A stretch of 64,000 nt of DNA, from contig NC_092374.1 of NCBI RefSeq assembly GCF_030028105.1, forward strand, positions 8,670,998 to 8,734,997, given 5' to 3'. Positions within the stretch are counted from its first letter, which is position 1, and each line of letters starts with the position of its first letter. The position numbers were made by a program, and so were the translations under genes. Positions 1 through 64,000 of the stretch are shown one piece after another. Source of the DNA: Mobula birostris (Eukaryota). The notes under the pieces were generated by a model. That model ran no database searches and was not told where the DNA came from. It saw only the letters and a list, made by a program, of their open reading frames with translations.

Positions 1-345
1 GCGAGGATATTGAACAGGCCGTCTCTGCTCACAAGGTCGAAGGCCTTCGTAAGGTCAATGAAAGCGACATAGAGTGGTTGTCTTTGCTCTCTGCATTTCT
101 CTTGTAGCTGTCGAAGGGGGAAGATCATGACGACTGTGGAGCGTTCTGACCAGAAACCACACTGAGACTCGGGATATACACTTCGGCTATTTTCTGCAGT
201 CTATTCAGGACCACGCGGGTGAAGACCTTCCCACTGATGCTCAGCAAGGATATTCTTCTGTAGTTGTTACAGTCGCTTCTGTCCCCTTTGTTCTTATATA
301 TGGTGACAATGTTGCAGTCTCTCATCAGGGATAGTATCAATTCCA
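1..345 (-). mobile_element. RTE (BovB-like) LINE reverse transcriptase fragment
   Basis: Minus-strand translation MRDCNIVTIYKNKGDRSDCNNYRRISLLSISGKVFTRVVLNRL, continuing through a frameshift to LQEKCREQRQPLYVAFIDLTKAFDLV, typical of RTE-clade RT. Confidence 0.85.
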
Positions 346-350
346 AAGAA

Positions 351-2297
351 GAAACATACAAATTAGCCAGAACAAGTGGCTCACCTGAGGACTAGGAGAA
401 ATTCAGAGTCCAGCAGAGGAGGGCAAAGGGCTTAATTAGAAAGGGGAAAAAAGATTGAGAGAAAACTGGCAGGGAACATAAAAACTGACTGTAAAAGCTT
501 TTATAGATATGTGAAAAGAAAAAGATTGGTTAAGACAAATGTAGGTCCCTTACAGACAGAAACAGGTGAATTGATTATGGGGAACAAGGACATGGCAGAC
601 CAATTGCATAACGACTTTGGTTCTGTCTTCACTAAGGAGGACATAAATAATCTACCGGAAATAGTAGGGGACAGAGGGTCTAGTGAGATAGAGGAACTGA
701 GGGAAATACATGTTAGTAGGGAAGTGGTGCTAGGTAAATTGAAGGGATTAAAGGAAGATAAATCCCCAAGGCCAGATGGTCTGCATCCCAGAGTGCTTAA
801 GGAAGAAGCCCAAGATGTTGGACTAGTTCCTGAGGATTGGAAGGTGGCTAATGTAACCTCTCTTTTTAAAAAAGGAGGAGAGAGAAACCAGGGAATTATA
901 GACCGGTTAGCCTAACATTGGTGGTGGGGAAAATGCCAGAGTCAGTTATCAAAGATGTGATAACAGCACATTTGGAAAGCGGTGAAATCATCGGACAAAG
1001 TCAGCATGGATTTGTGAAAGGAAAATCATGTCTGACGAATCTCATAGAATTTTTTGAGGATGTAACTAGTAGAGTGGATAGGGGAGAACCAGTGGATGTG
1101 GTATATTTGGATTTTCAAAAGGCTTTTGACAAGATCCCACACAGGAGATTAGTGTGCAAACTTAAAGCACACGGTATTGGGGGTAAGGTATTGATGTGGG
1201 TAGCGAATTGGTTGGCAGACAGGAAGCAAAGAGTGGGAATAAACGGGACCTTTTCAGAATGGCAGGCAGAGACTAGTGGGGTACCGCAAGGCTCAGTGCT
1301 GGGACCCCAGTTGTTTACAATATATATTAAGACTTAGACGAGGGAATTAAATGCAGCATCTCCATGTTTGCGGATGACACGAAGCTAGACGGCAGTGTTA
1401 GCTGTGAGGAGGATGCTAAGAGGATTCAGGGTGACTTGGATAAGTCAGGTGAGTGGGCAAATTCATGGCAGATGCAATTTAATGTGGATAAATGTGAGGT
1501 TATCCACTTTGGTGGCAAAAACAGGAAAACAGATTATTATCTGAATGGTGGCCGATTAGGAAAAGGGGAGGTGCAACGAGACCTGGGTGTCATTATACAC
1601 CAGTCATTGAAAGTGGGCATGCAGGTACAGCAGGCAGTGAAAAAGGCGAATGGTGTGCTGGCATTCATAGCAAGAGGATTCGAGTACAGGAGCAGGGAGG
1701 TACTACTGCAGTTGTACAAGGCCTTGGTGAGACCACACCTGGAATATTGTGTGCAGTTTTGGTCCCTTAATCTGAGGAAAGACATTCTTGCCATAATGGG
1801 AGTACAAAGAAGGTTCACCAGATTGATTCCTGGGATGGCAGGACTTTCATATGAGGAAAGACTGGATCGACTAGGCTTATACGTGTTGGAATTTAGAAGA
1901 TTGAGTTTGAATCTTATTGAAACATATAAAATCCTAAAGGGATTGGACAGGCTAGATGCAGGAAGATTGTTCCTGATGTTGGGGAAGTCCAGAACGAGGG
2001 GTCACAGTTTGAGGATAAAGGGGAAGCCTTTTAGGACCGAGATTAGGAAAAACTTCTTCACACAGAGAGTGGTGAATCTGTGGAATTCCCTGCCACAGGA
2101 AACAGTTGAGGCCAGTTCATTGGTTATATTTAAGAGGGAGTTAGAAATGGCCCTTGTGGCTAAAGAGATCAGGGGGTAGGGAGGGAAGGCTGGTACGGGG
2201 TTCTGAGTTGGATAATCAGCCATGATCATACTGAATGACGGTGCAGTCTCGAAAGGCCGAATGGCCTACTCCTGCACCTACTTTCTATGTTTCTATG
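351..2297 (+). mobile_element. 5'-truncated CR1 LINE (ORF2 RT to 3' end), frameshifted
   Basis: ORFs 511-915, 918-1337, 1364-2179 with [38 protein letters not shown]; ends in TTTCTATGTTTCTATG tail. Confidence 0.95.
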
Positions 2298-2354
2298 ACA
2301 GTGAACTTGAACTTGACTTGAATCTACTCTGCACCCTCTCCGGTGTTACAGTTA

Positions 2355-2610
2355 CTGTACTGAAAGTGTTCAACAGCCTGAGCTGGTGTGTTTGACAGGG
2401 AATTCTACAGTGAGCCCTCTCCAGTGTAATACTGACTGTACTGAAAGTGTTCAACAGCCTGAGCTGGTGTGTTTGACAGGGAATTCTACAGTGAACCCTC
2501 TCCAGTGTAAATATTTACTGTACTGAAAGTGTTCAACAGCCTGAGCTGGTGTGTTTGACAGGGAATTCTACAGTGAACACTCTGTGGCCTGATAGTCACT
2601 GTATTGAAAG
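2355..2610. repeat. 81-82 bp minisatellite, about 3 copies
   Basis: Unit GTGTTCAACAGCCTGAGCTGGTGTGTTTGACAGGGAATTCTACAGTGAA... starts at 2366, 2447 and 2529; inverse of the array at 47340-47750. Confidence 0.95.
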
Positions 2611-2833
2611 TGTGCAATACCCTGATCCGGAAGAAGGTGGTTTCGTTTGGCTCTGTATATGTGTACAGTCAGGTGACAATAAACTTGAACCTGATTGCTG
2701 ATTTTCTGATGCAACGCTCTGTGCCTGTGTTGCTGCTGCAACTAGAGTTTCACTGCACCTGTGCAGACACGTCGGCAGACGTGCAGTGAAAATCGTACCT
2801 GCAGCAGCAATAAGTTCCGTTCCGCTCACCTCA

Positions 2834-3500
2834 TTATAGGAAGGATGAGGAAGCTTTAGAGAGGATGTAGAGGAGATCTACCAGGATGCTGCCTGGACCG
2901 GAGAGCATGTTTAATGAGGAAAGGTTGAGCGAACTGGAGACTTTCTCTTGGGAGTGAAGAAAGATCAGAGGTGAACAAGATGATAAGAGGCATAATCGAG
3001 CAGACAGCCAGAGACTTTTCCTGGGGTGGAAATGGCTAATATAAAGGGGCATCATTTTCAGGTGATTGGAGGAAAGTATAGGGGGGATGTCAGAGGCAGG
3101 TTCATTACACAGAGAGTGGTGGGTGTGTAGAACACCTCGCCAGGTATGTGTCAGAGGCAGGCACATTTAAGCACATTTTAGACAGTCGCCCATGTCTAAA
3201 AGGTCAAAGGGTAGAGGCCAGACTAAGAGTGTTCTGCATGGAGGTCGGTGACAAGTGGTGGTCCGTAGGGATCTGTACCGGGACCCCTCCTCTTTGTGAT
3301 TTTTATAAATGACACGGAGGAGGAAGTAGAAGGGTCGGTTTGTGCTTAAGAGACAACATTGGGAGATGTTGTGGATAGTCTGGAGGTCTGTCAGAGGTTA
3401 CAGCAGAACATCGATAAGATGCAGAACTGGGCTGAGAAGTAGCAGATGGACTTTACTCCAGATAAGTGTGAAGTGGTTCATTTCGGTAGGTCAAATTTGA
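2834..3500 (+). mobile_element. Old CR1 fragments
   Basis: Degenerate CR1 C-terminal coding piece (2840-3180) and RT piece (MDFTPDKCEVVHFGR, ORF 3446). Confidence 0.8.
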
Positions 3501-3504
3501 AGAC

Positions 3505-3553
3505 AGAGACAGAGAGAGAATCAGAGACAGAGACAGACAGAGCGCGCACGTGC

Positions 3554-3602
<49 letters not shown>
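3505..3602. repeat. (GA)n/(GACA)n microsatellite
   Basis: Direct reading; marks the junction where the V1 exon block is missing in this arm. Confidence 0.95.
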
Positions 3603-3606
<4 letters not shown>

Positions 3607-3734
3607 CGAACAGTGGTCGATTTTTGAACAACAAACAATCTGCATCTGTGGGGGTAAAAGAACACTGCAGTTTTGGTTTGCATCGGGACTGATAGAGGAC
3701 TGTTGAATAGCCAGAGGAAAAGGAAAGCGCAGTC

Positions 3735-6700
3735 TGCTGTGATTGATGGATTGAGCAAGGGAGAGTCAGGAGTCTGTGGTGATGGTAGATTGAGGAGGGA
3801 TAAGACAGGAGTGATATTATTCATGAACTGAGGAGGGGTGAAAAATGAGTCAGTGATTGATGGATTGAGTAGGGTTGAGACAGTAGTGTGAAGAGATAGA
3901 TGGATTGAGGAGGGGAGAGTCAGGAGTCTGAGATGATTCATGGATTGAGGAGGAGTGAGACTGGATTCTGAGGTGATAGATGGATTGAGGAGAGGGGAGA
4001 CAGGGGACTGTGGTGACTGAAGGATTGGGGAGGTATGATAAAGGAGTCTGAGTTTATTGATGGATTGCTGAGGAGTGAGAGAGAAGTCTGAAGTGATTTT
4101 TGGATTGAGGAGAGATAAGACAGGAGTTTGAGGCGATTGATCGATAGCGAAGAGGAGAGGCAGTGATATCAGGTGACTGAAGGATTGAGGAAATACGCGA
4201 CGAGACTGGGGTGATTGATGGATTGAGGAGGGGTGAGTCAAGAATCTGAAGTGATTGATAGTTGAGGAGGGCTGAGGCAAGAGTATTAAGTGATTGATGA
4301 ATTGAGGATGCGACATGAGTCTGAGATGATTGAAGGATTGAGGAGGAGTGAGACGAGTATGAGGTGATTGATGGATTGAGGAGGGGTCTGACTGGAGTCT
4401 CAGTTGATTGATGGATTATGGAGAGGTGAGACAGGAGACCCCTGTGATTCATGAATTGGGGAGGGGTGAGACAGAATTTTGATGTCACTGGTAGACTGAG
4501 GAGGGGTGAGCCAGGAGTCTGAGGTGGTTAGTGTACTGAGGAACAGGAAGACAGGAGTCTAAAGGTTGTGATGCATTGAGAACGATGACACAGGAGTATA
4601 ATTTGATTGATTGTTTGAAGAGTGGTGAGAGAGGAGTCTGAGGAGATTGATGGTTTGAGGAGGGGTGAGAGGTGTCTGAGGTGATTGATGGATAGAGGAG
4701 TGCTAAGACATTAGTCTCGGTTGATTGATGGATTGAGAAAGGTTGAGACAGGAGTCTGAGATGATTGATGGATTGATGATGAGTGAGACTCGGGTGATTG
4801 ACGGAAGGAGAAGTTATGAGAGGCATCAGTGGTGATTGGAAGATTGAAGAGGGGTGAGAGAGGAGTCTGAGGTGATTGATGGATTGAGGAGGTGTGAGAC
4901 AGTTTTCTGAAGTTTTTGTTGGATTGAAGATTTATGAGACGAGTTTGATGTGATTCATGTATTGAGGAGTGGTCAGACAGAATTATGACGTGTTTCGTGC
5001 ATTGAGGAGATGTGAGACAGGAGTCTGTGGTGATTGACGGATTGAAAAGAGCTGAAACGAAGTCTGAGTTGATTGATAGTTTGAGGAGGTGTGAGAAATG
5101 AGTCTGAAGCAATTAATGAGTTCAGGAAGTGTGAAACAGGATTCAGAAGTTTTTGAAGAATGAAGATTTGTGAGATGGGTCCGATGTGATTCCTCCATTG
5201 ATAAGTCGTCAGAGAGAAGTATGAGGTAATTGATGGATTTAGGAGGGTTGAGACAAGGGTCTGAGGAGATTGATAGTTTGAGGAAGTGTGAGACAGGAGT
5301 CTGATGTGATTGATGGATTGAAGAGGATTGAAACAGGGGTCTCAGGAGATTGATGGATTGAGGAGGGGTGAGACCGGTGTCTGAGGTGATTGATAGGTTG
5401 TAGATGGGTGAGACAGGTGTCTAAGGTAATTGATGGATTACCTCAATTAATCCATAATCGATAGAGGAGTCTGAGATGATTGATGGCTTTAGGAGGGTGA
5501 GATTTGTGTCTGAGGGAACTGATCGATTAAGGAGGGGTGAGACAGGATTGTCACGTGATTGATGGATTGAGGTGGAATGAGAAATGTCTGAGGTGATTGA
5601 TAGGCTGAGGAGGGGTGAGACAGGAGTCTGAGGTGACTGATGGTTTGAGGAGGAGTAAGACATGAATTTGAGGTGATTGAAGGATTGAGTAGGAGAGAAA
5701 CAGGAGTCTAAGGTGATTGATGAATTGAGGAGAGGTGAGACATCAGACTTGGCTAATTGATGGATTACGGAGGAATGAGAAAGGAGTCTCGATTGATTGA
5801 TAGATTGAGGAGGGTGAGACGGATGTCTGAGGTGATTGATGGATATTTCAGAGTTGAGACTAGAGATTGAAGTGATTGACGGACTGAAGAGTGGTGAGAA
5901 AGGATTCTGTGGTGATTGATGGATTGAGGAGCAATGAGAAAGGATTCTGAGCGTATTGGTGGATTGAGGAGGGGTGGGAGAGGCGTTTGAGTTGATTGTT
6001 GGATTTAAGAAGGGTGAGACAGGAGTGCGAGGTCATTGATGGATTGAGTTCAGGTGAGGCAGGACGATGACGTTTTTGATGGATTGAAGAGGTGTGAGGA
6101 AGCTGTCTGAGGTTATTGCTGGATATAGGAGGCATAGAACCTGTCTGAGGTGATCAATGGAATGAAGTGAGGTCCAACTTGAGTGAACCGATTGATGTAT
6201 TGAGGGGTGTGGTGAGACAGGAGTCTGTGATTGATTTATTGCGCAGGGGTGAGACAGGAGTCTAAGGTGATTGAAGGATTAAAGATGGGTGAGAAAAGAA
6301 TATGAGGCGTTTGATGGATTGAGAAGGGGGGAGACACGAGCCGGAGGTGATTGATGGTTTGAAGAGCGGTGAGACAGTATTCTTAGGTGATTGATGAATT
6401 GAAGAAGGGTGAGACAGTAGTCTGAAATGATTGATTGATGGATTGAAGAGGGGAGTGACAGAGTCTGACGTGATAGGAATATTGAGTCAGGGAGGTAGCA
6501 GTCTGAGGTGCCTGAGGGATTGAGGATGGATGAGAGAGGTGTCTGCGGTAACTGATGTGTTGAGGATGGGTGAGACAGGAGTCTGAGGTAATTGATGGAT
6601 TGTGAAGTGTTGAGCCAGGATTCTCAATGATTACTGGTTTGAGGAGAGGTGAGGCAGTGGTCTGAGCTGATTGATGGATTGAGATGGGGAAAGACAGAAG

Positions 6701-6745
6701 TCTGAAGTGATTGGAAGAATAAGGAGGGGTGAGGCAACAACGCCT
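3735..6745 (-). repeat. 40-bp degenerate tandem satellite (inverted copy of about 36215-39830)
   Basis: G-rich + strand, consensus GGATTGAGGAGGGGTGAGACAGGAGTCTGAGGTGATTGAT; colinear with the array at 35.9-39.8 kb. Confidence 0.95.
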
Positions 6746-7390
6746 TCTAATCCATCATCTAAATCTTTGATATACAGCATATCAATGCTGTATGGAATGC
6801 AGATAGAAGCGCTCCCAACACAGACACCAGCAGAACACCACTGGTCCCTGGGAGCTAACCAGAAAAAAGACACTTTTATTCAAATTCGCTGCTTCCCACC
6901 AATCAGCCAAAGTTCTAACCATTCCAGGAACTTTCCTGTAATATCATTTGTTCTTGGCAAGCAGCCTCATGTGTGGCACCTTATCAATGGCCTTCTGAAA
7001 GTCCAAATATGCAACTTCCAGTGCATATCCGTTATATATCCTACGTGTAATCTCCACATGGAATTCCAACAGGTTCGTCAGGAGAGATTTTCCCTTAAAA
7101 ACATACTGCCTTTGTCCTATCTTGTCTCCTGTCACCAAGTACCCCAGAACCTCATCCTTAACAACTGACTCCAACATCTTCAACCACTGAGGCCAGGCTA
7201 AATGTTCTACAGTTTCCGTTCTGCTGCCTTCCTCTTCTCTTAAACAGCGGAGTAATAATTGCAATTTTCCAGCCCTCTTGGACGATGCCAGAGTCCAGTG
7301 ATTTTTGAAATATCATCAGTAATGTCTCCACAATCTCTACCGCTAACTCTCGCCAAACCCTAGGGTGTAGTTCAGATAAGAGGTAAAAGG
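6745..7390 (-). mobile_element. CR1 RT fragments
   Basis: ORFs 6944-7264 and 7158-7436 (-): FKGKSLLTNLLEF, YLDFQKAIDK, LHPRVWRELAVEIVETL. Confidence 0.85.
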
Positions 7391-7619
7391 AGAAAGAAGT
7401 CAGTACAGGGTCTCCCGTGGTGATTCCCCTCAGCAACAGGAGGCATCCCCCTTTAAATAATGCTATGGGGCATGACCTATCTGGGCAACTGCAGCAGCGG
7501 CCAGACCAATAGCACTGTGGTCAGCTCTGAGCCTCAGAAGGGTAGTGTAACGTCGGGCTGAGCAATAGTCATAGGGTCTCGATTGTTAGGGTGGCGGATA
7601 GGATTCTAATGTAGGAGGG

Positions 7620-8135
7620 CTCCGGGAGCGTTGTTTGAATTACCTCGGAGTGCCGGAACAGTTACAGCAGAATTGAAGGACATTCTGCCCTCATTCTCTC
7701 TCCACAGCACCGTGAATTCCTTTGCAGACAGTTGCCCCGCTGCCAGTTGCAACGCCCAGTTCCTACCCCAGACCCGCTTTTCACTCTGAATTCTACTGGG
7801 GAGGAAACAATCTCTCCAGACAATAGTTTAGTTATTTGCGGATTCACGTTCATTCTATAAAGTAATCTCTAACTCCGTCCACCAATGGGAACAGCCTCCC
7901 TCAGTCCACATCGTTCATCATTTTAAATCATCCCCATTGCTCCCGAACCAGGTATCTCTCCGACCCCTGCCACTGTAAGGAGTTCATCCGGGAGTAAATT
8001 AGAACCAGGAGATTTCTCGACACCTCATAGATCTCACCGCCGTTGAATAAATTGGCGGACAATCTGCTTTAAACTGAACGCCTGATACTCCGCCACCGCC
8101 GATAGCCACCCACCCTCCAGGTTATCCAGGCTTCC
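7620..8135 (-). other. Diverged paralog of the receptor intron-1 block (about 29650-30200)
   Basis: Reverse complement shares colinear blocks such as GGGTGGCTATCGGCGGTG, CTGAGGGAGGCT(G/C)T(T)CCCATTGGTGGACGG and GGAATTCACGG(T/G)GCTGTG; about 70-75% identity by eye. Confidence 0.85.
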
Positions 8136-8139
8136 ATTC

Positions 8140-10985
8140 TGACCTCCATGCAGAATATGACCCGTCTACAACGATTCTTTGCCTCCTATGGTCAAGCAAA
8201 TTCTGGATCCCCAAAGCAATGTCCCCGTTGATTTGATGCCTCCTTACTTTATCAATAAGCTTTGCATGGGATACCTTATCAAATGTCTTGCTAAAATCCA
8301 TATATACATCCCTACCTTCATCAACGTGTTTAGTCACTGTCATAGTCCGGTCCGTGAAGTCCATATTCCGGTTCACGGTCCGGTCCATCAGCCCTTGCTC
8401 CAGGTTTTCCTATCTACCCTGTTTCTGTCCTTGTTGAGCTAATTGAGTCAGCTGATGCTCGTTGGGGCTGGCTGCATAAATACCTCCAGAGACCAGGGCG
8501 TGATTGCTGGATTGTTCTTGTCGTTACTCCTTGTATCCCTTCCTCTGCCTTCTGTTTCCTCGCCTGAAGCCTTGCTTTGTCTTGCCGGCAACTCTCGCCT
8601 CGCCTGAAGTTCTGTCTCGCCTTGCTTTGCCAGTAGCCTTGCCTTGTCTTGCTGTCTGGTCCTGGAGCCACCCTGTTCCTAGCTCCTTTCCTGTCCCTCG
8701 CCTCCGCCCAGGTAAGCCAGGCCGTCTTGCCTTTACCTGCGGTTGGTTCTGTCCCTTCCTGTCCCCTGCCTCCGCCCAGGTAAGCCAGGCCATCTTGCCG
8801 TTACCTGGGATTGGTTCTGTCCTTTCCTGTAACTTGCCCCTGTCGGGTGGTGATCCGCGCCTTGCCTAGGAGGAGCCTGCCAGGCCTCGCCTCAAGTCTC
8901 CAGCCTCGCTTCAAGTCTATAGCCTGCAGCCGCGCCTCAAGACTCCAGCCTCCATCCTTGCTTCGCCTCGGCTCCAGCCTCCAGCCGCGCCTCTAGTCAA
9001 GTCTCCAGCCTCCTTCCAAGCCTCGCCTCGTCTCTTGCCTAGCCTCGAGCCTGTAGACTCCAGCCTCCAGCCTCTAGCCTCTAGCCTCTTGCCAAGCCAA
9101 GTCTCTGGCCTCTAGCTTCTAGCTTGAAGACTCCAGCCTCGTCCTGCCTGCCTGCCAAACCTCGTCCTTGCCTAGTTCTGGGGTCCGAGCCAGAGGCAAG
9201 ACCCAGGTACTGGGTCCTTGTCCAGTCTCTGGTTCGGAATCCAAGCCCGGGCTCCTAGCTGTCTTGTTCAGTCCTGTTCCAGGTTCCTGGTTTTCCTGTC
9301 CATGTCCGTGCCATCGCCCTGTATCCTAGTACTTCAATGTCTGTGTCTTGCACTTGGGTCCGGTCCCAGCCACTGACCTTATGACAGTCACATCCTCAAA
9401 AAAATCAATCAGGCTCGTAAGGCACGACTTGCGTTTTTCAAAGCCATGCTGACTATTCCTAATCATTTTATGCCTCTCCAAATGTTCGTCAATCCTGCAG
9501 CTCAGGATCTTTTCCGTCAACTTACCAACCACTGTTGTAAAACTCACTGGTCTATAATTTCCTGGGCTATCTCTACTCCCTTCCTTGAATAAGAGAACAA
9601 CATCCGCAACCCTCTAATCCTCCGGAATCTCTTCCATCCCTGTTGATGATACAAAAATCATTGCTTAAGGCTCAGCTATCTCAACCCTCGCCTCCTGGTG
9701 TAGCCGAGGGAATATCCCGTCCGGTCCCGGTGACCTATCCAACTTGATGCTTTCCAAAAGCTCCAGCACATCTTCTTTCTTAATGACTCTATGCTCAAGC
9801 TTTTCAGTTCTCAGTAAGTCGTCCCTACAATCGCAAAGGTCCTTTTCTGTACTGAATACTGAAGCAAAGTATTCATTAAGCACATCCGCTACCTCCCGCA
9901 GTTCCATGCACACCTTTCCACTGTCACACTTGAATGATCTTATTCTCTCACATCTTATCCTCTTGCTCTTCACATAGTTGCAGAATGTCTTGGGATGTTT
10001 CTTAATCCCGCTCACCAAGGCCTTCACATGGCCCCTTCGGACTCTACTGATCTCATTCTTAAGCGTCTTCCTGCTAGCCTTATAATTTTCTAGATTTCTA
10101 TCATAACTTGTTTTTTTTTAACCTTTCGTAAACTTTTCTTTTCTTCTTGACTAGATTTCAGCAGCCTTTGTACACCATGGATTCTGTACCCTACCATCAT
10201 TCCGCTGTCTGAATGCAACATTTGCAGTACGCCACGCAAATATCCCTGAATATTTGACACATTTCTGTCATACATTTCCATGAGAACTTCTGCTCCCAAT
10301 ATTTGCTTCCAAGTTCCTGCCTGATAGCTTCTTAATTCCCCTTACTCCAATTAAACATTTTCCTGACCTGTCTGTTCTTATCAATCTCCAATGTTATGGT
10401 AAAGGAGATAGAATTGTGATCACTATCTCCAAAATGCCCTCCCACTGGGAGACATGACACCTGACCAGGTTCATTTCCCAATACCAGATCAAATATAGCC
10501 TGTCTTGTAGACTTATCTACAACTTGTGTCAGAAAACCTTCCTGCACACACCGAACAAACTGCACCCCATAAAAACCCATTGCGCCAGGGATATGTCAAT
10601 CAATATTGGGGAACTTAAAATTTCCCATTACGATAACCCAGTTATTATTGCACCTTTTCAGAATCTGTCTCCCTATCTGCTCTCAGTGTCCCTTTTACTA
10701 TTGGGTGGTGTATAAAAACACCCAGCAGTGTTTTTGTCCCCTCCCTGTATTTAACTTCCACCCACACAGACTCAGTACACAATCCCTCCATGTCTTCCTC
10801 CTTTTCTGCAGCCGTGACACTATCACTGATAAGCAATGCCCCGCCCCACCTTTTTTCCTCCCTCCCTGTCCTTTCTGAAACTTCTAAAACCTGGCAGTCG
10901 AAGTGGCCATTCCTGCCCCCGAACCATCCAGTTTCTGTAACAGCCTCAACATCATAGCTCCAAGTACTGATCCACGATTTAATCT
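8140..10985 (-). mobile_element. Decayed CR1 ORF2 (APE + RT) interrupted by a solo LTR
   Basis: APE residues (ISTWSYDVEAVTET, GNEPGQV, GDSDHNSI) and RT SCLTSLIDFFEDVT continuing as KHVDEGRDVYMDFSK on the other side of the LTR. Confidence 0.9.
8338..9386 (+). mobile_element. Solo LTR (Gypsy-like) with 5-bp TSD
   Basis: Ends TGTCAT...ATGACA; GTCAC at 8333-8337 and 9387-9391; TATA-like CATAAATA near 8476; internal short tandem repeats. Confidence 0.92.
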
Positions 10986-11284
10986 CACTTACAGTAATCA
11001 AGTTTTATAACATCGAGATACTGTAGCGTGCAAAAGTCTTATACCTAGGATACCGAAGACTTTAGCACAGCACTATATTTGACAACGTGAAGCGGAAAGC
11101 GAGTTTGTGAATCTGACAGGAGTAAAGGATGTTGGAAATGGCCAGCGTGGAGTGCTGCGGGAGGGGTGGCCGAGAAGGAATGCGACAGGAGGTGGGGGTC
11201 CTGCAGTTTCCATACCATGCAGTCATTCAACATGTTAGGATGCTCTTTATTTCACATCTGTAGAGGGCATAAGTATTGCTGTGC

Positions 11285-12170
11285 ATAGGCCATCTCTCTT
11301 CAGCCTCCGGGGAAAGAGTTTTCTTGACTTTCATTCACGATGTCGTCACTCGCAGAGCTCAGTCATTTTGGATTGGCAACAACATCCCCTTCACGGACTC
11401 CATCAGCGCAGGCGCATCACGAAGCTGTGTGCTCAGTCCCTGCTCTACTCACTTTACACTTCTGACTGTGTGGCTCAGCGCAGCTTCAATGCCTGTCTCA
11501 AGTGTGCTGACCACACCGTTGTCACCGGCTGAATCAAAGGTGGTGACGAATCAGCATATGAGATGGAGACTGAAAATCTGGCCGGGTGGTCCTGTAACAC
11601 AAACCTCTTACTCAATGTCAGCAAGACCAAGGAGCTGATTATTGGCTTCTGAAGGAGGAACCCAGAGGTCCATAAGCCAGTCCTCATCGGAGGATCAGAG
11701 GTGGAGAGGGTTAGCAACTTTAAATTCCTCCGTGTTATTATTTCCGAGAATCGGCCCTGGACCCGCCACCTATGTGCAATTGCAAAGCACCTCTACTTCT
11801 TTGTGTTTGCGAAGAGTCGGCACGACATCTAAAACGTCGCCAAACTTCTATAGATGTGAGGTGGTGAGTACATTGACTGGGTGCGTCACTGCCTGACAGG
11901 GAAACACCAATGCCCTTCAACGGAGAATCGTACAAATGTTATTGATCCGACAGAGTCCTTCACGGGTACAGCGTTCCTCACTATTGAACACATCTACACA
12001 GGAGGTTGATGCAGGAAAGTAGTATCTATCACCAGGGACCCCTACCACCCAGGACATGCTCTCTCTCATTGCTGCCATTGAGAAGAAGGTACAGGGGTCT
12101 CAGGACTTACAGAACGAGCGTCGGGAATACTTATTACCCCTCAAGCATCAGGCTCATGAACCAAAGGGAA
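11285..12170 (+). mobile_element. Rex1/Babar-type LINE RT and 3' fragment, degenerate
   Basis: RAQSFWIGNNI, CVLS(P)LLYSLYTSDCVA, LNVSKTKELII motifs across shifted frames. Confidence 0.8.
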
Positions 12171-12204
12171 TAACTTCATCAACTTCACTTCATCATTAGA
12201 TAAT

Positions 12205-13110
12205 AAGTCAATAAGACATAGGAGCAGAATTAAGCCATTCACCCCATTGAGTCTGCTCCGCCGTTCCATCAAGGCTGATCCGGAAACCACTCAATCCCAT
12301 AAATTTGCCTGGTCGCCATTTCATTTGATGCCATGACCGAGCAGGAAACGATCAACTTTCGCTTTAAATTTACACACGGATTTGACCTCTACCGCAGTCT
12401 GTGGCAGAGCATTCCTCAGATTTATACACTGGCTAAAAATTTCTCCTTGCCTCTTTTCTAAAAGGTCACCCTTCAATTCTAGCTCTGGTTACCTGCACCA
12501 GAGGAAAAGCCGCTCCACATCCACCCTACATAGTCCTTTCAACATCCGGTTGGTTTCAATGAGATCTGCCCGCATTCTTCTAAATTCCAGTGAGTACAGG
12601 CAGAAAGCTGCCAAACGGAACTCGTATGTCAACCCCTTCATTCCGGAATCCTCCTCGTGAGCCTCCTCTGAACTCTCTCCAATGACAACACATCTGTTCC
12701 GAGATATGGTGCCGAAAAATGTTTTTAGTACTTGTAAGAACAACGCAGTGCGTCTTAATGCACTCACCATATTCTCTGTAAATCATACTTGCCAGTTCTT
12801 ATAAGCTGCACCACAGAAGGGACAGTCTCAGAATAGAGGGCTGTCCAATTATAACAGAGATGAGGAGGAATTTCGCCAGTCAGCGGTAGTGAATCTGTGA
12901 AATTCATTGTCACAGATGGCTGTGGAGGCAATGTCATTGTGTATATTTAAAGCCGAGGTAGACAGGTTCTTTTTTAACGAGGATGTCAAATGTTACGGGG
13001 AGGAGGCAGAAGAACGGGATTGAGGGGTTAAACAAATTAATCATGACGGGATGGCAGAGCAGTTATGTAGGTTGAATGGCCTAATTCTGCTCTTGTATTT
13101 TACGGTTGTA
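12205..13110. mobile_element. Two oppositely oriented CR1 3' ends (12205-12800 minus; 12810-13110 plus)
   Basis: YSLEFRRMRADLIETNRMLKGL on minus; CR1 3' UTR-type sequence on plus. Confidence 0.75.
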
Positions 13111-13379
13111 ATTGAGGATGTCTTCACAAACACTCTGAGAACTAAGTAATACAACTCCACAGCCAACAATGGGAAAACGGCCCATCACACACAAGAACAC
13201 TTCCATACACAGGAAGAGGCAGAACAAACGTGAAATACTACAGGATATTAAAACAGTCCACGGCCAAAGTCACTGAAATATCATGACCCCCCCCCCCCAT
13301 TCTGATATTTGATTCCCAAAATATCTGAAATTCCTGACCACATCTATAGTGTTAGGATTTCCAGCAACACTCTCTACCT

Positions 13380-14860
13380 TAGGTTGTGGAAGCTTTTCAG
13401 TATATGAGACGTTTCTTCAGATACATACACTGTAAAAGTGAGTCGAAAGTGGATATTGGACGGTCAGAAAACGATCCTGGAGAGGTAGTAATGGGAAGCA
13501 ACGAAATAATGTGCCAACTGAAAAAATATTTTGTATCAGTCTTCATTGTGGAAGACACTAGCACATGGTAGAAGTTCCAGGTTTCAGGGGTCATAAAGTG
13601 TATGAAGTTAACATTGTTAGTGAGAAGGTTCCTGGGAACTGAAAGGTCTGAAAGTTGAAAAGTCACCTGGTCCACGTGGTGTGCACACCAGGGTACTGAA
13701 AGGGGTTGTCAGAGTGATCGTTGAGGCATTAATGATGACCTTTCAAGAAACACTAGGTTTTGGAATGGTTACGGAAGACTGGAAAATTGCAAATGTCACT
13801 CCACTCTTCAAGAAGGGAAAGAGGCAGAAGAAAGGGAGTTATAGGCCACATGATAACATAGGTCGTGGACAGCATGGTTCCCGCAAGGGAACATCTTGCC
13901 TGACAAGAGTATTTGAAATTCTTTGAAGAAAGAATAAGCAGGTTAGACAAAGGAAAATCAGTTCATGTTGTGTATTTGGATTTTCAGAAGGCCTTTGAAA
14001 GGGTGTCACACACGAAGCTGCTCAACAAGCTATGAGCCTATAGTATTACATCGAAGATCCTAACATGGATAAAAGAGATCAAGGCTGTCAAGGGTCTCGA
14101 CCCGAAATGCCGACTGTTTACTCGTTTCCATAGATGCTGCCTGGCCTGCTGAGATCCTCTCGCATCTTGCGTGTCTTGCATAAAGGGAGCCTTTTCTGGT
14201 TCATGTTCCACAGGGGCCTGCGTTGGGACCGACACTTTGTATGTTGTATGTTAATGACTGCGATGATAGAATTGTTCATTTTGATACATACTCTGCAGAC
14301 TATACAAAGATAAGTGGAACGGAAGGCAGTATTGAAGAAGTGGAGAGACGACAGTAGGACCTAGGCGGATTAAGCGAATGGAGAAATATGTAGCAGATGG
14401 AATACATTGTCGGTAAGTGTATGGCCATGCTCTTTGGTAGAAGAAGTGAAAGGTTGACAAGCTTTTTTTAAATGGAGAGAAAATATGCAGAAAATGCAAG
14501 AAAACAGCAAAGCAAAAGGACTTGGGAGACCTTGTTTAAGATTCCCTGAAAATTAATTGCAAGGTTGAGTCTGTGGTGAAGAAAGCAAATGTGATTTTAG
14601 CGTTCATTTCAAGAGGTTGAATATAAGCACAAAATTGTAATGTTGAGAGTTTATAAAGCACTACAGGGCCTCACATGGGGGATTGTGAGCAGTGTTCGGC
14701 CCCTTAACTTAGAAAGGATGTGCTGAAACTGGAAGGGTTTCAAAGTAGGATTGCGAAAATAGATCTGCCATGATGAAATGGCGGAGTAGACGAAATGGGA
14801 CAAATAGTCAAATCGGCTCGTATGTATTATGGTCCCTTGGGAAGGCAAATAACCAGCCGT
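13380..14860 (+). mobile_element. Fragmented CR1 ORF2 with a Penelope-derived tail at about 14080-14180
   Basis: [23 protein letters not shown]; CATAGATGCTGCCTGGCCTGCTGAG tail. Confidence 0.8.
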
Positions 14861-14869
14861 TACAACAGT

Positions 14870-15455
14870 GATGTGCAGAAGAGCATCCAGCAAACGTCAC
14901 TGCCTTAGGCTCTGCGAGGAAGAATTTCAGACTCTTTGGATATGTAGCTGTTAACCTAAGAGCTTGTGGATGCTCTTAAATGTCAGCTGAAGTCCTTGCT
15001 CTTAGAATTTAGCTGAAAGTCCTTGATAATGTCCAAAGAAAAAGGTTATGGCGCTGCATTTACGTAATGCTGTTGTTTCTTGAAATTTAGGCCAAGTTCA
15101 AAGTCACGTTGTTTGTTACATTTTAGGCCGAAGCTCACGGTCATGCAATGTTGTTGTGAAGTGCTTTTAGTTACGTACGCGGTGTCTATAGAACAAAGCG
15201 TGCCTGAAACCTAACCAGAGCTTCTGAACAGCGCTTTTAGGAAAAGAGTCTCTCCGTCTGGAGGATCTGAGATATATGGAAAGATAGAATAGGTTAGGAT
15301 TTTTTTCCCTAGAATGTAGAAGCGTGAGAGGAGATTTGATAAAGATATACAAAAGGAGGCATGGGATAGCTTTGACAGAGAAAGTTTAGTCTGAAACAAT
15401 TCTCTGAGTCGGCCTGATTTGTTCTGTCTTCTGCTCCTGAGATTTCTCCGCAGCC
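14870..15455 (+). mobile_element. Putative ERV 5' LTR, interrupted by a CR1 scrap (about 15280-15370)
   Basis: Non-coding block directly upstream of a PBS-like sequence; no 3' LTR is available to confirm the ends. Confidence 0.4.
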
Positions 15456-15458
15456 AAA

Positions 15459-15476
15459 TGGCGATGAGGATGAGCT
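15459..15476 (+). promoter_or_regulatory. Primer-binding site, tRNA-Ser(GCU)-like
   Basis: TGGCGATGAGGATGAGCT versus TGGCGACGAGGATGGGAT (15/18; complement of the vertebrate tRNA-Ser(GCU) 3' end, from memory), positioned upstream of gag. Confidence 0.6.
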
Positions 15477-15604
15477 GAGACAAGACAGTGGGGAGTAGGC
15501 TTGAGCGGAAGCAAGACAGCGGCTCTTACGCGATTCTAGGAAAAGAACCCTCGGCGAAAAAGGAGAAGCAAAAGAGAAAGGTGCCTTCCAAGTTGGAAAA
15601 GAAA

Positions 15605-15880
15605 ACCAGTCTCCCAGCTGAAACGGGGAGACTGGTGGCCTGTCTCCCAGCTGAAAGGGGGAGACTGGTGTACCGCGTCCTACTGAAAAGGGGAGACTGG
15701 TGGCCTGTTTCCTAGCTGAAACGGGGAGCCTGGTGCCCTGCCTTCAAGCTGGAAGGGGGACGGCAGGAGGTTGTTCGCTCCTTCCAAGTTGGGAAGGAAA
15801 ATCAGTCTCCTAGTTGAAAGGGAGAGACAGGTGTCTTGCGTCCTACCTGAAAGGGGGACGGCAGGGGGTGCTCGTGGGAG
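15605..15880 (+). repeat. About 33-bp degenerate tandem repeats in the ERV leader
   Basis: CCCAGCTGAAACGGGGAGACTGGTGGCCTGT-like units, about 7 copies. Confidence 0.8.
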
Positions 15881-16031
15881 CACCAAGGTAGCTACCGATC
15901 AATTCCGTGACTGAACTCAGAGACCAGTGGAAAGACAGAGGAACCCCACCAGTGAGCGCTCATTGTGTACATAGTGTGTATAAAGAAACTTTGTGCTGTC
16001 TTAAATGAAATTAAAATCCTAACCAGGATAA

Positions 16032-16790
16032 ATGGGAAGTGTCAGCAGTCGATCGGCTCGCGCGGATCCTGCTAATAAACCCAGGAGTTCCGGAGGTAAG
16101 ACGAAGGGTTTGAACGCTCAACTGCCGGTAGGAAAAAGACCGCCAAAAAGATTAAAAAGATAAAACGGCACCACCAGCGAATAGGAGACCCCTTAGACCC
16201 GCCTGGATGCCAGGCAGGTATGGTAATCAGAGAGACCTCAGATGATCGTATTGCGGTAACATTCAGTAGTGAGTGGGCACATTGGGATTGACTGTATAGG
16301 GGAAGTTTTAATTTGAAACTAATCCAGCACTGGAAGGACACCACCTGAAATGGGGACGGCGACTCAAATTGGGATGCTGATTACATGTTCAGACGTTTTA
16401 AACGATGGAAGGAGGTGGCTAAAAGACACCAACCTCCAAAGAAAAAGGAGATTAAGCAGCCTGAAACAGAGAAGATTGGGGCTGAAACGAAACTTGCCAC
16501 GGGACTTTATCTCCAACTCCCTGTACCGGTCAGTGCCCCACTGGCATCAAATAGTGAAATAGACGATTTAATAATGACAACGACTGCCGTGGGACGACCC
16601 GCACCCTCTCCTTACAACCCCCCCCCCCCATGCCAGACGTTCAGGCACCTGACACCCCCAGGGGAGCGGACATCACTGTTACAAGAGAAGGGTCTCAGGA
16701 AAGAGGAACTGAAGCGGAGGGAGCTTTAGCAGTACTAGAGATGACTCAAAAAAAAGAGGCAGGAAAAGAGAAAAAGAGAATGGAGGATAA
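16032..16790 (+). pseudogene. gag: ERV gag remnant (matrix and late-domain region; CA and NC absent)
   Basis: MGSVSS (myristoylation-like MGxxxS), MA-like W..LYRGSFNLKLI, Pro-rich PAPSPYNPPPP; stops and frameshifts. Confidence 0.7.
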
Positions 16791-18210
16791 GCTTTTAACA
16801 GACACCTTAATTATATCTAAAAACAGCCCCGCTTCCCCTGCTGGGTCTGCAGATCATTTGTAAATTAGGGGCAACACTGCACTGTACAGCTGAAGGTATA
16901 TACAAACATACATGGAGCTTCCTCAAATTAGGGTCCCTCAAATGCTAAAATTAACGAATGGGCGAGAAAAGGACAGTTCAGAACCCATACTGTACTGTTG
17001 CCAGCTGGACAGCAATCTCTATGATTGGCAAGTTCAGAGACTGGGTGACACATTGATAGGACGAGCCAACAACCTCTACACGCAAAATCTGCAATACTTG
17101 ACTAACAGCAGCCGAGACAAGAATCAGCTCCATTGCACGGTCTGTTACACTTTACAAACTGAGCCGCACTGTGACCAGGCTGTACACTCTTATTTAAACG
17201 GTACAGCTGAAGGCAACACCGTGTGTGTATCCTGGTCGCGAGGGATTAGAGCTCCTGGTGGACTTAGTGGAAGATCAGAATAAAAAAGATTCCGACCAGG
17301 GGCTCCTCAATGGCTCATTTTACAGTGGCCATAAAACCACCAGCGAAGCCTAAAGATATCGGGACGATGGTAAAACGATTGGCGAAAGAAACCAAGGCTG
17401 TTTATACTATAACTCTGCCGGTACTGAGACAGGAAGCCCGAATAGAATTCTTTAACGAAATGGAGGGGAGAATAATGTTAAGGTCCGAGAGCTGGGCAAC
17501 AACCTTTGAAAAGCAACAGCCACCACCAGAAGATCCTTTACTTCCCCCTAGAGCCTTAGCGCGGGCACCAGGGAACCTATGGGCACAACATAAAAATCAT
17601 GTGGGAAAGGCCCAAACAGCTCCGGAGCATAAAGTTACTCTAAAAAGAACGTGCCACTGCCTTGTATTAAACAGCACAGTATATCTACTGAAGCTAAAGA
17701 AGGTGTCGCTCCAGCAATTGACTCATTTCAGCAAAGGGGTGCTGGTGACGACACAGGCATGTATAACACCCCTCTATTATCTATCTCGAAAACCGGCCGG
17801 AGAAATGAATGGCGTTTTGCGCAGGACCTAAGAGCCAGTAATAAGATATTCATCCCTAACACTCCGCTGGTGCCGGACACCAACATTATGCTTACTTCTA
17901 TACCTGCAGGTGCTAGTAGTACCTTTACTGTAGTCGATCGGTTCTCAGCACTTTTCTCCATACCTTTGCACGAGGATAGCCAGTATTCATTTGCCTTTAC
18001 TTATAAGAATGAGCGATATACGTGGACACGTCTGCCCCAGGGATATACCGAAAGTCCCAGTTAAAAATGATTTGGCCGAATGCCAGCAGTTAAAAATGAT
18101 TTGGCCGAATGCCAGCAGTCCGAATATTTCACACTGATTCAATATGCAGACAGCGTCCTGATAGCTTCTGCTACAGGGCCACAATGTCTGACCGATTCTT
18201 TTACACTCCA
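16790..18210 (+). pseudogene. pol: ERV pol remnant: protease C-terminus, 2H-phosphodiesterase-like domain, RT N-terminal half (class I/epsilon-like)
   Basis: PLLGLQIICKLGAT (PR end); LHCT 17128-17139 and AHFT 17313-17324; LWAQHKNHVG; YNTPLLSISK..WRFAQDLRASN; FAFTYKNERYTWTRLPQGYTESP; QYADS for YxDD; cut by a CR1 at 18209. Confidence 0.9.
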
Positions 18211-20230
18211 TAGAAACCATAGAAACTACAGCACAGAAACAGGCCTTTTGGCCCTTCTTGGCTGTGCCGAACCATTTTCTGCCTAGTCCCACTGACCTGC
18301 ACACGGACCATATCCCTCCATACACCTCTCATCCATGTAGCTGTGCAATTTATTCTTAAATATTAAAAAAGAACCCGCATTTAACACCTCGTCTAGCAGC
18401 TCATTCCATACTCCCACCACTCTCTGTGTGAAGAAGCCCTCACTAATGTTCCCTTTAAACTTCTCCCCCCTCACCCTAAACCCATGTCCTCTTTTTTTTT
18501 TCCCCTTGCCTCAGTGGAAAAAACCTGCTTGCATTCACTCTATCTATACCCATCATAATTTTATATATCTCTATCAAATCTCCCCTCATTCTTCTACGCT
18601 CCAGGGAATAAAGACCTAACCTATTCAACCTTACTCTGTAACTGAGTTTCTCAAGTCCCGGCAACATCCTTGTAAACCTTCTCTGCACTCTTTCAACCTT
18701 ATTTATATCCCTCCTGTAATTTGGTGACCAAAACTGAACGCAATACTCCAGATTTGGCCTCACCAATGCCTTATACAACCTCATCATAACATTCCAGCTC
18801 TTATACTCAATACTTTGATTAATAAAGGCCAATGTACCAAAAGCTCTCTTTACGACCCTATCTACCTGTGATGCCACTTTTAGGGAATTTTGTATCTGTA
18901 TTCCCAGATCCCTCTGTTCCACTGCACTCCTCAGTGCCTTACCATTTACCCTGTATGTTCTACCTTGGTTTGTCCTTCCAACGTGCAATACCTCACACTT
19001 GTCTGTATTAAACTCCATCTGCCATTTTTCAGCCCATTTTTCCAGCTGGTCCAAGTCCCTCTGCAGGCTCTGAAAACCTTCCTCACTGTCTACTACACCT
19101 CCAATCTTTGTATCATCAGCAAATTTGCTGTTCTAATTTACCACATTATCATCCAGATCATTGATATAGATGACAAATAACAATGGACCCAGCACTGATC
19201 CCTGTGGCACACCACTAGTCACAGGCCTCCACTCAGAGAAGCAATTTTCTACCACCACTCTTTGGCTTCTTCCATTGAGCCAATGTCTAATCCAATTTAC
19301 CACCTCTCCATATATACCTAGCGACTGAATTTTCCTAACTAACCTCCCATGCGGGACCTTGTCAAAGGCCTTACTGAAGTCCATGTAGACAATATCCACT
19401 GCCTTCCCTTCATCCACTTTCCTGGTAACCTCCTCGAAAAGCTCCAATAGATTGGTCAAACATGACCTACCACGCACAAAGCCATGTTGACTCTCCCTAA
19501 TAAGTCCCTGTCTATCCAAATGTTTGTAGATTCTGTCTCTTAGTACTCCCCCCAATAACTTACCTACTACCAACGTTAAACTTACTGGCCTATAATTTCC
19601 CGGATTACTTTTCGATCCTTTTTTGAACAATAGAACAACATGAGCCACTCTCCAATCCTCCGGCACCTCACCTGTAGACAGCGACATTTTAAATATTTCT
19701 GACAGGGCCCCTGCAATTTCAACACTAGTCTCCTTCAAGGTCCGAGGGAACACTCTGTCAGGTCCCGGGGATTTATCCACTTTAACTTTCCTCAGGACAG
19801 CAAGCACCTCCTCCTTTTCGATCTGTACAGTTTCTATGATCTCACTACTTGTTTCCCTTAATTCCATAGACTTCATGCCAGTTTCCTTAGTAAATACAGA
19901 CGCAAAAAACCTATTTAAGATCTCCCCCATTTCCCTTGGTTCCGCACATAGCCGACCACTCTGATCTTCAAGAGGATCAATTTTATCCCTTACATCCTTT
20001 TGCTCTTAATATACCTGGAAAAGCTCTTTGGATTATCCTTTACTTTGACTGTCAAGGCAACCTCATGCCTTCTTTTATCCCTCCTGATTTCTTTCTTAAG
20101 TATTTTCTTGCACTTCTTATACTCCTCAAGCACCTTATTTACTCCCTGTTTCCTATACATGTCATGCAACTCCCTCTTCTTCTTTATCAGAGTTGCAATA
20201 TCCCTTGAGAAGCAAGGTTCCTTATTCCCG
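18209..20230 (-). mobile_element. 5'-truncated young CR1 (same family as 43076 and 52370)
   Basis: ORFs 19133-19930 and 18476-19054 near-identical to those copies; (TTTCTATGG)n tail. Confidence 0.95.
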
Positions 20231-20234
20231 AGAA

Positions 20235-20830
20235 CTTTATAATGCCCTGGTGAGGCCTCACCTTGAGTATTGTGAACAGTTTGGGTTGCTCAGCTAAGAA
20301 AAGGATTGTTGGCATTCGAGGGGCCTCGGAGGATGTTCACAAGAACGATTCCGGGAATGAAAGGGTTATCATACGAGGAACTTTTGATATCTTTGGGTCT
20401 GTAATCGCTGGAATTTAGAAGGATGAGGGGGAATCTCATTGAAACTTTTCAAATGTTGAGAGGTCTAGAGAGAGGAGATGTGGAAAGAATGTTTCCCAAG
20501 GTGAGGGAGTCTAGGACAAGAGGGCACAGCCTCAGGATGGAGGGGCGTACATTTCAAACAGAGATAAGAAGAAATTTCTTTCGCCAGAGTTGGTGCACTT
20601 GTGGAATTTATTACCACAGTTTGCTGCTGAGGACAGGAAGTTGGGGGTATTTAAGGCAGAGCTTGATAGTTTCTTGATTGGACACAGCAACAAAGGTCAT
20701 GGAGAGAAGGCTGAGGAGTGGTTCTGAGGAGGGGGAAAAAGGATCAGCCATGATTAAATGGCGAAGCAGAGTCAATGGGCCAAATGGTCTAATTCTGGTC
20801 TTATGTTTTATGGTGTTATGGCTTGGGCTA
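20235..20830 (+). mobile_element. CR1 3' fragment
   Basis: ALVRPHLEYC, MRGNLIETFQMLRGL, 3' UTR. Confidence 0.85.
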
Positions 20831-20859
20831 GCCCTTTTCGATATCTTGATGTAGTCTCA

Positions 20860-21700
20860 TTTACTTTCTGCCAGATGATTATCGAGACGAATGTATTGGT
20901 TCATCAGAACCTCTACGGACTCTCGCAAGTCCATGTCATCCTTCAGTTAATATCGAAGTCCGTGGCAGTACAGAGTGGCAAGGACCTCTCCGTTGCTACC
21001 ACTTTCCTGGGCCAAGTTTTGAAACTCGATATCATTATCGGCCGTTGACTATCCACTCTGTCGAATTTTTATCAGACGGTCCGAGCCTCAGCTGGTTCCG
21101 GCAGGGTGATGAAACACCTTCCTCACTGCGGCCATAAATCCCGTCGACCTTCAATCACAATACGCAGTGGCCCAAGCCAGGGCTCTCCCAGTCAGAAAAG
21201 AGATAATGAAGGTCACCCTTCCACACTCCAAAGGAAACCGGAACGGCTGGCATTCTAACGCTAATGAGTATTGTGCGTGCCGCGGCAAGAGCCCGGATCA
21301 CCGTCGAATCTCTTCTTGTTAGAACATTTAATGGCTCCGCAGAGGGACGAACTAGCTCTCCCGTGTGTCTCGGGGTTCCACATTGCGAATGTTAACAAAC
21401 GGTTACCTGGAGACCGTGTATCTCTTGGTTCAATCGTACCGTGACGAGAATCCTTAATGAGGATGGTTTGGACACATATGCTGGAGTATCCGAGGCTAGG
21501 TTCGAGATACGGAATAAAACTGGATCGAGAACCGAGCACAAAACAAAAGGCTAGACAGTATATCTGGTTGGGCTTACGATCGAGCTTTGAACATTCCTTT
21601 AAATGGTGGTTGGCAGTCCAACATAAGGTGCATTACCGCCACCAACTGGACTGGAGTGTAATGTAGAGAGTCGGAAAACATAATTCCCAATTACCACGAC
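20860..21700 (-). mobile_element. Ty3/Gypsy (sushi/PEG10-like) gag pseudogene with upstream LTR remnant
   Basis: Manual minus translation: RFDGDPGSCRG...RVTFIISFLTGRALAWATAY...VRKVFHHP...DRLIKIRQ...IEFQNLAQESG...YIRLDNHL, with stops. Confidence 0.85.
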
Positions 21701-21819
21701 CGTCCTGAATTGTTAAAGGGACCACCCCTGCTGTCCATACTCCGGAGAATTAGGGTCTCTAAATTCCGGAAGATGGCGCGTTTGAGAGTGTCTCGTAACA
21801 GTCTGGAATATAAGAAGCG

Positions 21820-22640
21820 TGGCCGCACTTACCCTGGTACCTATAGACCAGTAAGCGTAAAGTGTATCGCAGTCATGATAATGGAAATAATAATAAAGAA
21901 TGAGTGGGAAAAGCAGCTGATAAGAACGGGTATGTTAGCCCAAAGTCAGCATGAGTTCTCAACGGGAAAATCATTATTTACTAATATGCTGGAGTTCTAT
22001 GAAGAGACAACTAAAATTTATGACAATAGAGTGGTAGATATCATTTACATGGACTTTCGGAAGGACTTTTGACAAGGTATCCCACGAGAGGTTAATAATA
22101 AAATTATACGATCGGTGTAGAATTGGCTCAAAATCAGAAAAAAAGGCAAATTATAGTGAGATCATTTTCACACGAAAAAGATGTTAAAAGTGGGTTTCCA
22201 CAGGGATCGCTGTTGGGGCCGCTGTTGTTCTTAATTTACATTAATGATTTGGATAAGCGCGTAACAAATAAATTCGTAAAGTCTGCCGATGACACAGAAT
22301 TATGGGGACAAGCTGATAACATTCAAGCAGCAGAATCAAGGCAGTGAGGTCTAAAAAAAGTCCAGATGTGGGCAAATAAACGGCAGATGAAATTCAATGT
22401 AAGTAAATGTAAAGTATTTAATGTAGGAAGTAGAAAGATTAGATATAAAAATAAGATGGAGGTCTTGAGTGAGAAAGTGTACTGTATGAGAAGGATTTGG
22501 GCGTCTTGGTGTAGATCTATGACTATCAACACCTAGACAATGCACAGAAACGATTGGGAAGGCTAATGGAATGCTGGGCTGTATAATGTACTGAGTGGAG
22601 TTCGAGTCTAGGCACTTTCTCTTTAAACTGTATAATACAC
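21820..22640 (+). mobile_element. Old CR1 RT fragment
   Basis: [48 protein letters not shown]. Confidence 0.85.
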
Positions 22641-22652
22641 ATGTGAAGCCAC

Positions 22653-22785
22653 TGTCATGCTCCAGTCCGTGAAGTCCGCGTTTCGGTTCACGGTCCGGTC
22701 CGTGGACTCCGAACTTCGGGACTTCCGGCTGTCCCTTGTTTCGGTTGGACTTAATCATAGGCACCTGATGAACAAGATTAGAGTA
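22653..22785 (+). mobile_element. 5' fragment of an LTR related to 8338-9386
   Basis: TGTCATGCTCCAGTCCGTGAAGTCC...CGGTTCACGGTCCGGTCC matches the start of the 8338 LTR. Confidence 0.8.
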
Positions 22786-22894
22786 GGGAGCTTAAGCTAA
22801 AGGAACCCTGATGAGGTGCTCTTGTACATAAGACAATAGACTTGAGTTTTACTTTGATTCTATCTGTGGGATGATTTTGAACACGATCAAACAA

Positions 22895-24098
22895 TCTACA
22901 TACTACTAAAACCCTCATGCTCTTCTGTCTGTTTGTCTGTTTGTAACCTCCAATTAGCGCAAACGGTGCATTACAGCGGCACTTTAGTTGGCTAAATCGA
23001 AGTAAAATGCGCTAAATTACAGAATACAGGCAAAGTTAGGGGTTATATATTCGTATAAAATTGCTCATTCGCCAAAATTAACAGGCCTGTTTTCACCCGA
23101 GAGCCGATCCGCAATCATGGAAATTGGGACGAGATAGCATGAAGCATGCGCACGGCCAGCCTCAGCAGCGACACCTCCCGGAGCACAAGGGCAGGGCAGG
23201 GCAGTTCTATTTCGAGGTTCACAATCTGCTTATCACCATCAGCATGTGCAGGATTGGGACAGATCTAACTGCCACCCATCAATAAGAGATAATTAAATCT
23301 TATTCTAATGACGTACATCGAGACACCCATAAAACCCACATCCATTTAGGAGAGCGCCAACCACATCATCAAGAATTATCAGCATCCTTTGGTATTACTG
23401 CTTCGTATCGTCTATCCAGCATTAGGGTAAAAAAATGGTCAGCCTAATTATACCGCGTGGAAAGGGAAGGGGGCATAATCTTCAAGAGATGACACCAAAC
23501 GTCGTTGGGAAGCGGCAAGGAGAGGGAGAGAACAAGAAACGGATGAGGCCAGGGCCGCACGACTCCAGGATCAAAGAGTCAGGACAAAAAAGATGAGAGA
23601 AAAAGAGACAGAGGAGGAGAAGTATGCACGTCTCCAGGATCAGACAAACAACAAACAGCAGAAGAGATGAAGAGACGGGGAATACAAGGACTGCACATCT
23701 CCAGAATGACAAAAAACAGGAACAGAAGACGGAGAGAGGAAGAGAGAAAGCAGCTGAGAAATGCTCGTCTCCAGGATCAGAGACAAAGAACATACAGCAG
23801 AAAAGATGAAGATACGGAGGATACAAGGGCTGCATGTCTCCAGAATGACAACGAGAGGCATAAGTGTGGCAGATAAACCAGAGATGATGCCATCAAAAGT
23901 GTCCTTCGTTAACCGAGGAGGAGCTATATTTGCTTTGCTACGCGTCGTTCTTCTTTAATAAACTGAGGTTTTCTACTTTAGTTTCCATAGCAAAGCGATA
24001 CCAATAGCATTCAGGAAAATTTAATGTTCATTCTGGTCACATCAAACTGCACTACCTTTCTCTCAAAGGGTGCCCCAACGGGTCACCCCGTTGTTTAG
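22895..24098 (+). mobile_element. Non-autonomous Helitron with relic STPR-like 23-aa repeats
   Basis: A|TC 5' end; 3' hairpin CAACGGG-TCAC-CCCGTTG (24076-24093) followed by TTTAG|T (variant of CTAG|T); about 69-bp repeats at 23525-23860. Confidence 0.75.
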
Positions 24099-24264
24099 TG
24101 TTCACTAAATGGAGTTTGTCTTGGTTCTCTGTGCTTCAGTACACTAACGAAGGAAGTCTACAGATGGTTCTCCGCAGCAAAGAGCACCTGTCCTGGTTGG
24201 TCTGGATCAAGTTGGCACTGCCGTCTGCAAAGGCATCTGAGGGCATCGTGTAAGATCACGGCGA

Positions 24265-24560
24265 GAGATGGTAGCATAGCAGTGAACGTAACTCTTCCAC
24301 TGTGCCAGCGCTGAGTTCCCGCTGCTGCCTATAAGGAGTTTCTACCTTTTCCCTGTGAACATATGGTGTTCCTCCTGGTGCTCTGATTTCCAAAGGCATA
24401 TGCGTCAGGGTTAGTAAGTTGTGGGCATGCTATGATGACGCCGGAAGAAAGGTAATACTTGCAGGCTGCTCGCAGCGTATCCCTCGGACTGTTGGTTGTT
24501 GGAGTAAACGACGCATTTCTCTTGATGTTTTGATGTAAATGTGACAAATAAAGCCAATCT
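24265..24560 (+). mobile_element. Degenerate V-SINE-like element
   Basis: Decayed tRNA-like head and V-domain-like GGAGTTTCTACCTTTTCCCTGTG...GGTGTTCCTCCTGGTGCTCTGATTTCC. Confidence 0.55.
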
Positions 24561-24669
24561 TTCGTTTGATGGGCACCGTGTCTCAGATAGAGCCGCTGCC
24601 CCCAGTGGGGGAGAAATTACGGGAAGGAGAAATCGATATACATGCCATCATGTTGGATCACACCCAGAT

Positions 24670-25110
24670 AGGTTATAAGGTGTTGCTCCTCCATGCTGAA
24701 TGTGGCAGAGAAGCTATGGACTGACATGTCAAAATGGGAATAAGAATCAGAATTAAAATGTTGAGCCATCGGGAAGTTCTGCTTTTGGCTGATTGACAGA
24801 CCTTCTCCATGCCTCTCAACATTTTGTATCCCTTTATCAAAGCTCCCCTCATTCTCCTATGCTTCAGTGAATAAAGTCCTAACGTACTTAACCTTTCCCC
24901 ATTGCTCAGGTCGCCAAGTCCCAGCAACATCTTGTAAATATTCTCGGCACTCTTTCAAACGTGTTGATACCTTTCCTGTAGGTAGACAGCCGAAAATGCA
25001 GAAATACTCACCAACATCTTGTACAACTTCAACATAACATGCCAATTCCTGTACTCAGTACTTTGATTTATGATGGCCAACATGCAAAATACCTTTTGAA
25101 CTTAAGGGCA
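24670..25110 (-). mobile_element. CR1 3' fragment
   Basis: LGLYSLKHRRMRGALIKGYKMLRG (ORF 24673-24930). Confidence 0.8.
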
Positions 25111-25432
25111 TAAACTGTGATGTACTTTTGCGTTTGTGAGACTCTACCGCGACTGCCTCCAGAAAAATGCCTGCTTATTGTGATGAATAATGAAGTCTAT
25201 ATTACCAGCTTTATTTTCTCTCTGGTGACTTCGGTCACAGTCACAACATTTGCTGGTTTTCCCTGGGAACATTCGTGATCCGCAGTGTGGCCAGAGACTT
25301 AAGAAGTCCAGGGGGATGGGAGTGTTTTTAAGAGCAGCATCTCTTGCTTCAATCTGTTCAGGTCAATGACCACGGGGTGACGAAATATCACAGAACTTGG
25401 CAGAAGCCTGACCCAGTAGATATAAAATGTGG

Positions 25433-25466
<34 letters not shown>

Positions 25467-26310
25467 TTTGTGCATGAATAGTTTCGGCTACTTTATTGAG
25501 ACCGGATATCCAGTTGCGAAAGGTCGTCACCGACCGTTCGTTACGGGACGCCAATGTGGTGTGTGTATACTCGTTCCGGGAAACTGGATAGCATCATACT
25601 TATTTGTGAATGTACTTTGTGTTTGTAGGAAAACGTTCAGCGGCATAGAAGTGAAATATTGCAGAGAGACATAATCTGCGGTGTTAACTTTACTGTTTTA
25701 TTTTTACCCATCCTTTATATTTTGCTGAATATGGGAATTATTTTGGAGATATTTGAGGGGGACGATATACGCAGATTGGGATGACAGGGATTGAGATCAC
25801 ACAACAACAGAGCGAGAATCGTGACGACTCCAGCCAGTCATTAATACTGATCACCACCAATCATAAATCCTTCACCCCTGCGGAGAAGCAGAACACTTTG
25901 TCAAAGCTGTCCTCACTTAAAGTCGCTTGTCCCAATTCAAAATACTTGCCAAGCTCGAATAAATTATTAAAATTCACCAGACGCATCCCAAAGGTAGTCA
26001 AGAGTTGATAAAGACAAGAAAATGAGTTTTGAAAAGCTTTGGGATCCTCCATAACCACGTGTGCCACTGAAACTTTCTTGCTACTCTCTGCCCTCTCAGA
26101 TTCAGAATTAGAAACACGTCTGAACTCTCCGCACTCCCCAGCGACCTCCTCAGTTCTCAGATGGTCATGGCTGAAGGCACAGGGGTCAGTTCCTACAACA
26201 TATCAGACATCAACTGTACTGTTTTCCGGCGATGCTGCCTGGACTGATGAGTTTTTCAAGCATTTTGTATGTGCTGCTTGGATTTCCAACATCTGTAGAT
26301 TTTCTCTGAG

Positions 26311-29095
26311 AGAAACATAGAAAATAGGTGCAGGAGTAGGCTATCCGGCCCTTCGAGCCTGCGCCACCATTCAGTATGATCATGTCTGATCATCCAACTC
26401 AGAACCCTGCAGCTGCCTTCCCTCCACACCCCCTGATCCTTTTAGCCACAAGGGCCATATCTAACTCCCTCTTAAATATAGCCAAGGAACTGGCCTCAAC
26501 TGTTTCCTGTGGCAGAGAATTCCACAGATTCACCACTCTCTATGTGAAGAAGTTTTTCCTAATCTCGGTCCTAAAAAGCTTCCCCTTTATCTTCAAACTG
26601 TGAACCCCTCGTTCTGGACTTCCCCAACATCGGGAACAATCTTCCCACATCTAGCTTGTCCAATCCCTTTAAGATTTTATACATTTCAATAAGATCCCCC
26701 CTCAATCTTCTAAATTTCAACTAGTATAGGCCTAGTCGATCCAGTCTTTCAGCATATGAAAGTCCTGCCATCCCAGGAATCAATCTGGTGAACCTTCTTT
26801 GTATCCCCTCTATGGCAAGAATGTCTTTCCTCAGATTAGGGGACCAAAATTGCACACAATACTCTAGGTGTGGTCTCACCAAGGCCTTGTACAACTGCAG
26901 TAGTACCTCCCTGCTCCTGTACTCAAATCCTCTCGCTATAAATGCCAGCATAGCATTCGCCTTTTTCACCGCTTGCTGTACCTGCATGCCCACTTTCAAT
27001 GACTGGTGTATAATGACACCCAGGTCTCGTTGCACCTCCCCTTTTCCTAATCGGCCACCATTCAGATAATAATCTGTTTTCCTGTTTTTGCCACCAAAGT
27101 GGATAACCTCACATTTATCCACATTAAATTGCATCTGCCATGAATTTGCCCACTCACCTAACCTATCCAAGTCACCCTGCATCCTCCTCACAGCTAACTC
27201 TGCCGCCCAGCTTCATGTCATCCGCAAACTTGGAGATGCTGCATTTAATTCCCTCATCTAAGTCAGTAATATATATTGTAAACAACTGGGGTCCCAGCAC
27301 TGAGCCTTGCGGTACCCCACTAGTCACGGCCTGCCATTCTGAAAAGGTCCTGTTTATTCCCACTCTTTGCTTCCTATCTGCCAACCAATTCTCTATCCAC
27401 ATCAATACCTTACCCCCAATACCGTATGCTTTAAGTTTGCACACTAATCTCCTGTGTGGGACTTTGTCAAAAGCCTTTTGAAAATCCAAATATACCACAT
27501 CCACTGGTTCCTCCCTATCCACTGTACTAGTTACATCCTCAAAAAATTCTATGAGATTCGTCAGACATGATTTTCCTTTCACAAATCCATGCTGACTTTG
27601 TCCGATGATTTCACCACTTTCCAAATGTGCTGTTATCACATCTTTGATAACTGACTCTAGCATTTTCCCCACCACCAATTTTCGGCTAACCAGTCTATAA
27701 TTCCCCGGTTTCTCTCTCCTTCCTTTTTTAAAAAGTAGGGTTACATTAGCCACTCTCCAATCCTCAGGAACTAGTCCAGAATCTAAAGAGTTTTGAAAAA
27801 TTATCACTAATGCATCCACTATTTCATGGGCTACTTCCTTAAGCACTCTGGGATGCAGACCATCTGGCCCTGGGGATTTATCTGTCTTTAATCCCTTCAA
27901 TTTACCTAACACCACTTCCCTACTAACATGTATTTCCCTCAGTTCCTCCATCTCACTGGACCCTCTGTCCCCTACTATTTCCGGAAGATTATTTATGTCC
28001 TCCTTAGTGAAGACAGAACCAAAGTAGTTATTCAATTGGTCTGCCATGTCCTTGCTCCTCATAATCAATTCACCTGTTTCTGTCTGTAGGGGACCTACAT
28101 TTGTCTTAACCAATCTTTTTTTCTTTTCAGATATCTATAAAAGCTTTTACAGTCAGTTTTTATGTTCCCTGCCAGTTTTCTCTCAAAATCTTTTTTCCCT
28201 TTCCTAATTAAGCCCTTTGTCCTCCTCTGCTGGACTCTGAATTTCTCCCAGTCCTCAGGTGAGCCACTTTTTCTGGCTAATTTGTATGCATCTTCTTTGG
28301 AATTGATACTATCCCTAATTTCCCTTGTCAGCCACGGGTGCACTACCTTCCTTGATTTATTCTTTTGCCATACTGGGATGAACAATTGTTGTAGTTTATT
28401 CATGCGATCTTTAAATGCTTGCCATTACATATCCACTGTCAACCCTTTAAGTGTCATTTGCCAGTCTATCTTAGCTAATTCACGTCTCATACCTTCAAAG
28501 TTACCCTTCTTTAAATTCAGAACCTTTGTTTCTGAATTAACTATGTCACTCTCCATCTTAATGAAGAATTCCACCATATTATGGTCACTCTTACCCAAGG
28601 GGCCTCTCATGACAAGATTGCTAATTAACCTTTCCTCATTGCTCAATACCCAGTCTAGAATAGCCTGCTCTCTAGTTGGTTCCTCGACATGTTGGTTCAA
28701 AAAACCATCCTGCATACATTACAAGAAATCCTCTTCCTCAGCACCTTTACCAATTTGGTTCACCTAATCTTTATGTAGATTGAAGTCACCCATTATAACT
28801 GCTGTTCCTTTATTGCACGCATTTCTAATTTCCTGTTTAATACCATCCCCAACCTCACTACTACTGTTAGGTGGCCTGTACACAACTCCCACCAGCGTTT
28901 TCTGCCCCTTGGTGTTATGCAGCTCTACCCATATCGATTCCACATCCTCCCGGCTAATGTCCTTCCTTTCTATTGCGTTAATCTCCTCTCTAACCAGCAA
29001 TGCTACCCCACCTCCTTTCCTGTCTATCCCTCCTGAATATTGAATATCCCTGAATGTTGAGCTCCCATCCTTGATCACCCTGGAGCCATGTTTTC
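26311..29095 (-). mobile_element. CR1 ORF2 (APE to 3' end), same family as 351-2297 and 34201-35817
   Basis: ORFs 28764-29132, 28425-28715, 28095-28403, 27172-28113, 26721-27191; CTATGTTTCT tail. Confidence 0.95.
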
Positions 29096-29254
29096 CATAG
29101 ATGCTGCCTGGACTGCTGCGTTTTTCCAGCATGCTGCTTGGATTTCGAGTATCTGTAGATTTTCTCTTGTTTGTGAATTGACTACCAACCCTGTTTAGTT
29201 GGAAATGAGTAATTTATCTTACTGTAGCCAGTTTATCAGGGTGGAAGGATCTTT

Positions 29255-29305
29255 GAGGAAATGACGAAAACTTCATGCAACTTCTGCATTTCAGTTTTAG
29301 GAAAC
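29255..29305 (+). promoter_or_regulatory. Putative TATA-less leukocyte-type proximal promoter
   Basis: GAGGAAAT (ETS/PU.1 core) overlapping TGACG and GAAAACT, plus a second AGGAAAC, 30-80 bp upstream of the leader ATG. Confidence 0.45.
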
Positions 29306-29335
29306 AAGAAAGGACACCAGACTGCAGTGTCGGCG

Positions 29336-29396
29336 ATGCTCTCTCTCCGGGTTTGTCTCTGCACGGTTCTCCTATCCGTCTCAGTCCGGGGACACA
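29336..29396 (+). CDS. Receptor exon 1: signal peptide MLSLRVCLCTVLLSVSVRGH, phase-1 donor
   Basis: GGCGATG Kozak context, hydrophobic core, donor A|GTAAGT; 61 nt = 20 codons + 1. Confidence 0.8.
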
Positions 29397-30828
29397 GTAA
29401 GTGTTTTCCATTGTCCTCATCATCTCCTTCCTCATCCGAATGCTCGGGTGTCCGCTGTGGCAGCTCTGCATCTGTTTGAGCGTTGGGTTAAACCGAGGAG
29501 TGAAGGGATGTTGGGAGACTGGTCCGCCTTATTGACACACTACATTCCCTCTGGTGGAAGTGATCTGGTGGTCGGGCAGTTGGAGAAACACACACGTGGA
29601 TCCCAGGGTTTGGTATCCCAGGGTGGAACCCTCGATAAACGTGGGTGGGGTGGGGGGGCGGGTGGCTATCGGCGGTGCGGGAGGATAGGGCACTGAGTTT
29701 AAACCAATCAGTCATCAATTTACTCAATGGCGGTGAGGTGTCGAGGTGCCGAGTGGCCTCCTGCTTCTAACCCACATTCCGGATGATCTCCTTATAGCAG
29801 CGGAAGTCGGATGGAGTCCTGGTTCCGGATGAGTATCAAAATTATGAAGAGTGTGCACTGAGGGAGGCTCTCCCATTGGTGGACGGGGATAGAAATGGCA
29901 TTATAGAATAAAAATGATTCGCCATAGAACTATAGAGTTGCCTGGGCACATTACTGCCACGTATTCAGAGTAAAACGTGGGGCCGGGGTAGGAAGTGGGT
30001 GTTGAAAAGGGGAGCGGGGAACTGTCTGAAATGGAATTCACGGGGCTGTGAGGAAGGGATGGGGGAATGGGACTGCGTGGGTTGTTCTTACATAGGGCCA
30101 GTATGAACAATGGGCTGAATGCCCTCGTACTCAACTGTAAACTTTCCGTCGCTCTGAGGAAATTCCAAGAATTCTCCTATCCGTAACCGGTGCTCCAGAA
30201 TCTCCAACCTCTTCCTCTCTGAAGCGGCAAGATTGTAAAAGCCTACAGGTCCGAGAAGCAGACAATGAATTCCTGAGACGACCCGATCTCATCCTGTAAC
30301 CCGTTCCCCGATATCCGTCATCTACATAAAACTACCACATCGCCCCCCCGCCCCCTTCCACATCAGAACCCAGACTGTAACCCACTCCCAGGTATCGGTT
30401 ATTATACATTTAACACCCACTCCCGATGCCTCCTACTCCCGGGTGTCAGTTATTACACATATAACTACCCCCGCCCACTCACAGACCAGACCCTCATCCT
30501 GCACCTGACACCAGGAATCCGTTATTATACATATAAATCCCAACCGGACGTTTCCCACGTCAGAACCCAGCCTGTGGCTCACTCCGCTGGGTCAATGTCC
30601 AAACCAGGTCCACCGATACGTTGCGATACGTCGTGGAGCTACAACACGGGATCTGGTTCCGTGGGGTTCTGAAACTCCGTGCCTGTTCGTGTTCTCTCCC
30701 TCCCTCTCGCTCTCGTTCTCGCTGTCTCTCTGTCTCTCTCTCTCTCTCACACGCTCTCTCTCTCTCTCTCTTTCTCACACACACACTCTCACGCGCACAC
30801 ATTCCCTCCGCGCTCTCACACACACAGC

Positions 30829-30870
<42 letters not shown>

Positions 30871-31025
30871 ACTTTCACCCACCCACCCACTGACGTCGCC
30901 CTGTTCGGCTCCGTGATCTGGTACAGGGTGGAATCAGGGGCTAAAAAGCTGGTGTTTAACTGCACATTTCCCAGTCCCAGCCGCTCCCGGTGCGATACAA
31001 CGACACACGTGATCAATAAGTGTTG
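30871..31025 (+). pseudogene. Siglec-15-like V-set pseudo-exon (acceptor/5' part and internal part deleted)
   Basis: TFTHPPTDVALFGSVIWYRVESGAKKLVFNCTFPSPSRSRCDTTT is paralogous to exon 40537-40920; fused directly to a (CT)n tract; ends TGTTG|GTGAGT. Confidence 0.9.
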
Positions 31026-31164
31026 GTGAGTCTCATGTTTGTGTGTCGTGCCGGGGTTTCTGCTCCGGATCCCTCTCCTGTGAATTATGTTGGACAGTGT
31101 GCTCGGGGGTCGGGATGAAGCATTGGCTGCGGTATATTTGATCGAGTTCTTGAATATAAAAATG

Positions 31165-31880
31165 ATAGATAGACAGATAGAGAGATAGACATGCTTTATT
31201 GATACCGAGGGAAATTGGGTTTCGTTACAGTTGCACCAACCAAGAATAGAGTATAAATATAGCAATATAAAACCTTAAATAATTAAATAATAATATGTAA
31301 GTTATGCCAGATGGAACTAAGTCCAGGACCAGCCTATTGGCTCAGGGTGTCTGACCCTCCAAGGGAGGAGTTGAAAAGTTTGATGGCCACAGGCAGGAAT
31401 GACTTCCTATGACGCTCCGTGCTGCATCTCGGTGGAATGAGTCTCTGGCTGAATGTACTCCTGTGCCCAGCCAGTACGTTATGTAGTGGATGGGAGACAT
31501 TGTCCAAGATAGCATGCAACCTGGACAGCATCCTCTTTTCAGACACCACCGTCAGAGAGTCCAGTTCCACCCCCACAACATCACTGGCCTTACGAATGAA
31601 TTTGTTGATTCTGTTGGTGTCTGCCACCCTCAGCCTGCTGCCCCAGCATACAACAGCAAACATGATAGCACTGGCCACCACAGACTCGTAGAACATCCTC
31701 AGCATCGTTCAACAGATGCTAAAGGACCTCAGTCTCCTCAGGGAATAGAGATGGCTCTGACCCTTCTTGTAGAGAGCCTCAGTGTTCTTTGATCAGTCCA
31801 GTTTATTGTCAATTCGTATCCCCAGGTATTTGTACTACTCCACCATGTCCACACCGACCCCCTGGATGGAAACAGTTGCA
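31165..31880 (-). mobile_element. Rex1/Babar LINE 3' end
   Basis: ORF 31334-31705 MFYESVVASAIMFAVVCWG...RHRKSFLPVAIKLFN; same 3' end recurs at 63797-64000. Confidence 0.85.
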
Positions 31881-31969
31881 GCTTTATAAAACTTTGGAGA
31901 GCCCACATTTTGGAGATTTATGTGCTGTTCTGGGTGGTACATTAAAGGAAGGATATGTAATCGTTGGAA

Positions 31970-33430
31970 AGGATTCAGAACCTCACATCTTATCCTCTTG
32001 CTCTTCACATACTTGTAGAATGCCTTGGGGTTTTCCTTAATCCTGTCCTCCAATGCCTTCTCATGGCCCCTTCTGCCTCTCCTAATTTCTATCTTAAGCT
32101 GCTTCCTGCAAGCCTTATAATCTTTCAATATTCATATCATTACCTAGTTTTTTGAACATTTCGTACGCTCTTCTTTTCTTCTTGACTAGATTTCCAACCA
32201 CCTTTGTGCACCACAGATCTTGTACGCTCCTGTCCTTTCCATGTCTCATTGGAATGTACCTACTCAGAACTCCATGCAAATATCGCCTGAACGTTTGCCA
32301 CATTTCTTCCGTACATTTCCCTGAGGACATCTGTTTCCAATTTATGCTTCCAAATTCCGCCTGTTAGCCTCATATTTCCCCTAACTCCAATTAAACGCTT
32401 TCCTAACTTGCCTGTTCCTATCCCTCTACAATGCTATGGTAAAAGAGATAGAATTGTGATCACTATTTCCAATATGTTCTCCCACTGGGAGATCGGACAC
32501 CTGTCCAGGTTCATTTCCCAATACCAGATCAAGTACTGCCTTTCTTCTTGTAGGCTATCTATATACTGTGTGAAGAAACGTTCCTGACCACACCTAACAA
32601 ACTCCACCCCACCTAAACCCCTCACTCAAGGAAGAACCAATCGATATTTGGAAAATTAAAATCTCCCACCATGACAACACTGTTATTATTACACATTTCC
32701 AGAATCTGTCTCGCTATCTGCTCCTTGATGTCCCTGTTACTATTGGGTGGTCTATAGAAAACACCCAGTAGAGTTATTGACCCCTTCCTGTTGCTAACTT
32801 CCACCCACAGAAACTGCGTAGAGAATCCCTTTATGACTTGCTCCTTTTCTGCAGCCGTGACACTATCGAACAGTACCACGTCTCCACCTCTTTTGCCTCC
32901 CTCCATGTCCTTTCTAAAACATCTAAAGCCTGGCACTCTAAATAACCATTCCTGCCCCTGAGCCTCGCAAGTCTCGGTAATGGCCACAACATAGCTCCAA
33001 GTACTGATCCACGCTCTAACTTCATCCACTTTGTTCATAATACTCCTTGCATTAAAATAGACACATCTCAAACCATCGGCCTGTGCGACTTGCTTCACAG
33101 TCACCTGCCCATCCTCGCTCTGACACTGTCTCAAGCTTTTTCTATTTATGACCCAACCGCCTCTTCCACTGTCTCTTCAGTTCGGTTCCCACCCCCCAAC
33201 AATTCTAGTTTAAACTCTCCCCAACAGCCTTTGCAAGTATAATGCTGTCCTTTTTGTATAGGTCCCGCCTGCCCCTAAAGAGGTCGCAATGACCCAGAAA
33301 TCTGAATCCTTGCCCCCTGCTCCAATCCCTTAGCCACGCATTTATCCTCCTCTTCACCTTATTCCTATACTCACTGTCAGGTGGCACAGGCAATAATCCC
33401 GAGATTACTACCTTTGTGGTCCTGCTTCTC
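31970..33430 (-). mobile_element. Decayed CR1 (ORF1 esterase end + APE)
   Basis: KVVISGLLPVP..INAWLRDW; LRCVYFNARSIMNKVDE, FYRPPNS, MVGDFNFPNIDW. Confidence 0.9.
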
Positions 33431-33759
33431 AATAATTTAATTTAGCTTTCTTATTTTTTATGTACTTACTGTAATTTATAGGTTTTATTATTATATTTGG
33501 CTTTGTACTACTGCTGCAAAGCAACAAATTCTATGACATACACACACCAGTGATGCAATCTCGTTGTTTATTCTATTGTTTTCTATATTAAATCTGATTT
33601 TGATTCTGATTCTGACGTGACCCCCATTCCGGACTTTACAGCATCACACCGCAGTGTGTAGCCCACTCCCGAGTACCCATCATTGCACATATAAACCTCC
33701 CATCCTGGACCCTCCAATGGATCACAGTCTGTACCCAGTCCTGGCTATCCACTACTGCT

Positions 33760-34140
33760 CATTTAGTTGTCAGGCCCTACTGGTGTATCTGGAGGATCTC
33801 TGAAAGCCTGTGTCAATCAACTGGTGGGGAAGATGAAGGATATCTTCAATCCCTCACGACTGCAGTTAGAGGTCCCCACCTGCTTCAAAAGGATAACAAT
33901 CATACTGGTGCCCAAGCAGAACAGGGTGAGCTGCCTTAATGACCCTCATCCAGGGGCACTCACATCTACTGCCATGAAATGCCGTGAGAGGTCGCTCTCG
34001 GTTGGAGTCCACTCCTGCCTCAGGAAGAACCTGGGTCCATGGCAATTTGCCTGTCACCACAACAGGTCTACAGTGAATGCAATCTCACCGGCTTCTCACG
34101 TGGCCTTGGCTCACCTGGACAACAGCAAAGCCTTTGCACT
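33760..34140 (+). mobile_element. Rex1/Babar RT fragment
   Basis: ORF 33767: GSLKACVNQL..DIFN..VPTCFKRITIILVPK..SCLND..ALTSTAMKC. Confidence 0.8.
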
Positions 34141-34200
34141 GATAATTTATTTGAATTATTTATATATATTTGCTGTAAATAATAGCTTTTATTTTTATAC

Positions 34201-35817
34201 AAACATAGAAACATAGAAAATAGGTGCAGGAGTAGGCCATTCAGCCCTTCGAGCCTGCACCGCCATTCAGTATGATCATGGCTGATTATCCAACTCAGAA
34301 CCCTGCACCAGCCCTTCCCTCCACACCCCCTGATCCCCGTAGCCACAAGGGCCATATCTAACTCCCTCTTAAATATAGCCAATGAACTGGCCTCAACTGT
34401 TTCCTGTGGCAGAGAATTCCACAGATTCACCACTCTCTGTGTGAAGAAGTTTTTCCTAATCTCGGTCCTAAAAGGCTTCCCCTCTATCCTCAAACTGTGA
34501 CCTCTCGTTCTGGACTTCCCCAACATCAGGAACAATCTTCCTGCTTCTAGCCTGTCCAATCCCTTTAGGATTTTATACGTTTCAATCTGATCCCCCCTCA
34601 ATCTTCTAAATTCCAACGAGTATAAGCCTAGTTCATCCAGTCTTTCATCATATGAAAGTCCTGCCATCTGAGGAATCAATCTGGTGAACCTTCTTTGTAC
34701 TCCCTCTATGGCAAGGATGTCTTTCCTCAGATTAGGGGACCAAAACTGCACACAGTACTCTAGGTGTGGTCTCACCAAGGCCTTGTACAACTGCAGTAGT
34801 ACCTCCCTGCTCCTGTACTCGAATCCTCTCGCTATAAATGCCAGCATAGCATTCGCCTTTTTCACCGCCTGCTGTACCTGCATGCCCACTTTCAATGGAC
34901 TGGTGTATAATAACACCCAGGTCTCATTGCACCTCCCCTTTTCCTAATCGGCCACGATTCAGGTACTAATCTGTTTTCCTGTTTTTGCCACCAAAGTGGA
35001 TAACCTCACATTTATCCATATTAAATTGCATCTGCCATGAATTTGCCCACTCACCTAACCTATCCAAGTCACCCTGCTTCCTTTTAGCATCCCCTCACAG
35101 CTAACATTGCCGCCCAGCTTCGTGTCATCCGCAAACTTGGAGATGCTGCATTTAATTCCCTCATCCAAGTTATTAATATATATTGTAAACAACTGGGGTC
35201 CCAGCACTGAGCCTTGCGGTACCCCACTAGGCACTGTCTGCCATTCTGAAAAGGTCCTGTCTATTCCCACTCTTTGCTTCCTGTCTGCCAACCAATTCCC
35301 TATCCACATCAATACCTTACCCCCAACACCGTGTGCTTTAAGTTTGCACACCAATCTCCTGTGTGGGACCTTGTCAAAAGCCTTTTGAACATCCAAATAT
35401 ACCACATCCACTGGTTCTCCCCTATCCACTGTACTAGTTACATTCTCAAAAAATTCTATGAGATTCATCATGAGATTCATCAGACATGATTTTCCTTTCA
35501 CAAATCCATGCTGACTTTGTCCGATGATTTCACCGCTTTCCAAATGTGCTGGTGTCACACCTTTGATAACTGACTCTAGCAGTTTCCCCACCACCGATGT
35601 TAGGCTAACCGGTCTATAATTCCCTGGTTTCTCTCTCCCTCCTTTTTTAAAAAGTGGGGTTACATTAGCCACCCTCCAATCCTCAGGAACTAGTCCAGAA
35701 TCTAAAGAGTTTTGAAAAATTATCACTAATGCATCCATTATTTCTTGGGCTACTTCCTTAAGCACACTGGGATGCAGACCATCTGGCCCTGGGGATTTAT
35801 CTGCCTTTAATCCCTTT
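34201..35817 (-). mobile_element. 5'-truncated CR1
   Basis: ORFs 35055-35837 and 34068-34916; TTTCTATG tail. Confidence 0.95.
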
Positions 35818-35864
35818 GCAGTACACAGCTGTGGCAAAACAACAAATTAAACTGCAGATGCCGG

Positions 35865-38800
35865 TGACCTCAGACTTGACTCAAAACTCCTCAATGCATC
35901 AATCATTTCAGTCTCCTGACTCAGCCTTCCTCAATCCATCAATCACGGATTCCTGTCTCACTCCTCCTCAATCCATCTATCACCTCAGACTTCTGTCTCA
36001 TCCCTCCTCAATCTATCAATCACCTCAGGATCCTGTCCCATCCCTCCTCTATCACCACAGACTCCTCTCTCACCGCTCCTCAGTCCATCGATCACCTTCA
36101 ACCCCTGTATCAACCCTCCTCAATGCATCAATAAACTCCAGGCACCTCTCTCACCCCTTCTCAATCCATCAATCAGTTCAGACACATATCACATCCCTCC
36201 TCAATCCTTCAGGAACCTCAGACTGCTGCCTCACCCCTCTTTATTCTTCCAATCACTTCAGACTTCTGTCTCACCCCATCTCAATCCATCAATCAGCTCA
36301 GACCACTTCCTCACCCCTCCTCAAACCACTAATCATTGAGAACCTTGCCTCAACACTTCTCAATCCATCAATTACCTGAGAGTCCTGTCTCACCTATCCT
36401 CAACACATCAATCACCCCAGACACCTCTCTCAATCCTCCTCAATCCATCAGGCACCTCAGACTGCTGCCTCACTGACTCAATATTCCTATCACGTTAGAC
36501 TCTGTCACTCTCCTCTTCAATTCATCAATCATTTCAGAATGCTGTCTCTCCCCATCTCAAATTATCAATCACTTCAGAACACAGCACCACCCATCCTGAA
36601 TCCACAAATCATTAGGAATCCTCCCTCAACCCTCCTCAGTCCATCAATCACTTCAGACTACTGTCTCGCCCTTCTTCAATTCATCAATCACCTTAGAATA
36701 CTGTCTCACCGCTCTTCAATCCATCAATCACCTCCGGCTCGTGTCTCCCCACTTCTCAATCTATCAAACGCCTCATATTCTTTTCTCACCCATCCTTCAT
36801 CCTTCAATCACCTCAGACTCCTGTCTCACACCTCCATAATAAATTAATCACAGACTTCTGTCTGACCACACCCCTCAATTCATCAATCAGCTCATTCAAT
36901 TTGGACCTCACTTCATTCCATTGATCACCTCAGACAGGTTCTATGCCTCCTATATCCAGCAATAACCTCAGACAGCTTTCTCACACCACTTCATTCCATC
37001 AAAAACGTCATCGTCCTGCCTCACCTGAACTCAATCCATCAATGACCTCACACTCTTGTCTGACCCCTCTTAAATCCAACAATCAACTCAGATTCCTCTC
37101 TCACCCATCCTCAATCCATCAATCAGCTCACACTCCTGTCGCACCCCTCCCAAATCCAGAAAACAATTCAAACGCCTCTCCCACCCCTCCTCAATCCAAT
37201 ATGCTCAGAATCCTTTCTCATTGCTCCTCAATCCATCAATCACCACAGAATTCTGTCTCACCACTCTTCAGTCCATCAATCACTTTAATCTCCAGTCTCA
37301 ACTCTCACAAATCCATCAATCACCTCAGACATCCGTCTCACCCTCCTCAATCTGTCAATTACTCGAGACTCCTTTCTCATCCCTTGGTAATCTATCAATT
37401 AGCCGAGTCTGATGTCTCATCTTTCCTCAATTCATCAATCACCTTAGACTCCTGTCTCTTCTCATACTCAATCCTTCAATCACCTGAAATTCATGTCTCA
37501 CTCCTCCTCAAACCATCAGTCACCTCAGTCCCCTGTCTCACCCCTCCTCAACCTATCAATCACCTCAGACACATTTAGCACTCCACCTCAAACCATCAAT
37601 CACGTGAGAATCCTGTCTCACCCCTCCTTAATAGATCAGTTTCCTCAGACACAAATCTCACCCTCCTAAAGCCATCAATCATCTCAGACTCGTCTCTCGA
37701 TTATGGATTAATTGAGGTAATCCATCAATTACCTTAGACACCTGTCTCACCCATCTACAACCTATCAATCACCTCAGACACCGGTCTCACCCCTCCTCAA
37801 TCCATCAATCTCCTGAGTCCCCTGTCTCAACCCTCCTCAATCGATCAATCACCTCATACTCCTGTCTCACCCCTCCTCAAACTATCAATTTCCTCAGACC
37901 CTTGTCCAACCCTCTTCAATCCATCAATCACCTCATACTTCTGTCTGACCAGTCATCAATGGATGGATCACATCGGACTCGTCTCACAAATCTTCATTCT
38001 TCAAAAACTTCTGAATCCTGTTTCACCCCTCCAGAACTCATTAATTGCTTCAGACACATTTCTCACCACTCCTCAAACCATCAATCAACTCAGACTTTCA
38101 TCTCAGCTCTTTTCAATCCATCAATCACCTCAGACTCCTGTCTCACACCTCAATACATCGAATTACCTCATAATTCTGTCTGACCATTCCTCAATACATG
38201 AATCACATCAAACTCGTCTCACAAATCTTCAATCCATCAAAAACTTCAGAAACCTGTCTCACACCTCCTCAATCCATCAATCACCTTTGACTCCTCTTTC
38301 ACCCCTCCTCAGTCTTCCAATCACCACAGATGCCTCTCATAGCTTCTCATCCATCAATCACCCAAGTCTCACTCATCATCAATCCGCCAATCATCTCAGA
38401 CTCCTGTCTCAACCTTTCTCAATCCATCAATCAACCGAGACAACAGTAAAATCCCTCCTCAATCCATCAACAAAATCAGACTCCTTTCTCACCCCTCCTC
38501 AATACATCAAACACCTCACACTCTGTCTGACCATTCCTCAGTACAGGAATCATATCAGACTTGTCTCACAAATCTACAATCCATAAAAAAACTTTAGAAT
38601 ATGTCTCTCCCCTCCTCAATCTATCAGTCACCTCAGACTCTTCTCACACTCCTCCTCAATCGATCAATTACTTCAGACTCCTGTCTCACTCCTCCACAAT
38701 CGCTCATTGCGTCACACTCCTGTCTCACCTCTCTCAATCCTTCAGTCATCACAGATGCTTCTCGCAGCTTCTCATTCCGTCAATCACCCGAGTCTCACTC

Positions 38801-39840
38801 ATCGTCAATCCACCAATCATCTCAGACTCCTGTCTCAACCTTTCTCTATCCATCAATCAACCGAGACGATTGTCTTAGCACTCCTCTATCCATCAGTCAC
38901 CTCAGACACATCTCACTCCTTTTCTAACCATCAATCACCTCATACTCCTGTGTCACCATTCTCAATGCATCAATAACTTCAGACTTCCCTGCTCCTCAGT
39001 ACACCAATCACCTCAGACTCCTAACTCACCCCTCCTCAGTCTACCAATGACTTCAAATCCTGTCTCACCCCTCCATAATCCATCAATCAACTGAGACTCC
39101 AGTCAGACCCCTCCTCAATCCATCAATCACCTCATACTCGTCTCACTCCTCCTCAATCCTTCAATCATCTCAGACTCATGTCGCATCCTCAATTCATCAC
39201 TGAATACTCTTGCCTCAGCCCTCTTCAGCTATCAATCACTAAAGATTCTTGATTCACCCCTCCTCAATCCATCAATCACCTCAGACCCGTCTCACTCCTC
39301 CTCAACCCATCAATCACTTCAATCTCCTGTCACGTATCTCCTCAATCCTTCAGCCACCTGAGATCACTGCCTCACCTCTCCGCTATCAATCAATCACCTC
39401 AGACTCCTGTCTTACCTCTCCTCAATCCAAAAGTCACTTCAGACTGCTCTCTCACTCCTCAGCAATCCATCAATAAACTCAGACTCCTTTATCATCCCTC
39501 CCCAATCCTTCAGTCACCTCAGTCCCCTGTCTCCCCTCTCCTCAATCCATTTATCACCTCAGAAACCAGTCTCACTCTTCCTCAATCCATAAATCATCTC
39601 AGACTCCTGACTCTCCCCTCCTCAATCCATCTACCTCTTCACACTACTGTCTCAACCCTCCTCAATCCATCAATCACTGACTCATTTTTCCACTCCTCCT
39701 CAATTCATCAATCATATCAGTCCTGTCTTATCCCTCCTCAATCTACCATCACCACAGACTCCTGACTCTCCCCTGCTCAATCCATCAATCACATCAGACT
39801 CCAATCTCATGGCTGCTCAATTTGCCAATCCCCTCAGACT
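35865..39840 (+). repeat. 40-bp degenerate tandem satellite (about 4 kb)
   Basis: Consensus ATCAATCACCTCAGACTCCTGTCTCACCCCTCCTCAATCC. Confidence 0.95.
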
Positions 39841-40101
39841 GCGCTTTCCTTTTCCTCTGACTATTCAACAGTCCTCTATCAGTCCTGATGCAAGCCCAAA
39901 ACTTCAGTGTTCTTTTACCCCCACAGATGCAGATTGTTTGTTGTTCAAATATCGACCACTGCTTATCCTCTCTCTCTCTCTCTCGCTCTCTCCCCGCCCC
40001 TCCCCCTGTCTGCCCCCTCCCCTCCCCCTCCCCCTCCTTCCCCCCTCCCCCTCCCCTCTTCTTCCGCTCCTCCTCCCCCTCTGCATTCCCCTCGCCCTCT
40101 C

Positions 40102-40377
40102 NNNNNNNNNNNNNNNNNNNNNNNNNNNNNNNNNNNNNNNNNNNNNNNNNNNNNNNNNNNNNNNNNNNNNNNNNNNNNNNNNNNNNNNNNNNNNNNNNNN
40201 NNNNNNNNNNNNNNNNNNNNNNNNNNNNNNNNNNNNNNNNNNNNNNNNNNNNNNNNNNNNNNNNNNNNNNNNNNNNNNNNNNNNNNNNNNNNNNNNNNNN
40301 NNNNNNNNNNNNNNNNNNNNNNNNNNNNNNNNNNNNNNNNNNNNNNNNNNNNNNNNNNNNNNNNNNNNNNNNNNNNN
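40102..40377. other. Assembly gap (276 N) inside a C/T-rich low-complexity tract
   Basis: Direct reading. Confidence 1.
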
Positions 40378-40536
40378 TCTCTCCTCTCTCTCCCCCTCCC
40401 CGCCTCCCCCATCCCTCTCTCCCCCTCTCTCTGCCTCTCTCTCTCTCTCCCTCTCTCCTCCTCTCTCGCACTCACTCAATCAATCCCTGCCTCACTCACT
40501 CCCAGTATCTCTCTCTCTCTCTCTCTCTCTCTGCAG

Positions 40537-40920
40537 ACTATTCACTCAATGGTTGGTCAATGTCCGGCGCTGATGTGGTCTCAGCGGTGGAAGGAGCCTC
40601 CGCTGTGTTACCGTGGACTTTCACCCACCCACCCACTGACCTCGTCCCTTCCGGCACCGTGATCTGGTACAAGACAGAACAAGGTGCCAGAAAACCGGTA
40701 TTTAACTGCACCTATCCCAGTTCTGGCCGCTCCTGGTGCGATACAACAACACTGAAGACTGGAGGAGGGCGGTTCGGATTCGTGGGGAACCTCAGTCAGA
40801 GAGATGCCTCGATAATGGTGCAGCGTCTGAACCGGAGTGACGGTGGTCGGTATCAGTGCCGGGTGGAGCTCAATATTGATAAATTTGAAACGGCGGTTCT
40901 AACAGATCTGTCTGTGAGAG
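40537..40920 (+). CDS. Receptor exon: Siglec-15-like V-set Ig domain (V1), phase 1-1
   Basis: (CT)nGCAG acceptor, AG|GTGAGG donor, 384 nt open; VLPWTFTHP..VIW..VFNC..WCDT..GRF..VGN..DASIMVQRL..DGGRYQCRVEL parallels Siglec-15, including the F-strand Arg. Confidence 0.92.
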
Positions 40921-41449
40921 GTGAGGACGATGTTCAAACATTGAGCTGTAAAAGTACACTAATCATTTCACATTTTATTTCCCTGAAAACATATTTTATT
41001 CATAATCTACAAGTACATTTTGCAGGATAATCATGTCAAATTACACGTGATTGTCATGTGCACATCACATAGAACACTACGGCACCGTACAGGCCTTTCA
41101 GCCCACAATGTTGTGCTAGCTCTTAAACCTGCTCCAAGATCAATCTAACCCTTGCCTCCCACGAACCCCTCCATTTCTACAACAACCGTGTACCTGTCTG
41201 AAAGTCTCCCCCTCCCCTCCCCCTCTCCCCTCCCCTCCTCCCCTCCTCCCCTCCCCCTTCTCCCCCTCCTCCCCTCCTCCTCCTCTTCCCCCTCCCACAT
41301 ACCCCTCCATTTCTATAACATCTGCGTACCTGTCTGAGAGACTCCCCCTCTCCCTCTCTCCCCTCCCCCTCCCACATACCCCTCCATTTCTACAACATCC
41401 GTGTACCTGTCTCAGAGTCTCTCTCTCTCTGTCTTGCTCTTTCTCTCTC

Positions 41450-42036
41450 TCTCTCTCTCTCTGTCTCTGTCTTCAAATTTGACCTACCGAAATGAGCCAC
41501 TTCACACTTATCTGGGTTAAAGTCCATCTGCTACTTCTCAGCCCAGTTCTGCATCCTATCGATGTTCCACTGTAACCTCTGACAGACCTCCAGACTATCC
41601 ACAACACCTCCCAATGTTGTGTCCTAAGCACAAACTGACCCCTCTACATCCTCCTCCGGGTCATTTATAAAAATCACAAAGAGGAGGGGTCCTGGCACAG
41701 ATCCCTACGGACCACCACTTGTCACCGACCTGCTTGCAGAACACTCTTAGTCTGGCCTCTACCCTTTGACCTGTTCGACATGGGCGACTGTCTAAAATGT
41801 GCTTAAATGTGCCTACCTCTGCCACATACCCGGCGAGGTGTTCTACACACCCACCACTCTCTGTGTAATGAACCTACCTCTGACATCCCCCCTATACTTT
41901 CCTCCAATCACCTGAAAATGATGCTCCTTTATATTAGCCATTTCTACCCCTGGAAAAGTCTCTGGCTGTCTGCTCCATTATGCCTCTTATCATCTTTTTC
42001 ACCTCTATCAGGTCACCTCTCATCTTTCTTCACTCC
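41450..42036 (-). mobile_element. Old CR1 fragments (counterpart of 2950-3500)
   Basis: Reverse complement of the left-arm CR1 pieces. Confidence 0.85.
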
Positions 42037-42895
42037 TGTTACGTACCCCATAACTGGGTTGCCAAACCAGCAGAAATGGATCACTCAGTTGGAGTCTGGA
42101 TTACTAGAACTAAGAAAGTTTTATTAAAGAAACAAGCAACACAGTAATCGAAAGGATAATGAATGCAACAGTTCAGCAATGATAAACACACATGTGCACA
42201 GAATTAAGATAACAGCATCAATCAAGCTCTATCATTGTCTAGGGGTAAATGACCAATTTCAAAGTGACACAAAAGTCCAGTTCGATTTAATAGTTCAGTT
42301 CGCAGTAATCGTTGCCATGGCGATGGACAACGTGGGGGGAGGGAGAGAGAGTACGACTGATCATTCAGAAACGGCTTCCACTCACAGACCGGCGATATTG
42401 CTCACAAGCGGCTTTCGGGCGGGTCCTCCGCGATGTCACCTGAGGTCACCGACTGTGACCCCTCCTCCAGATGCGGTCGATCCTCTGCAGTGAACCCGGC
42501 ACCCAAGCGAGGGTGGACACACACCGGGTTCCCGCTGATCGTACCTTTCCACCCTTTGCGTTTAAGGTCCGGTACTTCCCACCGACTCGTCAGAGGTGCA
42601 CCGCTTCCAGGGTCTCGTTACCTCGGGTGTCGTGTGTGTCCTGCCTTAGCGAACCTGTCCCTTTTTATCCCCCTGCTGGGGTATCGCCTGTCCATCACTT
42701 CAAACAGTTCAGGGTTCAAAGAGGGAGCCGCTCCAAACAGCTCTCTCTCCCGTCCCTTCATTACACATCTCCAGATGCTGCTTCATTGTTCCTTATCTCT
42801 CCTTCCCCTGAGGACAGGTGGCAGACCAACTGCTGATGCCACTGATGCTAACCCAGGCCAGCAAACATCTTAATTTTATGTGTATTCTCGTCACA
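42037..42895 (-). mobile_element. Solo LTR (Gypsy-like), 859 bp, 4-bp TSD CTCC
   Basis: TGTTAC...GTCACA ends; CTCC at 42033-42036 and 42896-42899; empty site TTCACTCCCAAGAG present in the inverted arm; minus-strand AATAAA near 42121. Confidence 0.92.
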
Positions 42896-43075
42896 CTCCC
42901 AAGAGAGAGTCTCCAGCTTGCTCAACCTTTCCTCATTAAACATGCTCTCTGGTCCAGGCAGCATCCTGGCAGATCTCCTCTACATCTTCTCTAAAGCTTC
43001 CTCGTCCTTCGTATAATGAGGTGAGCGGAACTGAACTTATTGCTGCTGCAGGAACAATTTTCATTGCACGTCTGC

Positions 43076-46000
43076 GCAGGCGCGTGACGTAGCACACCAA
43101 GGTTTAAAAAGCAACCACCATATACAGCGGCCATCGTTGTAGTGGCCATCGTCGGACTGGATTGAGTCAGAGTGGGACGGCTTTGGCTCAAACAGGCTTC
43201 GGCGAGAACAGGCAGAGGCCAGGGTAGGTTCCGGTAAGTTTTTTATTCAGATTGTCTAGCATAGAGAGAATGCCAGGCAGGATGCTGGAATGCTCCTCTT
43301 GCAGGATGTGGGAAGTCAGGGAGCCCTCCGGTGTCCCTGACAACGACACCTGCAAGAAGTGCATCCAGCTGCAGCTCCTGACAAACCGCGTTAGGGAACT
43401 GGAGCAGGAGCTGGATGACCTGCAAATCATTCGGGAGAATGAGGAGATTATAGATAGTAGCTACAGGGAGGTAGTTACACCAAAGGAGCAGAGGCCAGGA
43501 AATTGGGTCACTGTCAGGCAAGGGAAGAGGAAAGGGCAGGCAGAGCAGGGTTCCCCTGTGGCCATTCCCCTCAACAACAAGTATATCGCATTGGATACTG
43601 TTGGGGGGGATGACTTATTTGGGACAAGCTGCAGTAGCCGGATCTCTGACACTGAGTCTGGCTCTGCAGTGCAGAAGGGAGGGGGGAAAGAGGACAGCGG
43701 TAGTGATAGGGGACTCGATAGTTAGAGGTGCAGATAGGAGGTTCTGTGGTCGTGACAGAGAATCCAGGATGGTTTGTTGCCTCCCGGGTACCAGGGTCAA
43801 GGATGTCTCTGATCAATTGCATGACATTCTGAAGTGGGAGAGTGATCAGCCAGATGTCGTGGTGCACATCGGTACCAATCACATAGCAAGGAAGAGTGAG
43901 GAGGTCCTGGAGAGTGAGTATAGAGAGGAAGTTGAAAAGCAGGACCTCGAGGGTGGTAATCTCAGGATTGCTACCTGTGCTACATGCCAGTGAGGGTAGG
44001 AATAGGATGCTCTGGAGGATGAACAAGTGGCTGAGGAACTGGTGTAGGGAGCAGGGTTTCAGATTTCATGATAATTGGGACCTATTCTGGGGCAGGTGGG
44101 ACCTCTCTTGTACAGTTACACTTGAACTACAGGGGAACCAATATCCTTTCAGGGAGGTTTGTTAATGCAGTTGGGGAGGCTTTAAACTAGATTTGCAGGG
44201 GGATGGGAACCAGAGTGCCAGAGCTGACAGAGTGGCTGGGGTGAAAATAAATGATGTTAAAATTTCAAGCAAATCCGCTAATACAAAGGTTGTGAGTGGT
44301 GGTAAAAATCTTCTGAGGTGTATATATTTCAATGCTAGGAGTATTGTGGGGAAGGCGGATGAGCTGAGGGCATGGATTGACACATGGAATTATGACGTTA
44401 TAGCAATTAGTGAAGCTTGGCTACAGAAGGGGCAGGACTGGCAGCTTAATATTTCAGGGTTCCGATGTTTCGGATGCGATCGAGGCAGAGGAATGAAAGG
44501 TGGGGGAGTAGCATTGCTTGTTAGGGAAAATATTACAGCAGTGCTCAGGCAAGACAGATTAGAGGGCTTGTCTACTGAGTCCTTATGGGTGGAGTTGAGA
44601 AACAGGAAAGGTATGGCTACATTATTGGGATTGTATTACAGACCACCCAATAGTCAACGAGAATTGGAAGAGCAAATCTGCAGAGAGATAGCAGGCAACT
44701 ACAGGAAACATAAAGTTGTGGTGGTAGGGGATTTTAATTTTCCATATATTGATTGGGTCTCCCATACTGTTAGGGGTCTAGATGGTTTAGAGTTTGTAAA
44801 ATGTGTTCAGAAAAGTTTTCTAAATCAATATATAGAGGGACCAACTAGAGGGGATGCAATATTGGATCTCCTGTTAGGAAACGAATTAGGACAAGTGACA
44901 GAAGTCTGTGTAGGGGAGCACTTTGGTTCCAGTGATCATAACACCATTAGTTTCAACTTGATCATGGACAAGGATAGATCTGGTCCTAGGGTTGAGGTTC
45001 TTAACTGGAAGAACGCCAAATTTGAAGAAATGAGAAAGGATCTAAAAAGCGTGGATTGGGACAGGTTGTTCTCTGGCAAGGATGTGATCGGTAGGTGGGA
45101 AGCCTTCAAAGGAGAAATTTTGAGAGTGCAGAATTTGTATGTTCCCATCAGGATTAAAGGCAAAGCGAATAGGAATAAGGAACCTTGGTTCTCAAGGGAT
45201 ATTGCAACACTGATAAAGAAGAAGAGGGAGTTGTATAACATGTATAGGAAGCAGGGAGTAAATAAGGTGCTTGAGGAGTATAAGAAGTGCAAGAAAATCC
45301 TTAAGAAAGAAATCAGGAGGGCTAAAAGAAAACATGAGGTTGCCTTGGCAGTCAAAGTGAAGGATAATCCAAAGAGCTTTTACAGGTATATTAAGAGCAA
45401 AAGGATTGTAAGGGATAAAATTGGTCCTCTTGAAGATCAGAGTGGTCGGCTATGTGCGGAACCAAAGGAAATGGGGAGATCTTAAATACATTTTTTGCGT
45501 CTGTATTTACTAGGGAAACTGGCATGAAGTCTATGGAATTAAGGGAAACAAGTAGTGAGATCATGGAAACTGTACAGATTGAAAAGGAGGAGGTGCTTAC
45601 TGTCTTGAGGAAAATTAAAGTGGATAAATCCCCGGGACCTGACAGGGTGTTCCCTCGGACCTTGAAGGAGATTAGTGTTGAAATTGCAGGGGCCCTGGCA
45701 GAAATATTTAAAATGTCGCTGTCTACAGGTGAGGTGCCGGAGGATTGGAGAGTGGCTCATGTTGTTCTGTTGTTTAAAAAAGGATCGAAAAATAATCCGA
45801 GAAATTATAAGCCAGTAAATTTAACGTCGGTAGTAGGTAAGTTATTGGAGGGAGTACTAAGAGACAGAATCTACAAGCATTAGGATAGACAGGGACTTGT
45901 TAGGGAGAGTCAACATGGCTTTGTGCATGGTAGGTCATGTTTGACCAATCTATTTGGAGTTTTTCGAGGAGGTTACCAGGAAAGTGGATGAAGGGAAGGC

Positions 46001-47192
46001 AGTGGATATTGTCTACATGGACTTCAGTAAGGCCTTTGACAAGGTCCCACATGGGAGGTTAGTTAGGAAAATTCAGTCACTAGGTATACATGGAGAGGTG
46101 GTAAATTGGATTAGACATTGGCTCAATGGAAGAAGCCAAAGAGTGGTAGTAGAGAATTGCTTCTCCGAGTGGAGGCCTGTGAACAGTGGTATGCCACAGG
46201 GATCAGTGCTGAGTCCATTGTTATTTGTCATCTATATCAATGATCTGGATGATAATGTGGTAAATTGGATCAGCAAATTTGCTGATGATACAAAGATTGG
46301 AGGTGTAGTAGACAGTGAGGAAGGTTTTCAGAGCCTGCAGAGGGACTTGGACCAGCTGGAAAAAATGGGCTGAAAACTGGCAGATGCAGTTTAATACAGA
46401 CAAGTGTGAGGTATTGCATGTTGGAAGGACAAACCAATGTAGAACACACAGGGTTAATGGTAAGGCACTGAGGAGTGCAGTGGAACAGAGGGATCTGGGA
46501 ATACAGATACAAAATTCCCTTAAAGTGGCATCACAGATAGATAGGGTTGTAAAGAGAGTTTTTGGTACATTGGCCTTTATTAATCAAAGTATTGAGTACA
46601 AGAGCTGGAATGTTATGATGAGGTTGTATAAGGCATTGGTGAGGCCGAATCTGTGTATTGTGTTCAGTTTTGGTCACCAAATTACAGGAAGGATATAAAT
46701 AAGGTTGAAAGAGTGCAGAGAAGGTTTACGAGGATGTTGCCGGGACTTGAGAAACTCAGTTATAGAGAAAGGTTGAATAGGTTAGGACTTTATTCCCTGG
46801 AGCGTAGAAGAATGAGGGGAGATTTGATAGAGGTATATAAATTTATGATGGGTATAGATAGAGTGAATGCAAGCAGGCTTTTTCCACTGAGGCAAGGGGA
46901 GAAAAAAACCAGAGGACATGGGTTAAGGTGAGGGGGGAAAAGTTCAAAGGGAACATTAGGGGGGGCTTCTTCACACAGAGAGTGGTGGGAGTATGGAATG
47001 AGCTGCCAGACGAGGTGGTAAATGCGGGTTCTTTTTTAACATTTAAGAATAAATTGGGCAGATACATGGATGGGAGGTGTATGGAGGGATATGGTCCGTG
47101 TGCAGGTCAGTGGGACTAGGCAGAAAATGGTTCGGCACAGCCAAGAAGGGTCAAAAGGCCTGTTTCTGTGCTGTAGTTTCTATGGTTTCTAT
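43076..47192 (+). mobile_element. Near full-length CR1: 5' UTR, ORF1 (CxxC...CxxC finger, coiled coil, SGNH esterase), ORF2 (APE + RT), disrupted
   Basis: CSSC..CKKC, LQLLTNRVRELEQELDDL, VIGDSIVRG..VVVHIGTN; ORF2 44193-46931 with stops and shifts; empty site in the inverted arm. Confidence 0.97.
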
Positions 47193-47339
47193 GTGTCTGC
47201 ACAGGTGCAGTGAAACTCTAGTTGCAGCAGCAACACAGGCACAGAGCGTTGCATCAGAAAATCAGCAATCAGGTTCAAGTTTATTGTCACCTGACTGTAC
47301 ACATATACAGAGCCAAACGAAACCACCTTCTTCCGGATC

Positions 47340-47750
47340 AGGGTGTTGGACACTTTCTATAGTGAACATCACGTCGCAGAGTGTTCACTGTAGAATTCCT
47401 TCTCAGACGCTCCAGCTCCGGCTGTTGAACACTTTCAGTACAGTCAGTATTACACTGGAGAGGGTTCACTGTAGAATTCCCTGTCAAACACACCAGCTCA
47501 GGCTGTTGAACACTTTCAGTACAGTCCGTATTACACTGGTTAGACGGTTCACTGTAGAATTCCCTGTCAAACACACCAGCTCAGGCTGTTGAACACTTTC
47601 AGTACAGTCAGTATTACACTGGAGAGGGTTCACTGCAGAATTCCCTGTCAAACACACCAGCTCAGGCTGTTGAACACTTTCAGTACAGTCAGTATTTACA
47701 CTGGAGAGGGTTCACTGTAGAATTCCCTGTCAAACACACCAGCTCAGGTT
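47340..47750. repeat. 81-82 bp minisatellite, about 5 copies
   Basis: Reverse complement of the unit at 2355-2610. Confidence 0.95.
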
Positions 47751-47803
47751 GTTCAGCAGTTCCTGTATAGTAAGATTTTACAATGGAGAGGGTGCAGAGG
47801 AGG

Positions 47804-47834
47804 CCATGCCAAACCCCCATTTATTCATGTGTTC
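47804..47834 (+). pseudogene. 31-bp relic of a second V2 exon copy
   Basis: CCATGCCAAACCCCCATTTATTCATGTGTTC versus CCACGTCAAACCCCCATTTATCCATGTGTTC in V2 (28/31). Confidence 0.8.
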
Positions 47835-47841
47835 AATCCAA

Positions 47842-48731
47842 AGGATTGTCAAATATTCATCTGGGATAATATGGAAAAGCAGAGAAAATCGGTGGCTCGG
47901 GGATAGTACTCACGGAGTTCAGAAGAATGGGCGGGTGATGATCTGATTGAAACCTATCGAACATTGAAAGGCCGATAAAGAGTGGATGTAGAGAGGATTT
48001 ATATAGTGGGGGTGTCTAGTACCGCAGAGCCCAGCCTCAGGATAGAGCGACGTCCCTTTGGAACAAAGATGGGGAGGAATTTCTTTAGCCAGAGGGTGGT
48101 GAATATGTGGAATTCGTTGCCACAGACGACTGTGAAGGTCAAATCTTGGTCTTTACAGGTGACCCGATGCTATCTTAGTGAGGAGAACTCAGAGGTGGAA
48201 ATGCATTTATTAGTCTCACTCATTAATTTAAATTAAAAATGAATTATTACATGCATCTTTACATTTTTAGAAGAAAAACACAGTTATACCAAAGGAAAAA
48301 CAAAATCCACTTTAATGCAGTTGATACACTTTAATAGTGTTGATTCACTGTAGTGCTACACTGTACTGACAGTGCTGTTACAGTAACACTCATAGCATGC
48401 TGGAGGAACTCAGCAGGTCGGGCAGCATCAGTGGAAACGATGAGTCGACCTTTCAGGCCAGAACCCTTCGTCAGGACTGAACAAAGAAGGAGGGGGAAGG
48501 ATTTGAAGAATGCTTGTAGGTTCAGTTGAAAGACCGGTAATTTGAAAGACAAAGGGGTGGGGGAGGGGAAGCAGGGACGTCATCGGCAGGAAAACAATGG
48601 GTAGAAGAAGAAGGAGACGGAACCATAAGGGACGTGATAGGCAGCTGGAGGAAGGGGTAGAGTGAAATAGGGATAGAGAAAGAGACGGGGAGGGAATTAC
48701 CGGAAGCTGGAGAACTCTATGTTCATACCAA
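47842..48731 (+). repeat. Direct repeat A flanking V2 (CR1 3' end + Penelope scrap); copy B at 50073-51141
   Basis: Shared start GGATTGTCAAATATTCATCTGGGATAATATGG and shared end CTATGTTCATACCAAG; copy A lacks about 210 bp. Confidence 0.92.
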
Positions 48732-48780
48732 GGGGCACCTAGACGGTATATGAGGTGTTGCTCCTCCAACCTGGGTTGTG
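48395..48780 (-). mobile_element. Penelope-like element 3' end with degenerate hammerhead motif
   Basis: EEQHLIYRLG (end of PLE ORF); minus strand AGTC-CTGACGA-AGGGTTCTGGCCT-GAAAGGTC-GACT. Confidence 0.8.
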
Positions 48781-49328
48781 TTTACGTGCTGTTACAGTGT
48801 AGTGACTAGTGTTGTTATACTGTAATGATTAGTGTTGCTATACCGTCATGATTAGAGCTGTTATGCTGTAGTGATTAGTGTTGTTTCACTCTACAGATCA
48901 GTGTCGTTACACTGTAGTGATTAGTGTTGTTACAGTGTACTTATTTGTGCTGTTACACTGTAATGGCTGGTGTTACACTGTACTGATTGGTGGTGTTATA
49001 CTGTACTGATGAGTGTTGTTACACTCTCCTGATTAGTGTTGGTGTCAATTGGTTCAACAACTGAATGGTTGAAGGGAATTAGCTGTTCCTGAACGTGGTG
49101 GTGTGAGATTTAGGCTTCTCTACCTCCTGCCCGATGGGACTGTTTTATGTTCGAAAGAGTTTCTCTTGTTGGAATGGTTTGCAATTAGTCAGACACATGT
49201 GGGGGTGTTTTCATTTGGGAGGGTGCTGCGGGGAGTTTTTATTATTTTGTAGGCTGGAAATTTTGTCAGTGGTTAAACATGTTTGGTGGTGGTTAACTGA
49301 TTTATTCTGGCACCTGTCCTTCCCTCAG

Positions 49329-49718
49329 CTCCCGGCGAGAGTGTCTCTGTGATGACTGGAACCGAGGGAGCTTCGGCCACGTTACCCTGTGAGTTCACAC
49401 GGCCTCCGCAGAACCTCACCGCACACACGGTGACGTGGATGAGGAAGGATCCCTACCGACACATCGTCACATTCAGGCGTTATGAAAATGGATTGTGGGC
49501 AGCGGAAAACGGAGTGACTCGGTACGAGCTCGTCGGGGACCCAGAGCGGGGAAACGTCTCGATCAGGATAAAGCAGCTGAGTGTGGAGGACAGTCACAGC
49601 TACCGGTGTCTGGCTGCGTTCAGGAAAATGAACCATGATTATTCATTCGACAGAGACCACGTCAAACCCCCATTTATCCATGTGTTCCAGAGTGAGATCC
49701 AGCTGCAGGTCAGACCAG
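49329..49718 (+). CDS. Receptor exon: second V-set Ig domain (V2), phase 1-1
   Basis: TCCTTCCCTCAG acceptor, AG|GTAAGA donor, 390 nt open; ATLPCEF, VTW, RYELVGD, VSIRI, EDSHSYRC. Confidence 0.93.
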
Positions 49719-50072
49719 GTAAGAAACCATTGACACATTCTGCAGGGTATGGGGAGGGTGCAAGAGGGAGGAAGGGAGCAGGAATGGGAAGACGCATCTC
49801 ACGACGTTGAAGCGGCTGCAGCCTCGCCGCTGAGGGGTCAGCTTTAGGTGCAGTTGCCCGGGGGCGGTGGGGGTGTAGGAATCTCGGCTGTCACACCACA
49901 CGGAGGGTGGGGTGTGTGGGAAGCGGGCAGGTGAATGGGGTAGACGGTGTAGAGAAAGATTCAATGGAATACAGAGAAGGTGAGAGAATCGGCTGGAAAA
50001 TGGCAGAACAGAAATACATTACCCTTTGTTTTATTTAATAATAGAGTAAAGATCCCTCACTAGAGTTATGAA

Positions 50073-51141
50073 AGGGATTGTCAAATATTCATCTGGGATA
50101 ATATGGAAAAGCAGAGAAAAGCACTGTAGACATTAAGGACAATTATTTGTAATTTTGTTTTAAAAATAAGGGAGTGTTTGAACGCTTGAGTAAAGATATC
50201 ACACGACAATCATTTATGTATTATATACGCTATACACATCCAGAGAAGGTTGTCGAGTACGTCTCCTGGAATGAAAGGGTTAACGTATGAACAAAGTTTG
50301 ATGGCTCGGGGATAGTACTCGCGGAGTTTAGAAGAATGGGCGGGGGATGATCTGGTTGGAACCTATCGAACATTGAAAGGCCGAGAAAGAGTGGATGTAG
50401 AGAGGATTAATATAGTGGGGGTGTCTAGTACCGGAGAGCGCAGCCTCGCGATAGAGCGACGTCCCTTTGGAACAGAGATGGGGAGGAATTTCTATAGCCA
50501 GAGGGTGGTGAATATGTGGAATTCATTGCCACAGACGACTGTGAAGGTCAAGTCTTTGTCTTTACAGTGGACTCGATGCTATCTTAGTGAGGAGAACTCA
50601 GAGGTGGAAATGCATTTATTAGTCTCACTCATTAACTAAAATTAAAAATGAATTATTACATGAATCTTTACATTTTTTACAAGAAAAACACAATTATACC
50701 AAAGGAAAAACAAAATCCACTTTAATGCAGTTGATACACTTTAATAGTGTTGATTCACTGTAGTGCTACACTGTACTGACAGTGCTGTTACAGTAACACT
50801 CATAGCACGCTGGAGGAACTCAGCAGGTCAGGCAGCATCAGTGGAAACGATTAGTCGACCTTTCGGGCCGGAACCCTTCGTCAAAACTGAACAAGGAAGG
50901 GGGGAGGAAGGATTTGAATAATGCTTGTAGGTTCAGTTGAAAGACCAGTAATTTGAAAGACAAAGGGGTGGGGGAGGGGAAGCAGGGATGTCATAGGCAG
51001 GAAAACAATGGGTAGAAGAAGGAGGCGGAACCATGAGGGAGGTGATAAGCAGCCTGGCGAGGGGACAGAGTGAAACAGGGTTAGAGGAAGAGGAGGGGGA
51101 GGGAATTACCGGAAGTTGGAGAATTCTATGTTCATACCAAG
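50073..51141 (+). repeat. Direct repeat B flanking V2 (includes a Penelope scrap, about 50805-51141 minus)
   Basis: Matches copy A at 47842-48731. Confidence 0.92.
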
Positions 51142-51695
51142 AGGATTTATATAGTGGGGGTGTCTAGTACCGGAGATCCCAGCCTCAGGATAGTTCAATG
51201 TCCCTTTGGAACAGAGATGGGGAGGAATTTCTTTCGCCAGAGGATGGTGAATATGTGGAATTGGTTGCCACAGACGACTGTGCAGGTCAAGTCTTGGTCT
51301 TTAAGCAGAGATTGAGATGTTTTTGATTAGAAAGGGCATCAAATTTTACAGGAGGTGGCAGGAGAATGGTTTTGAGAAGGATAACAAATTGGACATGATG
51401 GAATGGAGGATAAGACTCGACCCGGACGTGCACCCTATACCTTATGATCTATGGGCTCACTACAGGTTAAAACTTTTTGTTCAGATGTTTAATTCTTGTC
51501 ACTCTGATCTCTACGTTCTTATTAATATCCTTTTTTTTTCATTCCTTCACACACATGTTAATATCTGTAGCTTTTTCAGTATAAATCTGCTGAATTATAA
51601 ATTCGTCTACGCACCTACAGATTTTAATCAGTCTACATTATTGGTCTATCCCCCTCTGCCTGAGTCTGGATTGACCTCTCTCCCTTTCACTTCAG

Positions 51696-51795
51696 GGACA
51701 GAAGCTTCTGCCGAGCTGATGTTATGCATCCCACTCGGATTGAAAACTGTCGCCCTCTTAGTGATGGGCGCCGTTCTCTACGGTGACAAACTCAG
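51696..51795 (+). CDS. Receptor exon: transmembrane segment with Lys, phase 1-2
   Basis: CCCTTTCACTTCAG acceptor, AG|GTACTG donor; GTEASAELMLCIPLGLKTVALLVMGAVLYGDKL; LGLK resembles the LGFK of the Siglec-15 TM. Confidence 0.85.
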
Positions 51796-52234
51796 GTACT
51801 GTACGTAATAATGCTGAAGGCTCTTGCCATGACGTGACTGAAATCCGATTCACTGAGACAGTCGGTGTGTGTTGGGAATTGTCTCAATTACTCGAGGCGT
51901 CCCTGCCAGTACTTGTCGTTTGCTGTTTGTGGGAATACCGCAGAAAATACTCGTTGCACTCCTGCAGAAGTGTTTGTAGGCTGTTTAGCGTTTTCAGATT
52001 CCTTTCAGATTAAATGTACCCGCTAGATACCCGCTGAATGATAGACAAATGTAAGGATATGTAGAAGCAAATGAGAGAAAACCTGCAGATGCTGTAAATT
52101 AAAGCAACTCACACAAAATGCTGGAGGAACTCAGCAGGCCAAGCAGCATCTATGGAAAAAAGTACAGTCGCCGTTTCTTGCAGAGACCCTTCGGCAGGAT
52201 GAGAGGAAAGGGTTAGAGCATCTGGCGCCCTTTG

Positions 52235-52365
52235 TCAGAAAGTACGTACGCTCTTCCCATATGCACGTCGGTTTCCTCCGGGTGCTCTGGCTTCCTCCCA
52301 CAGTCCAAAAAATTCCGGTTATCAGATTAATTGTTCATTGTAAACTGTCCTGTGATTAGACTAGC
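52235..52365 (+). mobile_element. V-SINE fragment
   Basis: GGTTTCCTCCGGGTGCTCTGGCTTCCTCCCACAGTCCAAA V-domain core. Confidence 0.75.
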
Positions 52366-52369
52366 ATTA

Positions 52370-55300
52370 GTCTAGGTTCCGCTAAGTTTTTTGTTCAGAT
52401 TATTTAGAGTAGAGAGAATGCCAGGCAGGATGTTGGAAAGCTCCTCGTGCAGGATGTGGGAAGTCAGGGAGCCCCCTGGTGTCCCTGACAATGACACCTG
52501 CAAGAAGTGCATCCAGCTGCAGCTCCTGACAAACCGCGTTAGGGAACTGGAGCAGGAGCTGGATGACCTGCGGATCATTCGGGAGAATGAGGAGATTATA
52601 GATAGTAGCTACCGGGAGATAGTTACGCCAAAGGAGCAGAGGATGGGAAATTGGGTCACTGTCAGGCGAGGGAAGAGGAAAGGGCAGGCAGAGCAGGGTT
52701 ACCCTGTGGCCATTCCCCTCAACAACAAGTATACCACATTGGATACTGTTGGGGAGGATGACTTACCTGGGACAAGCTGCAGTAGCCGGATCTCTGGCAC
52801 TGAGTCTGGCTCTGCAGTGCAGAAGGGAAGGGGATAAAGAGGAGAGCGGTAGTGATAGGGGACTCGATAGTTAGAGGTGCAGAAAGGAGGTTCTGTGGTC
52901 GTGACAGAGAATCCAGGATGGTTTGTTGCCTCCCGGGTACCAGGGTCAAGGATGTCTCTGATCGATTGCATGACATTCTGAAGTGGGAGGGTGATCAGCC
53001 AGATGTCGTGGTGCACATCGGTACCAATGACATAGCAAGGAAGAGTGAGGAGGTCCTGGACAGTGAGTATAGAGAGCTTGGTAGGAAGTTGAAAAGCACG
53101 ACCTCGAGGGTGGTAATCTCAGGATTGCTACCTGTGCTACGTGCCAGTGAGGGTAGGAATAGGATGCTCTGGAGGATGAACAAGTGGCTGAGGAACTGGT
53201 GTAGGGGGCAGGGTTTCAGATTTCAGGATAATTGGGACCTCTTCTGGGGGAGGTGGGACCTGTACAAGAGAGACGGGTTACAATTGAACTACAGGGGGAC
53301 CAATATCCTTTCAGGGAGGTTGGTTAGCGCTATTGGGGAGCCTTTAAACTAGATTTGCAGGGGGATGGGAACCAGAGTGCCAGAGCTGACAGTGTGGCTG
53401 GGGTGAAAATAAATGATGTTAAGAGTTCAAGCAAATCCGCTAATAGAAAGGTTGTGAGTGGTGGTAAAAATCTTCTGAGGTGTATATATTTCAATGCTAG
53501 GAGTATTGCGGGGAAGGCGGATGAGTTGAGGGCACGGATTGACACGTGGAATTATAACGTTTTGGCTACAGGAGGGGCAGGACTGGCAGCTTAATATTCC
53601 AGGGTTCCGATGTTTCAGATGTGATCGAGGCAGAGGAATGAAAGGTGGGGGAGTAGCATTGCTTGTTAGGGAAAATATTACAGCAGTGCTCAGGCAGGAC
53701 AGATTAGAGGGCTTGTCTACTGAGTCCTTATGGGTGGAGCTGAGAAACAGGAAAGGTATGGCCACATTAGTGGGATTGTATTACAGACCACCCAATAGTC
53801 AACGAGAATTGGAAGAGCAAATCTGCAGAGAGATAACAGGCAACTGCAGGAAACATAAAGTTGTGGTGGTAGGGGATTTTAATTTTCCATATATTGATTG
53901 GGACTCCCATACTGTTAGGGGTCTAGATGGTTTAGAGTTTGTAAAATGTGTTCAGGAAAGTTTTCTAAATGAATATATAGAGGGACCAACTGGAGGGGAT
54001 GCAATATTGGATCTCCTGTTAGGAAATGAGTTAGGACAAGTGACAGAAGTCTGTGTAGGGGAGCACTTTGGTTCCAGTTATCATAACACCATTAGTTTCA
54101 ACTTGATCATGGACAAGGATAGATCTGGTCCTAAGGTTGAGGTTCTGAACTGCAAGAAGGCCAAATTTGAAGAAATGAGAAAGGATCTAAAAAGCGTAGA
54201 TTGGGACAGGTTGTTCTCTGGCAAGGATGTGATCGGTAGGTGGGAAGCCTTCAAAGGAGAAATTTTGAGATTGCAGAATTTGTATGTTCCTGTCAAGATT
54301 AAAGGCAAAGTGAATAGGAATAAGGAACCTTGGTTCTCAAGGGATATTGCAACACTGATAAAGAAGAAGAGGGAGTTGTATGACATGTATAAGAAGCAGG
54401 GAGTAAATAAGGTGCTTGAGGAGTATAAGAAGTGCAAGAAAATACTTAAGAAAGAAATCAGGAGGGCTAAAAGAAGACATGAGGTTGCCTTGGCAGTCAA
54501 AGTGAAGGATAATCCAAAGAGCTTTTACAGGTATATTAAGAGCAAAAGGATTGTAAGGGATAAAATTGGTCCTCTTGAAGATCAGAGTGGTCGGCTATGT
54601 GCGGAACCAAAGGAAATGGGGGAGATCTTAAATAGGTTTTTTGCATCTGTATTTACTAAGGAAACTGGCGTGAAGTCTATGGAATTAAGGGAAACAAGTA
54701 GTGAGATCATGGAAACTGTACAGATCGAAAAGGAGGAGGTGCTTGCTGTCTTGAGGAAAATTAAAGTGGATAAATCCCCGGGACCTGATAGGGTGTTCCC
54801 TTGGACCTTGAAGGAGACTAGTGTTGGAATTGCAGGGGCCCTGGAAGAAATATTTAAAATGTCGCTGTCTACAGGTGAGGTGCCGGAGGATTGGAGAGTG
54901 GCTCATGTTGTTCCGTTGTTTAAAAAAGGATCGAAAACTAATCTGGGAAATTATAGGCCAGTAAGTTTAGCGTCGGTTGTAGGTAAGTTATTGGAGGGAG
55001 TACTAAGAGATAGAATCTACAAGCATTTGGATAGACAGGGACTTATTAGGCAGAGTCAACATGGCTTTTTGCGTAGTAGGTCATGTTTGACCAATCTATT
55101 GGAGTTTTTCGAGGAGGTTACCAGGAAAGTGGATGAAGGGAAGGCAGTGGATATTGTCTACATGGACTTCAGTAAGGCCTTTAACAAGGTCCCGCATGGG
55201 AGCTTAGTTAGGAAAATTCAGTTGCTAGGTATACATGGAGAGGTGGTAAATTGGATTAGACATTGGCTCAATGGAAGAAGCCAAAGAGTGGTGGTAGAGA

Positions 55301-56340
55301 ATTGCTTCACCGAGTGACCTGTGACTAGTGGTGTGCCACAGGGATCAGTGTTGGGTCCATTGTTATTTGTCATTTATATCAATGATCTGGATGATAATGT
55401 GGTAAATTGGATCAGCAAATTTGCTGATGATACAAAGATTGGAGGTGTAGTAGACAGTGAGGAAGGTTTTCAGAGCCTGCAGCGGGACTTGGACCAGCTG
55501 GAAAAATGGGCTGAAAAGGCAGATGGAGTTTAATACAGACAAGTGTGAGGTATTGCACTTTGGAAGGACAAACCAAGGTCGAACATACAGGGTTAATGGT
55601 AAGGCACTGAGGAGTGCAGTGGAACAGAGGGATCTGGAAATACAGATAGAAAATTCCCTAAAAGTGGTGTCACAGGTAGATAGGGTCGTAAAGCGAGCTT
55701 TTGGTACATTGGCGTTTATTAATCAAAGTATGGAGTATAAGAGCTGGAATGTTATGATGAGGTTGTATAAGGCATTGGTGAGGCCGAATCTGGAGTATTG
55801 TGTTCAGCTTTGGTCACCAAATTACAGGAAGGATATAAGTAAGGTTGAAAGAGTGCAGAGAAGGTTTACAAGGATGTTGCCGGGACTTGAGAAACTCGGT
55901 TACAGAGAAAGGTTGAATAGGTTAGGACTTTATTCCCTGGAGCGTAGAAGAATGAGGGGAGATTTGATAGAGGTATATAAAATTATGATGGGTATAGATA
56001 GAGTGAATGCAAGCAGGCTTTTTCCACTGAGGCAAGGGGAGAAAAAAACCAGAGGACATGGGTTAAGGGTGAGGGGGGAAAAGTTTAAAGGGAACATTAG
56101 GGGGGGCTTCTTCACACAGAGAGTGGTGGGAGTATGGAATGAGATGCTAGACGAGATGGAAAATGCGGGTTCTTTTTTAACATTTAAGAATAAATTGGAC
56201 AGATACGTGGATGGGAGGTGCATGGAGGGATACGGTCCGTGTGCAGGTCGGTGGGACTAGGCAGAAAATGGTTCGGCACAGCCAAGAAGGGCTAAAAGGC
56301 CTGTTTCTGTGCTGTACTTTCTATGGTTTCTATGGTTTCT
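52370..56340 (+). mobile_element. Near full-length CR1, same family as 43076-47192
   Basis: ORF1 52391-53352 with a break near 52835; ORF2 53355-56260 with a 592-aa open segment; (TTTCTATGG)n tail. Confidence 0.97.
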
Positions 56341-57575
56341 ACATCCCTGAGTTGCTGGGTGTCACGACTGGGTGGGGTGCTGTATCTGTAAATAACAAAA
56401 TGATAAGTAATAGATTGTGCTTAGAGAAGACTGACAGGGTGGCATAACATCGAGGGCCGAAGGGTCTGTACTGTGCTGTAATGGTCTGTGTTCCAAATAC
56501 GAATCTAATTTTGATGTGCACAAAAGGACAGGCTGGAACCCAGAAGAAACAACAATACGGGAAAGTCTCGACTCTCCCCATCCCACGTGCACTGGGATCA
56601 GGTACTGCAATCAACCCAGGATGAATATGGTCTCTTGGTCTACAGAAAACTAGTCCATGAGGCGAAATCTCTCGGAGATTTAGCTCTTGACTGAATCTCT
56701 GCAGCCATCTCCCTTAAGAATAATTCAATTTAAATTTTAGCTTATCAACTTCAAACATATTAACACTGAAAAATAATTCAAATGATTTCCATGCCTCTTA
56801 TATCATTGATAATCAGGTTCCTCCTTAAATTACAGCCCGGATCTGTTACTGTCCCCAATATGTTGCATTTACTTAGCTCCTATGAGTTTTGTATCCACTT
56901 CCCTCTCTTCCGGATTCATCCTAAGAAATCTGATAATCAAATGCCTGTGTCCTAGAAATTGATTCACAGCCAGGATTAACTTCACTCTGCCATACATAGA
57001 AGGATTTTCCTCTAGAACGCATATTCCGAGGAATTTCCTGAGCCAGAAGGTAGTGAATCTGTGGAATGTATTGCCACAAATGGCTGTGGGAATCCTGAAA
57101 ACATAGATTGATGGGTTCTTGATGAGTAAGGGCGTCAAAGTTGACGGCGTAAGTACAGGAGAATGGGGTTTGGTAGGGATAATAAATCAACCACGATGGA
57201 ATGCAGAGCAGAATAGAAGGGCTGAATTCAGAAAGTCTGATGATACTTTATATGCTCTTATGGTCTTAATCTAAGTACCATACTATTTTATCAATATTAT
57301 CCTACAGCCTAAGACCATCTTCTTATCAACAACGCGACCTATATTGTTATGTCACTGTAAAGTTTCCAATTGAATAACTGAATAAAAGTTTGGGCTCATC
57401 TCCAGTTTTGTTGTCAAACACTGATACCGACGATAAAATTTATCCTGTGGGAAATCCCATCATGTCTCGATCCAAATCCCTTCAAAAATTATAAGTGAAT
57501 TGGGGAGAGGGAGTCGGATGTACTGTCATTGTACAACGATCAAGGTTCATGTTAACTGTTTTGTTCTGTCCACAG

Positions 57576-57591
57576 AGAGCGACGAGACTGA
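57576..57591 (+). CDS. Receptor terminal coding exon: short cytoplasmic tail (R)ERRD*
   Basis: GTTAAC branch-like site, TTTTGTTCTGTCCACAG acceptor; phase 2 continuation of the TM exon gives KLRERRD-TGA. Confidence 0.6.
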
Positions 57592-58809
57592 TCCACTGCA
57601 GGAGACTGGGAGGACCGGTTTTCTAACCACAAGGTGCAGCTGCCCGTCCGTGTGTGCTTCATCAGCTACCCAATCTGGGTGCGGGCATTTCTAATCTGAT
57701 TTCCAAATGGCTTTCCGATTTTCCCTTCTCTGCATTTTATGGTTTCAGACCCGCTGACATTCAGAGTCTGCCTTGTCCTGTTGGAATTTTATACGCTTTT
57801 ATGAGCTCCTGTTATTCCTCTCAATTCCAGCGACTATGGGGTCAACTGATTTAATCTCTCATCAGGTAACAGCTCTGCTCCGTCGGGATCCTAGTAAACC
57901 TTCACTGCACTCGCTCCCTGATAAATCATCCCAACTCAGACAAATTCGAAACTGCACAAACTTCAGATAGGTTCTCCCTAAGGCCCTGTACAGCTACAGC
58001 GGCATCCTTTCTTCTGTTGTCAAATCAGCTTGTACTACGCCACCCTCAAAGACGGAGGTGTTGAAATTATTTCACTCATCCGGTTCGTTGTTGTTGACTT
58101 TGAGCAACTGGGCATAAATACAATTTTGTCCAGTTGTCCTTTAGTTACATCTTGCCACCTGGGAAAAGACCCGATTCCTTGTCCAATGTGTTAATAGAAT
58201 CTGACGTTTTAAATCCAAAGTTCTTTCAGCGGCGGGAATTGAAGCTCAACGGTTCATCACTGACTGGTTCTCTAAAGCGATGCCACAACCGCGACTCGAC
58301 TATGTCACCCGAAATTTAGATTGAGCCTGGAGCAGGTTAGAAAGTTGGCTTAACATCGTGGGCCGACGGATCTCGAGTGAGCTGTGCTGTTTTATGTTCT
58401 GGATCTTTTGGTGTGAAGGAAACTGGGTCATTCGGCAGCTGGTACCTGCTCTCCTCTCAAATACAAACATGCCTGATCATTTCCTGCAAATCCTGCATAT
58501 TCCCGTACTTTCCAAGATAATCAAAAATATATCGACCTTTGTCCTGAATATTCTCAGCCGCTGGACAAGCATCCAATCGGATCGGTTCGTTTGCGAGAAT
58601 GTGGCGAGTCTGTAGGCAGCCGATCGATCTCACGAGGAACAATTGGGCCTCAGCGGCGCGGCTGGTACTTCCTTCTGGGAGTGGGTTTCGAGTGCGCATG
58701 CGTTTCGTCACGCCAAACCGGGTTCGTCTCACCCGCACTGTAAGTTACGCAGAGTGTATCCTAGTTAACAGCACTCAGTAAAAATGTTTAATCACACCAC
58801 TGTCCTTCT

Positions 58810-59190
58810 TGCTCTACACATACTAGGGAGCAACCACCGTCCAATTAACTGAAGAAATCCAACGGGAACACCATGTTCCACGTGAAGAAATGTTATCTGT
58901 CTTTCACTGGCCTCCTCCTGCTTTGACCCTACCACCTGTTGTGCAATTCTGGGCTGAACGTGCCGAATATGTGGGACCAGAAAACGATCGTGGATGGAGG
59001 CCTCATTAAGGCGGCGGTAAACGCTGCATGGACGGCAACCACTGTTGGGCTTAGGACATTGAGTAGGGGTGAGGTCCAAGGGCTGTTCGACCTGGGTACA
59101 CGCGCTGGTCACCTTTTCTGGGTCCAGTCTACGCGCACAGACATGCACCGGTCAGCCAGTTGTGGAAACGTGGTTCTCGACCCATGCTTT
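58810..59190 (-). mobile_element. Degraded Ty3/Gypsy RT N-terminal fragment
   Basis: ARRLDPEK; RSNSPWTSPL (shifted frame); GCRPCSVYRRLNEASIHDRFLVPHI, equivalent to WRPCGDYRRLN..DRYPVPHI. Confidence 0.75.
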
Positions 59191-60259
59191 CTGATTGGAG
59201 CGGAAAAGGTGGGCGAGGTGGGGTCTGGAAATTCACCCAGCAGCGAAGGAATTCACATGTGCTGGTGCATGAGCTAGACAGACTCGTTGTGGGGAACTTA
59301 CTGCGGGTACAGAGTAACGACCCAAAGTCATCTGCGTCCACAGGCAAACTCTACAAACAGAGATCTGCGTGTGTGTGTGTGTGTGGTGGGCGGGGGGGGG
59401 GGGACTGTTTAAAAATTGGGGCAACTTTGTTTTACAAAAATGTGATGCGTGGATTGAGGCAAACTTTGTTGTTGATCAAATTCTAAGAATACTTTGCTCT
59501 CAGCTCGGCTTCCTGATATCATCAGTTGTAAGTGTCTGTGTTGTGGCTTAACAGTTCCTCGACCTTCTACAGCATGTGAAAAAAGTCAGTATTTCAAGCC
59601 CAGGAAGGAAAGTGCAGCACGCCAGGAGGTCCAAACACTGAGGTGTGAGTGATGAACACAAGTGTTGTCTTTGCAGGGTTTGCAGCCAGTCTCAGGCTGA
59701 GGTACCAATAGCTGATTCATTCTTCACATTAATTTCATCCCAGTAACTGTAAAGCCCAGAGCCTATGGCCACAAACTCGGGAAACATTGAACCAGTCCGA
59801 GATCAGCAGAAATAACTCGACCTCCTAGTGCGATGAACTGAGAGATTTGAGCAGAAAATTCTTTACACGCCAATGGAGAACATACATTGTTGTCTCCAGC
59901 TGAGAAGTGGATGGTCAACAGGATCGTGTTGACTGGTGGAGCAGGGCTGGGCGACCAAATGGCCTACACACGTTAACTGGAGTCAGGCTGGTGGGTGGAA
60001 GGAAGAGGAGGGACTGTTCCTGAGAGGAAAACTGTCGTTGGAGCTGGGGGACTTGTGGGATGAGCTGTGTTGTGGGGGGTGTCTGCTGGATTGAATCTGG
60101 TTTCAAGCGAAGCACTCAGAAAGGCTCCAATTTTCAACTGTAGACACATTTGCGGGCTGTTTCCAGTGAATTTTTAAGTACTGTTTTTATACGCAAGTGG
60201 TGAATTTCACGTGTGCTAAATCGATAAATGTACCTGAACGCATGTGATCTCCGACAACT

Positions 60260-60870
60260 TGTTAATGTGCTTCCATATTCCTTCAAAGTTCAAGGTAAAT
60301 ATATTAATAAACTACATATGTATCACCACGGACTATCCGAAGATTCATTTTCATACAGGCATTCACAGCAGAACAAAGAAATACAATAGAATCAATGACT
60401 GACACATAAACAATGTGCAAAAGAAGGGAAACCTTTGCACAAGGGAGAAACAAACATAAAACAATAGACAGATTATACAGTTAGATAAATGGAGATATAT
60501 AGGTAGGTAGGTAGATGGATGGATGAAGAACGTGATCTATAGGGTCCTTGAAACTGAGTCCATAAATTGTATTCAGTGTTCAGATTTGTGTTAACTTGAG
60601 TGATGTTATTCACAGCGGTCGTGGTAGTTGAAGGGTAATAACTGTTCCTCAGCCTGGTAGTGTGGGACACGAGAGTCATGTATCTGCTTCCCGGTGGCAA
60701 GAGAGAGAAGAAAGCATGTTCTGGATGATGGGGGATCCTTGATGACGAGCGCTGCTTGTAAATCAGCTCAGTGTAGGGGGTGGTGTTGGGTGGGGGCTTT
60801 TCCTGTGATAGACTCCCTGTATCTACCACTTGTTGTTGGCTTTTCCTTTCTTGCACATTGGTGCTTCGTC
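60260..60870 (-). mobile_element. Rex1/Babar-type 3' fragment
   Basis: HHPEHAFFSLLPPGSRY..HTTRLRNSYYP (ORF 60473-60856). Confidence 0.75.
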
Positions 60871-60889
60871 TTAAATATTAGTAGAGGAT

Positions 60890-61330
60890 CATCTCTGGCC
60901 CTCATTTATTGATATAGTTAGATTTGCTTCTTGTTGGTATCTTTCCCATTTCCAACAGACTTAACATAAAAGGGGATCCAAAATAAGATTATACAGATGG
61001 AGAACAAAGGGTTTTAAAGGAGTTTTGTGGGAACGAGAGTTTTCACTTGGAACGTTCATGATGCAATCAGAAAATACCTAAATAGGCAAGGCGTCGAAGC
61101 CTACGCACTTCATGGGGTCAATTGGGATGTGTAGATAGGCGACGTTTTCAGTCCGCAGGACAAACTTTGCTCTGTACAGAATTGTGACAACACTTAAGAG
61201 AAGTTTAAATAAGTACATCGATGGGGGAGTGAGGGTGTTATGGAGGACTATCTTGCATGTTTGAATCAATGATACGAGGCAGAATAGCAGTTTGGTGCTG
61301 ACTATACAACTTCTTTCTAAATCCATCCGA
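60890..61330 (+). mobile_element. CR1 3' fragment
   Basis: Degenerate CR1 C-terminal and 3' UTR sequence. Confidence 0.6.
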
Positions 61331-61439
61331 AGCAGTCACCATGTTTGGCATTAATCCCTGTAACCGCATTGTATTAACTAAAACTTTTAACTTTTTAAAG
61401 TTTGGGAAGGTGAGAATGCGCATTGTGTAAATAACTATT

Positions 61440-61990
61440 AAACTTGCATATCTAACACCCGACTTACATTGGAGTACCGCTTGGTCGATCACCTTCTCTC
61501 CACCTGCCAAAGGTTGGATTTACCTGTTGGAGGAGTAGCATCTTACATTCCGTTTGGCTGGCCTTGCACTTGATGGAATGCATCCCGATTTCTCCAGCTT
61601 CCCGTACTTCCCCCTCCCGTTCCCTCCTCTTCAATTCTCCACTCTGCCACTCCCTTACCTCTCTCATCTCCTCAGCGGCTAATCCCCGTGGTGGCCCTCC
61701 CACTGTGGTTTCCTTTCGCGCATGGTCCACTATCCTCTCTTCGGAGAATTTTATTTTCCTTCAGCAGCCATTTACCTTTTTAATCTATCTCCTCCCTGCT
61801 TCTTACTTCATCTCCCATCGCCCACCCACCTGGCTTCACCTAGCTTCCATTTCTCCTCTGTCTTGTTCTAGCTTCTTCCCCTTTCCTTTCCAAAATGATG
61901 AATGATCTCTGCCATAAATGTCAAATGTTTATTCATGTCCATCGACGCTGCCTGACCTGCTGAATTTCCTCCGACATTTTGTGTGTGTTG
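61440..61990 (+). mobile_element. Penelope-like element 3' fragment
   Basis: LEE*HLTFRLAGLALDGMHPDFS resembles the PLE C-terminus; pyrimidine-rich spacer; GCTGCCTGACCTGCTGA tail. Confidence 0.75.
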
Positions 61991-62199
61991 TAATGAATTA
62001 TTTAGCTGTATCTATAGATGCCATTTGAATTCAATAACTGTTCTGTGTCACTTATTACTCAAAGGGAGGACATCCGGCACATTGCACAATGCTGGCTCTC
62101 AGCGGAGCGGTCCCAGCTATCCCATTCCCTCTCTGTTTACTTGAAACGCGTCCTGTTTCAACAATACCCATTAACTGCCCCCGAGTCTCCTGCCAATCA

Positions 62200-62490
62200 C
62201 ACGGGATAATTTATGTTATGAAATTAACTAATCATCCCACTCATCCTGGGACGTGAGCAAAGAACCAGAATACCTATGGGACACCCACCCACATTCACAG
62301 TAGAAACGTGCAGATTCCTCACACAGAAATCGCCAGCAGCAGTAGTGTCAGTGACGCCAGTTCAATTCACGCCGGGGTTTCTGAGGAGCTTGTTCGTTTT
62401 TCCCGGTACCGGGTGGGTTTTCTCCGGATGTTCTGGTTACTTCCCACAGTTCAAAGGCGTATGGTTCTGAGGATAATTAGACACTTGAGT
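62200..62490. mobile_element. Two head-to-head degenerate V-SINE fragments
   Basis: Minus copy about 62200-62335, plus copy about 62340-62490 with GGGTTTTCTCCGGATGTTCTGGTTACTTCCCACAGTTCAAAG. Confidence 0.55.
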
Positions 62491-62999
62491 TTATTTGGGC
62501 AGCGCAAGCTTGCTCCGTGCTTTATCTCTGAATAACAAATTAAACGTGTCCTCTATTACTAAGATATAGTTTTCTGTGTAAATTCGAGAGCAGGATTTCT
62601 CAACTGGAGGTCCACGGTCCCTTTGCTTAAGGGTATTACTCCATGACAAAAGGAAAAGTTTGGCAATCCTTGTATGAGAGGCATTTGTCCTTGTTAGACA
62701 TGATCATGGATCTTGGATTAACGACAGCGAAGTGTAGGAGTTTGAAACAGCAGAGTTCTTGTGATTGCAGCCTCCTCCTCCGGCCTAGGGGATCGAGAGG
62801 TATGTGGTTGCGGTGTGAGATGTTACTGAGTTAGTTCCAGTTCAAGATCTTATGGTCTTAAAATATAATATTGACCAAGTCCTTGGGTGACACCGCTGGT
62901 GGACTGATGGCACACGGGAAGTAATCCGGGTCCCTGTAGTTGATTCTATTGCATGACTGTGTGCATGAGCTTCCCAAGTCATTTTACTCAGCTGTCTTT

Positions 63000-63600
63000 G
63001 ATTTGTAATTTCTCTGTATTTTCTCTACATTAAAAAGTCAACCTTCCTTTTCTTCTACCAATGTGCATGAGCATACACTTACCGACAATGTATTCCCTCT
63101 CCACTTCTTTCCACATTCTCCTAATCTGTCTAGGTCCTGCTGTAGTCGCTCCACTTCCTCAAAACTACCTTGCTTTCCACCTTTCTTCGTATCGTCTGCA
63201 AAGTGTGCATCAAAGCCAACAATTCTCTCATCGAAATCATTAACCTAAGAATCGGTCCCAACACAGGCCCCTGTGCAACATCACGAGTTACCGGCAGCCA
63301 ACCAGAAAAGGCTCCCTTTCTGAAACACACACAAGATGCGAGAGGATCTCAGCAGGCTAGGTAGCATCTATGGAAAAGAGTAAACAGTCGTCATTGTGGG
63401 CCAAGATCCTTCATTGCCCTGATTACTTTTATCCATGTTAGGATCTTCAGAGTAATACCATGGGCTAGTAGCTTGCTAAGCAGCCTCATGTGTAGCACCT
63501 TGCCAAAGGACTTCCGAAAATCCAAATACACAACATGAACCGATTATCCTTTATCTATCCTGCTTACACTCTCTTCAAAAAAATTCAAACACACTTGTCA
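63000..63600 (-). mobile_element. CR1 RT fragments with a Penelope-type tail
   Basis: VTRDVAQGPVLGPILRLMI (ORF 63130-63330). Confidence 0.7.
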
Positions 63601-63647
63601 GCAAGGTTTTCCCTTGAAGAATCTATGCTGACTACGTCCTATGTTAT

Positions 63648-63795
63648 TGTCACGTACCTCGTGACAGGAATAAAAAACCAGCAGAAATAGAAAACACTTT
63701 GGAGTCCAGTATTGCTATTAACTAATAATATTTATTAGTAATTATGCAATACAGTAATATAAATGTAGATAAATCAAACAGGTTAGCAATGATTA
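63648..63795. mobile_element. LTR end related to 42037-42895
   Basis: TGTCACGTACC...ACCAGCAGAAAT...TTGGAGTC matches the start of the 42037 LTR. Confidence 0.65.
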
Positions 63796-63796
63796 C

Positions 63797-64000
63797 ATAG
63801 TCATAGTCAGAGTCATACTTTATTGAATCGTGGGAAATTGGTTTTTGTTACAGTTGCACCATAAATAATTAAATAGTAATAAGCCATAAATAATTAAATA
63901 GTAATATGTAAATTATGCCAGGAAATAAGTCCAGGACCAGCCTATTGGCTCAGGGTGACTGACCCTCCAAGGGAGGAGTTGTAAAGTTTGATGGCCACAG
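63797..64000 (-). mobile_element. Rex1/Babar 3' end (runs off the window)
   Basis: Near-identical to 31190-31395. Confidence 0.85.

Follow-up and report, generated by a model that had tools for sequence, protein, structure and literature searches.

A predicted CNPase-type 2H phosphoesterase domain between protease and reverse transcriptase in class I endogenous retroviruses of a likely elasmobranch genome

Results

Organization of the locus

The DNA analyzed in this work, hereafter the window, is a stretch of 64,000 nucleotides from Mobula birostris, which contains the remains of an endogenous retrovirus (ERV). The features recognized are collected in Table 1, where P0003 is a database protein of the sawshark Pristiophorus japonicus, carrying protease, the domain discussed here and reverse transcriptase (RT) in a single frame, and the loci with an L number in the table are other copies in the same genome.

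Table 1. Features of the ERV and its surroundings (positions refer to the window)
Feature	Position	Strand	Remarks
5' LTR remnant	14918..15452	+	split at about 15258-15384 by a short host repeat
Primer-binding site, tRNA-Ser(GCT) type, degenerate here	15459..15476	+	same motif after the LTR in L005, L009, L039 and others
5' part of gag, broken (putative)	16100..16785	+	from position and homology; collinear with L044 upstream of the zinc knuckle
Internal-deletion junction; rest of gag and catalytic start of protease gone	16770..16800	+	comparison with L044
Retroviral protease, C-terminal stub	16820..16903	+	68% identity to P0003 residues 53-80
CNPase-type 2H phosphoesterase domain (predicted), frameshifted	about 16975..17525	+	tblastn to the P0003 domain; predicted P0003 fold
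First His-x-Thr motif, LHCT	17128..17139	+	His in 35/41, Thr in 39/41 covering fragments
Frame break between the motifs	17196..17222	+	common to most copies of the deleted subfamily
Second His-x-Thr motif, AHFT	17313..17324	+	relatives mostly PHLT or PHVT; His in 40/43, Thr in 36/42 covering fragments
Class I (MLV-like) RT, 5' half, broken, cut off	17574..18209	+	Pfam RVT_1, E 2e-7
LINE-type RT fragments	18476..20005	-	ORFs, RVT_1 E 5e-25; beyond the ERV end

The LTR remnant resembles both terminal repeats of a natural provirus, L039 (66-88%), which are in turn 90-94% identical to each other, as well as the start of L005. LTR and leader taken together are 66-88% like those of L038 and L039, two elements placed by their domain in another family, a likeness that suggests common LTR ancestry or recombination. 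The pattern complementary to the primer site has 88 matches in the genome, and both of the two checked are tRNA-Ser(GCT) genes. Self-matches also revealed degenerate tandem repeats at 15584-15870, in the leader that runs from the primer site to gag.

No Pfam Gag match was found for the gag part of the window itself. At the deletion junction, L044 features about 1.2 kb of extra sequence, in which both a CCHC knuckle and the DTG of the protease are found; a D[TS]G motif is absent across 16000-17000 of the window, where, because of the internal deletion near 16785, only the C-terminal stub of the protease is left. At the other end, the family alignment stops at 18209, and pieces of RNase H, integrase and env were not found anywhere in the window, while relatives of this ERV encode RNase H, integrase and a TLV_coat env. 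A tandem duplication of about 28 nt within the RT (18059-18114) repeats the stretch coding for AVKNDLAECQQ. The RT of P0003 is best matched by an MLV-type RT (E 1e-51), followed by foamy virus (1e-32) and HIV-1 (1e-12). By these sequence criteria, namely the MLV-like RT, the LTRs, the tRNA primer site and the gamma-type env of its relatives, the element is a class I (gamma/epsilon-like) ERV.

The domain between protease and RT

The original prediction placed a CNPase-like 2H phosphodiesterase at 16912-17420, within about 190 codons separating protease and RT. The protease end, PLLGLQIICKLG, stops in fact at 16870 and the RT starts, with NLWAQHKNHVG, at 17574, leaving a gap of about 235 codons, with the same spacing in P0003, where it spans residues 69 to 305. 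The domain is present, with bounds to be shifted to those of Table 1, slightly beyond the end first proposed. Compared by tblastn with the 180 residues of the P0003 domain, the window aligns in three pieces (query 4-72, 77-103 and 106-180), at 33-37% identity and E 1e-15.

Frame translation confirmed both His-x-Thr motifs exactly where they had been located. The His codon of LHCT lies at 17131, inside an open frame extending from 16894 to 17283, and that of AHFT at 17316, inside a different open frame (17268-17831); the two are 185 nt, or 61.7 codons, apart, which implies a net frameshift, as was also anticipated. In P0003 and P0001, two relatives naturally free of breaks, the two histidines are separated by 62 and 63 residues. 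The window's own copy of the domain is thus dead. Domestication of this copy was considered and rejected, in view of the frameshifts and of a dN/dS of 0.83 within its family (16 of 28 pairs usable), indicative of near-neutral decay.

Part of this damage is shared. Of 37 copies compared near 16785, 22 have the junction of the window and 7 lack it, with 8 that could not be assigned. The frame break between the motifs is that of the window in 18 of the 22 copies with the deletion, and at 17196-17222 the frame is different in 6 of the 7 copies without it. Some of the copies are near-duplicates, so that the independent counts are lower. The nested losses suggest a non-autonomous lineage, which likely multiplied in trans after it had lost first gag and protease sequence and later the frame of the domain. 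The loci of this deleted subfamily (L002-L030, L059, L097) are widely dispersed.

Conservation across ERV families

Two genome searches returned 79 and 112 matches to the domain, both figures being lower bounds. The domain-bearing ERVs belong to at least 7 families, which are 18-40% identical within the domain when long fragments are compared. Several natural copies have both motifs in one frame, together with the protease (P0001) or the start of the RT (P0002). Of 91 natural in-frame fragments, 65 were aligned under the P0003 domain, which formed the first row; fragments that were short, nearly duplicated others or went out of frame in the middle were left out.

In this alignment, median column agreement is 0.14, and the P0003 residue is kept in every family at 13 of the 128 columns covered by 6 or more families; eight of these 13 are in or beside the two motifs. 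The first motif is kept in all 7 families, the second His in 6 out of 6 and the second Thr in 5 out of 6, the sole fragment covering this position in the sixth family having a Ser; since fragments were picked by likeness to a family profile, which favors motif-bearing pieces, these conservation figures are inflated. Members of the families therefore keep both His-x-Thr motifs, in accord with the original prediction.

Between subfamilies C1 and C2 dN/dS is 0.35 (25 pairs, dS 0.65, unsaturated), a value which, allowing for the low bias of NG86 on open-frame fragments, shows purifying selection to have acted between subfamilies, as far as it can be gauged from substitution patterns. Ratios within families range from 0.45 to 0.95, the highest being that of C2; the comparison of A with E gave 0.88 (5 pairs), and for most other pairs of families dS is at or near saturation. 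Pieces aligned by tblastn to P0003 are about 26-45% identical in the domain vs. about 38-71% in the RT.

Two clusters of copies are worth recording. At 23.8-24.6 Mb of G000:C34 one ERV subfamily, with a near-neutral dN/dS of 0.95, has expanded locally in tandem (L036, L064, L084-L086, L094, L096). Along G000:C17, from about 5 to 85 Mb, about 74 dispersed matches to the tRNA-Ser(GCT) 3'-end pattern are found; one of the domain-bearing ERV families is present on this contig too, in many near-identical copies, and matches and copies possibly form one large repeated unit.

Outside this genome, searches of protein collections found no homologue other than P0003, and a search of viral contigs gave no match to the domain; since broken ERVs seldom enter such collections as predicted proteins, the protein searches are a poor guide to range. 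Since the only protein homologue found comes from a sawshark, the elasmobranch setting originally proposed is likely.

Predicted fold of the domain

Sequence comparison did not connect the domain to known 2H families. Pfam scans, including PF05881, gave no CNPase or 2H match at significance (one LigT_PEase row had E 0.13), PDB sequence searches gave no 2H or CNPase match, and alignment by hhalign to the last exon of host CNP reached a probability of 2.5%. The host CNP gene exists in the genome and is the only locus retrieved by a PF05881 genome search.

Structure searches, performed on P0003 and not on the broken letters of the window, were more informative. With residues 103-285 of P0003, the Atlas search found vertebrate CNPase at TM 0.73 over 168 residues, the next named family, tRNA ligase CPD, having a TM of 0.58 or less. 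An AF2 model of the P0003 domain (pLDDT 68.8) had 50 PDB matches at E<=1e-3, and among the matches listed all are CNPase or RICH, the best with E 4e-8. The exhaustive aligner VIA gave Z 13.0 for mouse CNPase (rmsd 4.0, 179 aligned), as opposed to 6.0 for rotavirus VP3, 5.2 for Acb1, 5.1 for MHV ns2, 4.2 for both AKAP18 and plant CPDase, and 3.9 for the penguinpox PDE; the comparison list held no tRNA-ligase CPD chain, a family therefore not excluded by these Z values. Structural identity to CNPase is 13-18%. A feature search by language model pointed to tRNA-ligase CPD-like and viral 2H clusters, and not to CNPase by name; tRNA-ligase CPD-like enzymes likewise open 2',3'-cyclic phosphates. A copy from the genome itself, L032, modeled with a pLDDT of 47.6, has CNPase as first Foldseek hit at E 0.012, below significance, and only Z 2.3 by VIA.

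Structural comparison of the P0003 model with CNPase, AKAP18 and the viral 2H enzymes thus bears out the assignment first made, a CNPase-type 2H fold clear of the AKAP and viral enzymes; together with the class I RT, it supports the placement of such a domain between protease and RT of an ERV. The predicted structure is a two-lobed 2H fold, of the CNPase clade by closest whole-domain match. That the motifs are chance matches within a decayed linker might be argued from the lack of any significant Pfam or PDB sequence match to a 2H family. Motifs and spacing are, however, conserved across 7 families and in a second species, and three structure searches are concordant, so that chance, largely refuted by the latter, was rejected and may be regarded as most improbable. 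We consider it very nearly certain that the domain in the window is beyond chance and of the CNPase-type 2H kind.

In the model, a helix (127-142) follows the second motif at the place of CNPase alpha7, within a block whose pLDDT is 76-79 over 131-150; alpha7 has been called unique to CNPase and tied to 2',3'-cyclic specificity, in the available part of PMC4643303. No N-terminal P-loop kinase-like domain is present in P0001 and P0003, where the domain directly follows the protease. When residues are located by their offset from the motifs, without residue-level superposition, the position of CNPase Phe235 is a Tyr in 32 of 41 fragments and that of Gly324 a Gly in 27 of 36, while the Arg307 position is hydrophobic in 41 of 43 and the Val321 position a Lys in 32 of 37; the Tyr168 position reads Leu in a simple register, which is itself uncertain. 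Some of the binding residues of CNPase are hence not kept, and the substrate may have changed.

Discussion

Proposed origin and function of the domain

The data suggest that an early aquatic class I retrovirus may have captured a host CNP gene. The domain would be made as part of Gag-Pol, packaged in the virion and released by the protease. Its chemistry would be CNPase-like, one His activating a water molecule and the other protonating the 3'-O, to yield a 2'-phosphate and a 3'-OH. The virus could benefit by stripping the cyclic-phosphate ends that host endonucleases leave on primer tRNA, genome RNA and RNA fragments, and their removal might either heal RNA ends or hide them from sensors. CNPase can replace the CPD of yeast tRNA ligase, as reported in the part of PMC4643303 available to us. 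Taken as a whole, the mechanism, that of a virion-packaged CNPase-type 2',3'-cyclic-phosphate phosphodiesterase acting on RNA ends or on nucleotides, is proposed with moderate confidence.

Both RNA-end processing and antagonism of nucleotide second messengers were put forward in the original prediction. As the fold is nearest to CNPase and far from the viral enzymes acting on 2-5A or cGAMP, opening of cyclic phosphates appears likelier than destruction of a second messenger: judging from the modeled CNPase-like fold with its alpha7-like helix, the former role fits better and the latter is less supported. An enzyme derived from CNPase and re-aimed at 2'3'-cGAMP or 2-5A, which we consider unlikely, deserves some weight in view of the altered pocket and of an array of OAS-like genes in the host. 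The departure of the pocket from CNPase is itself conserved, a Lys taking the position of Val321, and the domain diverges faster than the RT; the array, about 7 genes in tandem, lies at G000:C36:30618571-30907257 (L099-L104). Moreover, 2H folds have repeatedly been adapted to 2-5A and cGAMP substrates in viruses, according to the accessible parts of PMC11410667 and PMC8406329. Against this stand the Z values of known 2-5A and cGAMP enzymes, 4-6 vs. 13 for CNPase, the presence of the alpha7-like helix, and the membership of the tested enzymes, as far as described there, in another 2H clade. A Pfam search of the genome for RNase L and IRE1 gave two clear loci, both IRE1, although an exon-wise search of this kind could miss RNase L. 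A domain encoded in Pol is, in addition, made in low amounts, a further argument against a second-messenger target.

A function mainly in binding, by which the domain would bind RNA or compete as a decoy with host CNP, seems improbable. It would make sense in view of the antiviral role of CNP, which is interferon-stimulated: according to PMC3832489, consulted in part, CNP attaches to the Gag protein of HIV and prevents the assembly of particles. The walleye viruses, described below, carry the fold in Env, in what is probably a membrane-bound cytoplasmic loop, a location in keeping with a structural role. The catalytic His and Thr are, however, among the best-kept columns over 7 families, as expected if catalysis is retained.

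Also to be considered is the opening of ADP-ribose-1'',2''-cyclic phosphate, within a clean-up pathway made of 2H and macro domains. Teleost epsilon-like ERVs bear CNPase or macro domains (PMC4977317), and viral 2H domains are found in NAD/ADP-ribose systems (PMC9503650), as far as these sources could be consulted; but plant CPDase reaches only Z 4.2, no macro domain was found in the scanned frames of relatives, a scan that was not exhaustive, and CNPase, with its alpha7, has been set against the enzymes using ADP-ribose cyclic phosphate in the available text of PMC4643303. We regard this substrate as quite improbable.

A wider evolutionary scenario may be proposed, tentatively and with considerable doubt. 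Once captured by the early aquatic retrovirus postulated above, CNPase would have been kept across many lineages, in Pol (sharks) or in Env (walleye viruses), and its pocket re-tuned by acquisition of Lys at Val321 and loss of Arg307; the outcome would be a virion counter-defence directed against cyclic-phosphate RNA marks or cGAMP, a retroviral antagonist of nucleotide immunity drawn from a 2H clade with no relation to the captured AKAP7/LigT enzymes.

Novelty and significance

Domains of this kind are already reported for bony-fish retroviruses, having been noted since 2002 and 2009, according to the sections of PMC4977317 and PMC9503650 at hand. In the literature searched, which covered main texts outside most subscription journals, neither an occurrence in cartilaginous fish nor a functional assay of such a domain was found; similarly, a search by term in the accessible parts of PMC4422223, PMC8672886, PMC12690878, PMC10835031, PMC11410667 and PMC8406329 found no mention of a retroviral PDE. 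Added here are the breadth of occurrence, with seven families in the genome of one likely elasmobranch, the contrast between Pol and the Env of walleye viruses, and the conserved change in the pocket.

The copy in the window, being a dead relic, adds little alone. If the domain is active in its relatives, a host enzyme acquired by capture would have persisted inside pol, a core gene, in a broad lineage of retroviruses, and fish retroviruses would have faced pressure from cyclic-phosphate RNA damage or from nucleotide signalling. The ERV domain would also bear on the question of the natural substrate of CNPase itself.

Comparison with known systems

The closest known relatives of the domain are the catalytic domains of vertebrate CNPase and fish RICH (PF05881; PDB 2xmi, 1woj, 2i3e). 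The similarity embraces the fold of the whole domain (Z 13.0, TM 0.73), the LHCT first motif, the second His-x-Thr, an aromatic residue at the Phe235 position, Gly324 and the alpha7-like helix. In contrast, the two histidines are 62-63 residues apart in the ERV domain and 79 in CNPase (His230-His309), identity is 13-18%, Arg307 and Val321 are not kept, and the ERV domain is embedded in a viral polyprotein, without the N-terminal P-loop domain.

The viral PDEs of the LigT/AKAP7-like type, such as MHV ns2, rotavirus VP3, the avipox cGAMP PDE and phage Acb1, are likewise virus-encoded members of the 2H superfamily with two His-x-Thr motifs. They match the ERV domain much less well in structure (Z 3.9-6.0), and both their 2H clade and the substrates on which they have been tested are different.

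In occasional cases, teleost epsilon-like ERVs carry a CNPase or a macro domain, as described in PMC4977317, which cites Basta et al. 2009. In this description, the only basis on which they were compared, they are class I fish ERVs with a CNPase-like domain, as is the case here; the host of the present elements, in contrast, is likely a cartilaginous fish.

2H domains have also been placed in a fish retrovirus and in WDSV, by the available part of PMC9503650, citing Mazumder et al. 2002. The top viral structure matches in BFVD are indeed the walleye Env proteins of WDSV and WEHV1 (A4GTG3, E 2e-5; Q9WHI8, E 7e-5), at 11-13% identity. The corrected WDSV Env features a cytoplasmic loop of roughly 170 residues (PMC3185748, in the portion available), and the match likely sits in this loop, between residues 874 and 1045. 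In the walleye dermal sarcoma and epidermal hyperplasia viruses the matching fold is part of Env, while here the domain is part of Pol: it may have moved between polyproteins, or may have been captured twice.

Follow-up and report, generated by a model that had tools for sequence, protein, structure and literature searches.

The 64,000-nt window of Mobula birostris DNA analysed here contains an intact five-exon gene that, with a probability of about 0.7, encodes a type I membrane receptor belonging to a shark and ray family derived from Siglec-15. The five exons (Table 1), delimited by AG/GT sites of matching phase, join into a reading frame of 951 nt and 316 amino acids with no internal stops, reproducing on joining the exon structure that a first-pass annotation had proposed and confirming the observation of an intact frame. 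The same annotation had described the gene as hidden, which it is not, because RefSeq already holds an identical 316-residue model (XP_072113196.1, "uncharacterized protein [Mobula birostris]") that agrees at every residue. This XP_ record is a computed model, and its NCBI gene range of 28,256 nt corresponds to positions 29336–57591.

Table 1. Features of the receptor gene and its introns (window coordinates)
Feature	Position	Strand	Details
Exon 1, start codon and signal peptide	29336..29396	+	61 nt, 20 codons + 1 nt, phase 1, donor GTAAGT
Truncated V1-like pseudo-exon fragment, V1 residues about 48-92	30871..31006	+	Intron 1
Minisatellite, 40-nt period, about 100 copies	35887..39809	.	Intron 1
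Assembly gap (N)	40102..40377	.	Intron 1, low-complexity repeat, 160 nt upstream of V1 acceptor
Exon 2, V1, Siglec-15-type V-set domain	40537..40920	+	384 nt, AG/GT, phase 1-1
TGG, Trp47, at the canonical B-strand Cys position (human C64)	40614..40616	+	
Non-LTR retrotransposon, endonuclease and reverse transcriptase	43225..47193	+	Inserted in intron 2
Exon 3, V2, second V-set domain	49329..49718	+	390 nt, AG/GT, phase 1-1
Exon 4, stalk and transmembrane helix	51696..51795	+	100 nt, AG/GT, phase 1-2; helix 282-315
Second copy of the intron 2 retrotransposon	52373..56334	+	Inserted in intron 4; 94.5% identical to first copy
Exon 5, last five codons and stop TGA	57576..57591	+	16 nt, AG acceptor

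The window contains no other genes. The leader encoded by exon 1 is nearly identical to the leaders of paralogues and orthologues, and the entire cytoplasmic tail consists of the nine residues GDKLRERRD, with no tyrosine. The nearest downstream AATAAA lies 2.7 kb past the stop codon and says nothing about the poly(A) site. A tblastn comparison of 18 family proteins, including C2-bearing relatives, with the whole window recovered the five exons and a V1-like fragment, together with two matches that correspond to retrotransposon sequence misincorporated in a Narcine RefSeq model. No C2, ITIM or other additional exon, and no C2 remnant, was found in the window by this comparison, which speaks against the extra C2 or cytoplasmic exons that the first-pass annotation had allowed for.

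By sequence and modelled fold, the first immunoglobulin domain (V1) is a Siglec-15-type lectin domain, with binding itself a prediction. V1 is recognized by Pfam as a V-set domain (6.8e-10), and the closeness to Siglec-15 claimed earlier holds for both sequence and structure. In a phmmer search of PDB, human Siglec-15 (7zoz) is matched with an E-value of 7.5e-15, against 2.3e-5 for the next match, and the bit score is 58 for Siglec-15 and 23 for CD33. Likewise, Foldseek places 7zoz_A first for the V1 model (TM 0.82/0.86, rmsd 2.3 Å, 38% identity), followed by sialoadhesin. CD300, pIgR and TREM-type proteins are absent from the top matches of V1. The Arg previously assigned to the F strand, Arg129 (CGG, 40860–40862), directly follows the F-strand Cys, aligns with R143 of human Siglec-15 and is invariant in an 11-sequence alignment; W27, C128 and R129 are invariant across the V domains of ray, shark and bony-vertebrate Siglec-15.

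Siglec-15 features an inter-sheet C64–C142 disulfide, an extra C95–C104 disulfide in the C'-C'' region, and sialic-acid contacts through W44, Y87, R153, Y154 and E155 (PMC10264397). In V1, Cys78 and Cys88 align with the extra pair, as had been noted from the sequence, and are invariant or nearly so in the family. Among the contact equivalents, W44 and E155 are kept, and the motif DKFET aligns with DRYES (R153-Y154-E155), so that R153 is replaced by Lys and Y154 by Phe; the Y87 equivalent is Gly, and the G-G' loop is three residues shorter than in Siglec-15. The C142 equivalent is retained as Cys128, but Trp47 occupies the position of C64, making the core disulfide impossible. The first-pass annotation had overlooked this substitution. 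Trp47 is also found in the Mobula hypostoma orthologue and in paralogue P0162, and other family members carry a different aromatic residue at this site in otherwise intact frames, the pattern being Trp in Mobula, Tyr in Hypanus and Phe in Narcine. The loss of the C64-equivalent Cys weakens the case for V1 as a glycan receptor and, taken with the absence of a Y87 equivalent, leaves a sialoglycan ligand in doubt.

In paired-receptor families, activating members may drift away from the self ligand. It is possible, if on balance doubtful, that V1 no longer recognizes sialic acid and takes a protein or a ligand of pathogen origin instead, with the gene and its adaptor-coupled signalling unchanged. 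Besides the lost C64 and Y87 equivalents, such a shift would fit the concentration of replacements relative to the M. hypostoma orthologue in the C'-C'' and F-G parts, which form the ligand face in Siglec-15 (replacement to silent changes of 15:5 in V1 and 15:1 in V2), and the existence of paralogues in which the R143-equivalent Arg is Q, K, S or H. It is harder to reconcile, however, with the retention of the R143, W44 and E155 equivalents and of the Siglec-15-specific C95–C104 pair, with the conservative nature of the Y154 to Phe change, and with a dN/dS excess in the variable halves that has no statistical significance.

The second domain and the membrane segment agree with a Siglec-15-like receptor of V-V architecture. 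As proposed from the sequence, the second domain is V-set and not C2 (Pfam V-set, 1.7e-14), and its closest PDB matches are CD276 (3.8e-8), the Siglec-15 V domain (4e-8) and pIgR D1 (2.8e-7). V2 contains both canonical Cys residues, lacks the Siglec Arg and carries the motif YRCLAAF. In the membrane segment, the AAA codon at 51743–51745 does encode the Lys reported there (Lys295), within an LGLK motif that corresponds to the LGxK common to mammal, bird and lungfish Siglec-15. In canonical Siglec-15, the membrane Lys serves coupling to DAP12 or DAP10.

Comparison with the M. hypostoma orthologue provides a measure of the constraint acting on the gene. The orthologue comprises exons of 61, 381, 390, 100 and 16 nt, from exon 1 at positions 10001–10061 to exon 5 at 27233–27248 of locus L002, with collinear introns of 92–93% identity, and neither the frame nor any of the eight splice sites is disrupted in either Mobula species. 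Intron divergence predicts 4.4 coding indels, but only one is observed, in frame, and the open frame is thus maintained by selection; the probability of finding no stop codon is 0.086. On the other hand, dN/dS is about 0.95 overall, indicating that much of the protein is evolving at about the neutral rate. Positive selection was dropped as an account of the variable halves, where the replacement excess over the orthologue is not significant.

A decaying or non-functional copy, annotated because its frame is still open and no longer selected as a receptor, could be expected to show several of these properties. The overall dN/dS, a coding divergence (67/948 nt) that is not below the intron divergence (5.9%) and the loss of the core Cys all point that way, as do the truncated V1 copy at the locus, the inverted paralogous arm there, from which V1 is missing, and two young retrotransposon insertions in the introns. 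This reading is nevertheless unlikely. In addition to the frame and splice sites preserved in two species, replacements are absent from residues 27–61 and 145–202 (runs of about 36 and 58 codons), a clustering with P = 0.0003, and the manta gene deviates at only 4 of the 99 sites conserved in the family, which is mid-range for its members. The orthologue and P0162 have the same Trp at the core Cys site, and relatives with Tyr or Phe in its place retain otherwise intact frames.

The introns of the gene are long and rich in retrotransposons. The orthologue lacks the retrotransposon found in intron 2, and its site in intron 4 is empty. The minisatellite of intron 1 has an inverted copy at 3578–6733. 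Because the assembly gap is inside intron 1, the reading frame is unaffected by it. The sequences flanking the gap (39700–40082 and 40383–40920) map to 17023–17404 and 18625–19145 of L002 with order and orientation kept, and between these positions the gap-free M. hypostoma locus contains only low-complexity repeat, with no second leader-like or V-like exon in the interval equivalent to the gap. The V1-like fragment shares 81.6% nucleotide identity with 40617–40752 and 88.9% amino acid identity with V1 of P0162. Its 5' part has been replaced by a CT/GA microsatellite, and M. hypostoma has a copy in the same relative place (L002 11521–11652). The idea that the leader belongs with this degraded fragment, which lies 1.5 kb downstream of it, where the first V exon would be expected, and that V1, V2 and the membrane exon form a separate gene whose own leader fell into the gap 160 nt upstream of V1, can be set aside as very improbable, since the fragment ends in a stop and has no acceptor-to-donor frame, no second leader near V1 was found in the window or in the orthologue, both gap flanks are collinear with a gap-free locus that runs leader, fragment, V1, V2, membrane exon and tail with a single leader-like exon, and homologous proteins from five species join the same leader to V1 at residue 21–22. 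The collinear locus, continuous from leader through tail, also speaks against an origin of the exons from separate loci, which the first-pass annotation had named as a concern.

Sharks and rays have a large family of such genes, of which the manta gene is an unexceptional member. The C2-less V-V Siglec-15-like subfamily, known from automatic annotation only, has a five-exon layout of leader, V1, V2, Lys-bearing membrane segment and short tail with phases 1, 1-1, 1-1, 1-2 and 2, which the manta gene matches. Genes annotated with this architecture occur in Mobula, Hemitrygon, Hypanus, Rhinoraja, Narcine, Heterodontus and Scyliorhinus, with gene spans of 49–56 kb at the Hemitrygon, Heterodontus and second M. 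hypostoma loci. These relatives share the leader, V1 (53–85% identity), V2, an LGxK membrane helix and a DK(L/S)RK..D tail (LRKRRD or LRKRQD in the M. hypostoma, Hemitrygon and Hypanus proteins). Most keep the B-strand Cys and have YLCLAEF in V2, where the manta copy has Trp47 and YRCLAAF. Relatives bearing an ITIM (VIYAEV-type) exist alongside. The many ray and shark paralogues of the same build, together with these ITIM-tailed relatives, bear out the suggestion that the gene is a chondrichthyan V-V variant from a diversifying family, and its core reading as a Siglec-15-like V-V family member with a membrane Lys is supported. A literature search found no published work on shark or ray Siglec-15 or on elasmobranch DAP12.

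The V-domain tree envisaged in the first-pass annotation settles only part of these relationships. The C2-less V1 and V2 domains form solid clades (support of 99/98 and 99/99, respectively), within which the manta gene nests with M. hypostoma copies, but the sisterhood of V1 with bony-vertebrate Siglec-15 relative to a CD33-like outgroup is unsettled, the arrangement of the V1 clade with bony-vertebrate Siglec-15, the V2 type and the CD33-like pair being an open fork with support of 87–89. The V2 type is weakly nested among Siglec-15-type V domains. Since the tree leaves the position of V1 undecided, the affinity with Siglec-15 was judged on direct sequence and fold scores.

In tetrapods and teleosts, Siglec-15 is regarded as a conserved activating Siglec of V-C2 build, present as a single gene. 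Bony-vertebrate Siglec-15 (human Q6ZMC9, PDB 7zoz) resembles the manta receptor in its N-terminal V-set lectin domain, the best sequence and fold match, in R143, W44, E155 and the extra Cys pair, in the membrane Lys within LGxK and in the absence of an ITIM. Unlike the manta protein, it has a C2 second domain and a tail of about 40 or more residues, and it is encoded by a single conserved gene, whereas the manta gene belongs to a multigene cluster. V-V-C2 Siglec-15-like genes of sharks and rays, among them P0072 of Rhincodon typus ("Siglec-15 isoform X2"), P0028 of Heptranchias perlo and P0014 of M. birostris, show the same V1-type and V2-type pair, and in P0072 the membrane Lys and the short tail recur as well. 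These genes nonetheless carry between V2 and the membrane the C2 domain that the manta gene lacks, many have long tyrosine-rich tails, and their V1 and V2 domains form clades apart from those of C2-less genes. The best fold match of the two-domain model is JAML (PDB 3mj6, 3mj9), which likewise places a tandem pair of V-set domains on a single membrane anchor; at only 17–18% identity and without the Siglec Arg context or a membrane Lys, the likeness is architectural only.

Mammalian paired receptors, such as the CD33-related Siglecs (Siglec-5/14 and Siglec-11/16) and PILR alpha/beta, offer a parallel. Their activating members combine a charged membrane residue with a short tail, their ITIM-bearing partners have near-identical ligand-binding domains, and their evolution is fast. 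The paired logic is the same, but the origin is independent, the shark and ray family having grown from the Siglec-15 lineage. Furthermore, CD33-related Siglecs have C2 domains and ITIM or ITIM-like tails, whereas the manta gene has neither C2 nor a tail tyrosine motif. In the mechanism that these features suggest, an adaptor with an ITAM or YxxM motif, whether DAP12, DAP10 or a chain like FcR-gamma, would offer its membrane aspartate as the partner of Lys295. Once V1/V2 engaged a ligand, the myeloid or NK-like cell carrying the receptor would undergo Syk-type activation. The opposing signal would come from ITIM-tailed relatives whose V1 domains are near-identical, which would make this a paired-receptor family. 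That the manta receptor binds glycans, pairs with an adaptor or is expressed is in each case a prediction from sequence.

The gain from the present analysis is limited in that the gene model and its relatives already stand in RefSeq, but the manta gene is a clean and fully resolved example, with an orthologue of the same structure, of a lineage that appears in sharks and rays as a multigene cluster, whose members combine a V-V or V-V-C2 ectodomain with either a membrane Lys or an ITIM tail. For comparative immunology, it provides a specific example of paired-receptor evolution with another Siglec as ancestor and, on the structural side, a natural experiment on an immunoglobulin lectin domain without its core disulfide. 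As a tentative scenario, less probable than not, sharks and rays may have made their own fast-evolving paired receptors from an otherwise conserved and single-copy Siglec-15 lineage through the gain of a second V domain and the later loss of C2, with a subgroup that includes the manta gene repeatedly swapping the B-strand Cys for an aromatic residue while keeping the Arg pocket and the open frame. If so, the shark and ray family would fill the role that CD33-related Siglecs have in mammals, and the conservation of the Arg pocket and the open frame would mean that a disulfide-less lectin domain is being maintained by selection.

The first-pass annotation had proposed a five-exon Siglec-15-like activating receptor gene of V-V-TM(Lys)-short tail architecture. 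Rebuilt from the sequence of the 64 kb window (G+C 45.6%, with a single run of N), the five exons join into 951 nt encoding 316 aa with zero internal stops, separated by introns of 11140, 8408, 1977 and 5780 nt, and both codons named in the proposal, CGG and AAA, are in place, which establishes the structure of the gene. The description of the gene as hidden does not stand. A search with the region of the first V-set domain (V1) returned a 316-aa NCBI "uncharacterized protein [Mobula birostris]" at 100% identity, RefSeq XP_072113196.1 is identical to the model end to end, and the NCBI gene range (GCA_030028105.1, CM057560.1) spans 28,256 nt that correspond exactly to 29336-57591; the window is thus giant manta ray DNA, and only an ORF track hides the gene. 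Public databases already carry the model and its relatives, under automatic names only, and a description of a shark and ray Siglec-15 family was not found in the searchable literature. Read-through of the V2 donor yields a short open extension followed by a stop, and the Mobula hypostoma protein P0157 (301 aa, without a membrane anchor) is the NCBI-annotated product of such a read-through, an indication that a soluble V-V isoform may exist.

Features of the Siglec-15-like gene and surrounding sequence (window coordinates)
Feature	Position	Length	Details
Leader exon	29336-29396	61 nt	donor GTAAGT
V1 exon	40537-40920	384 nt	AG/GT
V2 exon	49329-49718	390 nt	AG/GT
TM exon	51696-51795	100 nt	AG/GT
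Tail exon	57576-57591	16 nt	acceptor AG, stop TGA
Trp47 codon	40614-40616		TGG
Arg129 codon	40860-40862		CGG
Lys295 codon	51743-51745		AAA
V2 donor read-through	49719-49810
N run	40102-40377		intron 1
Non-LTR retrotransposon copies inside gene	43225-47193, 52373-56334		endonuclease + reverse-transcriptase domains
Third retrotransposon copy	18208-20228
Retrotransposon ORF matched by P0005	43264-43482, 52412-52630
V1-like pseudo-exon	30871-31006		truncated
Inverted paralogous arm	2323-8118 (minus)		versus 29653-47800
Intron-1 minisatellite	35887-39809	~3.9 kb	period 40 nt, ~100 degenerate copies; counterpart 3578-6733
Intron-2 tandem repeat	47378-47793		81-nt unit, ~5 copies, 91% identity; inverted counterpart 2323-2770 in the paralogous arm

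The V-V architecture is borne out by Pfam, which assigns both V1 (6.8e-10) and V2 (1.7e-14) to the V-set, and the Siglec-15-like character of V1 by sequence and fold alike. Human Siglec-15 (7zoz) is its closest solved relative (E 7.5e-15), with JAML (2.3e-5) and sialoadhesin (3.2e-5) as runners-up and CD33 at 23 bits only, and the AlphaFold model of V1 (pLDDT 79.6) retrieves 7zoz_A as its first Foldseek match (E 1.1e-10, TM 0.82/0.86, rmsd 2.3 Å, 38% identity), followed by sialoadhesin; these matches establish the homology of the gene. In the Siglec-15 structure, a C64-C142 disulfide links the two sheets, R143 lies on strand F, a C95-C104 bridge is specific to Siglec-15, and W44, Y87, R153, Y154 and E155 are contact residues (PMC10264397); R143 is required for sialic-acid binding (summarised in PMC7226832). 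In alignments taking in mammal, bird, lungfish, paddlefish, teleost and shark sequences, Trp27, Cys128 and Arg129 (the equivalents of W44, C142 and R143) are invariant, the extra Cys pair reported by the first-pass annotation (Cys78 and Cys88) aligns with C95 and C104, and DKFET aligns with the DRYES of Siglec-15. The Y87 position is occupied by Gly, and that of C64 by Trp47, a replacement overlooked in the first pass and common to the M. hypostoma orthologue and the paralogue P0162, so that the V1 core disulfide cannot form. V1 may still bind sialoglycans, as most of the Arg pocket has been retained, but it lacks the core disulfide and a counterpart of Y87, and a non-glycan ligand for V1 is a rival reading.

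Within one alignment (A1), three Mobula proteins have Trp at the canonical B-strand Cys position of V1, Hypanus P0170 has Tyr, and Narcine P0006 and P0008 have Phe; P0162 also carries Tyr (residue 169) at the equivalent Cys of V2. Each replacement is aromatic and one base change from a Cys codon, and the three different residues at a single V1 site indicate that the Cys was lost more than once, always to an aromatic.

The second domain, V2, is roughly equidistant from CD276, the Siglec-15 V domain and pIgR D1, keeping both canonical Cys and lacking the Siglec Arg. The predicted model of the full protein (pLDDT 80.9) shows a pair of Ig domains plus a helix spanning residues 282-315, and its closest folds are two-V-domain proteins such as JAML. 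When sequences are aligned on the Lys, an LGxK signature is common to this membrane segment and to the Siglec-15 of mammals, birds and lungfish; in Siglec-15 the membrane Lys mediates association with DAP10/DAP12 (summarised in PMC7226832), and adaptor pairing would here take place via Lys295. The cytoplasmic tail has 9 residues and lacks a signalling tyrosine. Neither a C2 remnant nor an ITIM exon was found in the window. The gene has a V1 and membrane segment of Siglec-15 type, and departs from Siglec-15 in lacking the V-C2 architecture and C64.

Against the M. hypostoma orthologue, dN/dS is near neutral overall (0.95), with 0.93 in V1, 0.55 in the membrane segment and tail, and 2.2 in V2, this last value resting on 2 silent changes only. 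A near-neutral ratio might be read as that of a decaying copy. In orthologous non-coding DNA, however, the per-site rate is 5.9% for substitutions and 0.47% for indel events, so that ~4.4 indels are expected in 948 nt of coding sequence, versus one observed, an in-frame codon indel; the probability that 67 random substitutions leave the frame without a stop is 0.086. Furthermore, replacements form marked clusters: residues 27-61 (V1 A-B-C strands) and 145-202 (V1 end plus V2 A-B-C strands) are free of them, while the C'-C'' and F-G parts hold 30 replacements versus 6 silent changes, and the two longest replacement-free runs have P = 0.0003 assuming even placement. Deviations at strongly conserved family sites number 4/99 (C47W, A225V, L241R, E245A), mid-range among 31 family members. 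The deficit of indels and stops, the clustering of replacements and the few conserved-site deviations establish constraint and argue for a maintained gene.

The orthologue, P0158 (315 aa), has five exons of 61, 381, 390, 100 and 16 nt and introns of 8703, 2435, 3348 and 1814 nt, and introns and flanks are collinear between the species at 92-93% identity. The differences in intron length stem mainly from the two in-gene retrotransposon copies, which are 94.5% identical to each other and absent from the orthologue. Homologous genes in Hemitrygon, Heterodontus and a second M. hypostoma locus span 49-56 kb, so that long, repeat-filled introns are normal for the family. The N run lies within intron 1, with the V1 acceptor 160 nt downstream, and hence leaves the reading frame unaffected there. 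That the model is a mosaic across this gap finds little room in the gap-free orthologous locus (L002), where, by coordinate comparison only, the left (39700-40082) and right (40383-40920) flanks map to 17023-17404 and 18625-19145, each at 88% identity and in the same order and strand, separated by a low-complexity repeat alone, with no leader-like or V-like sequence found between the intron-1 V1 fragment and V1.

That fragment is a pseudo-exon 1.5 kb past the leader, its 5' part replaced by a CT/GA microsatellite, with 88.9% amino acid identity to P0162 V1 versus 68% to the V1 of its own gene; its identical placement in M. hypostoma makes it older than the species split. The three retrotransposon copies are 94-95% identical mutually, one in-gene copy has a precise empty site in M. 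hypostoma, and the in-gene copies were probably inserted after the two species split. The inverted arm carries intron 1 and intron 2 pieces (73-94% identity), including the intron-1 minisatellite, which also occurs in the M. hypostoma orthologue; it has only 41 nt opposite the 1.4 kb that contain V1 in the plus arm, and no leader-like exon was detected in it.

An exhaustive V1 search yielded 53 cluster representatives at E <= 1e-10. The V-V-TM(Lys)-short tail form occurs in M. hypostoma, Hemitrygon akajei, Hypanus sabinus, Rhinoraja longicauda, Narcine bancroftii, Heterodontus francisci and Scyliorhinus torazame, several of these proteins bearing the NCBI name Siglec-15; a second group combines V-V or single-V ectodomains with an uncharged membrane helix and a long tail with terminal VIYAEV-type ITIMs, and a third, V-V-C2, is found in Rhincodon, Heptranchias and M. 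birostris itself. Residues 479-551 at the C-terminus of Narcine bancroftii P0005 match the retrotransposon ORF and are probably an annotation artefact. Profile cutting revealed a V1-type and V2-type pair common to shark and ray genes with and without C2, whereas bony-vertebrate Siglec-15 has V1-type domains only. In the V-domain tree, the V1 domains of C2-less proteins group in a single clade (99/98) and their V2 domains in another (99/99), with deeper branching among Siglec-15-type groups lacking a clear order. The V2 domains of M. hypostoma P0158 and P0159 cluster with the manta gene outside (99/86), and the manta V1 is closer to P0159 than to its collinear orthologue P0158, a placement suggesting that M. 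hypostoma has undergone gene conversion or a recent duplication. V1 domains from ITIM-tailed and Lys-bearing proteins of the same species adjoin, the pattern of paired receptors. The best-supported reading is that the manta gene encodes an intact receptor of activating type, belonging to a Siglec-15-derived subfamily of sharks and rays; the cell type and the paired-receptor role of this product are inferred.
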